Positions 1 through 32,000 of a stretch of DNA of 32,000 bases are shown one piece after another (positions within the stretch are counted from its first letter, which is position 1; every line of letters begins with the position of its first letter). The notes below the pieces were generated by a model. That model did not search any database. It had not been told where the DNA came from and saw nothing but the letters and a program-made list of their open reading frames with translations. The position numbers were made by a program, and so were the translations under genes. Source of the DNA: Candidatus Methanophagaceae archaeon (GTDB taxonomy: Archaea; Halobacteriota; Syntropharchaeia; Alkanophagales; Methanospirareceae); the NCBI GenBank assembly GCA_003194425.1, contig PQXB01000001.1, forward strand, positions 1,049,810 to 1,081,809, written 5' to 3'.

Positions 1-1
1 G

Positions 2-343
2 GACGCAGTGAAGCGGATGCCGAGAGGCGATGTCATTAGCGAGGAAATCCTCGGCGACTACAAAGAGGCGTCAAAAGACATTAAGGGACACCTCTACCAC
101 GTTTACGGCAACCTCGTCCTCCCAAAAGGCGAGTGGACTTCTGTTACCGAGTCTGCTCGAGGCACGCTCCTCTACTCAATCCTGAGCGACGGCGACTCAA
201 ATGTGCCCTACCGCGTCAGAATTGTAACCCCGTGCTGGATGAATCTGCGGGGAATTATTGAGGCTTCAAAAGGAGAGCGGGTAGCCGACTTCTGGTCAAT
301 CTACGGCAGCTTCGGCTACTTCCCGCCAGAAGCGGACAGGTGA
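2..343 (+). CDS. nuoD: C-terminal fragment of the NuoD/FpoD/FqoD-type 49-kDa subunit of an F420H2/NADH:quinone oxidoreductase (5' end outside the window)
   Basis: The frame is open from the window edge. The conserved NuoD C-terminus is present (...PYRVRIVTPCWMNLRGI...SIYGSFGYFPPEADR). nuoH and nuoI homologues follow directly. Confidence 0.8.
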   Translation, partial: DAVKRMPRGDVISEEILGDYKEASKDIKGHLYHVYGNLVLPKGEWTSVTESARGTLLYSILSDGDSNVPYRVRIVTPCWMNLRGIIEASKGERVADFWSIYGSFGYFPPEADR

Positions 344-348
344 GAAGA

Positions 349-420
349 AAGGAGAGGTAAAAGGAGAAGTAAAAGGAGTGGTGAAAGGAGTGGTGAAAGG
401 AGTGGTGAAGAAGGAGAGCT
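349..420. repeat. 12-nt tandem array (about 6 units, 3 perfect: aaggagtggtga at 373-408) filling the nuoD-nuoH intergenic gap
   Basis: Read directly: aaggagaggtaa aaggagaagtaa a|aggagtggtgaa x3 then gaaggagagct. Every unit carries an AAGGAG SD-like core. Confidence 0.9.
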
Positions 421-425
421 AAAAA

Positions 426-1565
426 ATGCAAATACAAATACAGGAAGCAGTAAATCAAATAATGAGTGCAGTAGCGAGCAATCAGGTGAATGTGCCACTT
501 TTACAGCCGATTCTCGACTTGGTGGCACAAATTCCAATGGCAGGTTTCCTGGTCTCGTTCGTTCTTTGGAAGCCGTTTTTCGCAGCCCTGATTTGCCCGG
601 GGCTTTCTACACTCGGGATTTTGCTGCTCGTCTTCCCGTGGGTTGAGAGAAAGCTCTGCGGTAGGATTCAGTGGCGGGTCGGGCCGCACGAGATTGTGTG
701 GTGGCTGGGCGGGCTACCGCAAATAATGGCAGACTCAGTCAAGTTCCTCTTCCAAGAAGTGATTGTGCACAAGGACGCAGACCGACCTTACTACCTGCAG
801 TTCCCGTTCCTCTCGTTCATCGCCGCCCTCCTCCCGCTGCTCTTCATCAGTGCAGGAAATATTATCGCAATAGAAACGCCCTACGCGATACAGTTAATGC
901 TGGCGTTGATCTGTCTCTTCCCTCTCTTTATTCTCGGTCTCGGCTGGGCGTCTAACAACAGATTCTCGTTCATCGGGACCGTGCGGGAGGCGTTTATGTC
1001 TTTCGCCTACGAGATTCCGTTCATCATTGCGGTTCTCGCGATGATCGTTCTGTACGGCACTTCTAATCCGCTGCAGATGTCAAGCACAGGCGGACTGTTG
1101 GAGTGGGGACTTTTCCGTAATCCTGTTGCAGCATTCACATTTTTTGTCGCTGCTGCGATGGCGACTTCGCGGCTGCCCTTTGAAATCGCGGAGGCGGAGC
1201 AGGAGTTAGCTGCGGGACCGCATGTTGAGTATTCTGGGATTTCGTTCGGGCTCATTTATGTAATGTGCTACGAGAAGGCGTATATTTTGAGCGGCTTGAT
1301 GACGATTTTATTTCTTGGCGGGGGCAGCGGTCCTGCAATTTCGGGGCTTGGCGACCTCTCGGGTGCGGTGTGGTTCTTGGCGAAGACGGTGGTTGTGATG
1401 ACGACTTTGTTTGCTCTTCGGACGATTTACCCGCGGTACAGGCTTGACCAGGGTTTGAAAATCGGCTGGGGTGCGATGATTTCGTTGTCGCTGGTCGCAC
1501 TTGCGTTGTCGGTTGTGATTGTGTTGGTGCAGGGAGGAATTGGTGGTGTAGAGGGAGTGGTGTAG
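426..1565 (+). CDS. nuoH: Membrane subunit H (NuoH/FpoH/FqoH) of a complex-I-like oxidoreductase
   Basis: 379-aa polytopic ORF with the NuoH hallmark ...VERKLCGRIQWRVGPHEI...GLPQIMADSVKFLFQE. The true start may lie at a downstream Met. Confidence 0.9.
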   Translation: MQIQIQEAVNQIMSAVASNQVNVPLLQPILDLVAQIPMAGFLVSFVLWKPFFAALICPGLSTLGILLLVFPWVERKLCGRIQWRVGPHEIVWWLGGLPQIMADSVKFLFQEVIVHKDADRPYYLQFPFLSFIAALLPLLFISAGNIIAIETPYAIQLMLALICLFPLFILGLGWASNNRFSFIGTVREAFMSFAYEIPFIIAVLAMIVLYGTSNPLQMSSTGGLLEWGLFRNPVAAFTFFVAAAMATSRLPFEIAEAEQELAAGPHVEYSGISFGLIYVMCYEKAYILSGLMTILFLGGGSGPAISGLGDLSGAVWFLAKTVVVMTTLFALRTIYPRYRLDQGLKIGWGAMISLSLVALALSVVIVLVQGGIGGVEGVV

Positions 1566-1614
1566 AGGGAGTGGTGTAGAGGGAGTAGTGTAGAGGGAGT
1601 AGTGTAGGTAGAGT
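1545..1614. repeat. 14-nt tandem array (ggtgtagagggagt x3 perfect plus 2 degenerate) spanning the nuoH stop codon
   Basis: Units at 1545-1558, 1559-1572 and 1573-1586 are identical. Units at 1587-1600 and 1601-1614 are diverged. The nuoH stop TAG (1563-1565) lies inside unit 2. Confidence 0.92.
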
Positions 1615-1633
1615 AAGGAAGAGAGGTGTAAAT

Positions 1634-2392
1634 ATGAAAAAGGTTTCAGTTTCGGAACAGGGCTTGGTAGAGAAGGCAAAGAGGCACGCAGCCGCCGTAG
1701 GAGTGGCGATGAAGGAATCGGTAACGCCGCTGACTGCGACGGTGTTTTATCCGAGAGAGAGGAAGAAGATGCCGGACAATTTCCGTGGCTACCTCTTGTT
1801 CGACCCTGAGAAGTGCATAAACTGTTGGGAGTGTGCTTTTATTTGCCCTGCAAACGCGATTCAAATGAAAAAGGCACCGGCACCGAACAACCGCTTTTAC
1901 CCGACGGTAGACTACGGTAAGTGCATTTTCTGCCACTTTTGCATCGATTCCTGCTCTGGCGGTGCGTTGAGGACGACGAAGATTCACGATGTCGCCTACA
2001 GGGAAATGGGGGAGATGCTGACGCTTACCGAGGAGATGATTGAGCCGCCGGAGATAATTCGCGAGGACAAGAAGTCGGTGGAGTATGAAATTGAGAAGGA
2101 CGATTTGCACTTGAAGAGGACGCGAGAGGTAGACGGTCTTTTCGTCGAACCGACGCCGCCGGTGGAGATTCCTATGGTGAGTCAGTGCGTCGACAGGGCG
2201 AGCTGTCTCGGCTGTCGGGTCTGCGAAGAGGTCTGCGAGAGCGGTGCGATTTCGTCTTCTTCGGCAGAGGGGGTGTTGGAAGCAGAAGGGGTGTTGAGAA
2301 TGAAAATAGATATTGAGAAGTGCACGGGCTGCGGGTTGTGCGTTAAGGAGTGTTCGATGCAGATTTTACGGCTTGTTAGAAGAGGGAAGTGA
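1634..2392 (+). CDS. nuoI: NuoI/FpoI/FqoI-type 2x[4Fe-4S] subunit with an extra C-terminal 2x[4Fe-4S] ferredoxin domain
   Basis: NuoI core: CINCWECAFICP...CIFCHFCIDSCS. A second pair of CxxCxxCxxxC motifs lies in the C-terminal ~70 aa (CLGCRVCEEVCE...CTGCGLCVKECS). At 252 aa it is longer than typical NuoI. Confidence 0.85.
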   Translation: MKKVSVSEQGLVEKAKRHAAAVGVAMKESVTPLTATVFYPRERKKMPDNFRGYLLFDPEKCINCWECAFICPANAIQMKKAPAPNNRFYPTVDYGKCIFCHFCIDSCSGGALRTTKIHDVAYREMGEMLTLTEEMIEPPEIIREDKKSVEYEIEKDDLHLKRTREVDGLFVEPTPPVEIPMVSQCVDRASCLGCRVCEEVCESGAISSSSAEGVLEAEGVLRMKIDIEKCTGCGLCVKECSMQILRLVRRGK

Positions 2393-2411
2393 GAAGGAGG
2401 TGAAAAAGAGA

Positions 2412-3491
2412 ATGGCAGCAGTAGCAGCAGAGACAACAACAGGGCAGTCGGAATGGGAAGTGGCGGTTCCCGAGAAACCGCTGAAGGAGAAGGTGTATTT
2501 TGAGAATCTGAAGGCGCAGGTGATTGACACGGAGTTGTGCAGTCGGTGTTTGACCTGCGCGGCTGTCTGCCCTGCCCTGCCTGAGGGGATAACTTTAACG
2601 GCAGACGACAAAGTGGGTTTCCCGGACTACGAGGAGAAGTGTCTTGACTGCGGTGCGTGTGTGCGTGTCTGCCCGCGGTTTGAGTACGAGCCGAAGAGCG
2701 GGCTGGGAGAGTACACAGACTTCATCGCAGGGCAGTCAAAACGGTTCAAAGGGCAGGACGGAGCAATGGTAACCGAACTCATCGTCTCTGCGATTGAAAT
2801 GGGGCTGATTGACCGTGGCTTGTTTGTGGGCAGGGACAACAGGTGGGCGACCAACATCTTCCACGTGCGCGACCCCGAGCAACTCGCGATTACAACGCTC
2901 GGCGGGACGAAATACACTTTTGCAAGCGTGCTTCCGGAGTTGAAGCGAGCGGTGCTGCTGACGAAGAGCGGTGTGGGTGTCGTCGGGACGCCGTGCATCG
3001 TCTCGGGCGTCAGAAAGCTGCAGCAGGAATTCCCGATTTTCCGCGAGAAGGTGAAACTCGTTGTCGGGCTGTTCTGCACCGAGAATTTTCACCACACCGA
3101 GATTTCTGACTACCTGCAGAAGAAGGGCGTAGATTTCTCGAAACTCGTAAAGACCGACATAACGATGGGTAAGTTCATCGCCACGATGACTAACAAGACG
3201 GTGAAGTTCAAGGTGAAGGCACTTGAGAAGATTCTTCCAAGCGGCTGCAATGTTTGTACTGATTTTACCGCGGTCGAAGCCGACGCGAGCGTGGGCAGCG
3301 TGGGCAGCGCAGCGGGATTCTCGACCGTAGCGGTGCGCAACGAAAACGCACGCAGAGTTGTAGAGTTCATTAAAAAGCGGGGCTACGCGGATTTTGGCGA
3401 GGGAAAGCCGGAAGAGCTGGCGTTCCTTGTCGGGCATAAGAAGAAGCGGGCGGAGAACATTCCGGGATTCCAGGACCAGGAAGATAAATGA
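2412..3491 (+). CDS. fpoF: F420H2 dehydrogenase subunit F-like protein (FpoF/FqoF; FrhB-family F420-binding domain with an N-terminal 2x[4Fe-4S])
   Basis: N-terminal CSRCLTCAAVCP...CLDCGACVRVCP, followed by an FrhB-like domain (GTKYTFASV...VGVVGTPCIVSG...GLFCTENF). Start set at ATG 2412, which is preceded by aggaggtga. The track ORF start at 2313 overlaps nuoI. Confidence 0.85.
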   Translation: MAAVAAETTTGQSEWEVAVPEKPLKEKVYFENLKAQVIDTELCSRCLTCAAVCPALPEGITLTADDKVGFPDYEEKCLDCGACVRVCPRFEYEPKSGLGEYTDFIAGQSKRFKGQDGAMVTELIVSAIEMGLIDRGLFVGRDNRWATNIFHVRDPEQLAITTLGGTKYTFASVLPELKRAVLLTKSGVGVVGTPCIVSGVRKLQQEFPIFREKVKLVVGLFCTENFHHTEISDYLQKKGVDFSKLVKTDITMGKFIATMTNKTVKFKVKALEKILPSGCNVCTDFTAVEADASVGSVGSAAGFSTVAVRNENARRVVEFIKKRGYADFGEGKPEELAFLVGHKKKRAENIPGFQDQEDK

Positions 3492-3572
3492 AAAGTGTGT
3501 AGTGTAAGTCTGAGTGTAGTGTAGTCTCGGCAAGTTTTGTTTCTGTCGTTGAGAGTTTTTTATTTTTTATCT

Positions 3573-3587
3573 AAATTATATTTAATA
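3573..3587 (+). promoter_or_regulatory. Putative archaeal TATA box for tfe
   Basis: The AT-rich aaattatatttaata is centred ~26-28 nt upstream of ATG 3606. That spacing fits a leaderless or short-leader transcript. Confidence 0.3.
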
Positions 3588-3605
3588 GTGGTGAGAGAGT
3601 TAGAG

Positions 3606-4118
3606 ATGTTAGAGCCAGAGAACCTCGTAGTGCGGGAGTATTTCAGCAAGCTGCTCGGGAAAGAAGGGCTGAGAATACTGGAGACTGTTCCCGACGACGA
3701 AGAGATAACGGACGAAGAAATAGCACGGCTGAGCGAGACAAAACTAACTACTGTGCGACGGATGCTTTACACCTTGTACGAGAACCGAATAGCCGAGTAC
3801 AGGACGGAACGAGACGACGAGAGCGGTTGGATAACTTATTTGTGGCGGTTCAACCGCGAGAATATTAAAAAATTAATGCGGGCGGAGGCGGAGGAGCTGC
3901 TGAAGGATTTGGAGAGCCAGCTTGAAGAAGAACGCGAGGGCGTGTTTTACCAGTGTAACTGCCAGCGTGTCTTGTTTGAAGAGGCGGCGGCGAGGGAGTT
4001 TTGGTGCGACGAGTGTGGCTCGGATTTTGAGTTCGTTGAGAATTCTGGTGTGATAAAAGAGTTAAAAGAGGAAGTGGAAGAGATTGAGAAGTGGATGCAG
4101 GAGATAAAAAGAAAATAA
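3606..4118 (+). CDS. tfe: Transcription factor E, alpha subunit (TFE / TFIIE-alpha homologue)
   Basis: Winged-helix N-terminus (ITDEEIARLSETKLTTVRRMLYTLYENRIAEY...WITYLW) and a Zn-ribbon (CNC...CDEC). Start chosen at the internal ATG 3606 (MLEPEN...). Confidence 0.85.
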   Translation: MLEPENLVVREYFSKLLGKEGLRILETVPDDEEITDEEIARLSETKLTTVRRMLYTLYENRIAEYRTERDDESGWITYLWRFNRENIKKLMRAEAEELLKDLESQLEEEREGVFYQCNCQRVLFEEAAAREFWCDECGSDFEFVENSGVIKELKEEVEEIEKWMQEIKRK

Positions 4119-4606
4119 GGCGTGAGTGCGTGGCGTTACTGCGAGCGGCGGGGTGCGACGAGGCGGTTGTAAAACACTGCGTCGCGGTTGCTGAACTTGC
4201 TCTTGAGGTTGCTCGGCGTCACAACAGAGGAGTGGACAAGAGATTGGTTTTTGAGGGTGCGTTGCTGCACGACTTGGGCAGGGCTCGGTCGCACGGGGTT
4301 GAGCACGGGTTCGTGGGTGGCGAAATGGCGAAGGAGTTGGGGCTGGAGGAGAGAGTAGTAAGAATAATTCAGAGGCACGTGGGTGCGGGGCTAACCGCGG
4401 CGGAGGCAGAGCGGGCGGGGCTGCCGGCTGAGGATTTTATGCCTGAGACGACGGAGGAGAAAATAGTAGCAGACGCGGACAACTTGATCGACGGAGTGCG
4501 GAGAACGAGCGTAGAAGAGGCGGTCGAGGAGTTTAAGAGGAAATTGGGCGCGGGACACCCGACCGTAAAAAGGGTGGTAAAACTGCACGAGGAAGTGCAG
4601 GGGTAA
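4091..4606 (+). CDS. HD-domain metal-dependent phosphohydrolase (archaeal HDIG-type)
   Basis: H...HDLGR...H...D motif spacing typical of the HD superfamily. The start is ambiguous: GTG 4091 overlaps the tfe end, and an in-frame GTG at 4130 is the alternative. Confidence 0.7.
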   Translation: MDAGDKKKIRRECVALLRAAGCDEAVVKHCVAVAELALEVARRHNRGVDKRLVFEGALLHDLGRARSHGVEHGFVGGEMAKELGLEERVVRIIQRHVGAGLTAAEAERAGLPAEDFMPETTEEKIVADADNLIDGVRRTSVEEAVEEFKRKLGAGHPTVKRVVKLHEEVQG

Positions 4607-4610
4607 CGGA

Positions 4611-4676
4611 GCCGGGAAAGAGCGGGAAAGAGTGGGAAAGGGCGGGGAAGGGTGCTGGGGGGGTGAGGGGGGTGGT
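4611..4676. repeat. Degenerate ~10-nt periodic G-rich tract between convergent genes; G-quadruplex-prone on the + strand
   Basis: gccgggaaag agcgggaaag agtgggaaag ggcggggaag ggtgctgggg gggtgagggg ggtgg. At least 8 runs of G3-G7 fall within ~60 nt. Confidence 0.8.
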
Positions 4677-5035
4677 CACTCCCTCGTCAACGCCCTTTCC
4701 CTCAGTTTGTCCTTCAAGTCCAATTTCGTTAGCACGACATTCGAGGGGTGCAGGTGTCGCGGCACCTCCGACAAGTCCGACCTCGCCACAACAACGCCCT
4801 CCACTGTTATTTTTCCCCGCTTCAAGTCGACGGACCTCACTTTCCCCTCTTTTCCCTTCTCGTCGCCCCGCACTACCCTCACCGTGTCCCCCTTCTTCAC
4901 AGGGAGACTTCTCCGCTCGTATTTCTCCCGCAGCCCCTCTGAAAGAGGCGCACCCAAAAACTTGTGTCTTAAATGCAGCGGTGCGTTAAACCGCGCTTTC
5001 CTCTGCTTTCTCGGTTGTTTTGATTTCATTTTCAT
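4676..5035 (-). CDS. rpl24: 50S ribosomal protein uL24 (archaeal L24P)
   Basis: [35 protein letters not shown]...[20 protein letters not shown]...[12 protein letters not shown]...HPSNV matches archaeal L24 (KOW domain) along its whole length. Confidence 0.9.
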
Positions 5036-5145
5036 CTCCTCAAACTACCCCAACCCTCGCCTTCACTCTGCCGAAGGTCGTTTTCATTTCAATTATCCTT
5101 ATCTTCGTCCTCTTCGCTTTCATTTCCGTTTCTTCTGTTCTTTTT

Positions 5146-5158
5146 CAAATATAAAAGG
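5146..5158 (+). promoter_or_regulatory. Putative TATA box for the GGR gene
   Basis: caaatataaaagg lies ~30 nt upstream of ATG 5185. Confidence 0.3.
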
Positions 5159-5184
5159 ATTAGGGGTTTGTAAGGTTTTTTAGA

Positions 5185-6534
5185 ATGCTTAAGCTTAAGT
5201 ACGATGTCGTCGTCGTAGGCGGCGGTCCGGCAGGCTGCATTGCAGCGAAATACGCAGCGAAGTCCGGGGCTTCTACACTGCTCCTCGAGGAGCATTCTGA
5301 AATCGGCGAGCCTGTTCAGTGCGCAGGACTTCTAAGCCGGAGGGCTGTGGAAGAGAGCGAACTGCGAGAGACTAAAGCCTTCGTGAACTGCGAGTTAAAG
5401 GGCGCGGTTCTTTACCCTCCCTCACACGCCCTCACTCACGCCCTCGCCCCTGCCCCCTCCTCTGCCCCCTCCTCTGCCCCCTCCTCTGCTCACGCCTCTG
5501 CTCACGAACTGAGAATTGAGTCTCCTCCGTCGTCAGGGAAAAGGGCGTTCGCAGTGAGCAGGAGTGCGTTTGACAAGGAACTGGCGAGAGCGGCGCAGAA
5601 AGCGGGAGCGGAAATAATTCTAAAGACCAAAGTCAAGGCGGTGAAGAAGAAGGCAGGGGAGGCGGGGAAGGCGGGGCTAACGGTAAGCACGGCGGGAGAA
5701 GGGGAAATCGGGGCACGAGTCGTCGTCGGTGCGGACGGCGTGAGGAGTGTTGTCGCAAAGACCGCGGGGGCGGGGCGGGAGGTCACAAAAAACTTTTTGA
5801 CCTGCGTGCAAATTGAAGGAAAATACGAGGTAGACGAGCCTTTTGCAGAGATTTTCGTGGGCAGAACCGTCGCACCGGGCTTCTTTGCCTGGGCAATTCC
5901 GCTCGGAGAAAGTTCTGGCACTGCCCGAATCGGGCTCTGCATTGACAGAAGGTTCTCACCCAGTCCCAGCCCTCTGCCGTTTTTAAAGAAACTTTTGTCA
6001 AACCACCCTGTCGTCGCCAAGAAATTCAACGGCACCCGACTGAACCTTACCCGACTAAACCTTACGGCGGGGAGAATTCCCCTCGCTCTCCCTCGACCAC
6101 AAACGACGGTAAAGACGGTAAAAGACGGCGGAGCAGGGGTGCTGCTGGTCGGGGACGCGGCAGCGCAAGTCAAGCCAGTTACAGGCGGAGGCGTCTACTA
6201 CGGTCTGAAGTGCGGAAAAATTGCGGGGCAGACGGCGGCAAAGGCGTGCTTGAGCGGGGACGCGGAAGTGCTGCGGGAGTACGAAGAGCGGTGGCAGAAG
6301 GAAATCGGGCAGGAAATCGCGTTCGGGCTGAAAATTCACAGGCTGAGGTGCGTGCTCAGCGACAGGGACTTTAACGCACTCTGCAAAGCAGTCTCAAAAT
6401 ACGACCTGACGCGGCTTTTAACAGACTACGGGGACATTGACTACCCCTCGCTCGCGTTTCGTGAAGTCTTGAAAAATCCCGGAATCATCAAATTAATGGC
6501 GAAAAATGTCATAAAATATTTATATGCAAAATAA
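5185..6534 (+). CDS. Geranylgeranyl reductase family flavoprotein (digeranylgeranylglycerophospholipid reductase-like) carrying repeat-derived insertions
   Basis: N-terminal FAD fold YDVVVVGGGPAGCIAAKYAAKSGASTLLLE; also VVGADG and LLVGDAA...PVTGGG motifs. At 449 aa it is ~50 aa longer than usual because of the tandem-repeat segments. Confidence 0.85.
   Translation: MLKLKYDVVVVGGGPAGCIAAKYAAKSGASTLLLEEHSEIGEPVQCAGLLSRRAVEESELRETKAFVNCELKGAVLYPPSHALTHALAPAPSSAPSSAPSSAHASAHELRIESPPSSGKRAFAVSRSAFDKELARAAQKAGAEIILKTKVKAVKKKAGEAGKAGLTVSTAGEGEIGARVVVGADGVRSVVAKTAGAGREVTKNFLTCVQIEGKYEVDEPFAEIFVGRTVAPGFFAWAIPLGESSGTARIGLCIDRRFSPSPSPLPFLKKLLSNHPVVAKKFNGTRLNLTRLNLTAGRIPLALPRPQTTVKTVKDGGAGVLLVGDAAAQVKPVTGGGVYYGLKCGKIAGQTAAKACLSGDAEVLREYEERWQKEIGQEIAFGLKIHRLRCVLSDRDFNALCKAVSKYDLTRLLTDYGDIDYPSLAFREVLKNPGIIKLMAKNVIKYLYAK
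5451..5510. repeat. In-frame 12-nt tandem repeat (tgccccctcctc x3 perfect, then tgctcacgcctc / tgctcacgaact)
   Basis: Units 5451-5462, 5463-5474 and 5475-5486 are identical. They encode APSS x3 followed by AHAS AHE. Confidence 0.92.
6034..6063. repeat. In-frame 15-nt tandem repeat x2 (acccgactgaacctt / acccgactaaacctt)
   Basis: One mismatch between copies. Encodes TRLNL TRLNL inside GGR. Confidence 0.85.
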
Positions 6535-6591
6535 AAATTGACTTGCAAAGAAAGGCAAATAAGATAAAAAAATAGAGGAGAAGGCTTGAAA

Positions 6592-7140
6592 ATGGCGAGG
6601 ATGTACGCGAGGAGAAGGGGGAAATCAGGTTCTAACCGCCCGTTTAACTTTAGCCAGAGGGCTGCGGCTCAAGTGGCACCTGAGTGGGCGGGCTTGGGCT
6701 TGACAGCGGAGGAAGTGGAGACGAGAGTGGTTGACCTGTACAACCAAGGACGTTCGACGAGCGAAATCGGAATTACGCTGCGGGACAGCCACGGCGTGCC
6801 GAGCGTTGTAGTGCGGACAGGGAAGAAAATAACGAAGATTTTGAAGGAGCGGGGAGTTGTGCCTGGGTCTGCTGGGACTGGGACTGGGTCTGGGACTGGG
6901 TCTGGGTCTGGGACTGGGTCTGGGTCAGAACTACCCGAGGACCTTCAGAATTTGATGCGAAAAGCGTTGAAAATACGGAGGCACCTTGAAGAGAACAGGA
7001 AAGATCTGCACAACAAAAGGGCGTTGCAGTTGGTGGAATCCAAGATTAGACGGCTTACGAAGTACTACACGAGGAAGAAAGTCATACCTGCAGAGTGGCG
7101 GTACAAACCGGGGGCTGCAGAATTTGTGATGATGCGGTGA
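6592..7140 (+). CDS. rps15: 30S ribosomal protein uS15 (S15P/S13e) with an internal Gly-Thr/Gly-Ser repeat insertion
   Basis: MARMYARRRGKSGSNRPF... N-terminus and a C-terminal S15 fold (...LQLVESKIRRLTKYY). ATG 6592 is preferred over TTG 6586 and is preceded by gaggag. Confidence 0.92.
   Translation: MARMYARRRGKSGSNRPFNFSQRAAAQVAPEWAGLGLTAEEVETRVVDLYNQGRSTSEIGITLRDSHGVPSVVVRTGKKITKILKERGVVPGSAGTGTGSGTGSGSGTGSGSELPEDLQNLMRKALKIRRHLEENRKDLHNKRALQLVESKIRRLTKYYTRKKVIPAEWRYKPGAAEFVMMR
6865..6927. repeat. In-frame hexamer array (gggtct/gggact, ~10 units)
   Basis: gggtct gct gggact gggact gggtct gggact gggtct gggtct gggact gggtct gggtca. Encodes GSAGTGTGSGTGSGSGTGSGS. Confidence 0.92.
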
Positions 7141-7227
7141 AACGGGAAAAGGGAAACAGGAAAGGGGAAAGAGAGAAGAAAAGATGAACTTGGAAAATGA
7201 AGGCAGGAAAGAAGGAGGATTTTAACG

Positions 7228-7581
7228 GTGGGCACGGTTAAACCGAGGTACATAAAAAGATTGGGACAGCAGTTGCTGAGGGACGTGCAGGCGTTCACGG
7301 ACGACTTCGAGCTGAACAAGAAGTTAGTGACTGAGAACACGAACATTGAGAGCAAGGGCATAAGAAACCGAGTGGCGGGCTACATTACTCACAAGAAGAA
7401 GAGGACGCAGGAGGAAGCCGAAGAAGTTGAAGAATTAGTAGTAGAGGCAGCAGCGGAAGTTGAAGAAACGAAAGAAGCCGAAGAAGTTGAGGTAGCAGCG
7501 GAAGTTGAAGAAACGAAGGAAGTAGAAGAAACGAAGGAAGTAGAAGAAGTTGAGGAGGAGGGGAAAGGAGGGGGGAGTTAA
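7228..7581 (+). CDS. rps17e: 30S ribosomal protein eS17 with a ~55-aa repeat-built acidic C-terminal tail
   Basis: GTG start. (M)GTVKPRYIKRLGQQLL...NKKLV...IESKGIRNRVAGYITHKKK is the complete S17e core. The remainder is EEAEEVEE...EETKEVEETKEVEEVEEE. Confidence 0.9.
   Translation: MGTVKPRYIKRLGQQLLRDVQAFTDDFELNKKLVTENTNIESKGIRNRVAGYITHKKKRTQEEAEEVEELVVEAAAEVEETKEAEEVEVAAEVEETKEVEETKEVEEVEEEGKGGGS
7507..7542. repeat. In-frame 18-nt tandem repeat x2 (gaagaaacgaaggaagta) within a larger ~45-nt imperfect duplication (7412-7506)
   Basis: 7507-7524 equals 7525-7542. gaagccgaagaagttga and gcagcggaagttgaagaaacgaa each occur twice upstream. Confidence 0.88.
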
Positions 7582-7582
7582 A

Positions 7583-8494
7583 ATGTTAAAATTAGAATTA
7601 GAAGGTGTGTATCCGGCGCTGATAACACCGTTTACGAGGGACGACGAGGTGGACGAGGAAGGTCTGAGGCGGCTCGTAGAGTTCGTGGTTGAAGGAGGTG
7701 TCGCAGGAATCGTCCCGTGTGGCACGACCGGGGAGTCCGCGACGCTTTCGCAGGAGGAGCACGAGCGTGTGATTGATGTTGTGGTGGACTGTTCGAGGGT
7801 ACCGGTGATCGCAGGCACGGGCTCGAACAACACGAAGGAGGCGGTAGAGTTCTCGAAGTACGCGGAGGACGCGGGTGCTGACGCGTGCCTCTTGATTACG
7901 CCGTACTACAACAAGCCAAATGTGCGGGGATTGAAGGAGCATTTCAAGAGGATTGGGGACGCGGTGGAGCTGCCGTTAATTTTGTACAACATTCCCTCGA
8001 GGACGGGTCAAAATGTGAGTGCAGGGACGATGCTGGAGCTTGCGGCTGAGGTGGAGGGAATAAAGGGCGTGAAGGAGGCGTCTGGGGATTTGAAGCAGGT
8101 GGGTGCGATTTTAAGCGAGGTCGCGGAGCAGGGTTTGGATTTTACGGTTCTCGCAGGCGACGATTTTCTTACGCTTCCGATAATGAGTCTTGGCGGTAAG
8201 GGCGTGATTTCGGTGGCTGCGAATGTCGTGCCGCGGGAGATGTGCGAGATGGTGGACGCGGTGTTGAGCGGGGCGGCGGAGAAGGCGAGGGAGATTAATG
8301 TTAGGCTGTTCTCGTTGTTTGAGGCGATGTTTCTGGAGACGAATCCGATACCGGTGAAGAAGGCGGCGGAGATGCTGGGTTTGGTGGCGGCAGGGGCTGT
8401 TAGGCTTCCGTTGGGTAAGTTGAGTGAGGGGAACAGGGCGAAGTTGAGGGAGGTGCTGGAGGGGTTGGGGAAGATGAGGGGTTGGGGAAGATAA
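7583..8494 (+). CDS. dapA: 4-hydroxy-tetrahydrodipicolinate synthase (DapA)
   Basis: GVYPALITPF...GIVPCGTTGESATLS...YNKP...LYNIPSRTG...KEASGD are DapA/NAL-family motifs, including the Schiff-base Lys context. ATG 7583 lies 1 nt after the rps17e stop. Confidence 0.9.
   Translation: MLKLELEGVYPALITPFTRDDEVDEEGLRRLVEFVVEGGVAGIVPCGTTGESATLSQEEHERVIDVVVDCSRVPVIAGTGSNNTKEAVEFSKYAEDAGADACLLITPYYNKPNVRGLKEHFKRIGDAVELPLILYNIPSRTGQNVSAGTMLELAAEVEGIKGVKEASGDLKQVGAILSEVAEQGLDFTVLAGDDFLTLPIMSLGGKGVISVAANVVPREMCEMVDAVLSGAAEKAREINVRLFSLFEAMFLETNPIPVKKAAEMLGLVAAGAVRLPLGKLSEGNRAKLREVLEGLGKMRGWGR
8461..8494. repeat. 17-nt tandem repeat x2 (ggggttggggaagatga / ggggttggggaagataa) forming the dapA C-terminus and stop codon
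   Basis: 8461-8477 versus 8478-8494 has one mismatch. The dapA stop TAA (8492-8494) is the end of copy 2. Confidence 0.85.
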
Positions 8495-8743
8495 GGGGGA
8501 TATAAAATTTTTGGTAGTGCTTAAGCGACTTGGATTCTGCGAGTGTTGCCGGCATTGTCGCACCGGTCGCACCGGCGAAGGACGGTGTGTCTTCTCGGTG
8601 ATTTATAAAACGCATTTAGGTCTTCCTAGCCTGAAGGGCAGGGGCAAAAATTCCTTGCGAGAAAAAGAGCGTTCGTTACTTTTAACTGATAAAATATTTT
8701 AGATTTTTGCTGCGGAGGGTAGGGTAGAAGCGGGAAGAAGGGG

Positions 8744-9643
8744 ATGAGAAAGAGTCCTTATCACAAATACGCTTTGCTGGACAACCCGTTTAGGTTTGAG
8801 GCAGGAGGGTTTGAGGCAGGACAGAGGGAGGGGCTAAATCTGCTGAATGTTAAGCAAGAGGAGGACTACGAGTTAGAGGACGCTTTTTTTGACACTTTAG
8901 AGAAGAATCGTAAGACGATTTTACAGATTCTGGGACAGGAGGGAGCGGGAAAGACAGAGCGGTTGCTTTTGCTGGTCGAGAGGGCGAAGGAAGAGGCGGC
9001 GAGCTGCTGCTACCTAAACGCGGGAGGGAAAGGGGGTTTTGTTCTTGTCGCTGAAATCTTGGACGCACTGTCAAAGCCAAAGTTCAGGTCTAAGAGAAAG
9101 CGTTTTGGAATATTCACGCCGGGTTGGCTGCGGGAATTGAGAGGCGTGAGACGGTGGTTTTTAGCCGACGGCGAGGACGAGAAGAAGATAGGAGAGGGCA
9201 GGGTAAGTGCGGCGATTGCGGGTGCGTTGAACGAGTCTTCGCCGAGTTTTCTGCTGCTCGACGATTTTGAGGCGGGCATTGATCTTCGCGTAGTGCGGTT
9301 GCTGCAGGCGGTCTTTGAGAAGGTGGTTAGAGGCGTACTGATCGCAATCGCGGCAGAGAGCGGGCACGGGCAGAGCTGGATTGCGAAGAAGGTAGAGCTC
9401 AGGGGGTTTAACGAGAGGGAGGCGGAGTTGTGTGTTGCGAAGCGGCTCTTGGCTGAACGAACGGTCTCAGAAAAACTTGACCCGCTCTACCCTTTCACTC
9501 CAGCGGCGGTTCGCAAGGTGAACGAGTCGGTGAGAGGGAATCCAAAGCGGCTTCTTGAGGCGTTGGCGGTGATTCTTGACGCCGGCGTTGCGAGGCGAGC
9601 AGAAATTATCGACGAGGAGTTCGTGCTTCGTACAAACTTTTGA
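8744..9643 (+). CDS. P-loop AAA-type ATPase of unknown function (ExeA/AAA_22-like architecture)
   Basis: Walker A GQEGAGKT and Walker B FLLLDDFE. The N-terminal ...LLDNPF and C-terminal ...FTPAAVRKVNESVRGNPKRLLEAL resemble the ExeA-like ATPase layout. No family-specific partner gene is adjacent. Confidence 0.55.
   Translation: MRKSPYHKYALLDNPFRFEAGGFEAGQREGLNLLNVKQEEDYELEDAFFDTLEKNRKTILQILGQEGAGKTERLLLLVERAKEEAASCCYLNAGGKGGFVLVAEILDALSKPKFRSKRKRFGIFTPGWLRELRGVRRWFLADGEDEKKIGEGRVSAAIAGALNESSPSFLLLDDFEAGIDLRVVRLLQAVFEKVVRGVLIAIAAESGHGQSWIAKKVELRGFNEREAELCVAKRLLAERTVSEKLDPLYPFTPAAVRKVNESVRGNPKRLLEALAVILDAGVARRAEIIDEEFVLRTNF
8794..8823. repeat. In-frame 15-nt tandem repeat x2 (gtttgaggcaggagg / gtttgaggcaggaca)
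   Basis: Encodes FEAGG FEAGQ near the ATPase N-terminus. Confidence 0.85.
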
Positions 9644-9744
9644 GAAAAGTTTGACCAAAAAGGCTTCGCAGAAACTATCCTTTGTAATCTCTGCGTCTTT
9701 CGTTCCAAAGCCTCTGCCTTTAACCGAGTTCAATAATTCCTCTT

Positions 9745-9760
9745 CATTAAACTTAAATAC
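9745..9760 (+). promoter_or_regulatory. Putative TATA box for eno (leaderless geometry)
   Basis: cattaaacttaaatac is centred ~28 nt upstream of ATG 9781. No SD motif lies in between. Confidence 0.3.
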
Positions 9761-9780
9761 GCACAAGCCGTTGTAAAAAT

Positions 9781-11070
9781 ATGACCTCCGCAACGATAAA
9801 ATGGCTGAAGGGAAGGGAGATTTTGGACTCGCGTGGAAATCCGACCGTTGAGGTAGAGGTGCGAACAGAGAGCGGTTTTGGCAGGGCGAGCGTGCCTTCT
9901 GGTGCGTCCACGGGAAGCAAAGAGGCGTGGGAGAAGCGAGACGGCGAGAAAAATCGGTTCGGCGGCAAAGGAGTTCTTAAAGCCGTTGAAATCGTGAACA
10001 CGGTGGTAAGAGAAGAATTGTTGGGGCGGAACGCTCTCGAGCAGCGGGAAATCGACGACATTTTAATCGCACTCGACGGGACCGAGAACAAGGAGCGGTT
10101 GGGGGCGAACGCTCTTCTCGGGACTTCGATGGCGGTCTGCAAGGCGGCTGCGGACTCGCTAAAAAAACCGCTCTTTAAATATCTTCGCGAGGAGGTTGTC
10201 AAAATGAAATCACAATTTGAACTCCCGACGCCGATGATGAATGTGATAAACGGCGGTAAGCACGCTGGCAACGAGCTGAGCATTCAGGAGTTTCTTATTC
10301 TGCCCCTAGGTTTTGAGCGGTTCAGCGAGAAGTTGAGGTTCAGCGAGAAGTTGAGAGCAGGCGTCGAGACCTACCACGCTCTTAAAAAGGTCTTGGAGCG
10401 GAAGCCGAGGTACGGGAAGGCAGCCACGAATGTCGGGGACGAGGGTGGCTACGCACCGCAAATGCGTGAGACGACGGAGGCACTCGAGGCGGTTGTAGAG
10501 GCAGTAAGCGAGGCAGGTTACTCGGAAACCGAAATACGGCTCGGCGTTGACGCTGCGGCTTCGAGCTTCTTTGACCTCGAGACGCGGAAATACAAAATTG
10601 ACGGCGTCGAGAAGGACGGCTCTGAACTGATTGATTTTTACGAGGGGCTTGTGGAAAAATACCCGTTAGAACTGCTGGAGGACCCGTTTGAGGAGGACTC
10701 GTTCGGGCTGTTCGCGGAACTGACGGCTAAAACCAAGATGCAGCGGAAAATAATCGTCGGCGACGACCTCTTCGTCACAAATGTCAAGCGACTTCGGGAG
10801 GGCGTAAAAAAGAAGGCGGCGAACGCGGTTCTCCTGAAGTTGAACCAAATTGGCACTGTCTCGGAGACGCTGGAGACTGTTAGGTTGGCGGGAGAGAGCG
10901 GGTACAAGAAGGTCGTCAGCCACAGGTCTGGCGAGACCGAAGACACTTTCATCGCGGATTTCGCGGTCGCGATAAACGCGGAGATAATAAAAACCGGCGC
11001 CCCTGCAAGAAGCGAGCGAACCTGCAAATACAACCAACTGCTGCGGATTGAGGAGGCGTTGACTGAGTAG
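9781..11070 (+). CDS. eno: Enolase (phosphopyruvate hydratase) with a 6-aa tandem duplication
   Basis: ILDSRGNPTVEVEV...SVPSGASTG..EA.E.RDG...GKGV...IQEFLILP...GDEGG(Y)AP...DDLFVTN...LLKLNQIGTVSE...SHRSGETED are canonical enolase motifs throughout. Confidence 0.95.
   Translation: MTSATIKWLKGREILDSRGNPTVEVEVRTESGFGRASVPSGASTGSKEAWEKRDGEKNRFGGKGVLKAVEIVNTVVREELLGRNALEQREIDDILIALDGTENKERLGANALLGTSMAVCKAAADSLKKPLFKYLREEVVKMKSQFELPTPMMNVINGGKHAGNELSIQEFLILPLGFERFSEKLRFSEKLRAGVETYHALKKVLERKPRYGKAATNVGDEGGYAPQMRETTEALEAVVEAVSEAGYSETEIRLGVDAAASSFFDLETRKYKIDGVEKDGSELIDFYEGLVEKYPLELLEDPFEEDSFGLFAELTAKTKMQRKIIVGDDLFVTNVKRLREGVKKKAANAVLLKLNQIGTVSETLETVRLAGESGYKKVVSHRSGETEDTFIADFAVAINAEIIKTGAPARSERTCKYNQLLRIEEALTE
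10320..10355. repeat. In-frame perfect 18-nt tandem repeat x2 (gttcagcgagaagttgag) inside eno
   Basis: 10320-10337 equals 10338-10355. Encodes FSEKLR FSEKLR just after the QEFLILP motif. Confidence 0.93.
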
Positions 11071-11126
11071 AGACAGAGAAGTTGAGACAGAGAAGTTGAG
11101 ACAGAGAAGTTGAGACAGAGAAGTTG
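11071..11126. repeat. Perfect 14-nt tandem repeat x4 (agacagagaagttg) starting at the base after the eno stop codon
   Basis: Units 11071-84, 11085-98, 11099-112 and 11113-126 are identical. Confidence 0.95.
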
Positions 11127-11152
11127 ATGGAGTAGAAACAGGGACAAGGAGA

Positions 11153-12184
11153 ATGCCCGCGTCCGCGTCCGTGTCAGTCGTAATTTGCACGCACCGAAGC
11201 GAGAGGTTTGGGGATTTTTTAGAGGCGGTAGAGAGCCTGAAAGCCCAATCTTTCACCACTTGCGGCGACTACGTGAACCTTGACCTTGAAATCGTCGTGG
11301 TCGTGGACGGGAACAGGGAGTTGTTTGAGCGGATTTTAAAAGCTGGAGTTGTGGGACAGGAGCAGGGGGTAAAAACGATTTTGAACGAGCAGAATTTGGG
11401 TCTTTCAGAAAGCAGGAACAGGGGCATAAAAGAGGCGAAAGGAGATGTAATTGCGTTCTTCGACGACGACGCGGTTGCGGACAAGAAATGGCTGCGGGAG
11501 TTGCTGAGGGCGTACAGTGAGGGGGAAGAAGAGGTGGGAAGAGTAGCGAAGTTGAGCGGTGCGATCGCGGCAGGTGGAAAAATCCTGCCGATGTGGATTT
11601 CAAACTCAAATACAAAGACAAAGTCAGGGAGGCCGAAATTTCTGCCAGAGGAGTTTTACTGGCTGCTCGGGGTGACGCACAAGGGGTTTGCCGAGAGCGA
11701 AGGTTCCGGGGGGCTGGTAGAGGTGCGGAACACCTTCGGGTCGAACCTCAGTTTCAAAGCAGAGGTCTTGAGGGCGTTGGGCGGGTTCAGGACGGAAATG
11801 GGCGTGAAAGGGCGGAGAGGGCTTTTGCAGGGCGAGGAGACAGAGCTGTGCGAGCGAATGCGGGAACGGTTCGGACAGGGCGTCGTTTACAACCCTGCGG
11901 CAGTTGTTTACCACAAAATCTACCCAGAGCGGTTGAAACTGCGGTTTCTCTTGCGGCGAGCTTTCTGGCAGGGCTACTCAAAACGAATGATGAAAGAGGC
12001 GGGCTCTTCGGTGAGCGAGGAGGAGAAGTTTGTGCGGGTTTTGTTTGGTGGCGTCGTTGAGAGGCTAAAAGCGAAGTCGTTGGTCGCGTTCGGGCAGTTG
12101 GCGGTTCTGCTGCTTCTTACTTCTGCTGTGGGCTTGGGGTATTTTTTTAAATTTTTTAAAGGCAAAAAAATCATAAAAAAGTAA
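11153..12184 (+). CDS. Family 2 glycosyltransferase (GT-A fold) with C-terminal membrane helices
   Basis: VSVVICTHRSERF...AVESLKAQ...GLSESRNRGIKEAKGDVIAFFDDDAVAD (DxD) is the GT2 pattern. A hydrophobic C-terminal segment is present. Confidence 0.8.
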   Translation: MPASASVSVVICTHRSERFGDFLEAVESLKAQSFTTCGDYVNLDLEIVVVVDGNRELFERILKAGVVGQEQGVKTILNEQNLGLSESRNRGIKEAKGDVIAFFDDDAVADKKWLRELLRAYSEGEEEVGRVAKLSGAIAAGGKILPMWISNSNTKTKSGRPKFLPEEFYWLLGVTHKGFAESEGSGGLVEVRNTFGSNLSFKAEVLRALGGFRTEMGVKGRRGLLQGEETELCERMRERFGQGVVYNPAAVVYHKIYPERLKLRFLLRRAFWQGYSKRMMKEAGSSVSEEEKFVRVLFGGVVERLKAKSLVAFGQLAVLLLLTSAVGLGYFFKFFKGKKIIKK

Positions 12185-12197
12185 AAAAGCATAAAAA

Positions 12198-13214
12198 ATG
12201 CGTCGCAGAATAATCTGGGTAAGACCTCGTAAAGAGAAAAATATCAGCATTGACCGAGGCAGAATTGCAGAGAAATTAGAGGAAAGGGGAAAATTAGAGG
12301 AAAGGGGAAACTATGAAGTTGTGGTTAAAACTGGAATTGATTTTGGTCTGCTAAAACTACTTCTCTTTGGCAGGTACGATTGTTTGGTTGGCACGACGAG
12401 AATTGGTGCAGTTGCTGGACTGCTTGCCAAGATGCGGGCTAAAAAAGTCTTTATTGACCACGTTGACCCGATCGAGCAGTTTAGAGTAACCGACGGTAGG
12501 TTTAAGGCAAGGGTGGTAGAAGGTGTCGAGAATTTAGCTTTTCGTTTTTCTGACGCTGTCTTTCTTACGAATGAGGAAGATAAGCTAAGAGTAAGCAAAA
12601 GAGCGAAAAAAATGATAGTATCAAGATTAGGAATAGATTATAAAAGCTTTGCAAATACAAGTAAAAATGCAATAGAAAAGGCGGAATCTCTTTTGAAATC
12701 AAAAGATATAAATATAAGAGATAAAATTGTTACTTACACAGGTGGTTTTGAGGACATCTATCATCTCGACAAATTGGTTTTGGCTATGAAACTATTAAAG
12801 GATTGGCTGCTCCTCCTGGCAGGTTCAGGAAGTGCTGAAGACAAGCTCAGGGAAATAGTGCAAAAGGAGGGGTTGGAGAATGTGCATTTCTTGGGCTCGT
12901 TGAATCATAATTTTATCCCTGGCATTCTTCTCTTCTCAAATGTCTGCGTTACGCTTTGTGAGACGCCGAGGCAGCAAAAAATTCTTGAGTACGCTGCCAG
13001 CAGAACGCCGATCGTTGCTCCGAAGAAAGTGAAAAAGATGTTCCCTCGCGTTCAAGCGACTGATTTAGAACCTGGCGAAGTAGCCTCAAATATTAAGAAA
13101 GCGGTGAAAGTACCTGACTCGTGGTTAGCCGAATTCCAAGCAGAAACGCAGAAATATGATTATGAAAAAGTAGCAGATTTATACGAATTCGTTATAAAAG
13201 ACTTACTTTTATAA
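12198..13214 (+). CDS. Putative GT-B (GT4/GT1-like) glycosyltransferase
   Basis: C-terminal half: LLLAGSGSAEDKLREIV...VHFLGSL...ILEYAASRTPIVAP resembles the GT4 donor-binding domain. The N-terminal half is weakly informative. Confidence 0.55.
   Translation: MRRRIIWVRPRKEKNISIDRGRIAEKLEERGKLEERGNYEVVVKTGIDFGLLKLLLFGRYDCLVGTTRIGAVAGLLAKMRAKKVFIDHVDPIEQFRVTDGRFKARVVEGVENLAFRFSDAVFLTNEEDKLRVSKRAKKMIVSRLGIDYKSFANTSKNAIEKAESLLKSKDINIRDKIVTYTGGFEDIYHLDKLVLAMKLLKDWLLLLAGSGSAEDKLREIVQKEGLENVHFLGSLNHNFIPGILLFSNVCVTLCETPRQQKILEYAASRTPIVAPKKVKKMFPRVQATDLEPGEVASNIKKAVKVPDSWLAEFQAETQKYDYEKVADLYEFVIKDLLL
12273..12308. repeat. In-frame perfect 18-nt tandem repeat x2 (aaattagaggaaagggga)
   Basis: 12273-12290 equals 12291-12308. 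Encodes KLEERG KLEERG. Confidence 0.93.
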
Positions 13215-13223
13215 ATTTTAACG

Positions 13224-13961
13224 ATGAAGGAGGAAGCAGCAATTAAAGTCCTACACCAAGCAAAGGCAGCACTCGACAAAGAGGATGTTGAGTTTTGGTT
13301 AGATTTTGGGACATTGTTGGGTGCTGTAAGGGACGGAAAATTCATTGCGTGGGAGAACGACATCGATTTTGGCACTTGGCGAGCGAATGCCTCTAAAGTA
13401 TTTTCAGCATTCCGAAAACTTCGCGAAAACGAGAAAGGGTTTATAAAAGTGTGTGACGAAAACCAGTGCATAAAGTTTATAACAGAAAATGGCTGTCGTC
13501 TCGATGTTACTTTATATCGTTTAGAAGGGAGCAGTGCAGTGAGGAAATTTTTTCCGATGAAACAAACAAACACAGGACTTCTTCTTTCTCATTTGCGAGA
13601 TGTGTTAGCAATTCCGCCTCACATAAAACTCAACCCTGAAGAGCTGAGAGCGCCGTTCGTCACGCAAAACCTCTTTAAAATTACCCGCCCGCTCCCCTCC
13701 TCGTGGAGAAGGCAACTCGCTAAAATTGTGACGAAGGTTTATAAAAAAATTGGCTGCAACTGTGTTCAGGTGGCAGTGCCGAGCCACTATTTTATGAATT
13801 TATCAAGCATAAATTTTTATGGGGCGGAATTTAAAGTGCCTGCTGAGACGGTGGAGTACTTGGCTTACAAGTACGGTGAAGATTGGAGGGTCCCAAGACG
13901 GGATTGGGTGTACTACGAAGACGACCGTTCAATTGTAGAAAAAATAAATAAAGAAGCGTAG
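13224..13961 (+). CDS. LicD-family phosphotransferase (transfers a phospho- or phosphono-alcohol from a CDP/CMP-activated donor to a glycan)
   Basis: FWLDFGTLLGAVRDGKFIAWENDIDFG (LicD GTLLG...DxD core) and the C-terminal ...FYGAEFKVPAETVEYLAYKYGEDW. Confidence 0.75.
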   Translation: MKEEAAIKVLHQAKAALDKEDVEFWLDFGTLLGAVRDGKFIAWENDIDFGTWRANASKVFSAFRKLRENEKGFIKVCDENQCIKFITENGCRLDVTLYRLEGSSAVRKFFPMKQTNTGLLLSHLRDVLAIPPHIKLNPEELRAPFVTQNLFKITRPLPSSWRRQLAKIVTKVYKKIGCNCVQVAVPSHYFMNLSSINFYGAEFKVPAETVEYLAYKYGEDWRVPRRDWVYYEDDRSIVEKINKEA

Positions 13962-13983
13962 AAAAAAGAAAGGAGAGAAAAAT

Positions 13984-14092
13984 AAGGGAGAGGAGGAAAG
14001 GAGAGAGGAAGAAAGGAGAGAGGAGGAAAGGGGAGAGGAGGAAAGGAGAGAGGAAGAGAGAAGGAAGAGGAAAGAGGGAGGAGGGGAAAAAA
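13984..14092. repeat. 109-nt uninterrupted polypurine tract (+ strand) with a 15-nt periodic core (ggagagaggaRgaaa, ~5 units at 13985-14059), ending at the ppm start codon
   Basis: Read base by base: only a and g from 13984 to 14092. The whole 130-nt intergenic gap contains a single T (13983) after the upstream stop. There are multiple GGAGG motifs. Confidence 0.93.
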
Positions 14093-15756
14093 TGATAAAA
14101 TCTAAAAAATTAAGGGAGCTGTTTAAGAAAGACGGCGTGATAAAAATAGTAGGAGCGCACGACGGAATTACAGCCAAATTAGTAGAGCTGAACGGTTTTG
14201 ACGGCGTTTGGGCGAGCGGACTTGAAGTCTCAACTTCGTACGCAGTTCCTGACGCAAATATTCTAACGATGACGCAGTACCTTCAAGCGGCTTCGGTAAT
14301 GAACGACGCAGTCTCAATTCCCGTCGTTGCCGACTGCGACACAGGCTACGGGAACTCAAACAATGTAATGTTTATGGTGAAAAAATATGAAACAGCAGGG
14401 ATTGCCGCGGTCACAATCGAAGATAAATTATTCCCAAAGGTTAACAGCTACATTCCAGGGCGTCAAGAATTAGCACCCATTGCCGAGTTTGTAGGTAAGA
14501 TTTTAGCGGCTAAAAATGCGCAGGCGACCGAGGATTTTATGGTTATCGCAAGAGTAGAGGCACTGATTGCAGGGTGGGGGCAGGAGGAAGCGTTGAAGAG
14601 GGCACACGCTTATGTGCAGGCAGGTGCGGACGCGATTCTCATTCACTCCAAAGCCAGCACGCCTGATGAAATCGCTCGTTTTGCGAAGGCGTGGGACTTC
14701 TCTGCTCCTTTAGTCATCGTTCCTACGGCGTATCCTATGATCTCTTTAGAAGAGGTAGAGGAGTTGGGTGTGAAAATGGTGATCTACGCGAATCACGGGC
14801 TGAGGGCGGAAATTAAAGCAATAAACGAAGTCCTTTCTCAAATCCGGGAAGAAGGGCGATTGGACAGAATAAACGACAAAATTGTGCCGATGAGCGAGGT
14901 CTTTGAACTTCAGGGAATGACGCAGATGAAAGAGACAGAGAAGATCTTTTTGAGGTCCGGCGAAGAGGAGGTTAAAGTAATTATTCCCGCTGCAGGCGCA
15001 CCTTCTGCCCACAATCAAACCTCGCTCGAACCCCTACTTCAAGACAGACCGCTCGCTGCGTTAGACATAAACGGCAAGTCCATTTTACAGCGGAACATTG
15101 AGACTCTGAACAAGAGCAAGTTGTACGACATTTCGGTAGTTAGAGGCTACAAGAAGGCAGCGTTAGGGGTAGAGGGCGTGACTTATTTTGACAATCCGAA
15201 ACACCAGTCGGAGCACATTTTGAGTTCGATTTTCTGCGCCGAAGAGAAAATGGACTGCAAGACTTTGATTATTTATTCTGATATTTTATTTGAGAATTGG
15301 TTAATTGAACGTTTGAAATCCGTGAATTCTGATTTTGTAATTGTTGTTGACAATTCATTTAAAAGATCGCTCAACCGAAACAAGAAGTTAGACTTGGTTG
15401 TCACGAAAGAGAGTTTGGTCTTGGGCGACCGCGTCTTGACTTACGAGCATTTGTACGAGGTGGAGAAAATAGGCAAGACGCTTCCCGAAGAGACTGCAAG
15501 TGCGGAATTTATCGGCGTAGCAATGTTCTCTAAAAAGGGCGTTGAGATTTTTAAAAAAGTGTACCACGACGCGTTAAGAGAATACAAAAATAAACCTTTT
15601 CACGAGGCGGAGAATATATTTCAGGCTTCGTTAGAAGACCTGCTGCAGCATTTAATCGAGCTTGGTTACAAGGTGGAGGCGCTGCAGGTAAATTCGGGCT
15701 GGATGGAAATTCACACTTTTGAGAACTACAAATTTGCCTGCTCGATCGTTCGTTAA
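14092..15756 (+). CDS. ppm: Phosphoenolpyruvate mutase (N-terminal ~290 aa) fused to a nucleotidyltransferase domain (C-terminal ~250 aa)
   Basis: Isocitrate-lyase/PEP-mutase fold (GAHDGITAKL...ADCDTGYGN) with the Ppm-specific signature EDKLFPKVNS (EDKX5NS). The C-terminal half starts VIIPAAG... and looks like a sugar/alcohol-phosphate NTP-transferase. Confidence 0.9.
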   Translation: MIKSKKLRELFKKDGVIKIVGAHDGITAKLVELNGFDGVWASGLEVSTSYAVPDANILTMTQYLQAASVMNDAVSIPVVADCDTGYGNSNNVMFMVKKYETAGIAAVTIEDKLFPKVNSYIPGRQELAPIAEFVGKILAAKNAQATEDFMVIARVEALIAGWGQEEALKRAHAYVQAGADAILIHSKASTPDEIARFAKAWDFSAPLVIVPTAYPMISLEEVEELGVKMVIYANHGLRAEIKAINEVLSQIREEGRLDRINDKIVPMSEVFELQGMTQMKETEKIFLRSGEEEVKVIIPAAGAPSAHNQTSLEPLLQDRPLAALDINGKSILQRNIETLNKSKLYDISVVRGYKKAALGVEGVTYFDNPKHQSEHILSSIFCAEEKMDCKTLIIYSDILFENWLIERLKSVNSDFVIVVDNSFKRSLNRNKKLDLVVTKESLVLGDRVLTYEHLYEVEKIGKTLPEETASAEFIGVAMFSKKGVEIFKKVYHDALREYKNKPFHEAENIFQASLEDLLQHLIELGYKVEALQVNSGWMEIHTFENYKFACSIVR

Positions 15757-16377
15757 GCGGTTAGGCGTCGTTAGTTGGGTTACGGTGAAATTAGAGAGGT
15801 TAGTAAGAAACCTCTTTTTTATGAACTGCGGTTCGTGAGAGACCCTGGGCACTTCTCGCTCACCGCTCTCAATCTTTGCTAAAACAAAAGAAGGTCCTTC
15901 TCTTTCTGAGTCGGACCCCAAAATCTCGCTCACAACAGTGCGCAATTCTTGAACTGAACTAACTTTTTTAACTGTTTTGTAGCCCACAGCCCTCGCAATC
16001 TCTTCCAACCTCACCTTACTTGAGACCGTTCGCTGCCCTCCTGTAGAAGCGTGCATTTCGTTATCCAGGAGAAAATGAAGCAGGTTACTCGGTGCGAAAT
16101 GCCCGATCGTTGCAAGCGAGCCCAAGTTCATCAGAAGGTTGCCGTCGCCGTCTAAGACCACTACTCTTTTGTAGGGTAGAGAGAGCGACAAACCAAATCC
16201 AATTGACGACGCCAAGCCCATTGAACCGAGCATATAAAAATTGCAGGCGGAATCTCGGATTGAGAATAGTTCCCTGCTAATTTTTCCGTTTGCGGAAATT
16301 ACTAGCTCGTCCCCTTTCAATTCTTTGGTAATTTCTTCGATCGCTTCATATCTTCTCATCTTTTTCTTTTTATTCAC
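15652..16377 (-). CDS. Phosphonopyruvate decarboxylase, beta (C-terminal TPP/PP-domain) subunit; sulfopyruvate decarboxylase ComE-like
   Basis: TPP-binding motif LDGDGNLLMNLGSLATIG and ...GSMGLASSIGFGL. It is adjacent to the alpha subunit and to ppm. The last ~35 codons run antisense through the ppm 3' end. The start is either GTG 16377 or ATG 16359. Confidence 0.7.
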   Translation of the reverse strand: MNKKKKMRRYEAIEEITKELKGDELVISANGKISRELFSIRDSACNFYMLGSMGLASSIGFGLSLSLPYKRVVVLDGDGNLLMNLGSLATIGHFAPSNLLHFLLDNEMHASTGGQRTVSSKVRLEEIARAVGYKTVKKVSSVQELRTVVSEILGSDSEREGPSFVLAKIESGEREVPRVSHEPQFIKKRFLTNLSNFTVTQLTTPNRLTNDRAGKFVVLKSVNFHPARIYLQRLHLVTKLD

Positions 16378-16382
16378 TCTTT

Positions 16383-16880
16383 TTATTCAATCACTCCCCT
16401 TCTTATAATTATCGCGGTTGGCAGGCTCCTCTCGTTAATTATCTTGACCGCCTCCAAGAGTGTCTCTTCCGCCTTCTCTTTCTCTTTCGGCAGCACCCTT
16501 GCAGGCACACCAATTTCCACCAAGAGTTTTAGAGTGCTCTTTCCCATTAAAATATGTTCTGGTGCGTCTCGTCCCTGAAACCCTCTCCACGAAATTAAGA
16601 GCAGCAGCGGGATTTCATAAAGCAAGACCAAAGAGGCAAGCGTGCCGATTGAATTGCCCATTCCAGAATTTTGCATAAGAACAACCGGCTTCTTGCCTGC
16701 AAGATATGCGCCAGTCGCGATTCCAATTGCTTCGTCTTCCCTCGTTGCGGGAATGTAAGGAAGATCCAGGTCTTCAGAAAGATAATTAATCACGCCCTTT
16801 AAAATAGAGCAGGGCACGCCAGTGTAGAAATCAAATCCCTTCTCCTTTAGCGCCACGCAGAAGTCTTTTGTTGAAGTCAT
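16383..16880 (-). CDS. Phosphonopyruvate decarboxylase, alpha (N-terminal PYR-domain) subunit; ComD-like
   Basis: FYTGVPCS...YIPATREDEAIGIATGAYLAGKKPVVLMQNSGMGN is the TPP-enzyme pyrimidine-binding domain. The gene is 165 aa, and the split-gene arrangement matches ComD/ComE. Confidence 0.7.
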   Translation of the reverse strand: MTSTKDFCVALKEKGFDFYTGVPCSILKGVINYLSEDLDLPYIPATREDEAIGIATGAYLAGKKPVVLMQNSGMGNSIGTLASLVLLYEIPLLLLISWRGFQGRDAPEHILMGKSTLKLLVEIGVPARVLPKEKEKAEETLLEAVKIINERSLPTAIIIRRGVIE

Positions 16881-16984
16881 TTTTTTGTTTTCTTGTGGTT
16901 AAAATCTCTTTATTCAGTTAAAAAGATATTTTTATTTTAAAGAAGGAGTAAAGTAGAAGTGGGATAAATAAGTGCGATAAATTT

Positions 16985-18049
16985 ATGAAAATGAGACAAA
17001 ATTTTGAACTCTTGTTGCCGAAGAAGATAATCTTTGGAGCAGGGAGTGTTAAAAAGGTAGGAGACGAGGCGAAGAATCTTGGCGGTAAAAACGCAGTAAT
17101 TGTTGTTAGTCGGGGAATGAGAAAGCGGGAGGGTTTTAAGGAACTGACCGAGTCCTTAAACCGCCAAGAAATCGGGTCAAAGACCGTCTGCGAAGTGGAG
17201 CCTGAACCGAAAATAGAAGAGATCTACAACTGCATTAAAACAGCCGAAGCAGAGGTAGAAGAAGAGGTAGAAGCAGACGGTGGTAATTTGGTAATCGGGT
17301 TAGGAGGAGGGAGTGTCTTAGATGTTGCTAAGAAAGTTGCGGCGGATTTAGGGTGGAAGAAAATAATGATTCCTACAACTGCGGGGACGGGCAGCGAGGT
17401 AACGCACGAAGCGGTTCTTAAAGTAGAGGGCAGGAAGAGGGCGTTTGTTGATGAACTCTTAACGCCGGACATTGCGATTGTTGATCCAGACCTTATGAAA
17501 ACGATGCCACCGAGACTGGTAGCCAGTTCTGGCATTGATGCGCTTGCACATTCGATCGAGTGCTACGATTCGAAGAGAAGTAATTTTTTGGTTAAGACGC
17601 TCGCTTCTGATGCCTACAAAATACTCAAGGAGAACCTAAGAAAAGCGGTAGAAGGGGACGAAGAAACGGAGAAAGAAGGAAAGGCAAAGGAAGAAGCGAT
17701 GGAAAAGATGGCTTTAGGAAGTTTGATGGCTGGGATGGCTTTTGGCAATTCGGGGACTGCTTTAGCGCACGCACTTTCCTACCCGCTCTCGAATGAGGGA
17801 ATACCGCACGGCGAGGCGGTTGCGATGGTTTTGCCTTACGCACTTGAGTTTAATGGTTTTGATGCGAGCGTTATAAAAGAGGTAAAGAGGATTATAAAAG
17901 ACCTCCGCATAGGACGAGCGATTAAAACAGAGATTGCAGAGATGGCAGAGGTCGTGATGCAGGACGAGAAACATCTCTCTAACAATCCTCGTGAGGTGAG
18001 GTTCAAAGATGTCGTTCAGATTTACGAGAATCTTAAAAACGAGAATTAA
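16985..18049 (+). CDS. Group III iron-containing alcohol dehydrogenase; by context a phosphonoacetaldehyde reductase (2-hydroxyethylphosphonate-forming)
   Basis: GLGGGSVLDVAKK...IPTTAGTGSEVT...SGIDALAHSIE...HGEAVA are Fe-ADH motifs. The family call is strong. The substrate call rests only on the ppm/ppd neighbourhood. Confidence 0.75.
   Translation: MKMRQNFELLLPKKIIFGAGSVKKVGDEAKNLGGKNAVIVVSRGMRKREGFKELTESLNRQEIGSKTVCEVEPEPKIEEIYNCIKTAEAEVEEEVEADGGNLVIGLGGGSVLDVAKKVAADLGWKKIMIPTTAGTGSEVTHEAVLKVEGRKRAFVDELLTPDIAIVDPDLMKTMPPRLVASSGIDALAHSIECYDSKRSNFLVKTLASDAYKILKENLRKAVEGDEETEKEGKAKEEAMEKMALGSLMAGMAFGNSGTALAHALSYPLSNEGIPHGEAVAMVLPYALEFNGFDASVIKEVKRIIKDLRIGRAIKTEIAEMAEVVMQDEKHLSNNPREVRFKDVVQIYENLKNEN
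17251..17274. repeat. In-frame 12-nt tandem repeat x2 (agaggtagaaga / agaggtagaagc)
   Basis: Encodes (E)VEE EVEA, inserted in a loop of the ADH. Confidence 0.8.
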
Positions 18050-18808
18050 ATGAAAGCGTTAATTCTTGCGTCCGGAGCAGGAAAAAGGCTGCGTCCTCTT
18101 ACTTACGAGATACCGAAGCCGTTAATAAAAGTAAGAGGTAAGACAATTTTGAATTATCTTGTGAATAATTTGATTGCGTGTGGCGTTAGGGAAATAATAA
18201 TAACGACAGGTGCTTTTGAAGACAAAATAAAGAAGTTTATGAGGGAAGAATTTCCGAGCGAGAAATTCCCGAATGTCAAGGTCTCTTATATGAATAACCC
18301 AAATTACAAAACAACGAATTATATCTGTTCAATGTGGTTGGCGAGGGGGTTGGTAGACGATGATGTGATTTTGGTTCACGGGGATTTGTTGTTTGAGGTG
18401 GGGCTGTTGAGGAGGTTGATTAACGAAAAATATGCTAATTGTGTCTTGGTGAACAGGAAGATTAAAGGACCAGAGAAAGATTTCAAAGCGGTGATTGAAG
18501 ACGGGAGAGTGGTTAAAATAGGCGTGGAGTTTTCAGGAGAGAATGCCTTTTTTTCTGTACCGTTGTATAAATTCTCTAGGGTTGATTTTCGGTCTTGGCT
18601 TGACGAGGTCGGAATTTTTATTAAAAATGGCGAGACAAAAAGATACGCAGAGGACGCTTTTAACAAAATATCTGATAAAATTATGCTTCACCCTGTTTAT
18701 TTTGAGGATGAGTTTTGTGTAGAAATAGACACTGAGAGAGATTTGGAAACGGCAAATAAGTTGGTTAGCAATTTAGTCAAGGCAAGAACAAACCTAAAAA
18801 ATGAGTAG
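18050..18808 (+). CDS. Nucleotidyltransferase (LicC / sugar-phosphate NTP-transferase family)
   Basis: MKALILASGAGKRLRPLTYEIPKPLIKV is the N-terminal signature. Its ATG directly abuts the ADH stop codon. Confidence 0.8.
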   Translation: MKALILASGAGKRLRPLTYEIPKPLIKVRGKTILNYLVNNLIACGVREIIITTGAFEDKIKKFMREEFPSEKFPNVKVSYMNNPNYKTTNYICSMWLARGLVDDDVILVHGDLLFEVGLLRRLINEKYANCVLVNRKIKGPEKDFKAVIEDGRVVKIGVEFSGENAFFSVPLYKFSRVDFRSWLDEVGIFIKNGETKRYAEDAFNKISDKIMLHPVYFEDEFCVEIDTERDLETANKLVSNLVKARTNLKNE

Positions 18809-19607
18809 AAGCAGCGAGTCAATAAAAGAATTGCGAGAGATTTGTCAGGAGAGTAGGTACGCGGCGGAGGGAGGAATGCCGTGGTTTGAGAGGTATTTTT
18901 ATAGAAGTGTCTCCATTCACTTCACAAAAATATTCTTAAAAATCGGAATATCTGCAAATCAAGCAACTTTATTGAGTCTTATCTTTGGATTATTTGGTGG
19001 TTTTTTCTTAATATTTACAAATCTAGGGTTCTGGGCATTGGCAATCGGTGCTTTATTTCTGGTTCTTTGTCTAATATTTGACCGAGTCGACGGCGAAATA
19101 GCGAGATACAAGAAATCGTGCTCAAAAGTGGGGGCGCATTTTGATCTTATGGTCGGTTCAACTCTTCATCCGTATCTCTTATTTTGTATGACTTTTGGTG
19201 CGTTTAATGTGTTGCAGGATACAACTGTTTTTATCTTCGGTTTTTTAGCAGTGATTTTAAACCTGTTGTATGAAATTCATCTCATTTCTTATGAAGAAAA
19301 ATGGGGTGGTAAATTTGAGAATAAAAGAAAGGCAACAAAAGATAAAAAAGGGGAGCGGCAAGGAAGAATCATTGAGAAATATGCGTACAGACCAGTAAGA
19401 CGAGTTAGTTCTTTTTTAGGACCTGGTGCCATCATTTATGCAATTTTAATAGTTGTAGCTTTAGATCTCTGTTTTGCACCTTTCCGCTTGGAGAATGTTC
19501 CAATCTTCTTCGTAATAAATGCAAGATATGCGTTTTTAATCATTTATTCAGTCGGTAAAATCGGCTCTTTCGTAGTGAAAGCAGAAAAACTCATTCAGCA
19601 AACTTAA
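18801..19607 (+). CDS. CDP-alcohol phosphatidyltransferase-family membrane protein (variant motif)
   Basis: The motif DRVDGEIARYKKSCSKVGAHFDLMVG matches D-x2-DG-x2-AR-x8-G-x3-D-x3-(D), but the last Asp is Gly. The protein is polytopic and overlaps the upstream gene by 8 nt. Confidence 0.7.
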   Translation: MSRSSESIKELREICQESRYAAEGGMPWFERYFYRSVSIHFTKIFLKIGISANQATLLSLIFGLFGGFFLIFTNLGFWALAIGALFLVLCLIFDRVDGEIARYKKSCSKVGAHFDLMVGSTLHPYLLFCMTFGAFNVLQDTTVFIFGFLAVILNLLYEIHLISYEEKWGGKFENKRKATKDKKGERQGRIIEKYAYRPVRRVSSFLGPGAIIYAILIVVALDLCFAPFRLENVPIFFVINARYAFLIIYSVGKIGSFVVKAEKLIQQT

Positions 19608-19628
19608 AAATGAAAAAGGAGAAGGGAG

Positions 19629-19678
19629 AAGGAGAGAAGAATGGGACAGAAGGAGAGAAGAATGGGACAGAAGGAGAG
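19629..19678. repeat. Perfect 21-nt tandem repeat x2.4 (aaggagagaagaatgggacag) duplicating the SD-like motif and the ATG
   Basis: 19629-19649 equals 19650-19670, followed by the partial unit aaggagag. ATGs at 19641 and 19662 are in frame. Confidence 0.93.
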
Positions 19679-21617
19679 GGAAAAGAATCTTCTAAGAAAC
19701 TCAGACATCGTCTTTTTTGACAATTTAAAAGCGCTTAAGACTTTTAAAGACGCGGAAAAAAAAACGCTGTTTTTCACTCTTGATAAAAACTTGTGTGAGA
19801 AAGCAAGGGCAAAGGGTTTTATTTGTAGAGCTCCAGACGACTATTTGGGATCAAAAGATTTGGAGACAACGAACTCTGACTTTGATTTAATGCGGAAGTG
19901 GCTCTCTAAATTGGCTGCTTACGACGGTTTTAATCTCGGTTCGCTGGTCCCCGACTTGTTTATTAACCTCGAGGCAATGCAGAAGTTCCGTGTGTTCAAG
20001 ATTCTCAGGGAAGTAATTGACCAAGAAAAGCCGAAATCCGTGAAAGTCGCAGCAAAAGGAAAACAGATTTATCGCTGGAGTGAAGTGGGAGACCGGGAGA
20101 TTCCTGCCAGTTTGGCTGAAGCAATCGCAAAAGACAGAGGAATCGTTTTTAAATCTGAGAATATTTGTTTGACAACGCGGATAAAAAACAGGCTGTTTCG
20201 TTCTACGGCGCCGTTTCTCTTAAGAAGTATTGAAAAAATTGTAGAAAGCGGCATTCGAATAAAACATGGCAAAATTTCAAAAAACGCAAGTGCAAATGCA
20301 AATACAGAAGCAAACGCAAAGATTTTAATATTCCTGCACAGCAACAAGAATTGGCAGGTTATCGAGCCAGTCTTGAAACGTCTTGGAAAGGAGGGGGAGG
20401 GAAAGGAGGGAGAGGGAAAGGAGAGAGAGGGGGGAAAGGGGATTGAACTCTTAATAATCTACCAATCGCACGGGTTTTTTAACTTCGGTTTGAGCAGGAG
20501 AGACTACGAACACCTACAAGATCTCGGTGCAGTGCGTTCTTTCGAGTCTTACCAAACAAAAACAATTTATAAAATTGCGACTGAAGAACGTAAGCGTTTA
20601 AAAAAGTTGTGGGACGAAATATTGAACGATGACGAATTTCAGAAGAATTTTCGTCTTGGCAATGTTGCTGTTTGGAAGGCGTTCGAGGATTGTTTTTGGC
20701 TTTACTACGCGGTTCAATTTCCGAGGCTGGTAAAATACATAGAAACCGGAAAACGAATCTTGGAGATTGAAGAGCCAGAAGTGGTTCTTTTTTTAGGCGA
20801 CGGTCCTCTTCCCTCCAGAACCTTCTCAACGGTTGCAGAGAAATTTCAAGTTCCCACCGTTCTGATTTCACACGGAATTTATTTTCCGACAAAAAGATAT
20901 ATTCCAAACTCTAAATATGTCGCAGTCTGGGGTCCGAAATTGGGAGAATATATGATTTTAACGGGCTTGAGTAAAGAGCAAATTACTGCTACAGGCGCTC
21001 CAAATTACGATGCGTTAGCGAAACTTGGAAGCAAAGAGGAGCTTAGAAGAGAGCTTGGTCTTCCTGAGAATAAGCCCTTAGTAACATTCGCAACTCAAGG
21101 TTTTAGTGACCAAATAAGGAGGAAATTAATTTTTGAAGTTTTGAAAAGCATGAAGAAATTAGATGAAGTTTTACTTGTTATTAAACCACACCCGAGAGAG
21201 AAACCGAAATTATACCGTAATCTTTTAAAAGAGTTTAATGCAGACATTTCTTCAGACAAAATCGTGTTAATGCCTGGAGTTAACACCAGCAAACTCGTGA
21301 AAGCCTCGGACCTCCTACTAACCGTGCATTCTACGGTCGCTTTAGAGTCGAATGTAATCGGAACGCCTGTTGTAACCCTGAATTTTACGGCAGAGAAAGA
21401 CCTCTTCTACTCGCAGGAAGGAGGAGCAGTTGGGGTTGAAAATCCCGAAACTTTGACTAACACGATTTACAAGGCTCTGTTTGACGAGGAGTTCAGAGAA
21501 GAAATGAAGATTAACCGAGACGAGTTTCTACGAAAATTTATCGCGTGTAAAGATGGTGGTGCTGCCGAAAGAGCGGCGGATTTAGTGCTGGAGGTGATGA
21601 AAAAATCAAAGAAATAA
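19641..21617 (+). CDS. Large two-domain protein; the C-terminal half resembles TagF-type CDP-alditol/glycerophosphotransferases (GT-B-like)
   Basis: The C-terminal region ...VTFATQGF...LLVIKPHPREK...ASDLLLTVHSTVALESNVIGTPVV resembles the Glyphos_transf pattern (KPHP ... D....S). The N-terminal ~350 aa is uninformative. Confidence 0.5.
   Translation: MGQKERRMGQKEREKNLLRNSDIVFFDNLKALKTFKDAEKKTLFFTLDKNLCEKARAKGFICRAPDDYLGSKDLETTNSDFDLMRKWLSKLAAYDGFNLGSLVPDLFINLEAMQKFRVFKILREVIDQEKPKSVKVAAKGKQIYRWSEVGDREIPASLAEAIAKDRGIVFKSENICLTTRIKNRLFRSTAPFLLRSIEKIVESGIRIKHGKISKNASANANTEANAKILIFLHSNKNWQVIEPVLKRLGKEGEGKEGEGKEREGGKGIELLIIYQSHGFFNFGLSRRDYEHLQDLGAVRSFESYQTKTIYKIATEERKRLKKLWDEILNDDEFQKNFRLGNVAVWKAFEDCFWLYYAVQFPRLVKYIETGKRILEIEEPEVVLFLGDGPLPSRTFSTVAEKFQVPTVLISHGIYFPTKRYIPNSKYVAVWGPKLGEYMILTGLSKEQITATGAPNYDALAKLGSKEELRRELGLPENKPLVTFATQGFSDQIRRKLIFEVLKSMKKLDEVLLVIKPHPREKPKLYRNLLKEFNADISSDKIVLMPGVNTSKLVKASDLLLTVHSTVALESNVIGTPVVTLNFTAEKDLFYSQEGGAVGVENPETLTNTIYKALFDEEFREEMKINRDEFLRKFIACKDGGAAERAADLVLEVMKKSKK
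20385..20441. repeat. In-frame 15-nt tandem repeat (~3.5 imperfect units, ggaaaggagggRgag)
   Basis: The units at 20385-20399, 20400-20414 and 20415-20429 differ at 1-3 positions. Encodes GKEGE GKEGE GKERE GGKG. Confidence 0.85.
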
Positions 21618-21973
21618 TGCAAACAATTTTGCTTTTAGGCGTAGGCTTGGCCGCAGGCGTGGTGAGTTCAATGCTCGGCGTTGGTGGTGGCATAATTTTA
21701 GTTCCCCTTCTTATTTTGTTAATGAACCTCGAGCCGCACCAAGCAGTAGGAACTTCTTTGGCGATTATTATTCCGACCGTGCTGGCTGGTGCTTTAACGC
21801 ACTACCGACTGGGGAATGTTAATGTGCAGTTAGCGCTGATTATCGGCGTAGGAGGAGTAGTGGGTGCGGTAGTAGGTGCTCATTTTGCGGAGGCACTGCC
21901 GTCTTTGTATTTGAAAAAGGTTTTTGGTGTTTTGCTTTTTATAATTGCGATAAAGATGATTGTAAGTCGTTAA
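21617..21973 (+). CDS. Half-size TSUP (TauE/SafE, DUF81) family membrane transporter
   Basis: GAGVVSSMLGVGGGIILVPLL...AVGTSL is the TSUP repeat signature. It is only 118 aa (one repeat unit). Its ATG shares one base with the upstream TAA. Confidence 0.65.
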   Translation: MQTILLLGVGLAAGVVSSMLGVGGGIILVPLLILLMNLEPHQAVGTSLAIIIPTVLAGALTHYRLGNVNVQLALIIGVGGVVGAVVGAHFAEALPSLYLKKVFGVLLFIIAIKMIVSR

Positions 21974-22036
21974 AGAATTAGAGAGTAAGGAGCTTTAGAT
22001 TTAGGTGGAAAATTAAAAATAAATAGGTAACAAAAA

Positions 22037-22525
22037 ATGGAGCAAAAGAATAAGACAAAGACCAAAGGGAAAAATATTGTAGCAATAATTCCAGCACGCG
22101 GCGGATCTACTGGACTTCCAAGGAAAAATATAAAATCGTTAGCAGGGAAGCCACTAATTGCATATTCTATTGAGGCAGCATTAAAATCAAAATATATTGA
22201 TAAAGTTATTGTCTCGACAGAAGACGAAGAAATTGCTGAAATATCAAGAAGATACGGTGCTAAAGTAATTGAGAGGCCAAAAGAGTTAGCAAAAGATATC
22301 ACACCAACTGAGCCAGTCTTAGAGCATATTCTTGAATGGTTAAAAGAAGACGAAGGTTATAAATCTGATATTATAATCTTATTACAACCTACTTCTCCCC
22401 TTAGAAATAGTAAACATATTGACGAAGCCTTAGATATATTTTTAAATAGAGATTATGATTCTTTATTAAGTGTGTGTCCTTCATCTGCATTTCTGTGGAG
22501 GATAGGAGAGACCTTCATTGGATAA
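22037..22525 (+). CDS. Acylneuraminate (CMP-sugar) cytidylyltransferase family protein, apparently 3'-truncated
   Basis: IIPARGGSTGLPRKNIK...GKPLIAYSIEAA...LLQPTSPLR are NeuA/CMP-sugar synthetase motifs. The ORF stops at 162 aa, where ~220-230 aa is expected. No continuation is seen in the other frames. Confidence 0.65.
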   Translation: MEQKNKTKTKGKNIVAIIPARGGSTGLPRKNIKSLAGKPLIAYSIEAALKSKYIDKVIVSTEDEEIAEISRRYGAKVIERPKELAKDITPTEPVLEHILEWLKEDEGYKSDIIILLQPTSPLRNSKHIDEALDIFLNRDYDSLLSVCPSSAFLWRIGETFIG

Positions 22526-22560
22526 TTTCGGAAAAACATAACCAACTGACTTTGGAGAAG

Positions 22561-22959
22561 ATGAAAAAAAGAGATTCCTCTCTCTTCTTTTTGAGTAAAT
22601 ATGGCTTCTGGTATTTAATATTTCATCCAGCACATTTCGTTTCTGATTTGTTTAGTATTTTATTTTTGGTCATCGTCCCGATACTATTTCCTTTGAGTTT
22701 GTTTTTGATGAACTTAAAATTTATTATTTCGAATCTGATTTTAATTGCGATAATGTTATTAGCATATTATATTTATTCAGTATCAAATAACGTACCTTAT
22801 AGAATAGCATTAAAAAAGTGGGTTTTGTACGGCATCTCAATACCTTATGCAATAAAAAGACTGATTTTCCGAAAGAACGAGTGGAATTTAAAAGGGTTTG
22901 TCAGGAAATACGATTGGAATTTAGAAAGTTATCGAAATGATTCGATTAAAAAACAATAA
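22561..22959 (+). CDS. Hypothetical small membrane protein (very AT-rich)
   Basis: Hydrophobic helices (FWYLIFHPAHFVSDLFSILFLVIVPILFPLSLFLM..., LILIAIMLLAYYIY). No recognisable family. Start taken at ATG 22561 rather than 22474. Confidence 0.35.
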   Translation: MKKRDSSLFFLSKYGFWYLIFHPAHFVSDLFSILFLVIVPILFPLSLFLMNLKFIISNLILIAIMLLAYYIYSVSNNVPYRIALKKWVLYGISIPYAIKRLIFRKNEWNLKGFVRKYDWNLESYRNDSIKKQ

Positions 22960-22998
22960 ACACAAAAATAATTAATAATTAAAAAATGCCAAGTAAAA

Positions 22999-24051
22999 AT
23001 GCCGACTAAAAACGCTTTGATAACAGGAATAACAGGGCAGGACGGAGCATATCTCGCAAAATTCCTGTTAGAGAAAGGATACGCAGTTTACGGCACCTAC
23101 AGACGACTCTCAACACCAAACTTCTGGAGACTGCAGTACCTAAATATTTTTGAGCAGGTGGTTTTAATACCCGCGGATTTGGTTGACGCAGGGTCGATGG
23201 TGGAGGCGGTTAAAATCTCAGAACCCGATGAAATATACCATTTAGCAGCACAGAGTTTTGTAGGCGCTTCGTTTGAGCAGCCGATCGGTACGGGGGAAAT
23301 AACTGGTTTAGGTGTAACGAGGATTTTAGAAGCTATTCGGCAGATTAACCCCGCGATAAAGTTCTACCAAGCCTCAACCAGCGAACTCTACGGAAATGGA
23401 CATTCCTCAAGCTTGACAGAGAACTCACCCTTTCAGCCCTCAAGTCCTTATGCCGCAGCAAAATTATACGGCTACTGGCTGACAAAAATGTACAGGGAAA
23501 GCTACAAATTCTTTGCCTGCAACGGAATTCTTTTTAATCACGAAAGTCCCTTGAGGGGCTTGGAATTTGTAACACGAAAAATATCTAACGCAGTCGCAAA
23601 GATTTCTTTAGGACTTGAAAAAGAACTTCATCTCGGCAACTTAGAGGCAAAAAGAGACTGGGGTTACGCACCCGAATATGTAGAATCTATGTGGCGGATG
23701 TTGAAAGAAAAAGAGCCCGACGATTATGTGATCGCAACGAACGAGGCTCATAAAGTAGGCGAATTTGTAGAAAAAGCGTTTGACAGTCTTGGTTTAGACT
23801 GGCAGGAATATGTTGAAGTAGACAAAAGATTTTTTAGACCGCAGGATGTTAATTTTTTGCAGGGCGATTATTCGAAAGCGAAGAGGAAATTAGCCTGGAG
23901 GCCGAGGGTAAAATTCGACAAACTCGTAGAGAGAATGGTGAAAGAAGATTTAGAAAGGTGGGCGAGGTGGCAGAAAGGAGAGAGATTTCCTTGGGACGCA
24001 CCGAATTATCCGAATGAGTCAAATATCTTAACACGAACATTAAAAGTATGA
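22999..24051 (+). CDS. gmd: GDP-mannose 4,6-dehydratase
   Basis: ALITGITGQDGAYLAKFLLEKGY.VYG..RR...FYQASTSELYG...SPYAAAKLY..W....YRESY..F.CNGILFNHESP.RG are canonical Gmd motifs. Confidence 0.92.
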   Translation: MPTKNALITGITGQDGAYLAKFLLEKGYAVYGTYRRLSTPNFWRLQYLNIFEQVVLIPADLVDAGSMVEAVKISEPDEIYHLAAQSFVGASFEQPIGTGEITGLGVTRILEAIRQINPAIKFYQASTSELYGNGHSSSLTENSPFQPSSPYAAAKLYGYWLTKMYRESYKFFACNGILFNHESPLRGLEFVTRKISNAVAKISLGLEKELHLGNLEAKRDWGYAPEYVESMWRMLKEKEPDDYVIATNEAHKVGEFVEKAFDSLGLDWQEYVEVDKRFFRPQDVNFLQGDYSKAKRKLAWRPRVKFDKLVERMVKEDLERWARWQKGERFPWDAPNYPNESNILTRTLKV

Positions 24052-24098
24052 AGAAAAGTTGGAAAATCTAACGAAGAAGGTAAAATATTTAAAACAAA

Positions 24099-25193
24099 AT
24101 GATTCCAGTAGCAGAACCTTCTTTAGGTGAAGAAGAGCTGGCAAATGTGACAGAAGCAGTAAAGAGTGGTTGGATTTCATCAAAAGGGAGATTCATTGAA
24201 GAGTTTGAAAATGAGTTCGCCAAATATTGCGGTGTAAAATATGGCGTTGCAACTTCTAACGGGACTGTTACATTACATTTGGCATTGAAAGCACTCGGAA
24301 TTGAAGCCGGAGACGAAGTCATCGTTCCTGATTTGACTTTCGTTGCAACTGCAAATGTAGTTACCTACTGTAATGCAAGACCTGTTTTTGTTGATTCTCA
24401 TCCACAGTACTGGTGTGTAGATCCAGAGAAGATTGAGGAAAAGATTACGCCAAAGACTAAAGCGATTATGCCTGTTCATTTGTACGGGCATCCTTGTGAT
24501 ATGGGGATGATATTGGAAATTGCAGAAGATTATGATTTATATGTCGTAGAGGACGCGGCAGAATCGCATGGTGCCGAGTACAAAGGGAAGAGAGTAGGCT
24601 CATTCGGTGAGATAAACTGCTTTAGTTTTTACGGAAATAAAATAATATCTACAGGAGAAGGAGGAATGTGTGTAACAAAAGACGAAGAGCTCGCAGGAAA
24701 AATGAGAATCTTGAGAGATCACGGAATGAACCCTAACAAGAGATATTGGTACGATGTTGTTGGGTACAACTACCGGATGACGAATTTGCAGGCAGCAATT
24801 GGCGTTGCCCAGCTAAGGAAACTTGACAGGTTCGTAGAGAAAAAGAGAGAGATTGCGAGGTTGTATGAAGAAGGGCTGTCAGAATTAGCTGAAAGGGGGT
24901 TGATAAAATTACAACCAGAAATGGCTTGGGCGAAGTGCGTTTATTGGATGTACTGCATTTTAATTGAGGATAAATTTGGTAGAAGTAGAAATGAATTGAT
25001 GAAGAAATTAGAAGAAAACGGAATAGAGACGAGACCGTTCTTTTATCCAATGCATCTAATTCCGCCTTACGAGTCTAATAAGGCTTTTCCTGCTGCCGAG
25101 CAAATATCAAGAGAAGGGATTAATTTGCCTTCTGCTGTGGGTTTAAAAGAGGAAGAGATAAAGTTTATTTTGGAGAAGGTAAAATCAGGTTGA
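24099..25193 (+). CDS. DegT/DnrJ/EryC1/StrS-family PLP-dependent sugar aminotransferase (GDP-perosamine-synthase-like by context)
   Basis: IPVAEPSLGEEE...VKSGWISS.G....FE.EFA...G.KY....SNGT.ALHLAL...FS.F.GNK.I..GEGGM are family motifs. It lies next to gmd. Confidence 0.88.
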   Translation: MIPVAEPSLGEEELANVTEAVKSGWISSKGRFIEEFENEFAKYCGVKYGVATSNGTVTLHLALKALGIEAGDEVIVPDLTFVATANVVTYCNARPVFVDSHPQYWCVDPEKIEEKITPKTKAIMPVHLYGHPCDMGMILEIAEDYDLYVVEDAAESHGAEYKGKRVGSFGEINCFSFYGNKIISTGEGGMCVTKDEELAGKMRILRDHGMNPNKRYWYDVVGYNYRMTNLQAAIGVAQLRKLDRFVEKKREIARLYEEGLSELAERGLIKLQPEMAWAKCVYWMYCILIEDKFGRSRNELMKKLEENGIETRPFFYPMHLIPPYESNKAFPAAEQISREGINLPSAVGLKEEEIKFILEKVKSG

Positions 25194-25948
25194 TGTTTTT
25201 TAAAAAAGAGGTGATAAAAATAAATTCTCTTCACAGTAAACTTTCAAAAGCGTTAAAAGAGCCTAAATCGGCATTGGATTATCTTTTCAGAATGCGGAAA
25301 CTCAGCACTTTCTTACCTGAGCTACCTGACCTCAAGAATAAAGAAAGACTTAAAATTAAAAAGTTCTTTGAAGAGGCGAGTGAAGTTAGAGCGGAAGTAG
25401 AGGCAGTTTTCAATCCTTCTTCGGCTGCGTGCAGAACGCCTGATTTGGAAGTCCGCCTCTTGCCGCCGTCTGTTATTTACAGCGTTGTGAGAGCGACGAA
25501 GCCCGAGATTGTTGTAGAGACTGGGGTCAACAACGGAATTTCTACCTATTTTATCCTAAGTGCGTTAGAGCGTAACGATTCTGGGCTGCTCTACTCGATA
25601 GACATAAAAGAGAAGATTGTTTCAAACAGATTTAAAGAAGAGAAGGAAATAGGGTGGCTTGTTCCCGAGGAGCTTAGAAGAAGGTGGACTTTCTTGCTTG
25701 GCGATAGTAAGGAGGTGCTGCCGAGAATTTTAGCTGAAGTTAAGAGAGTGGATATTTTTATGCTTGACAGTGGGGATACTTACGAGCATAAATGTTTCGA
25801 GTTTAGAACCGCTTGGAGACACTTGCGAGAAGGAGGTGTCCTCCTTTCAGACGATATTTTTCTGAACAAGGCATTTGAGGATTTTATAAAAGAGGTGAAA
25901 CCTTCTCGCACTGCTACTTTCTCTTTGCTTGGGCTTTTAAGGAAATGA
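25193..25948 (+). CDS. Class I SAM-dependent methyltransferase (Methyltransf_24/CmcI-like)
   Basis: The VVETGVNNGIST... glycine-rich loop and MLDSGDTYEH are present. ATG 25193 overlaps the DegT stop (tgATG). Confidence 0.6.
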   Translation: MFFKKEVIKINSLHSKLSKALKEPKSALDYLFRMRKLSTFLPELPDLKNKERLKIKKFFEEASEVRAEVEAVFNPSSAACRTPDLEVRLLPPSVIYSVVRATKPEIVVETGVNNGISTYFILSALERNDSGLLYSIDIKEKIVSNRFKEEKEIGWLVPEELRRRWTFLLGDSKEVLPRILAEVKRVDIFMLDSGDTYEHKCFEFRTAWRHLREGGVLLSDDIFLNKAFEDFIKEVKPSRTATFSLLGLLRK

Positions 25949-25960
25949 AGGAAAGGAAAA

Positions 25961-27541
25961 TTACAAGAACCTGCTTATTATTTTCCTTACCCACTCGGAC
26001 CTCGTTCCCAACCGCTCGTCTAATGCTCGCATAATAATCAAATCCTCCTCTTCAAAGCATTTAAAAATCAAAAGCAAGAAGAAATAAAGAACGACAAAAA
26101 CGAGAAGCATTCCTGCCACCGAGACTACTTTCGAGAATAAAAAAAGACCAACTAGATATTCCGTCGCTGCATAAACAACCGCAACTGAGATTACAGCGGC
26201 TAAAACAGGTTTTACATAATTCACACGATAAGGTTGCATCCTCGCAATCAGATAGACAAAAGCTAAATAAACTACATTCATTAACGCAAGCGAAAGACCG
26301 GTCGCAATTGCCGCTCCGTTTATTTCGTAGAGCGGAATAAGAAGAAGATTCAAGACAAAATCGGCTGTTGCACCAACAAAACTGCAGCACATTATTATTT
26401 TTGTTCTTCCGTAAGCCGTCAAAACCGAAGTTGTCGGACCCACCAAAGAGGTCACCAAGTACCCAAAGGCTAAAATAGAAAGAGCAAGCGCACCTCTAAC
26501 AAACTCTTCTCCAAACATAATTCTCATTATGAAATCCGAGAAAAGAGCCATTAATAAAAATCCGGGTAAAACGAGCGAGACAATCCATTTTGTTATCACA
26601 CTGTATGTTTTTTTCAGATCGTTTAGCATCTTTGTTGCATAAAGTTCAGTGACAACAGGCATAAAAATTGCTGCAAAAGCTGTAGAGACGATGCTCAGTA
26701 ATCTCGCAGTAGAGAGTGCTGCGTTGTAGATTCCCACTGTGGAAGCCGTAGAAAAATACCCGAGCATAAGCGTGTCGATCCAGTACATTACCAACCCGGC
26801 AATGCCCACAAAGATGAGAGGGAAAGAGAATGAGAAAATCTCCCGATCTATTGAGACTGCTTTTACTCTGCTTTTGAAAATCGGAAATACCTTCTTCTCG
26901 AGGAAATAAAGAGCCAAGAAAGGCATCAACACGATTGCAAGAACCCAGCCGAGAGCGACGCCTGTTACTCCAAAGCCCAACACGAGAAAGGCGACCATCG
27001 CAATTAATTTGAATAAATTTTGGAAGAGGTCGTCCGTGTAGACTTTATATTTCAGGGTTTGAAACCCAATCGTTCCTGCTATGAAACTCTGAGATAAAGT
27101 CAAGAAGGGAATACCGATTGAGAAAATCCTTAAAACTGGTGTTAGCCTGGGTTCGTGAAAAACATTAGTAGAAATCCAATCTGCACCAAGGAGAACAAGT
27201 GTCGCGGAAATAAGGCTTAAAGGAAAGCTAATTTTAAATGCGCTTAGAATTGTGCCTTTTATCCTTCCTTCGTCGCCCTTTCCCTTGTAAAATGAGGTGA
27301 ATCGTCGTATCCCCGAGGGCAAGCCAACCGAGGAGAGCGTAACTGCAATTGACATTCCTGCGAAGCCGAGTGAGATCAAGCCGTAGTCAGAAGCACCAAG
27401 AAATCTTGCGATGATTATTCTTGAGAAATAGCCGAAGACCATTCCGATGAAAGTTCCGGTGAAGCCTACTCCTGCTCCTTTGGCGATTTTTCGCAGCGAT
27501 TCGTTTAGATGTGATTTTTCATTTTCGCTTGGGATTTTCAT
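25961..27541 (-). CDS. Polysaccharide/oligosaccharide flippase (Wzx-like, MOP superfamily)
   Basis: 526 aa and about 12-14 predicted TM helices. The N-terminal ...LRKIAKGAGVGFTGTFIGMVFGYFSRIIIARFLG..DYG is typical of the Polysacc_synt family. Confidence 0.8.
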   Translation of the reverse strand: MKIPSENEKSHLNESLRKIAKGAGVGFTGTFIGMVFGYFSRIIIARFLGASDYGLISLGFAGMSIAVTLSSVGLPSGIRRFTSFYKGKGDEGRIKGTILSAFKISFPLSLISATLVLLGADWISTNVFHEPRLTPVLRIFSIGIPFLTLSQSFIAGTIGFQTLKYKVYTDDLFQNLFKLIAMVAFLVLGFGVTGVALGWVLAIVLMPFLALYFLEKKVFPIFKSRVKAVSIDREIFSFSFPLIFVGIAGLVMYWIDTLMLGYFSTASTVGIYNAALSTARLLSIVSTAFAAIFMPVVTELYATKMLNDLKKTYSVITKWIVSLVLPGFLLMALFSDFIMRIMFGEEFVRGALALSILAFGYLVTSLVGPTTSVLTAYGRTKIIMCCSFVGATADFVLNLLLIPLYEINGAAIATGLSLALMNVVYLAFVYLIARMQPYRVNYVKPVLAAVISVAVVYAATEYLVGLFLFSKVVSVAGMLLVFVVLYFFLLLIFKCFEEEDLIIMRALDERLGTRSEWVRKIISRFL

Positions 27542-27552
27542 TTTTATCTCGC

Positions 27553-28962
27553 TTAACTCTTTAACCCTGTCAGAATCCGCTTCAAAGTCTCCTCGTCTGA
27601 CGGGTAGTCGCAGTCCAGAACCTTCTCGAGCCGTAGAGGTAGACCGTCCATTCTGTAGGCGATTCCGCCAGTCTCGACGCCTGTAATCGCGGTAGGAAGC
27701 ACGACAGAAGCGAACTGCGTGGTTGGGGTCTCGAAAGGGTCGATTAGAATTAGAGGCAACTCGCAGTCGCAGAGTCTCCTCGCTGCGTCCTTCGGGAAAG
27801 AGGAGAAAGGGTCTGCACCAACGACCAACGCTGCGTCCACCTCGCCTCGCTTCAGCACGTCCAGAACCGTCGTCCTGCCAGGCTCGAAGATTTTGTCAGG
27901 TGGCTGCGAGCCACGCGAGAAATCGACCCCAAAAGGGTAGCCGGTCTCGCGCAAGAGGAGTTGCACCGCACCAGTCACATTAAAATGCCCCTTCATCGGA
28001 AAGAGCACGAACCGCACGCCCGCGCGGTTGAGCGTCTCAACCAAAGACAAAATCGCCTCGATCTTCTTCGCAGCACCCTCGCTTGCGAGAACACCGAGTC
28101 CCACGAAAATAACGCCGTAAAACGCTCTCTTCAGTCGGTCTGCGATTTTTACAAGCTCTTTCAACTCGCTCGGCTCGCTCGTCCTGCTCGGCTCCCCTAC
28201 CTCGCCCTTTACCAGCCGCTCCAAAGTCTCCGCTATTTTCGCGTCACCCCCTTCGTCTCCTTCTCCCTCTCCACCTCCGGGCTTCACTTGTAAGAACCAC
28301 CTCGAGACCTTCTTCAACTCGCTCTCAACCACTTCAACACAAACCACCTCCCTGTCCAAGACGCCTCTCATCGCGTACCTCCCTACAGGGTAGACCGAGA
28401 ACTTGGAGAGGTGTCTCGGGTGCGAGGCAACAGGATTCGCACCCCAGTAAACTACAACGTCCGCGTTCTCCCTTATTTCGTCGAGCAGTGCGTAGTGAAA
28501 AGGGAACCTCCCCTTTTGCAACGCCGAGTACAAGAGGCTGTGGCAGACCGACTCCGAGGTGTCAAAGACGCCGCGCTTGAGTTTCGCGATCTTAAGTGCC
28601 ACGCGCTGTGCCTCGTACCCGCTGTTGCAAAGTCCGTAGACAAGCGGTTTCTTCGCTGTCCGCAGTATTTCAACCGCTCTTTGCACCGCTTCTTCGTAGT
28701 CTGTTTCTTCGCCGTCTACTCTTGGCTTTTTTATTCTTCGCTCGTCAGTCCTCTCTGCACTCCCTGCCGCTGCCGACCGAAATTTTGCCACACCGAGTTT
28801 GCAGGCGTTTTTTACCCCCGTTATTTTGTTTTTTTCGGCGTCCACCGAAATAACCAAGTCGTCGCAGAGACAGGCACAGAAGGGGCACACCGCAGCCTCC
28901 GTTACCCTTTCCCTTCTTTTCGGAGGTAGTCGGGCGTTCACCTCACCGCCAAGTCTTGACAT
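27553..28962 (-). CDS. fwdB: Formylmethanofuran dehydrogenase subunit B (molybdopterin-binding; Cys rather than Sec type), orphan
   Basis: VCPFCACLCDDL...NACKLGVAKF...AKKPLVYGL...EAQRVALKIA...DVVVYWGANPVASHPRH matches FwdB/FmdB along its length. No fwdA, fwdC or fwdD is nearby. Confidence 0.85.
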   Translation of the reverse strand: MSRLGGEVNARLPPKRRERVTEAAVCPFCACLCDDLVISVDAEKNKITGVKNACKLGVAKFRSAAAGSAERTDERRIKKPRVDGEETDYEEAVQRAVEILRTAKKPLVYGLCNSGYEAQRVALKIAKLKRGVFDTSESVCHSLLYSALQKGRFPFHYALLDEIRENADVVVYWGANPVASHPRHLSKFSVYPVGRYAMRGVLDREVVCVEVVESELKKVSRWFLQVKPGGGEGEGDEGGDAKIAETLERLVKGEVGEPSRTSEPSELKELVKIADRLKRAFYGVIFVGLGVLASEGAAKKIEAILSLVETLNRAGVRFVLFPMKGHFNVTGAVQLLLRETGYPFGVDFSRGSQPPDKIFEPGRTTVLDVLKRGEVDAALVVGADPFSSFPKDAARRLCDCELPLILIDPFETPTTQFASVVLPTAITGVETGGIAYRMDGLPLRLEKVLDCDYPSDEETLKRILTGLKS

Positions 28963-30406
28963 TAGAAATAATCACAGAACCAGGTTCCGAGTCGCGAACC
29001 GCCCTCTCCAAAGCCGCGTCCAGCCTGTCCGAAAAAAACACCCGCTCGCTCTTCACTTTTATTTTGCCTCTAAACTTCTCGCCCACAATTATTGTCTCCG
29101 CAAACTCCGCCGCCCGCTTCTCAACTACGCCCTTCAGCTCTTCCAACTCCACGCCCTCGCAGACATATTCCGACTCCTCGCCGACGATTAAAATCATTTT
29201 TCCCTTCTCTGAAATCCTCCTCGCCTTCTCCGCTATTTCGTCCAGGAACTTCAATTTCGTGCCCGAGTTGGAGTTGTCGATCAGGAACCGCCCCTTTAGC
29301 TTTCCCACTTTCATCCTGCCTCCTACTGCCGAGAGGTTCTCGGTGCAGACCTCTTCTGGCGGGACGCCGAGGCTCAAGACTGCGCAGAACGCCGCTTCTA
29401 AAGCGTTCTTGTAGTAGTCACCCCCCAAGCCAAAAGCGCTGAACTTTTTCTCGCCGCTTACAGTTAGAGAACCGCGGTTTGCAGTTTTTAGCCCGTTAAA
29501 GACGACTTTGCTCTCGCCTTCGTTTAGCCACAGGTTTGCACCCTCGCCGCCAAAGGTGTTCTCGTTAAACCCGTTTTCTTCACTCTTCTTTGATAAAATC
29601 TTTGTAAGAAAATTTTTTGGGAGGACGACGACGCTTCGGGGTTTGTCTTTGTCTTTACCTGCGTCTGCGTAGTTCTTTAGCGAGGCGATTTTCGCGGCAG
29701 AGGCGTCTTTCGTGCCTCCTGCGATTCTGTAATCTTCGTTCAGACTTGTTACCACGCCGACATCGCCGACCCCTGTCAAACCCAGCGAGACCTCAAAGAC
29801 CGCCACCTCTGGCGTCAGCCCCTTCTCTCTCGCCAGCCTCGCAACTTTCAAGACATTCGCAGGCGTGCCGCCTATTCTGGGAAACCGCACCTCTCCCTTT
29901 TCTCCTCCCTCTCTCCCTCTCCCTCCCCCTCCCGTCCCTTCCCCTCCCGCTGCTGCCGGCCTGAATCTCGTTGCGGAGCTGGTGTGAGAAAGCACCGCCT
30001 TGTCTTTCAGCAGCTGGCAAATTAGTTCGCAGACCGCAGTCTTTCCAACCGTTCCCGTTACTTCCACCACTTTTGTGCCTGCGTTTGTGCCTGCGTTTGT
30101 GCCTGCGTTTGTGCCTGCGGTTGCGAAGAGGTTCTTTGAGTTTAAGGCTGCGATTTCTTTTACCGCGGTGTGGTGCGTCGCAAAGGGAATTCCAGCCTTC
30201 CGAGCCCGCTTTACAACCTCAAAGTTCGGGTTCAAGTGAACCGGTGCGAGAACCAAGTCGTAGTCCAAGTCGCCACTGAACGAGGGTTCTCTGTAAGGGT
30301 TGAAAACCTCCGCGTCTTTGCCAAGTTCTTTCAACTCTTCTGCGATGACTTCTGCCCCGTGAATCGGGTCTAAAACCAAGATTTTTTCCGCTTCTTTTAG
30401 GTTCAT
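28943..30406 (-). CDS. Mur-ligase-family ATP-dependent ligase (possibly coenzyme F430 synthetase CfbE-like; exact function unresolved)
   Basis: The P-loop VTGTVGKT is in the Mur-ligase position, with a C-terminal Mur_ligase_C-like part. The N-terminal ILVLDPIHG... is as I recall for archaeal CfbE-like proteins. The 3' end overlaps the fwdB start by 20 nt. Confidence 0.65.
   Translation of the reverse strand: MNLKEAEKILVLDPIHGAEVIAEELKELGKDAEVFNPYREPSFSGDLDYDLVLAPVHLNPNFEVVKRARKAGIPFATHHTAVKEIAALNSKNLFATAGTNAGTNAGTNAGTKVVEVTGTVGKTAVCELICQLLKDKAVLSHTSSATRFRPAAAGGEGTGGGGRGREGGEKGEVRFPRIGGTPANVLKVARLAREKGLTPEVAVFEVSLGLTGVGDVGVVTSLNEDYRIAGGTKDASAAKIASLKNYADAGKDKDKPRSVVVLPKNFLTKILSKKSEENGFNENTFGGEGANLWLNEGESKVVFNGLKTANRGSLTVSGEKKFSAFGLGGDYYKNALEAAFCAVLSLGVPPEEVCTENLSAVGGRMKVGKLKGRFLIDNSNSGTKLKFLDEIAEKARRISEKGKMILIVGEESEYVCEGVELEELKGVVEKRAAEFAETIIVGEKFRGKIKVKSERVFFSDRLDAALERAVRDSEPGSVIISNVKTWR
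30075..30120. repeat. In-frame 12-nt tandem repeat x3.8 (gtgcctgcgttt, + strand) inside the Mur-ligase gene
   Basis: 30075-86, 30087-98 and 30099-110 are identical, followed by the partial unit gtgcctgcgg. Encodes TNAG x3 just upstream of the P-loop. Confidence 0.93.
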
Positions 30407-30426
30407 TTTCGCTTGCTAAACGCTGT

Positions 30427-30448
30427 GTAACACAAATGTAACACAAAT
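30427..30448. repeat. Perfect 11-nt tandem repeat x2 (gtaacacaaat) in the 5' region of the Mur-ligase gene
   Basis: 30427-30437 equals 30438-30448. It lies 21-42 nt upstream of the start codon at 30406 (minus strand). Confidence 0.85.
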
Positions 30449-30462
30449 GCAAATAAAGTTTG

Positions 30463-31347
30463 CTACGGCGAGAGGGTCAGAAAGACGACGGTGTTGTTGA
30501 CTGGCGGTTCGGGTCGGACCCTGAAATATTCTTTAAACCGGTCGGGCAGTTCCAAAGCCGAACCAGAGGCAGAGGGCGTCTCCAAGAGCCGTCTGAGCCC
30601 CTTCTCGTAGACGCGGTAGGAGACCTTCGTTCCAGCAGGCAGCACCGCTGCGAGGTGGTCAAAAATCTCCCGCTTGGGTTCTGCCGCCGCAGCCACCAAG
30701 ACAAGTTCGGACCGCTCTTTAAGAGGCAGTGAAAAATGGTCGCCCTCGAGAATTTCCACCTGCCCCGAGAGCCCCAGCCTCGCCAGCACTCGTCGTGAAA
30801 GTTCCGCCCGCTCGCGTTCCCGCTCAATTCCAACCCCCCGCAGCCCGTACCGCGCGCAGAGAACAATCAGACTCAAGGGCAGCGGACCGCTGCCGAGAAA
30901 GAGGACGCGGTCGCCCGGTTTTAGTCCTGCTCCCTGAAATTCAGTCCGAGCGAGTTGGATGTAGTTGGGGAAGTAGGCGAAATTTTTTAGCAGTTCCCAC
31001 GGCTCTCTGCTCGCCAGCACGCGTTCCGCCTCTGCGATTTCGAGCCTCAAACTGTAAAGATTTCTGAACCTGACGACAGCCGCAAGCACGGAATTCTGCG
31101 CTGGTTCTCCAAGTTGTCCAAGTTGTCCAAGTTGTCCAAGTTGTCCAAGTTTGCCGACGACCTCCTCCTGCACCGACTGGTCGTCCACCTCAAGCGCAGC
31201 CAACTCGTCAAGTCGGTAAAAAAAGGTTTTAAGGTGGTTCGAGCGGCTGTTAAGGATTTCGCGAGCGGTGAGGTTCTTGGTCGCTTCGTAAATTCTCAAG
31301 AGTTCCGCGATTATTGCCTGTGGCGAATGCCCCTTTCTCTTACTCAT
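30463..31347 (-). CDS. Nicotianamine synthase-like protein (NAS family SAM-dependent aminobutyryl/aminopropyl transferase), copy 1
   Basis: GDRVLFLGSGPLPLSLIVL matches the NAS (I/L)GSGPLPLT motif. Length and layout resemble archaeal NAS-like enzymes (thermonicotianamine synthase type). Confidence 0.72.
   Translation of the reverse strand: MSKRKGHSPQAIIAELLRIYEATKNLTAREILNSRSNHLKTFFYRLDELAALEVDDQSVQEEVVGKLGQLGQLGQLGQLGEPAQNSVLAAVVRFRNLYSLRLEIAEAERVLASREPWELLKNFAYFPNYIQLARTEFQGAGLKPGDRVLFLGSGPLPLSLIVLCARYGLRGVGIERERERAELSRRVLARLGLSGQVEILEGDHFSLPLKERSELVLVAAAAEPKREIFDHLAAVLPAGTKVSYRVYEKGLRRLLETPSASGSALELPDRFKEYFRVRPEPPVNNTVVFLTLSP
30783..30957. repeat. 175-nt segment 100% identical to 31826-32000 (direct, between the NAS paralogues)
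   Basis: Compared base by base. The identity runs to the window edge, so it may be longer. A second patch, 30593-30675, equals 31600-31682 (83 nt). Confidence 0.95.
31108..31152. repeat. In-frame 9-nt tandem repeat x5 (tccaagttg x4 perfect plus tccaagttt)
   Basis: Units at 31108, 31117, 31126, 31135 and 31144. On the minus strand they encode (K)LGQLGQLGQLGQLGE in NAS copy 1. Confidence 0.93.
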
Positions 31348-31412
31348 AGCTTGTAAAACATTATTGTTTCACACTTTAAAAATAAAAGTAAAAACTCTCC
31401 TCCGTTCCTCCG

Positions 31413-32000
31413 TCAACAACAAGCCCCTTTTTGCACCGCTTCTACTTCCGCCCCTAAATCTAAAAGACTTTCGTTACGGCTCTGCGTGGTTGTAGTCAGA
31501 AAGACAACGGTGTTGTTGGCAGGAGGCTTCGGGCGGAGCCTGAGGTATTCTTCAAGGTGCTCGGGGAGCTCGTAGCCGGAGAAAGTGTCCAAGAGCCGCC
31601 TGAGCCCCTTCTCGTAGACGCGGTAGGAGACCTTCGTTCCAGCAGGCAGCACCGCTGCGAGGTGGTCAAAAATCTCCCGCTTTGGCTCCGCCTGCGCAGC
31701 CACCAACACAAGCTCCGCCCTCTCGCTCTCGCTCTCGTTCCGCTCTCGCTCTTTTCGCTCTTTCAAGGGCAGTGAAAAATGGTCACCCTCGAGAATTTCA
31801 ATCTTACCCGAAAGTCCCAGCCGCTCCAGCACTCGTCGTGAAAGTTCCGCCCGCTCGCGTTCCCGCTCAATTCCAACCCCCCGCAGCCCGTACCGCGCGC
31901 AGAGAACAATCAGACTCAAGGGCAGCGGACCGCTGCCGAGAAAGAGGACGCGGTCGCCCGGTTTTAGTCCTGCTCCCTGAAATTCAGTCCGAGCGAGTTG
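31413..32000 (-). CDS. Nicotianamine synthase-like protein, copy 2 (5' end outside the window)
   Basis: Paralogue of 30463-31347. The frame stays open to the window edge, since that sequence is identical to copy 1, which has no stop there. The track start at 31919 is only an internal Met. Confidence 0.7.
   Translation of the reverse strand, partial: QLARTEFQGAGLKPGDRVLFLGSGPLPLSLIVLCARYGLRGVGIERERERAELSRRVLERLGLSGKIEILEGDHFSLPLKERKERERNESESERAELVLVAAQAEPKREIFDHLAAVLPAGTKVSYRVYEKGLRRLLDTFSGYELPEHLEEYLRLRPKPPANNTVVFLTTTTQSRNESLLDLGAEVEAVQKGACC
31826..32000. repeat. Partner copy of the 175-nt identical segment (see 30783-30957)
   Basis: Same comparison as above. The offset is 1043 nt here versus 1007 nt for the 83-nt patch, so copy 2 carries a 36-nt extra low-complexity insertion between the patches. 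Confidence 0.95.

Follow-up and report, generated by a model that had tools for sequence, protein, structure and literature searches.

Short tandem repeats that respect the reading frame are dense in an ANME-1 chromosomal region of housekeeping genes

Results

The window, the 32-kb stretch of DNA analyzed here, belongs to an ANME-1 species (Methanophagales) designated 'GB37/ex4572-4', from hydrothermal sediments of the Guaymas Basin. Its genes include nuoD, fpoH, fpoI, fpoF, and tfe, an HD gene, and those for uL24, geranylgeranyl reductase (GGR), uS15, eS17, DapA, an AAA_22-like protein, and enolase. A glycan/phosphonate island follows (12.1-27.5 kb, GC 0.41), and beyond it lie genes for FwdB-like, Mur-ligase-like, and nicotianamine-synthase-like proteins. 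A plus-strand ORF at 4632-5183 was rejected as spurious; the real gene there encodes uL24, on the minus strand at 4676-5035.

We surveyed the window with TRF and with our own perfect-repeat finder (units of 6-60 nt, at least two copies, total length at least 18 nt). A preliminary description had claimed more than 20 separate arrays. TRF reported about 34 and the perfect-repeat finder 22, compared with 0.2-0.6 expected, and at most three, when the window is shuffled by Markov or local schemes. Every genic, intergenic, and boundary array listed in that description was recovered by TRF with the unit length claimed (Table 1; for the 12-nt GGR and 18-nt eS17 arrays, TRF starts at 5450 and 7500). 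About 10 TRF arrays were absent from its list, including those starting at 5649, 7139, 16365, 16957, 20282, 22982, and 28165 and those at 29890-29949 and 31720-31763. Copies had been called mostly identical to the base, but only about half of the arrays reach a perfection of 95% or more; the remainder are 71-92% perfect and look decayed. No unit is common to two loci. The arrays are also unevenly spread: core segments with a GC of 0.53-0.55 hold 1.1-1.2 arrays/kb but the low-GC island only 0.13. This gradient with GC, and between native and island DNA, could reflect how long the DNA has been resident or an influence of sequence composition.

Table 1. Tandem arrays of the window, with differences between strains. 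L numbers are assemblies compared with the window; SD, Shine-Dalgarno.
Position	Strand	Array and location	Differences between strains	Evidence
348-424	+	12-nt x6.2 (AAAGGAGxGGTx), occupying nuoD-fpoH spacer; SD-like GGAG in each unit	L082 +1 unit	TRF
1543-1623	+	14-nt, ~5 copies, across fpoH stop codon (1563-1565) into fpoH-fpoI spacer	L082 +14 nt, L086 +24 nt	TRF, perfect finder
3288-3309	+	9-nt x2.4 in FpoF, SVGSVGS		TRF, perfect finder
3497-3525	+	17-nt unit, fpoF-tfe spacer	~1.7 copies in window, 2.7 in L086, 3.7 in L082	strain alignment
4613-4654	+	10-nt x3.8 (CGGGAAAGAG) between convergent HD and uL24 genes		TRF, perfect finder
5440-5506	+	12-nt x5.6 in GGR, APSS/AHAS repeats		TRF
5649-5676	+	imperfect 9-nt x3.1 in GGR, KAGEAGKAG		TRF
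6034-6065	+	15-nt x2.1 in GGR, TRLNL x2; 5-aa insert relative to sister species		TRF
6101-6128	+	9-nt x2.9 in GGR, TVKTVK		TRF, perfect finder
6872-6926	+	6/18-nt x9 in ribosomal protein uS15, (G[TS])n interdomain linker		TRF
7139-7227	+	polypurine uS15-eS17 spacer, decayed 7/14-nt array at 7139-7170; sister species carry a small ORF there	none	TRF
7440-7553	+	45-nt x2.4 with nested 18-nt x2.7; acidic eS17 C-terminal tail (EVEETK...)	18-nt unit: 2, 1, or 0 extra copies	TRF
8459-8498	+	17-nt (non-3n) duplication in final dapA codons	single-copy in L082-L085	TRF, perfect finder, strain alignment
8557-8575	+	9-nt x2.1, dapA-AAA spacer	L082 instead 22-nt x2	TRF, strain comparison
8793-8821	+	15-nt x1.9 in AAA_22-like protein, FEAGG FEAG	fixed in all strains	TRF
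10319-10355	+	18-nt duplication in enolase, FSEKLR x2	see text	TRF, perfect finder, strain comparison
11066-11127	+	14-nt x4.4 beginning at enolase stop codon	4, 3, or 2 copies	TRF
12273-12310	+	18-nt x2.1 in GT1 glycosyltransferase, KLEERG x2		TRF, perfect finder
13966-14089	+	15/45-nt polypurine array, ~8 copies, occupying licD-ppm spacer	15-nt and 39-nt indels	TRF
16365-16389	-	13-nt x1.9, ppdA/ppdB junction		TRF
16957-16982	+	13-nt x2.0 upstream of Fe-ADH gene		TRF
17246-17277	+	12-nt x2.7 in Fe-ADH, EAEVEEEVEA		TRF
19627-19678	+	21-nt x2.5 duplicating SD and ATG of TagF-like gene, MGQKERR MGQKERE	missing in L090, altered in L088 and L089	TRF
20282-20320	+	decayed 6-nt array in TagF-like protein, NASANANTEANA		TRF
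20385-20431	+	15-nt x3.1 in TagF-like protein, GKEGE x3	2 copies in L088	TRF
22982-23012	+	imperfect 13-nt x2.4 at epimerase gene start		TRF
28165-28194	-	decayed 9-nt array in FwdB-like protein, EPSRTSEPSE		TRF
29890-29949	-	decayed sense-strand polypurine repeat in Mur-ligase-like protein, GGEGTGGGGRGREGGEKGE		TRF
30072-30123	-	12-nt x4.3 in Mur-ligase-like protein, (GTNA)n	3, 4, or 5 copies, differing by metagenome	TRF
30426-30449	.	11-nt x2.2, Mur-ligase-like gene/NAS1 spacer		TRF, perfect finder
31104-31151	-	9-nt x5.3 in nicotianamine-synthase-like protein NAS1, (GQL)n		TRF, perfect finder
31720-31763	-	6/9-nt arrays in paralogue NAS2, KERKERERNESESER (KERSE in NAS1)		TRF

All 20 arrays lying fully within genes have a unit length divisible by three (3n) while only four of the 14 intergenic or boundary arrays do (29%; Fisher p = 7.6e-6), which upholds the proposed rule of 3n units inside ORFs and mostly non-3n units outside. 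The non-genic share is close to the neutral expectation of 1/3. The non-coding 5% of the window holds or touches 41% of the arrays, from which we infer that purifying rather than positive selection shapes array positions. Per base, genic 3n arrays are about 4-fold scarcer than spacer arrays. The 3n rule is a prediction of purifying selection acting on frame-blind mutation and alone is no demonstration of selection for repeats. The non-3n duplication in dapA shifts the C-terminal frame, from ...GKIRGI(stop) to ...GKMRGWGR(stop), and is tolerated only because just 34 nt separate it from the dapA stop codon.

Perfect arrays occur at 0.69 per kb in the window and 0.57 per kb in 13 other assemblies of the species (146 kb), densities that cover about 45-50 kb of unique sequence, namely the window's region and the strain-specific DNA embedded there. 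The corresponding values are 0.117 per kb for 45 loci of other ANME-1/Syntrophoarchaeia (401 kb) and 0.069 per kb for 77 unrelated prokaryote loci (1.27 Mb). Arrays of at least three copies number 0.14-0.22 per kb in the species and 0.011-0.015 elsewhere. In the loci compared, short near-perfect tandem repeats in this species are at 10-20 times the level of its closest relatives. Sister species with the gene order TFE-HD-uL24-GGR-uS15-eS17-DapA have 0-0.10 arrays/kb and lack every insert, so the segments in core proteins are the lineage-specific insertions they had been taken for. The species is on a long branch: its uS15 proteins are 93% identical to one another but only 63% identical to that of the next relative. 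The preliminary description knew of no account of such repeats from an archaeal chromosome, and our literature search found no paper describing them for ANME-1.

The inserts lengthen several core proteins. eS17 has 105-117 residues in the species and 62-69 in sister species, uS15 has 170-185 compared with 152-160, and GGR 440-449 compared with 408-421. The APSS/AHAS array of GGR is a portion of a 26-residue insert missing from sister species; the acidic eS17 tail is missing from them too. The uS15 linker has at least eight length alleles within the species and is missing from all other orthologues; residues 92-111 have an AF2 pLDDT below 50 and are flanked by confidently modelled domains. Disorder had been thought probable for the repeat segments, and the E/G/S/T/A-rich inserts and tails in uS15, eS17, GGR, DapA, and enolase are probably largely disordered. 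The enolase duplication is found in the window, L001, and L082 (three of nine assemblies), with a single copy in L083-L086, L088, and L089. At the duplicated FSEKLR the Methanocaldococcus jannaschii enolase (2PA6) has a gap of exactly 6 residues, located at S/EAVRMGSEVYH, where there is no obvious loop.

A purine-rich sense strand, reported earlier for the units in general, characterizes 28 of 33 arrays but not the GGR APSS array (0.16) and a few others. The mean purine fraction is 0.74, compared with 0.57 +/- 0.02 for random genic segments, with both A (0.36) and G (0.40) enriched. The encoded peptides are enriched in E, G, S, T, and A as described, though not in lysine (ratio 0.89). They contain no C, W, or Y and are poor in hydrophobic residues (a fraction of 0.13, compared with 0.37 for all window proteins).

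Between strains, about 22-23 of 24 indels of at least 2 nt are gains or losses of tandem units, and 6-11 of these changes separate a pair of strains whose SNP divergence is only 0.3-0.8%. Most arrays differ by whole units between strains otherwise more than 99% identical, in line with the recent expansion suggested before. Births from one to two copies were found in the genes for enolase (18 nt), DapA (17 nt), the Mur-ligase-like protein (18 nt), and a CDP-alcohol phosphatidyltransferase (PF01066; 9 nt), the single-copy alleles being present in other strains. Given these alleles and the locus-unique units, the arrays are of local origin. In 60% of two-copy arrays the flanking microhomology is limited to 0-2 nt, little more than chance would give, so array birth is not obviously explained by classical slipped-strand mispairing of direct repeats already in place. 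Arrays fixed in all strains, such as FEAGG x2 and the uS15-eS17 polypurine spacer, could be functional.

Discussion

The arrays probably arise on a native ANME-1 chromosome in which local tandem duplications and slippage of units are very frequent, a trait of this lineage, with purifying selection filtering the products. Local misalignment of DNA synthesis in replication or repair, at an unusually high rate in this lineage, would copy local stretches head to tail, usually 6-22 nt and occasionally about 45 nt long. The array would then win or shed entire units, and arrays no longer changing would decay by point mutation. Duplication would be indifferent to reading frame and purifying selection would cull the products that are not tolerated. 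Arrays within ORFs would persist only with 3n units, chiefly at termini, in interdomain linkers, and wherever else the protein is permissive; in short spacers and the final few codons of genes any unit length could persist. The spacers of polypurine SD-like repeats, the largely disordered protein inserts and tails, and the protein-length polymorphism among strains seen here would be the outcome. The molecular step is likely to be slippage, or misalignment of the template, as DNA is replicated or repaired, and most arrays appear to be non-adaptive.

In bacterial VNTRs or minisatellites (e.g. those of MIRU-VNTR typing) and contingency loci, whole-unit changes are ascribed to slippage or misalignment in DNA synthesis. 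Like them, the arrays here vary by whole units between strains and lie within and between genes. Contingency loci, however, number a few dozen per genome. They are found within surface, restriction-modification, or virulence genes or in the DNA upstream, and their units, often not 3n, act as on/off switches for genes. The window has about one array per kb of core DNA, in housekeeping genes, and no frame-shifting genic array except that at the end of the dapA ORF. A mechanistic analogue is rad27/FEN1 deficiency in yeast, in which most mutations are tandem duplications, between a few and about 100 nt long, or changes in existing, unstable repeats. The spectrum is shared but the duplications of rad27 mutants typically lie between direct repeats of 3-12 nt, unlike most two-copy arrays here.

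Plasmodium falciparum and similar eukaryotes have species-specific, biased, length-polymorphic low-complexity inserts between conserved blocks. Their composition follows the coding-strand genome bias and they are usually read as slippage products tolerated in loops. The window has similarly biased and length-polymorphic insertions in ordinary enzymes and ribosomal proteins, but in a prokaryote whose genome is compact (1.5 Mb), and its repeats are mostly still nucleotide-perfect and caught at the stage of one to two copies. Prokaryotic housekeeping families are reported to be normally without any low-complexity regions (Persi et al. 2023, PMC10120016).

Repeat formation could instead be adaptive, as proposed for the Borgs of Methanoperedens, though we consider this unlikely. 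Selection would favor new disordered regions (acidic ribosomal-protein tails, flexible linkers), regulatory repeat RNAs, or multiplied ribosome-binding sites tuning expression, with copy-number variation giving rapid adaptability. The disorder-promoting residues of the repeat peptides and the predicted disordered linker of uS15 are consistent with this, as are several intergenic arrays that multiply an SD-like GGAG directly 5' of start codons, the doubled SD and ATG of tagF, and the fixation of some arrays across all strains; for Borgs, very similar data have been read as a sign of selection (Schoelmerich et al. 2023, PMC9879509). Against it, the non-genic 3n fraction is the neutral one, genic 3n arrays are under-represented per base, and the affected housekeeping enzymes function without inserts in all sister species. 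The enolase duplication, present in a minority of assemblies and aligned to a segment of 2PA6 lacking an obvious loop, also speaks against selection for the insert.

It is very improbable that the window is not ordinary chromosome but a Borg-like giant extrachromosomal element, or that the replication machinery of one acts in trans, the repeats being the mark of an element-type replication system. The resemblance to Borg repeats noted in the preliminary description does extend to their rules (PMC9879509). Both systems have many short, mostly perfect head-to-tail repeats of local, locus-unique sequence, with exclusively 3n units in ORFs and about a third 3n between genes (14-38% in Borgs; PMC9879509). 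Partial repeats lie beside arrays above chance, unit number varies within and between close populations with nearly all indels being unit changes, and homologues elsewhere have no repeats. The peptides contain no cysteine but many residues that promote disorder, and the sense strand is biased in sequence. Borgs too carry ribosomal-protein and metabolic genes, and the long branch of the species would also fit. However, the order from TFE to DapA is chromosomal in other ANME-1 MAGs, supporting the housekeeping context first described, and genes are on both strands, unlike in a linear Borg. GC is not lowered in the repeat-rich parts while the low-GC, strain-variable islands are repeat-poor. The array-bearing contig has a length of 1.19 Mb; its most likely source, GB37, is a MAG of 1.53 Mb (92% complete, four contigs) from an enrichment culture for which no second ANME-1 genome is listed. 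Compared with Borg arrays those here are shorter: by the criteria applied to Borgs (50 nt or longer, three or more perfect units) they make up 0.18-0.20% of bases, whereas Borgs have 0.62% and Methanoperedens no more than 0.01% (PMC9879509). The bias is for purines (A + G) here and for A alone in Borgs, and the proteins hit are cytoplasmic core enzymes and ribosomal proteins rather than mainly extracellular or membrane proteins.

That short-read assemblers made or mis-sized the arrays is scarcely credible: contigs do end at or next to arrays (L001 8538-11099, L087 7494-8556, all four ends), so the copy number in any single assembly may be wrong, but identical arrays and ordered series (0/1/2, 2/3/4, and 3/4/5 units) come from different groups, assemblers, and samples, independent NCBI, ENA, JGI, and Logan assemblies agree, every array is far below read length, and reading frames stay open across them.

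We favor frequent local duplication, culled by purifying selection, on the native chromosome. The gain and loss of units between near-identical strains, earlier detailed for the Borgs of another archaeal group, here takes place in chromosomal housekeeping DNA.

Tandem arrays and the reading frame

A strict search for perfect head-to-tail repeats (units of 6-60 nt, at least two copies and at least 18 nt) found 22 arrays, which make up 2.25% of the window. Shuffled versions of the window, with first-, third- or fifth-order Markov or local composition kept, gave 0.2-0.6 arrays with a maximum of 3. The more than 20 arrays listed in the preliminary description were all recovered by TRF at their positions and with their unit lengths, together with about 10 others. 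That description had also proposed that units inside ORFs are divisible by three (3n) while most of those outside are not. With a corrected gene map, all 20 arrays lying wholly within ORFs are 3n, compared to 4 of the 14 (29%) that lie between genes or cross a gene boundary, a fraction not different from one third (genic versus non-genic, Fisher p = 7.6e-6). The sole array shifting the frame in an ORF is in dapA and changes just the last 4-6 residues of DapA. A reading-frame filter operates on these repeats.

Per base, non-coding DNA is about 13 times denser in arrays, and the 5% of the window that is non-coding has or touches 41% of them. In-frame genic arrays are about 4-fold fewer than a uniform frame-blind process predicts. 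The proteins with repeats include uS15, eS17, enolase, DapA, geranylgeranyl reductase (GGR), FpoF, Fe-ADH, cytoplasmic transferases and similar proteins. Most genic arrays are in linkers or at protein ends, namely the eS17 tail, the C-termini of DapA and FpoH and the N-terminus of the TagF-like protein. Array density is 1.1-1.2 per kb in the core of GC 0.53-0.55 versus 0.13 per kb in the glycan/phosphonate island of GC 0.41. The arrays had been described as a window-wide population; they are numerous but concentrated in native, high-GC DNA. The uneven density would fit arrays building up over time in resident DNA; alternatively, it may depend on sequence composition.

The repeat peptides are enriched in E (2.4-fold) and G (2.2-fold) and also in T, A and S, while C, W and Y are absent. 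Their hydrophobic fraction is 0.13 versus 0.37 over all window proteins. The uS15 insert has a pLDDT below 50 and is flanked by confident domains. E/K/G/S/T/A-rich, probably disordered peptides had been read from the sequence, and both the enrichment and the uS15 model agree with this except for K, which is not enriched (ratio 0.89). Sense-strand purine content averages 74% in the arrays versus 57 +/- 2% in random genic segments, with A (0.363, background 0.277) and G (0.402, background 0.292) enriched equally. The suggested purine richness of the coding strand thus holds for the mean and not for every array, as 5 of 33, among them the 'APSS' array of GGR, are not purine-rich.

Gene content and source organism

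The genes of the window are on both strands (see table). An ORF at 4632-5183 on the + strand is spurious; the opposite strand carries uL24 there. The nearest relatives of the window enolase are from ANME-1/Syntrophoarchaeia MAGs, at 72-79% identity. By exact protein look-ups, window proteins match the NCBI MAG 'Candidatus Methanophagaceae archaeon' (locus tags C4B55_05xxx) and are also found in 'ANME-1 cluster archaeon ex4572_4' and a 'Ca. Methanospirareceae' MAG. Similar look-ups of seven repeat-bearing window proteins and FpoH gave no match, likely because of differing alleles or start calls. Chadwick et al. (2022) list ANME-1 GB37 (PQXB01) and ex4572-4 as one species, GB37 being a genome of 1.53 Mb in 4 contigs from a Guaymas 37 C enrichment. 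GB37 is most likely the source genome of the window. Scans of the window with Rfam and for tRNAs gave no matches.

Features of the window and their positions
Feature	Position	Strand
End of NuoD-like Fpo subunit, then FpoH, FpoI, FpoF		+
TFE; HD-domain protein		+
uL24	4676-5035	-
GGR		+
Ribosomal proteins uS15, eS17		+
Polypurine spacer in the uS15-eS17 gap	7141-7227	
DapA; AAA_22-like protein; enolase		+
Glycosylation/phosphonate cluster	12150-27550	
Cluster, first genes: GT2, GT1, LicD, PEP mutase, phosphonopyruvate decarboxylase, Fe-ADH		+
Cluster, further genes: nucleotidyl- and CDP-alcohol transferases, TagF-like transferase, epimerase, DegT, methyltransferase		+
Truncated cytidylyltransferase	22037-22525	
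Flippase; FwdB-like molybdopterin protein; Mur-ligase-like protein		-
Nicotianamine-synthase-like paralogue, first	30463-31347	-
Nicotianamine-synthase-like paralogue, second	31413-32000	-
Arrays upstream of fpoH, fpoI, ppm and the TagF-like gene	348-424, 1543-1623, 13966-14089, 19616-19678	

The two nicotianamine-synthase-like genes adjoin each other and share about 81% nucleotide identity. Their inserts differ: the first gene carries (GQL)n, the second KERKERERNESESER. Several metagenome contigs terminate close to this pair.

Variation between strains

We compared the window with other assemblies of the same species from NCBI, ENA, JGI and Logan (L082-L086, L088-L095 and L001). They differ from the window by 0.3-0.8% SNPs over up to 18.6 kb and by 6-11 repeat-unit-size indels per pair. 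Gain or loss of whole tandem units accounts for 22-23 of the approximately 24 indels of at least 2 nt. Births from one copy to two were also found. An 18-nt duplication gives an enolase of 429 aa versus 423 aa, and in dapA a 17-nt duplication turns the C-terminal ...GKIRGI* into ...GKMRGWGR*. L095 has an 18-nt duplication in its Mur-ligase-like gene, and L090 a 9-nt one in its CDP-OH-transferase gene. Other strains encode the single-copy progenitor alleles. Births and unit changes therefore occur in this species, and the recent expansion proposed in the preliminary description is borne out by strains this closely related differing by whole units.

Length variation within the species and in sister species
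Gene or site	Unit	This species	Sister species
GGR		440-449 aa	408-421 aa
uS15 (linker)	6/18 nt	at least 8 protein length alleles, 170-185 aa	152-160 aa
eS17 (tail)	18 nt	0, 1 or 2 extra units among strains; 105-117 aa	62-69 aa
DapA		301-303 aa	295-296 aa
After enolase	14 nt	2, 3 or 4 copies among strains	
Mur-ligase-like protein (GTNA)	12 nt	3, 4 or 5 copies	
fpoF-tfe spacer	17 nt	1.7, 2.7 or 3.7 copies	
TagF-like protein (GKEGE)	15 nt	2 or 3 copies	

Sister species and other genomes

Sister Methanophagales have the gene order TFE-HD-uL24-GGR-uS15-eS17-DapA in common with the window and none of the inserts, and repeat density in these syntenic loci is 0-0.10 per kb. Genomes of such syntenic, repeat-poor sisters are GCA_025464155.1, GCA_054798735.1, GCA_049975405.1 and GCA_054798685.1. 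Alignment with the enolase of M. jannaschii (2PA6) shows a six-residue gap exactly at the duplicated FSEKLR. As proposed earlier, the repeats are lineage-specific insertions. The enolase duplication site aligns with the 'S-EAVRMGSEVYH' segment of 2PA6, an exception to the placement at termini and linkers. Going by known enolase structures, we take this segment to be the start of a helix.

The window has 0.69 perfect arrays per kb (0.22 per kb with at least 3 copies). Other assemblies of the species, which bring its coverage to about 45-50 kb of unique sequence, have 0.57 (0.14). The density is 0.117 per kb (0.015) in 45 loci from other ANME-1/Syntrophoarchaeia and 0.069 (0.011) in 77 loci from unrelated prokaryotes. 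Among the latter, a 15-kb locus of Ca. Tariuqbacter arcticus ranks highest at 0.66 per kb, and 5 of its arrays have three or more copies. One ANME-1 lineage (L108, L109 and L114), with an FwdB-like protein 59% identical to that of the window, has 0.3-0.56 arrays per kb, all short and two-copy. It is at most mildly elevated, either carrying the same trait in weaker form or reflecting noise. An Rrp41 cluster of variable length is from Ca. Methanospirare jalkutatii; its lengths differ through start and stop calls and not through changes in repeat number, so it is not evidence for a second repeat-rich species. In an Rrp41 search from the sister locus L149, the focal species was not found among the best 120 matches.

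Strain-variable islands and local variants

The glycosylation/phosphonate cluster has a GC content of 0.38-0.46 versus 0.52-0.56 in its flanks, is strain-variable and is about 9-fold poorer than they are in perfect repeats. It resembles an island exchanged by horizontal transfer. At 21961-22511 the window lacks about 6.6 kb, encoding NeuB, CTP_transf_3, GFO_IDH and methyltransferase genes, relative to L088, L089, L090 (4470-11060) and L091 (7141-7792), the last being the Logan assembly from the window's own sequencing run. The only remnant is the truncated cytidylyltransferase, of 162 aa versus 236 aa. The difference is either a strain-variable glycan island or a MAG-assembly join. In the same cluster, the stop codon of ppdB (phosphonopyruvate decarboxylase beta; about 15776, minus strand) is TAA in L082, L084 and L086 and CAA in the window (TTAGGT to TTGGGT on the + strand). 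The window ORF is 41 aa longer as a result and overlaps the PEP mutase gene at its 3' end.

L083 has a 6.9-kb cassette (700-7630) between uL24 and GGR that is missing from the window. It encodes acylphosphatase-like, CdvC/Vps4-like AAA ATPase, Snf7/PspA-like and tubulin/FtsZ-like proteins, three unknown proteins and one TSP3-repeat protein. This strain-specific cassette has a GC content of 0.41 and zero perfect tandem repeats. The uS15-eS17 gap of sister species codes for a MamI-like ORF of 72-76 aa (L149 10491-10709, L151 10491-10721) or, in L150, an unannotated 61-aa ORF. In this species it is an 88-nt polypurine spacer, the same in all strains.

How the arrays may arise

None of 378 unit pairs is identical across loci; each array was therefore made from its own local sequence. 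Perfect two-copy births coexist with perfect arrays of 3-5 copies and with arrays decayed to 71-85% identity (for example 13966-14089, 20282, 28165, 29890 and the invariant polypurine spacer 7139-7227), so the process has been active for some time. A flanking partial repeat of at least 3 nt is present in 40% of two-copy arrays versus 8% expected. In the other 60% it is 0-2 nt, so birth needs no appreciable microhomology, and slippage driven by microhomology was rejected on this basis. A TTGAG...TTGAG pair by the enolase duplication has a spacing of 20 nt instead of 18, and the perfect flank there is 1 nt. Thermophily was also rejected as the cause, since G60ANME1 from a 60 C culture has only 0.14 arrays per kb, as was stronger purine loading, since sister loci are similar (purine fraction 0.52-0.58).

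Most likely, local stretches of DNA in this lineage are duplicated in tandem, and units are gained and lost, at a very high rate. The probable molecular step is misalignment of the template as DNA is synthesised in replication or repair. The duplication process would ignore the reading frame. Purifying selection would then act as a filter, with 3n units at permissive sites alone persisting in ORFs and units of any length persisting in spacers and the final few codons of genes. The paucity of genic relative to non-coding arrays points to purifying selection and not to selection favoring inserts, because even in-frame genic arrays are under-represented. The 3n rule is the expected result of such selection, and the arrays are probably largely neutral. 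The results would be spacers that are longer, polypurine and SD-like, housekeeping proteins with disordered inserts and tails, and extensive length polymorphism of proteins between strains.

In the intergenic arrays that immediately precede fpoH, fpoI, ppm and the TagF-like gene, every unit has an SD-like GGAG(G/T)G, which may affect translation initiation. The 21-nt unit of the TagF-like gene duplicates both the SD and the ATG, giving two in-frame starts. It is possible that individual arrays are adaptive and create disordered regions or repeats with a regulatory role, an argument made for Borgs. Candidates are the fixed FEAGG x2, the SD-like upstream arrays and the duplicated SD and ATG. The array statistics do not need this reading.

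Comparison with Borgs and other repeat systems

Of the phenomena described so far, the genome-wide tandem repeats of Borgs come closest. In Borgs, extrachromosomal elements of Methanoperedens, all ORF units of the tandem repeats are divisible by three, as are 14-38% of the intergenic ones (PMC9879509). Like Borg repeats, the arrays here are pervasive, perfect and well above the density in relatives (0.57-0.69 versus 0.12 and 0.07 per kb), with genic units all 3n and about one third of intergenic units so. Their units are near-perfect and each unique to its own locus, unit number varies between related strains, and indels are essentially confined to repeats. Homologues lack the repeats, and the encoded peptides are disorder-prone and without cysteine. 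Flanking partial repeats, another Borg trait, are enriched overall but reach 3 nt in 40% of two-copy arrays, and may be a further likeness. The likeness to Borg repeats noted from the sequence thus extends to the 3n rule, locus-unique units and unit-number variation.

Unlike Borg repeats, the arrays are shorter with fewer copies. Under the Borg criteria they cover 0.18-0.20% of bases, which short-read assemblies may understate, whereas Borgs reach 0.62% and Methanoperedens at most 0.01%. The base bias is for both purines here and for A alone in Borgs. The bearers are cytoplasmic core proteins, while in Borgs they are mostly extracellular or membrane proteins. A Borg is a giant linear Methanoperedens element with terminal inverted repeats and a single coding strand in each replichore; this DNA is an ANME-1 chromosome by taxon, housekeeping synteny and genes on both strands. 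For all the similarity of the repeats, that the repeat-rich DNA is itself a Borg-like element is contradicted by its synteny with other ANME-1 chromosomes, its genes on both strands, the high-GC native character of its repeat-rich parts, and the size and completeness of GB37, its most likely source. The trait works like Borg repeats yet falls outside that element class. Short-read contigs do break at arrays (all four ends of the two contigs L001 and L087 are in or beside one), but the allelic series is concordant across independent assemblies, which excludes an assembly artefact; the arrays are real.

The arrays also fit the generic definition of VNTR or minisatellite loci, with tandem units of about 6-100 nt and copy number polymorphic among strains. 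They do not fit phase-variable contingency loci, where a change in repeat number switches surface, restriction-modification or virulence genes on or off through the reading frame or promoter spacing; here no ORF body has a non-3n unit. Nor do they fit CRISPR arrays, in which unique spacers of similar length separate the direct repeats; here all repeats are head to tail with no spacers, and Rfam gave no matches. A literature search found no description of this repeat trait in ANME-1, in line with the preliminary description, which held it to be undescribed as a genome-wide property of an archaeal chromosome.

Implications

Pervasive perfect tandem repeats that obey the 3n rule inside ORFs have been taken to mark Borgs and mini-Borgs, and have even been used to separate Borg from host DNA. 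The trait here is Borg-like or VNTR-type repeat hypermutability on an archaeal housekeeping chromosome. As this chromosome belongs to another methanotroph lineage, the syndrome is not bound to the Borg replicon type. Prokaryotic housekeeping families are usually without low-complexity regions (Persi et al. 2023, PMC10120016); length-polymorphic insertions in uS15, eS17, enolase, DapA and GGR are tolerable to a prokaryote. In practice, short-read assemblies of this species break at the arrays, and its alleles are split by protein clustering. For the ANME-1 populations of Guaymas and Pescadero, the arrays may offer strain markers of high resolution.

The repeat-rich species and its syntenic repeat-poor sisters offer a natural contrast for tracing the cause. 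We consider it possible, though rather doubtful, that a Borg-like repeat process runs on the ordinary archaeal chromosome of one ANME-1 species because a component of replication or repair has changed, or been acquired, in that lineage. Genome-wide tandem repeats would then be no hallmark of extrachromosomal elements, and the responsible factor could be traced by comparing this species, with its 37 C enrichment and published transcriptomes, to its repeat-poor sisters. It would also mean a switchable mutational state able to remodel even ribosomal proteins and glycolytic enzymes.

Follow-up and report, generated by a model that had tools for sequence, protein, structure and literature searches.

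A methane oxidiser of the ANME-1 group (Candidatus Methanophagaceae) encodes a gene set predicted to make 2-hydroxyethylphosphonate (HEP), to activate it with CTP and to attach it to a surface glycan, and the set is apparently functional. We consider it likely that this stretch encodes the core of a Pnt-type phosphonyl-tailoring system for cell-surface decoration, in which HEP would be passed via CMP-HEP onto a surface glycan; all products named here are predictions. Pathways of this type are known in bacteria and in marine Thaumarchaeota, and we know of no report of one from the archaeal group to which ANME-1 belongs. In the window (the whole 32-kb stretch of DNA that was analysed), every ORF that an earlier note on this DNA had listed was found at its coordinates, and profile searches confirmed the families with matches far beyond chance. 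The biosynthetic and activation genes are the following.

14092..14961, plus strand: PEP mutase (Ppm) domain, C-P bond formation (PF13714, 200 bits; TIGR02320)
14962..15756, plus strand: degenerate LicC-like nucleotidyltransferase (NT)-fold domain fused to Ppm (PF12804; PDB profile search)
15775..16359, minus strand: phosphonopyruvate decarboxylase (Ppd) beta subunit, TPP-binding C-domain (TIGR03297)
16383..16880, minus strand: phosphonopyruvate decarboxylase alpha subunit, TPP N-domain (TIGR03297)
16881..16984, no strand: AT-rich divergent spacer between ppdA and adh (sequence; TATA-like TTTATTTTAAAG)
16985..18049, plus strand: PhpC-type group III (Fe/Zn) alcohol dehydrogenase, ADH (PF00465 and PF25137)
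18050..18808, plus strand: NT2, a canonical LicC/PntC-family nucleotidyltransferase (PF00483, 52.7 bits; PF12804, 36.8 bits)

Family membership, signatures and synteny suggest that Ppm would convert PEP to phosphonopyruvate, that PpdAB would irreversibly decarboxylate this to phosphonoacetaldehyde, and that the ADH would reduce the aldehyde to HEP. Ppm occupies the first part of a fusion ORF spanning 14092-15756 and, as the earlier note had read, carries the EDKx5NS motif (EDKLFPKVNS, aa 110-119, nt 14419-14448), which is kept in 23 of 23 aligned Ppm fusions; its TIGR02320 score of 324.8 bits is over the equivalog cutoff of 319.55. The domain fused to Ppm aligns at residue level with LicC 1jyk in a profile search against the PDB (4e-14), and its PF12804 score of 21.5 bits is under the Pfam GA of 27. 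Throughout the clade it has neither the Arg of GxGTR nor the Lys of the PK motif, which are the NTP-binding basic residues, whereas the Ppm-fused NT of Burkholderia keeps the basic loop (49.6 bits). Because these residues are lost, a structural or regulatory role is more likely than a catalytic one, and the domain appears to be probably non-catalytic or non-canonical, yet conserved.

The split decarboxylase is where a quite different chemistry has to be weighed. HMMs cannot tell Ppd from the ComDE enzyme of the coenzyme M (CoM) route: the alpha subunit scores 150.9 bits with TIGR03297 vs 147.3 with ComD, and the beta subunit 186.8 vs 185.8 with ComE. The ComD and ComE scores are both under their own cutoffs, while the Ppd score summed over the subunits (337.7) is above its cutoff of 312.5. 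Gene context can make the distinction. The nearest decarboxylase relatives (69-79% identity) lie in ppm clusters of the same divergent layout in all three neighbourhoods checked; the closest relatives of the beta subunit (69-72% identity) adjoin ppm in comparison loci L074-L076, and synteny of alpha-subunit/Ppd homologs with ppm extends to more than 40 loci. One of the three ppm-cluster relatives is auto-labelled sulfopyruvate decarboxylase. In the present strain the stop codon of the beta subunit (15775-15777) is mutated from TAA to CAA relative to six variants, and because of this stop-loss SNP the ORF is lengthened to 15652 and reads as 15652-16377. The cassette is under strong purifying selection: population differences number 15 synonymous in Ppm, 11 in the alpha subunit and 13 in the beta subunit, 39 in all, with no non-synonymous change in any of the three. 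The spacer between the divergent ppdA and adh, with its TATA-like TTTATTTTAAAG, is a probable bidirectional promoter.

In 12 loci (L001-L009, L062, L074, L076) an ADH homolog shows synteny with ppm/ppd, and T258-x3-H262-A-x-S-Y266-P is invariant in all 12 ppm-linked ADHs; at the columns where these carry Thr and Tyr, FucO and DhaT have L/N and His. The pair matches the phosphonate-ligand residues of PhpC, Thr256/Tyr264 (PMC13576164), the equivalence of Tyr264 being drawn from spacing and alignment offsets, not from direct alignment to a characterised PhpC. The score against the curated PhpC/PsrA model is 138.7, far under 423.7. The route from PEP to HEP proposed by the earlier note is thus supported, and it withstood the refutations that could be run: by context beside ppm, at near-equal HMM scores, the decarboxylase groups as Ppd and not as ComDE, and the ADH has the PhpC-type signature and synteny with ppm.

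We regard it as extremely unlikely that the genes instead serve sulfonate metabolism, with ComDE and a sulfoacetaldehyde reductase yielding isethionate for export by TauE. Besides the near-equal HMM scores, this would accord with the public annotation of close relatives as sulfopyruvate decarboxylase, with 156 bits for the SarD model on the ADH, with the sulfonate exporters of the TauE family and with the need of ANME-1 for CoM. However, a bona fide Ppm adjoins the decarboxylase here and in all close relatives, the nearest bacterial homologs come from Dehalococcoidia, which do not make CoM, and the residue that is Phe in sulfoacetaldehyde reductases is Tyr in the ADH (PMC13576164).

On the phosphonate route, the identity of the end product turns on the enzyme acting on phosphonoacetaldehyde, which the ADH is predicted to convert to HEP. 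The sister cluster L075 carries Aminotran_5 (AEPT) and a methyltransferase where the ANME-1 cluster has the ADH; ADH/AEPT is therefore a branch point, as described for phosphonate pathways (PMC8942020). The 32-kb window holds no AEPT-like sequence, even at E=10, no cupin, 2OG-oxygenase or radical-SAM ORF, and no MpnS or HepD, in agreement with the earlier note's reading of this neighbourhood, and for this reason HEP is the best-supported product. The known HEP consumers HepD, MpnS and DhpA depend on O2, and ANME-1 lives strictly anaerobically. An AEPT or another tailoring enzyme could lie elsewhere in the genome, and the analysis covers 32 kb of it; ppm clusters moreover lead most often to AEP (56%; PMC8942020), the sister cluster is of the AEPT type, and methyltransferases occur in the variable region. 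We nevertheless find it decidedly unlikely that unlinked enzymes convert HEP onward or that an AEPT elsewhere turns most of the phosphonoacetaldehyde into AEP, given that the ADH sits in the branch-point slot, is translationally contiguous with NT2, and is matched by the NT, which co-varies with ADH or AEPT.

This co-variation is seen in NT2 itself, whose identity is 65-66% within ADH-type clusters vs 35% to the AEPT-type cluster. Among solved structures it is closest to Tde-PntC, an AEP cytidylyltransferase and its top PDB match (6pd1, 7e-11), and the catalytic loop GAGKRLRPLT..PKPL is intact. At the position of the amine-ligand Glu104 of Tde-PntC, NT2 has His110, which is His in 7/7 ADH-type clusters, and the NT of L075, the sole AEPT-type data point in the clade, has Asp. 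NT2 alone accompanies the cassette in Dehalococcoidia, and its population pN/pS is 0.07. As precedents, Fom1 and PntC convert HEP and AEP, respectively, to the CMP derivatives (PMC6697681), and the free NT2 is likely a CMP-HEP synthase (HEP cytidylyltransferase), which would join HEP and CTP. Nucleotide activation, which the earlier note had linked to both nucleotidyltransferases, is thus credible for NT2 as a cytidylyltransferase and improbable for the Ppm-fused NT with its lost catalytic basic residues.

The remaining genes of the region point to glycan assembly and to transfer from CDP- or CMP-linked donors.

11153..12184, plus strand: GT2 glycosyltransferase (PF00535, 78.9 bits; synteny in L064-L069)
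12198..13214, plus strand: GT4/GT1-family glycosyltransferase, first gene of the island (PF13692 and PF00534; GC 0.40)
13224..13961, plus strand: LicD-family phosphotransferase (PF04991, 52.3 bits vs GA 22.6)
13966..14089, no strand: polypurine (A/G-only) tandem-repeat spacer between licD and ppm (sequence; TRF)
18801..19607, plus strand: CDP-alcohol phosphotransferase-family membrane protein, CDPOH (PF01066, 37 bits vs GA 22)
19641..21617, plus strand: GT-B transferase (TagF-like), 658 aa (PF04464, 47 bits vs GA 22.1)
21617..21973, plus strand: half-length (4-TM) TauE/TSUP anion-transporter homolog (PF01925, 103 bits)
21974..27541, no strand: strain-variable sugar-modification segment of the same low-GC island (Pfam; GC)

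The phosphonate genes lie in a low-GC glycan-assembly island of 15 kb (12198-27541, by GC and annotation of the window), which also encloses the GTs, Wzx and the sugar-nucleotide genes; the GT2 gene at 11153..12184 (native GC 0.53) is just beyond its edge and is kept beside the cluster in all population variants. The functional island reaches past 21973, where the earlier note had set its right edge and where comparison with population variants places a strain-level recombination breakpoint, population identity stopping at 21961. Intact copies of the cluster occur on at least 21 contigs, which come from several samples. Beyond the breakpoint lie a truncated CMP-sugar synthetase remnant, a small membrane ORF, GDP-mannose 4,6-dehydratase, a DegT aminotransferase, a methyltransferase and, on the minus strand, the Wzx flippase; this DNA is unrelated to that downstream of TauE in L064-L066 (DegT-442, methyltransferase, GFO_IDH_MocA and a full CTP_transf_3). 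In the present strain, the ppdB stop-loss and the truncated CMP-sugar synthetase speak against the proposed system. The GT4/GT1-family gene holds an 18-nt coding repeat (TRF 12273-12310), and the licD/ppm spacer has repeats of period 15 x 8.1 and period 45 x 2.3 (TRF), with a strain-dependent length of 89-137 nt (gene calls, L064-L069).

In the proposed scheme the glycan would be assembled by the adjacent GT2/GT4 enzymes and the variable sugar genes and then flipped by Wzx, so that the decorated glycan, plausibly an N-glycan, would stand on the envelope. The most speculative step is the transfer, in which hydroxyls of the lipid-linked oligosaccharide would receive the HEP-phosphonyl group of CMP-HEP; LicD and/or the CDPOH protein are candidates for this step. 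LicD has the DxD motif (WENDIDFG), 60 bits with the NCBIfam Mf1 cholinephosphotransferase model (under cutoff) and a population pN/pS of ~1.6 on small counts; it is a candidate for moving the group onto a glycan hydroxyl, and LicD occurs in phosphonate clusters (PMC6697681).

The CDPOH protein bears most directly on whether the acceptor is a glycan or a lipid. Its family was as the earlier note had named it; its subfamily (142 members; L070-L073, L076, L077) shares an N-terminal ESIKELRxICQESRY segment and DxxDGExAR..G..D, is found in Wzx/GT loci rather than phospholipid loci in 4/4 non-ppm contexts, and does not conserve the fourth Asp of the signature, which has been proposed as the catalytic base in characterised CDP-alcohol transferases. 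Because most members have no ppm nearby, it may act on another CDP-alcohol, and it is also a candidate phosphonyl transferase onto a membrane-bound acceptor. That it instead moves the HEP-phosphonyl from CMP-HEP to an archaeol/diacylglycerol-type lipid alcohol as a head group, in the manner of the phosphonolipid clusters of Burkholderia ('CDP-OH' Group 1), seems unlikely to us. A Ppm-NT fusion, a second NT and a CDP-OH protein are indeed the Burkholderiales_CDP-OH architecture (PMC8942020; Burkholderia example inspected), the top NCBIfam matches of the protein are archaetidylinositol-phosphate synthase and DIPP synthase, far under cutoff, and its 8-nt overlap with NT2 recalls the fused IPCT-DIPPS; however, besides the glycan contexts of the subfamily and its lack of the fourth Asp found in lipid-synthase members, the cluster is surrounded by GTs, sugar-nucleotide enzymes, LicD and a flippase, and most Dehalococcoidia cassettes have no CDPOH.

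In the GT-B protein (100% identical to Ca. Methanophagaceae protein C4B55_05335; AF2 pLDDT 91.5), the Glyphos_transf match (PF04464), which bears out the TagF likeness noted earlier, covers the C-terminal half, with near-invariant H517-P518; the N-terminal part is an extra alpha/beta domain. Foldseek finds UDP-GlcNAc 2-epimerases (1e-11) and TagF (3e-11), and the family elsewhere co-occurs with nonulosonic-acid genes and AglB (L077, L078), adjoining AglB in L078 with no phosphonate genes. Given this generic GT-B nature and these co-occurrences, its link to phosphonate is uncertain; in L077 the same combination of NT, CDPOH and GT-B lies downstream of a PhnD-type phosphonate importer. The donor of the GT-B enzyme is probably CMP-linked, and the enzyme may add a phospho/phosphono group or nonulosonic acid. 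The TauE half-gene, a half-size TSUP transporter as reported before, covers 1-110 of 237 PF01925 positions, starts within the GT-B stop and ends the strain-conserved block; L074 has a 125-aa homolog (65% identity), and full-length TauE genes adjoin CDPOH in L071. It may transport a small HEP-like anion.

Transporter genes (TauE here, EamA in L074-L076) and the Ppm-Ppd-PhpC trunk shared with fosfomycin, phosphinothricin, dehydrophos and argolaphos (PMC8942020, PMC13576164) would also suit a diffusible, antibiotic-like phosphonate. We hold such a product to be very improbable, as opposed to surface decoration: ATP-grasp, NRPS, oxygenase, rSAM and other tailoring genes are absent, all neighbours are glycan-assembly or CDP/CMP-donor transferase genes, and the site is a strain-variable surface-glycan island.

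Compared with known systems, the earlier note overstated the novelty of euryarchaeal phosphonate conjugates, since ppm is already reported from about 1.6% of archaeal genomes (PMC8942020) and locus comparison finds ppm clusters of the AEP type in MAGs of Methanosarcinales and Nanoarchaeia. The five genes ppm-NT, ppdA, ppdB, adh and NT2, predicted to yield CMP-HEP, form a mobile cassette that the ANME-1 archaeon shares with Dehalococcoidia. HEP-glycans are known from Actinobacteria according to work cited in PMC8942020, and the ANME-1 cluster belongs to a known phosphonyl-tailoring pathway.

All of the open reading frames from which the earlier note had predicted a route to 2-hydroxyethylphosphonate (HEP), leading from PEP through phosphonopyruvate and phosphonoacetaldehyde, are present in the window, and they match their stated families at E-values far beyond chance. 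The observation is thus confirmed, and its interpretation is supported with corrections. The genes of the cluster are the following:

13224–13961, LicD
14092–15756, PEP mutase with a C-terminal extension (Ppm-NT, 554 aa)
15775–16359, minus strand, beta half of a TPP enzyme (PpdB)
16383–16880, minus strand, alpha half of the TPP enzyme (PpdA)
16985–18049, group III alcohol dehydrogenase (ADH)
18050–18808, free nucleotidyltransferase (NT2)
18801–19607, CDP-alcohol-transferase-family membrane protein (CDPOH)
19641–21617, 658-aa TagF-like GT-B protein, C-terminal half Glyphos_transf
21617–21973, half-length TauE/TSUP protein

The first step of the route is assigned to Ppm, a member of the isocitrate-lyase superfamily set apart from the others by the catalytic motif EDKx5NS. 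The motif was read correctly in the earlier note (EDKLFPKVNS, aa 110–119) and is kept in 23 of 23 aligned fusions. Ppm also passes the curated equivalog TIGR02320 with 324.8 bits (cutoff 319.55), and the next-best model, phosphonopyruvate hydrolase, scores 300.2 bits, under its cutoff of 374.4. For the second step, a phosphonopyruvate decarboxylase (Ppd) has to be weighed against sulfopyruvate decarboxylase (ComDE). Profile models (TIGR03297 versus TIGR03845/03846) do not separate the two for the split enzyme of the window: the alpha subunit scores 150.9 bits with Ppd and 147.3 with the Com model (cutoff 147.95), and the beta subunit 186.8 and 185.8 bits, respectively (Com cutoff 221.5). Summed over the subunits, the Ppd scores reach 337.7, above the cutoff of 312.5, and both Com scores stay under their cutoffs. 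Because database names for the matches are automated and contradictory (one of the three ppm-linked closest relatives carries the automatic label “sulfopyruvate decarboxylase”), gene context was used instead. The PEP mutase reaction is thermodynamically unfavourable and needs a decarboxylase, hence the choice of coupling to ppm as the mark of a Ppd. In more than 40 of the loci fetched, ppm is immediately followed by homologs of both subunits, and the pair in the window adjoins ppm. In the closest relatives, three of three contexts have a 552–571-aa Ppm and the identical divergent layout, with identities of 69–72% for PpdB and 75–79% for PpdA. Gene context therefore settles the split decarboxylase as Ppd and not ComDE, and the grouping of the subunits with ComDE that would have told most strongly against the HEP route was not what these loci showed.

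Many ppm-linked Ppd beta subunits (P0131, P0133, P0170 and others) are annotated as “sulfopyruvate decarboxylase beta subunit” by public pipelines, which is likely a systematic mis-annotation. A Ppd labelled as a coenzyme M pathway enzyme in ANME or methanogen genomes can mislead metabolic reconstructions of archaeal MAGs. The ppdB gene of this strain alone also carries a stop-loss SNP (TAA to CAA at 15775–15777, minus strand), which lengthens PpdB by 41 aa, so that its ORF runs into the 3′ end of ppm; the stop is kept in six of six population variants, and the change may be genuine or may stem from an error in the assembly or consensus.

The third step determines whether the pathway leads to HEP or to 2-aminoethylphosphonate (AEP). 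The dehydrogenase has the fold (PF00465, 124.8 bits; PF25137, 96.8 bits) and, in the alignment, the metal ligands (D..H, H262 and H275) of a group III enzyme, as had been proposed, and it is syntenic with ppm/ppd in 12 loci. Within its motif T-x3-H-A-x-S-Y-P (Thr258, His262, Tyr266), Thr258 and Tyr266 recur without exception in the ppm-linked ADHs (12 of 12), and the negative controls FucO and DhaT have Leu/Asn and His in the corresponding columns. Their spacing equals that of Thr256/Tyr264, the phosphonate ligands of PhpC (P. fungorum numbering; a 2026 study, PMC13576164), an equivalence that is drawn from this spacing and the TIGR03405 alignment offset. The Tyr is strictly conserved in PhpC and replaced by Phe in sulfoacetaldehyde reductases (PMC13576164). 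The TIGR03405 (PsrA/PhpC) cutoff of 423.7 is not reached (138.7 bits); PhpC-type enzymes are highly divergent, with identities down to 26.8% (PMC13576164), so this model covers only a Burkholderia-like subgroup. A search of a plasmid collection for characterised PhpC or PsrA returned only generic Fe-ADHs of ~30% identity.

The statement that no AEP transaminase (AEPT) and no cupin/HepD/MpnS-like oxygenase lies nearby was borne out within the window by tblastn and Pfam. The AEPT of a closely related cluster gave only noise at E≤10 as a tblastn query, and the sole aminotransferase of the window, located in its variable region, is of the DegT sugar type. Neither a cupin nor a 2OG-oxygenase nor a radical-SAM protein was found among the window ORFs, the unassigned ones having no Pfam match at E≤1. 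The only large unannotated stretch, the N-terminal half of the 658-aa protein, consists of alpha/beta domains. A HepD/MpnS-like cupin hidden in the N-terminal ~440 aa of this protein was considered and rejected, as there is no Pfam match at E≤1 and the AF2 model is all alpha/beta GT-B plus an extra alpha/beta domain. The cluster that supplied the query, L075, has a Ppm-NT 83% identical to that of the window, yet its ADH slot holds an Aminotran_5 AEPT and a methyltransferase; ADH and AEPT are therefore alternative branch modules, as in the classification of Li & Horsman (PMC8942020). Among the fetched ppm loci, the ADH and AEPT probes placed the MAGs of Methanosarcinales and Nanoarchaeia and those Streptomyces loci with a probe match in the AEPT type, and the ANME-1 lineage, the closest-relative clusters L074 and L076, and Dehalococcoidia-like MAGs in the ADH type. 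The product of L075 (7036–13254), which has a different nucleotidyltransferase with Asp at the amine-ligand position, is predicted to be an AEP or N-methyl-AEP decoration. Every HEP-consuming enzyme known to us needs O2, and ANME-1 is a strict anaerobe. Given this host and a window with neither MpnS nor HepD, HEP itself is the predicted substituent.

Two nucleotidyltransferase-like domains could activate HEP, and the evidence points to NT2. It scores above the gathering thresholds of PF00483 (52.7 bits) and PF12804 (36.8 bits), its NTP-binding loop is intact (GAGKRLRPLT..PKPL) and aligns with LicC and Tde-PntC, and among solved structures its best match is the AEP cytidylyltransferase Tde-PntC. 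In Dehalococcoidia, no gene outside the trunk other than NT2 accompanies the cassette, which is followed there by housekeeping genes. Identity to NT2 is 65–66% in ADH-type clusters versus 35% in the AEPT-type L075. In Tde-PntC, Glu104 contacts the AEP amine (PMC6697681); this position is His in seven of seven nucleotidyltransferases from ADH-type clusters (His110 in NT2) and Asp in the single AEPT-type one (L075), which fits a putative HEP-specific variant rather than an AEP-specific PntC. On the basis of the loop, the kinship to PntC, the cassette linkage and the covariation with the branch, we assign CMP-HEP synthesis to NT2 as its predicted role. The nucleotide-activation step proposed earlier is thereby supported, with NT2 and not the Ppm-fused domain as the assigned cytidylyltransferase.

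The description of ppm as fused to a nucleotidyltransferase holds for the fold, since profile search places the C-terminal domain in the LicC family (LicC 1jyk, 4e-14); it does not hold for the catalytic residues. In LicC-type enzymes the Arg of GxGTR and the Lys of PK bind the NTP phosphates. By profile alignment to LicC, these are Ser and Leu in the fused domain, clade-wide, and its PF12804 score of 21.5 bits lies under the gathering score of 27, so it is not filed as an active PntC. The Burkholderia Ppm-fused domain retains both residues and scores 49.6 bits. The domain of the window, which has zero non-synonymous differences in the population, probably has a non-catalytic role, judging from these substitutions.

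Three candidate transferases could use CMP- or CDP-linked donors: LicD, the CDPOH homolog and the GT-B enzyme. The licD gene lies directly upstream of ppm. Its product matches PF04991 (52.3 bits versus 22.6), in an alignment limited to the N-terminal 54 residues, and remains far under the cutoff of the Mf1 equivalog (60 versus 225 bits). LicD has precedent in phosphonate clusters (PMC6697681, PMC9381506). The CDPOH gene overlaps NT2 by 8 nt, and its product scores 37 bits with PF01066 (GA 22). Its motif, DRVDGEIAR-x8-G-AHF-D-LMV-G, departs from the full signature D-x2-DG-x2-AR-x8-G-x3-D-x3-D at the fourth Asp, which we take to be the catalytic base; this Asp is not conserved in the subfamily, where Gly, His or others stand instead (29-sequence alignment). 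The subfamily is small (142 matches) and has a conserved cytoplasmic N-terminal segment, ESIKELRxICQESRY. In four of four diverse contexts it occurs without ppm, in Wzx/GT loci with at least one nucleotidyltransferase gene, and a ppm-specific transferase was rejected on this ground. This suggests a generic glycan phospho-substituent module rather than a lipid-head-group synthase. One context of this subfamily and the GT-B family, L077 (2721–11875), holds a PhnD-type ABC importer that binds phosphonate, after it two nucleotidyltransferases, a methyltransferase and both families, and then B12-rSAM and nonulosonic-acid genes, and it looks like a scavenge-and-attach version that follows the logic of the Lic pathway without ppm.

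The GT-B enzyme had been called TagF-like. PF04464 (47 bits, GA 22.1, C-terminal half only) and a Foldseek match of its model (pLDDT 91.5) to TagF (3e-11, TMt 0.57) agree with this name, but UDP-GlcNAc 2-epimerases match about equally (1e-11, TMt 0.71). The family has a near-invariant His-Pro, and in a context devoid of phosphonate genes (L078) it adjoins AglB and nonulosonic-acid genes; instead of CMP-HEP, it may use a CMP-nonulosonate as donor. The 658-aa protein shows 100% identity to a GenBank protein from a Candidatus Methanophagaceae (ANME-1) MAG. The acceptor is most consistently read as an N-glycan or another lipid-linked glycan. The half-size TSUP transporter of the earlier note was also recovered, as a 4-TM unit matching PF01925 (103 bits) over profile positions 1–110 of 237 only. 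Half-size TauE proteins of 118–125 aa are kept in the population and in L074 (731–1108), and recur in these archaeal glycan clusters; in another CDPOH context (L071), full-size TauE genes (7953–8675 and 14305–15126) flank CDPOH. Isethionate, whose phosphonate analogue is HEP, represents a type of substrate handled by TauE-family exporters. In L074, L075 and L076, ppm and ppdB are separated by an EamA (DMT) transporter gene (about 10600–11600), which is absent from the lineage of the window.

The cluster is flanked by archaeal genes (the H-I-F subunits of Fqo/Fpo, TFE-alpha, geranylgeranyl reductase, eukaryote-type S15/S17e and enolase). GC content drops from 0.53–0.56 to 0.31–0.47 exactly from the GT4 gene to the Wzx flippase (12198–27541), and the cluster therefore makes up the left half of a 15-kb glycan-assembly island of low GC. 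At least 21 contigs from several samples encode a Ppm-NT identical to that of the window, in each case preceded by enolase-GT2-GT4-LicD. Compared with six population contigs, the window is ~98.5% identical up to 21961, where identity stops at the TauE stop, and unrelated beyond. The GT2-to-TauE block is therefore strain-conserved, and the downstream sugar genes are swapped among strains: the window has a GDP-mannose dehydratase, DegT and a methyltransferase, and three variants (L064–L066, from about 17900) have a different DegT, a methyltransferase, GFO_IDH_MocA and a full CMP-sugar synthetase. A truncated CTP_transf_3 remnant of 162 aa (22037–22525) lies at the junction in the window, and the same three variants have a full 236-aa copy further on. 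No tRNAs were found in the window and no integrase among the ORFs scanned. Outside the island, 27553–31919 (minus strand) holds two large ORFs with weak similarity to Molybdopterin-oxidoreductase and Mur-ligase-M, followed by two nicotianamine-synthase-like genes (30463–31347 and 31413–31919).

Tandem repeats occur in and near the island. The licD-ppm spacer holds an A/G-only polypurine tandem repeat (13966–14089; period 15 × 8, period 45 × 2.3), and its length is strain-dependent, 130 nt in the window and 89, 107, 126 or 137 nt in the population variants L064–L069; such a tract upstream of ppm could serve for contingency or form H-DNA. Other purine-rich tandem repeats (19627–19678, 20385–20431, 12273–12310 and 11066–11127) lie within coding DNA and one spacer. 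Those in the GT-B gene lead to a doubled MGQKER at the N-terminus and to an inserted GKEGEG, with protein lengths of 649–667 aa across strains, and the coding repeat in GT4 gives GKLEERGKLEERG. The enolase-GT2 interval contains a 14-nt × 4.4 repeat.

The five-gene cassette is also found elsewhere. Colinear PpmNT-PpdA-PpdB-ADH-NT2 occurs in Dehalococcoidia and related MAGs, with identities of 68–78% for Ppm-NT, 50–57% for ADH and up to 51% for NT2. The closest clusters (L074–L076) have 83–84% identity in Ppm-NT, ppdAB inverted as in the window, and archaeal-type PIN and AF2212-like genes. Combined with the low GC, this distribution indicates that the cassette has moved laterally. Within the population, small counts from non-independent comparisons gave 39 synonymous and 0 non-synonymous differences for Ppm-NT, PpdA and PpdB together, and pN/pS ratios of 0.07 for NT2 versus 0.36 for enolase, and 0.66 for CDPOH. 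For LicD, 18 non-synonymous versus 3 synonymous differences from L064–L069 (pN/pS ~1.6, small counts) may reflect diversifying or relaxed selection on an acceptor-facing transferase. On these small counts, LicD and CDPOH evolve freely in the population.

Experimental evidence for phosphonate conjugates in Archaea is, as far as we are aware, limited to the methylphosphonate of Nitrosopumilus. The cluster predicts a second, chemically distinct archaeal phosphonate conjugate, HEP itself, in ANME-1. These uncultured methane oxidisers are of global importance, and little is understood of their envelope (PMC9012536). Our literature search returned no paper tying ANME-1 to phosphonate biosynthesis, and only C-P lyase catabolism in ANME-3 was discussed. 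The degenerate nucleotidyltransferase domain, the His/Asp covariation, a CDPOH without the fourth Asp and the half-size TauE had no earlier description in the sources consulted. The ADH/AEPT swap with its co-varying residue (His versus Asp/Glu), and the degenerate Ppm domain, could inform work on the enzymes and the prediction of products from sequence, and the CMP-HEP cassette is compact, conserved and suited to heterologous expression. We also put forward a broader proposal, although we think it rather improbable: the fused LicC-like domain, in ANME-1, Dehalococcoidia, Methanosarcinales, Planctomycetes and Streptomyces, would be a dead pseudo-nucleotidyltransferase under strong purifying selection, whose task would be to sense nucleotides or CMP-phosphonate, or to serve as a docking scaffold, and so to link the unfavourable mutase reaction to the activation downstream of it; ANME-1 would display HEP-esterified N-glycans, and the strain-variable island and the hypervariable polypurine tract before ppm would tune the surface against the ANME-1 virome or for contact with syntrophic partners. 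If this were true, such glycans would form a phosphatase-resistant anionic surface; the ANME-1 virome is large.

Of ppm clusters, 8.5% are HEP-type neighbourhoods, and 1.6% of archaeal RefSeq genomes carry ppm (PMC8942020). The gene set of the window is a Pnt-type phosphonate decoration cluster (PMC6697681). It comes close to the Burkholderia “CDP-OH” family (PMC8942020) in architecture and has the same trunk as the methylphosphonate cluster of Nitrosopumilus. Bacterial Pnt clusters (Treponema denticola, Atopobium rimae and Olsenella uli; Rice et al. 2019, PMC6697681) combine Ppm-Ppd-AEPT with PntC and LicD-like transferases. Common to these and the window are the Ppm/Ppd trunk, a LicC-family cytidylyltransferase, a LicD-family transferase and glycan-assembly neighbours, in parallel with the phosphocholine Lic pathway. 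Unlike them, the window has a PhpC-type ADH (HEP) instead of AEPT, His for Glu104, a degenerate Ppm-fused domain and an anaerobic methanotrophic archaeal host. The Burkholderiales_CDP-OH/Group 1 phosphonolipid family (Li & Horsman 2022, PMC8942020; Yu et al. 2013, as cited there) shares the Ppm-NT fusion, a free second nucleotidyltransferase and CDP-alcohol-transferase/phospholipid-type genes. It differs in having AEPT, a 2OG oxygenase (1-hydroxy-AEP), a canonical fused nucleotidyltransferase with a basic loop and a single-chain Ppd, and the Burkholderia stagnalis example inspected has no LicD gene and no glycan island. For the fusion itself, Fom1 of fosfomycin biosynthesis (Cho et al. 2017, as described in PMC6697681) is a precedent, and also for CMP-HEP as a real metabolite. 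Its cytidylyltransferase is, in that description, N-terminal, of PF01467 and active, whereas the fused domain of the window is C-terminal, LicC-like and without the NTP-binding residues. Actinobacteria have known HEP-glycans (cited in PMC8942020): the phosphonoglycans of Stackebrandtia nassauensis and Glycomyces (Yu et al. 2014, as summarised there) are the only structurally characterised HEP-glycan conjugates, and they share the PhpC-type branch with the window. These are actinobacterial exopolysaccharides, and the likeness is one of description. Nitrosopumilus maritimus (Metcalf et al. 2012, as reported in PMC8942020 and PMC9381506) is likewise archaeal and has the Ppm-Ppd-PhpC trunk to HEP, and the neighbouring nucleotidyl-, glycosyl- and LicD-type transferases suggest, in these reports, an exopolysaccharide ester. 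It has the O2-dependent MpnS that converts HEP into methylphosphonate, whereas the ANME-1 window has neither MpnS nor HepD.
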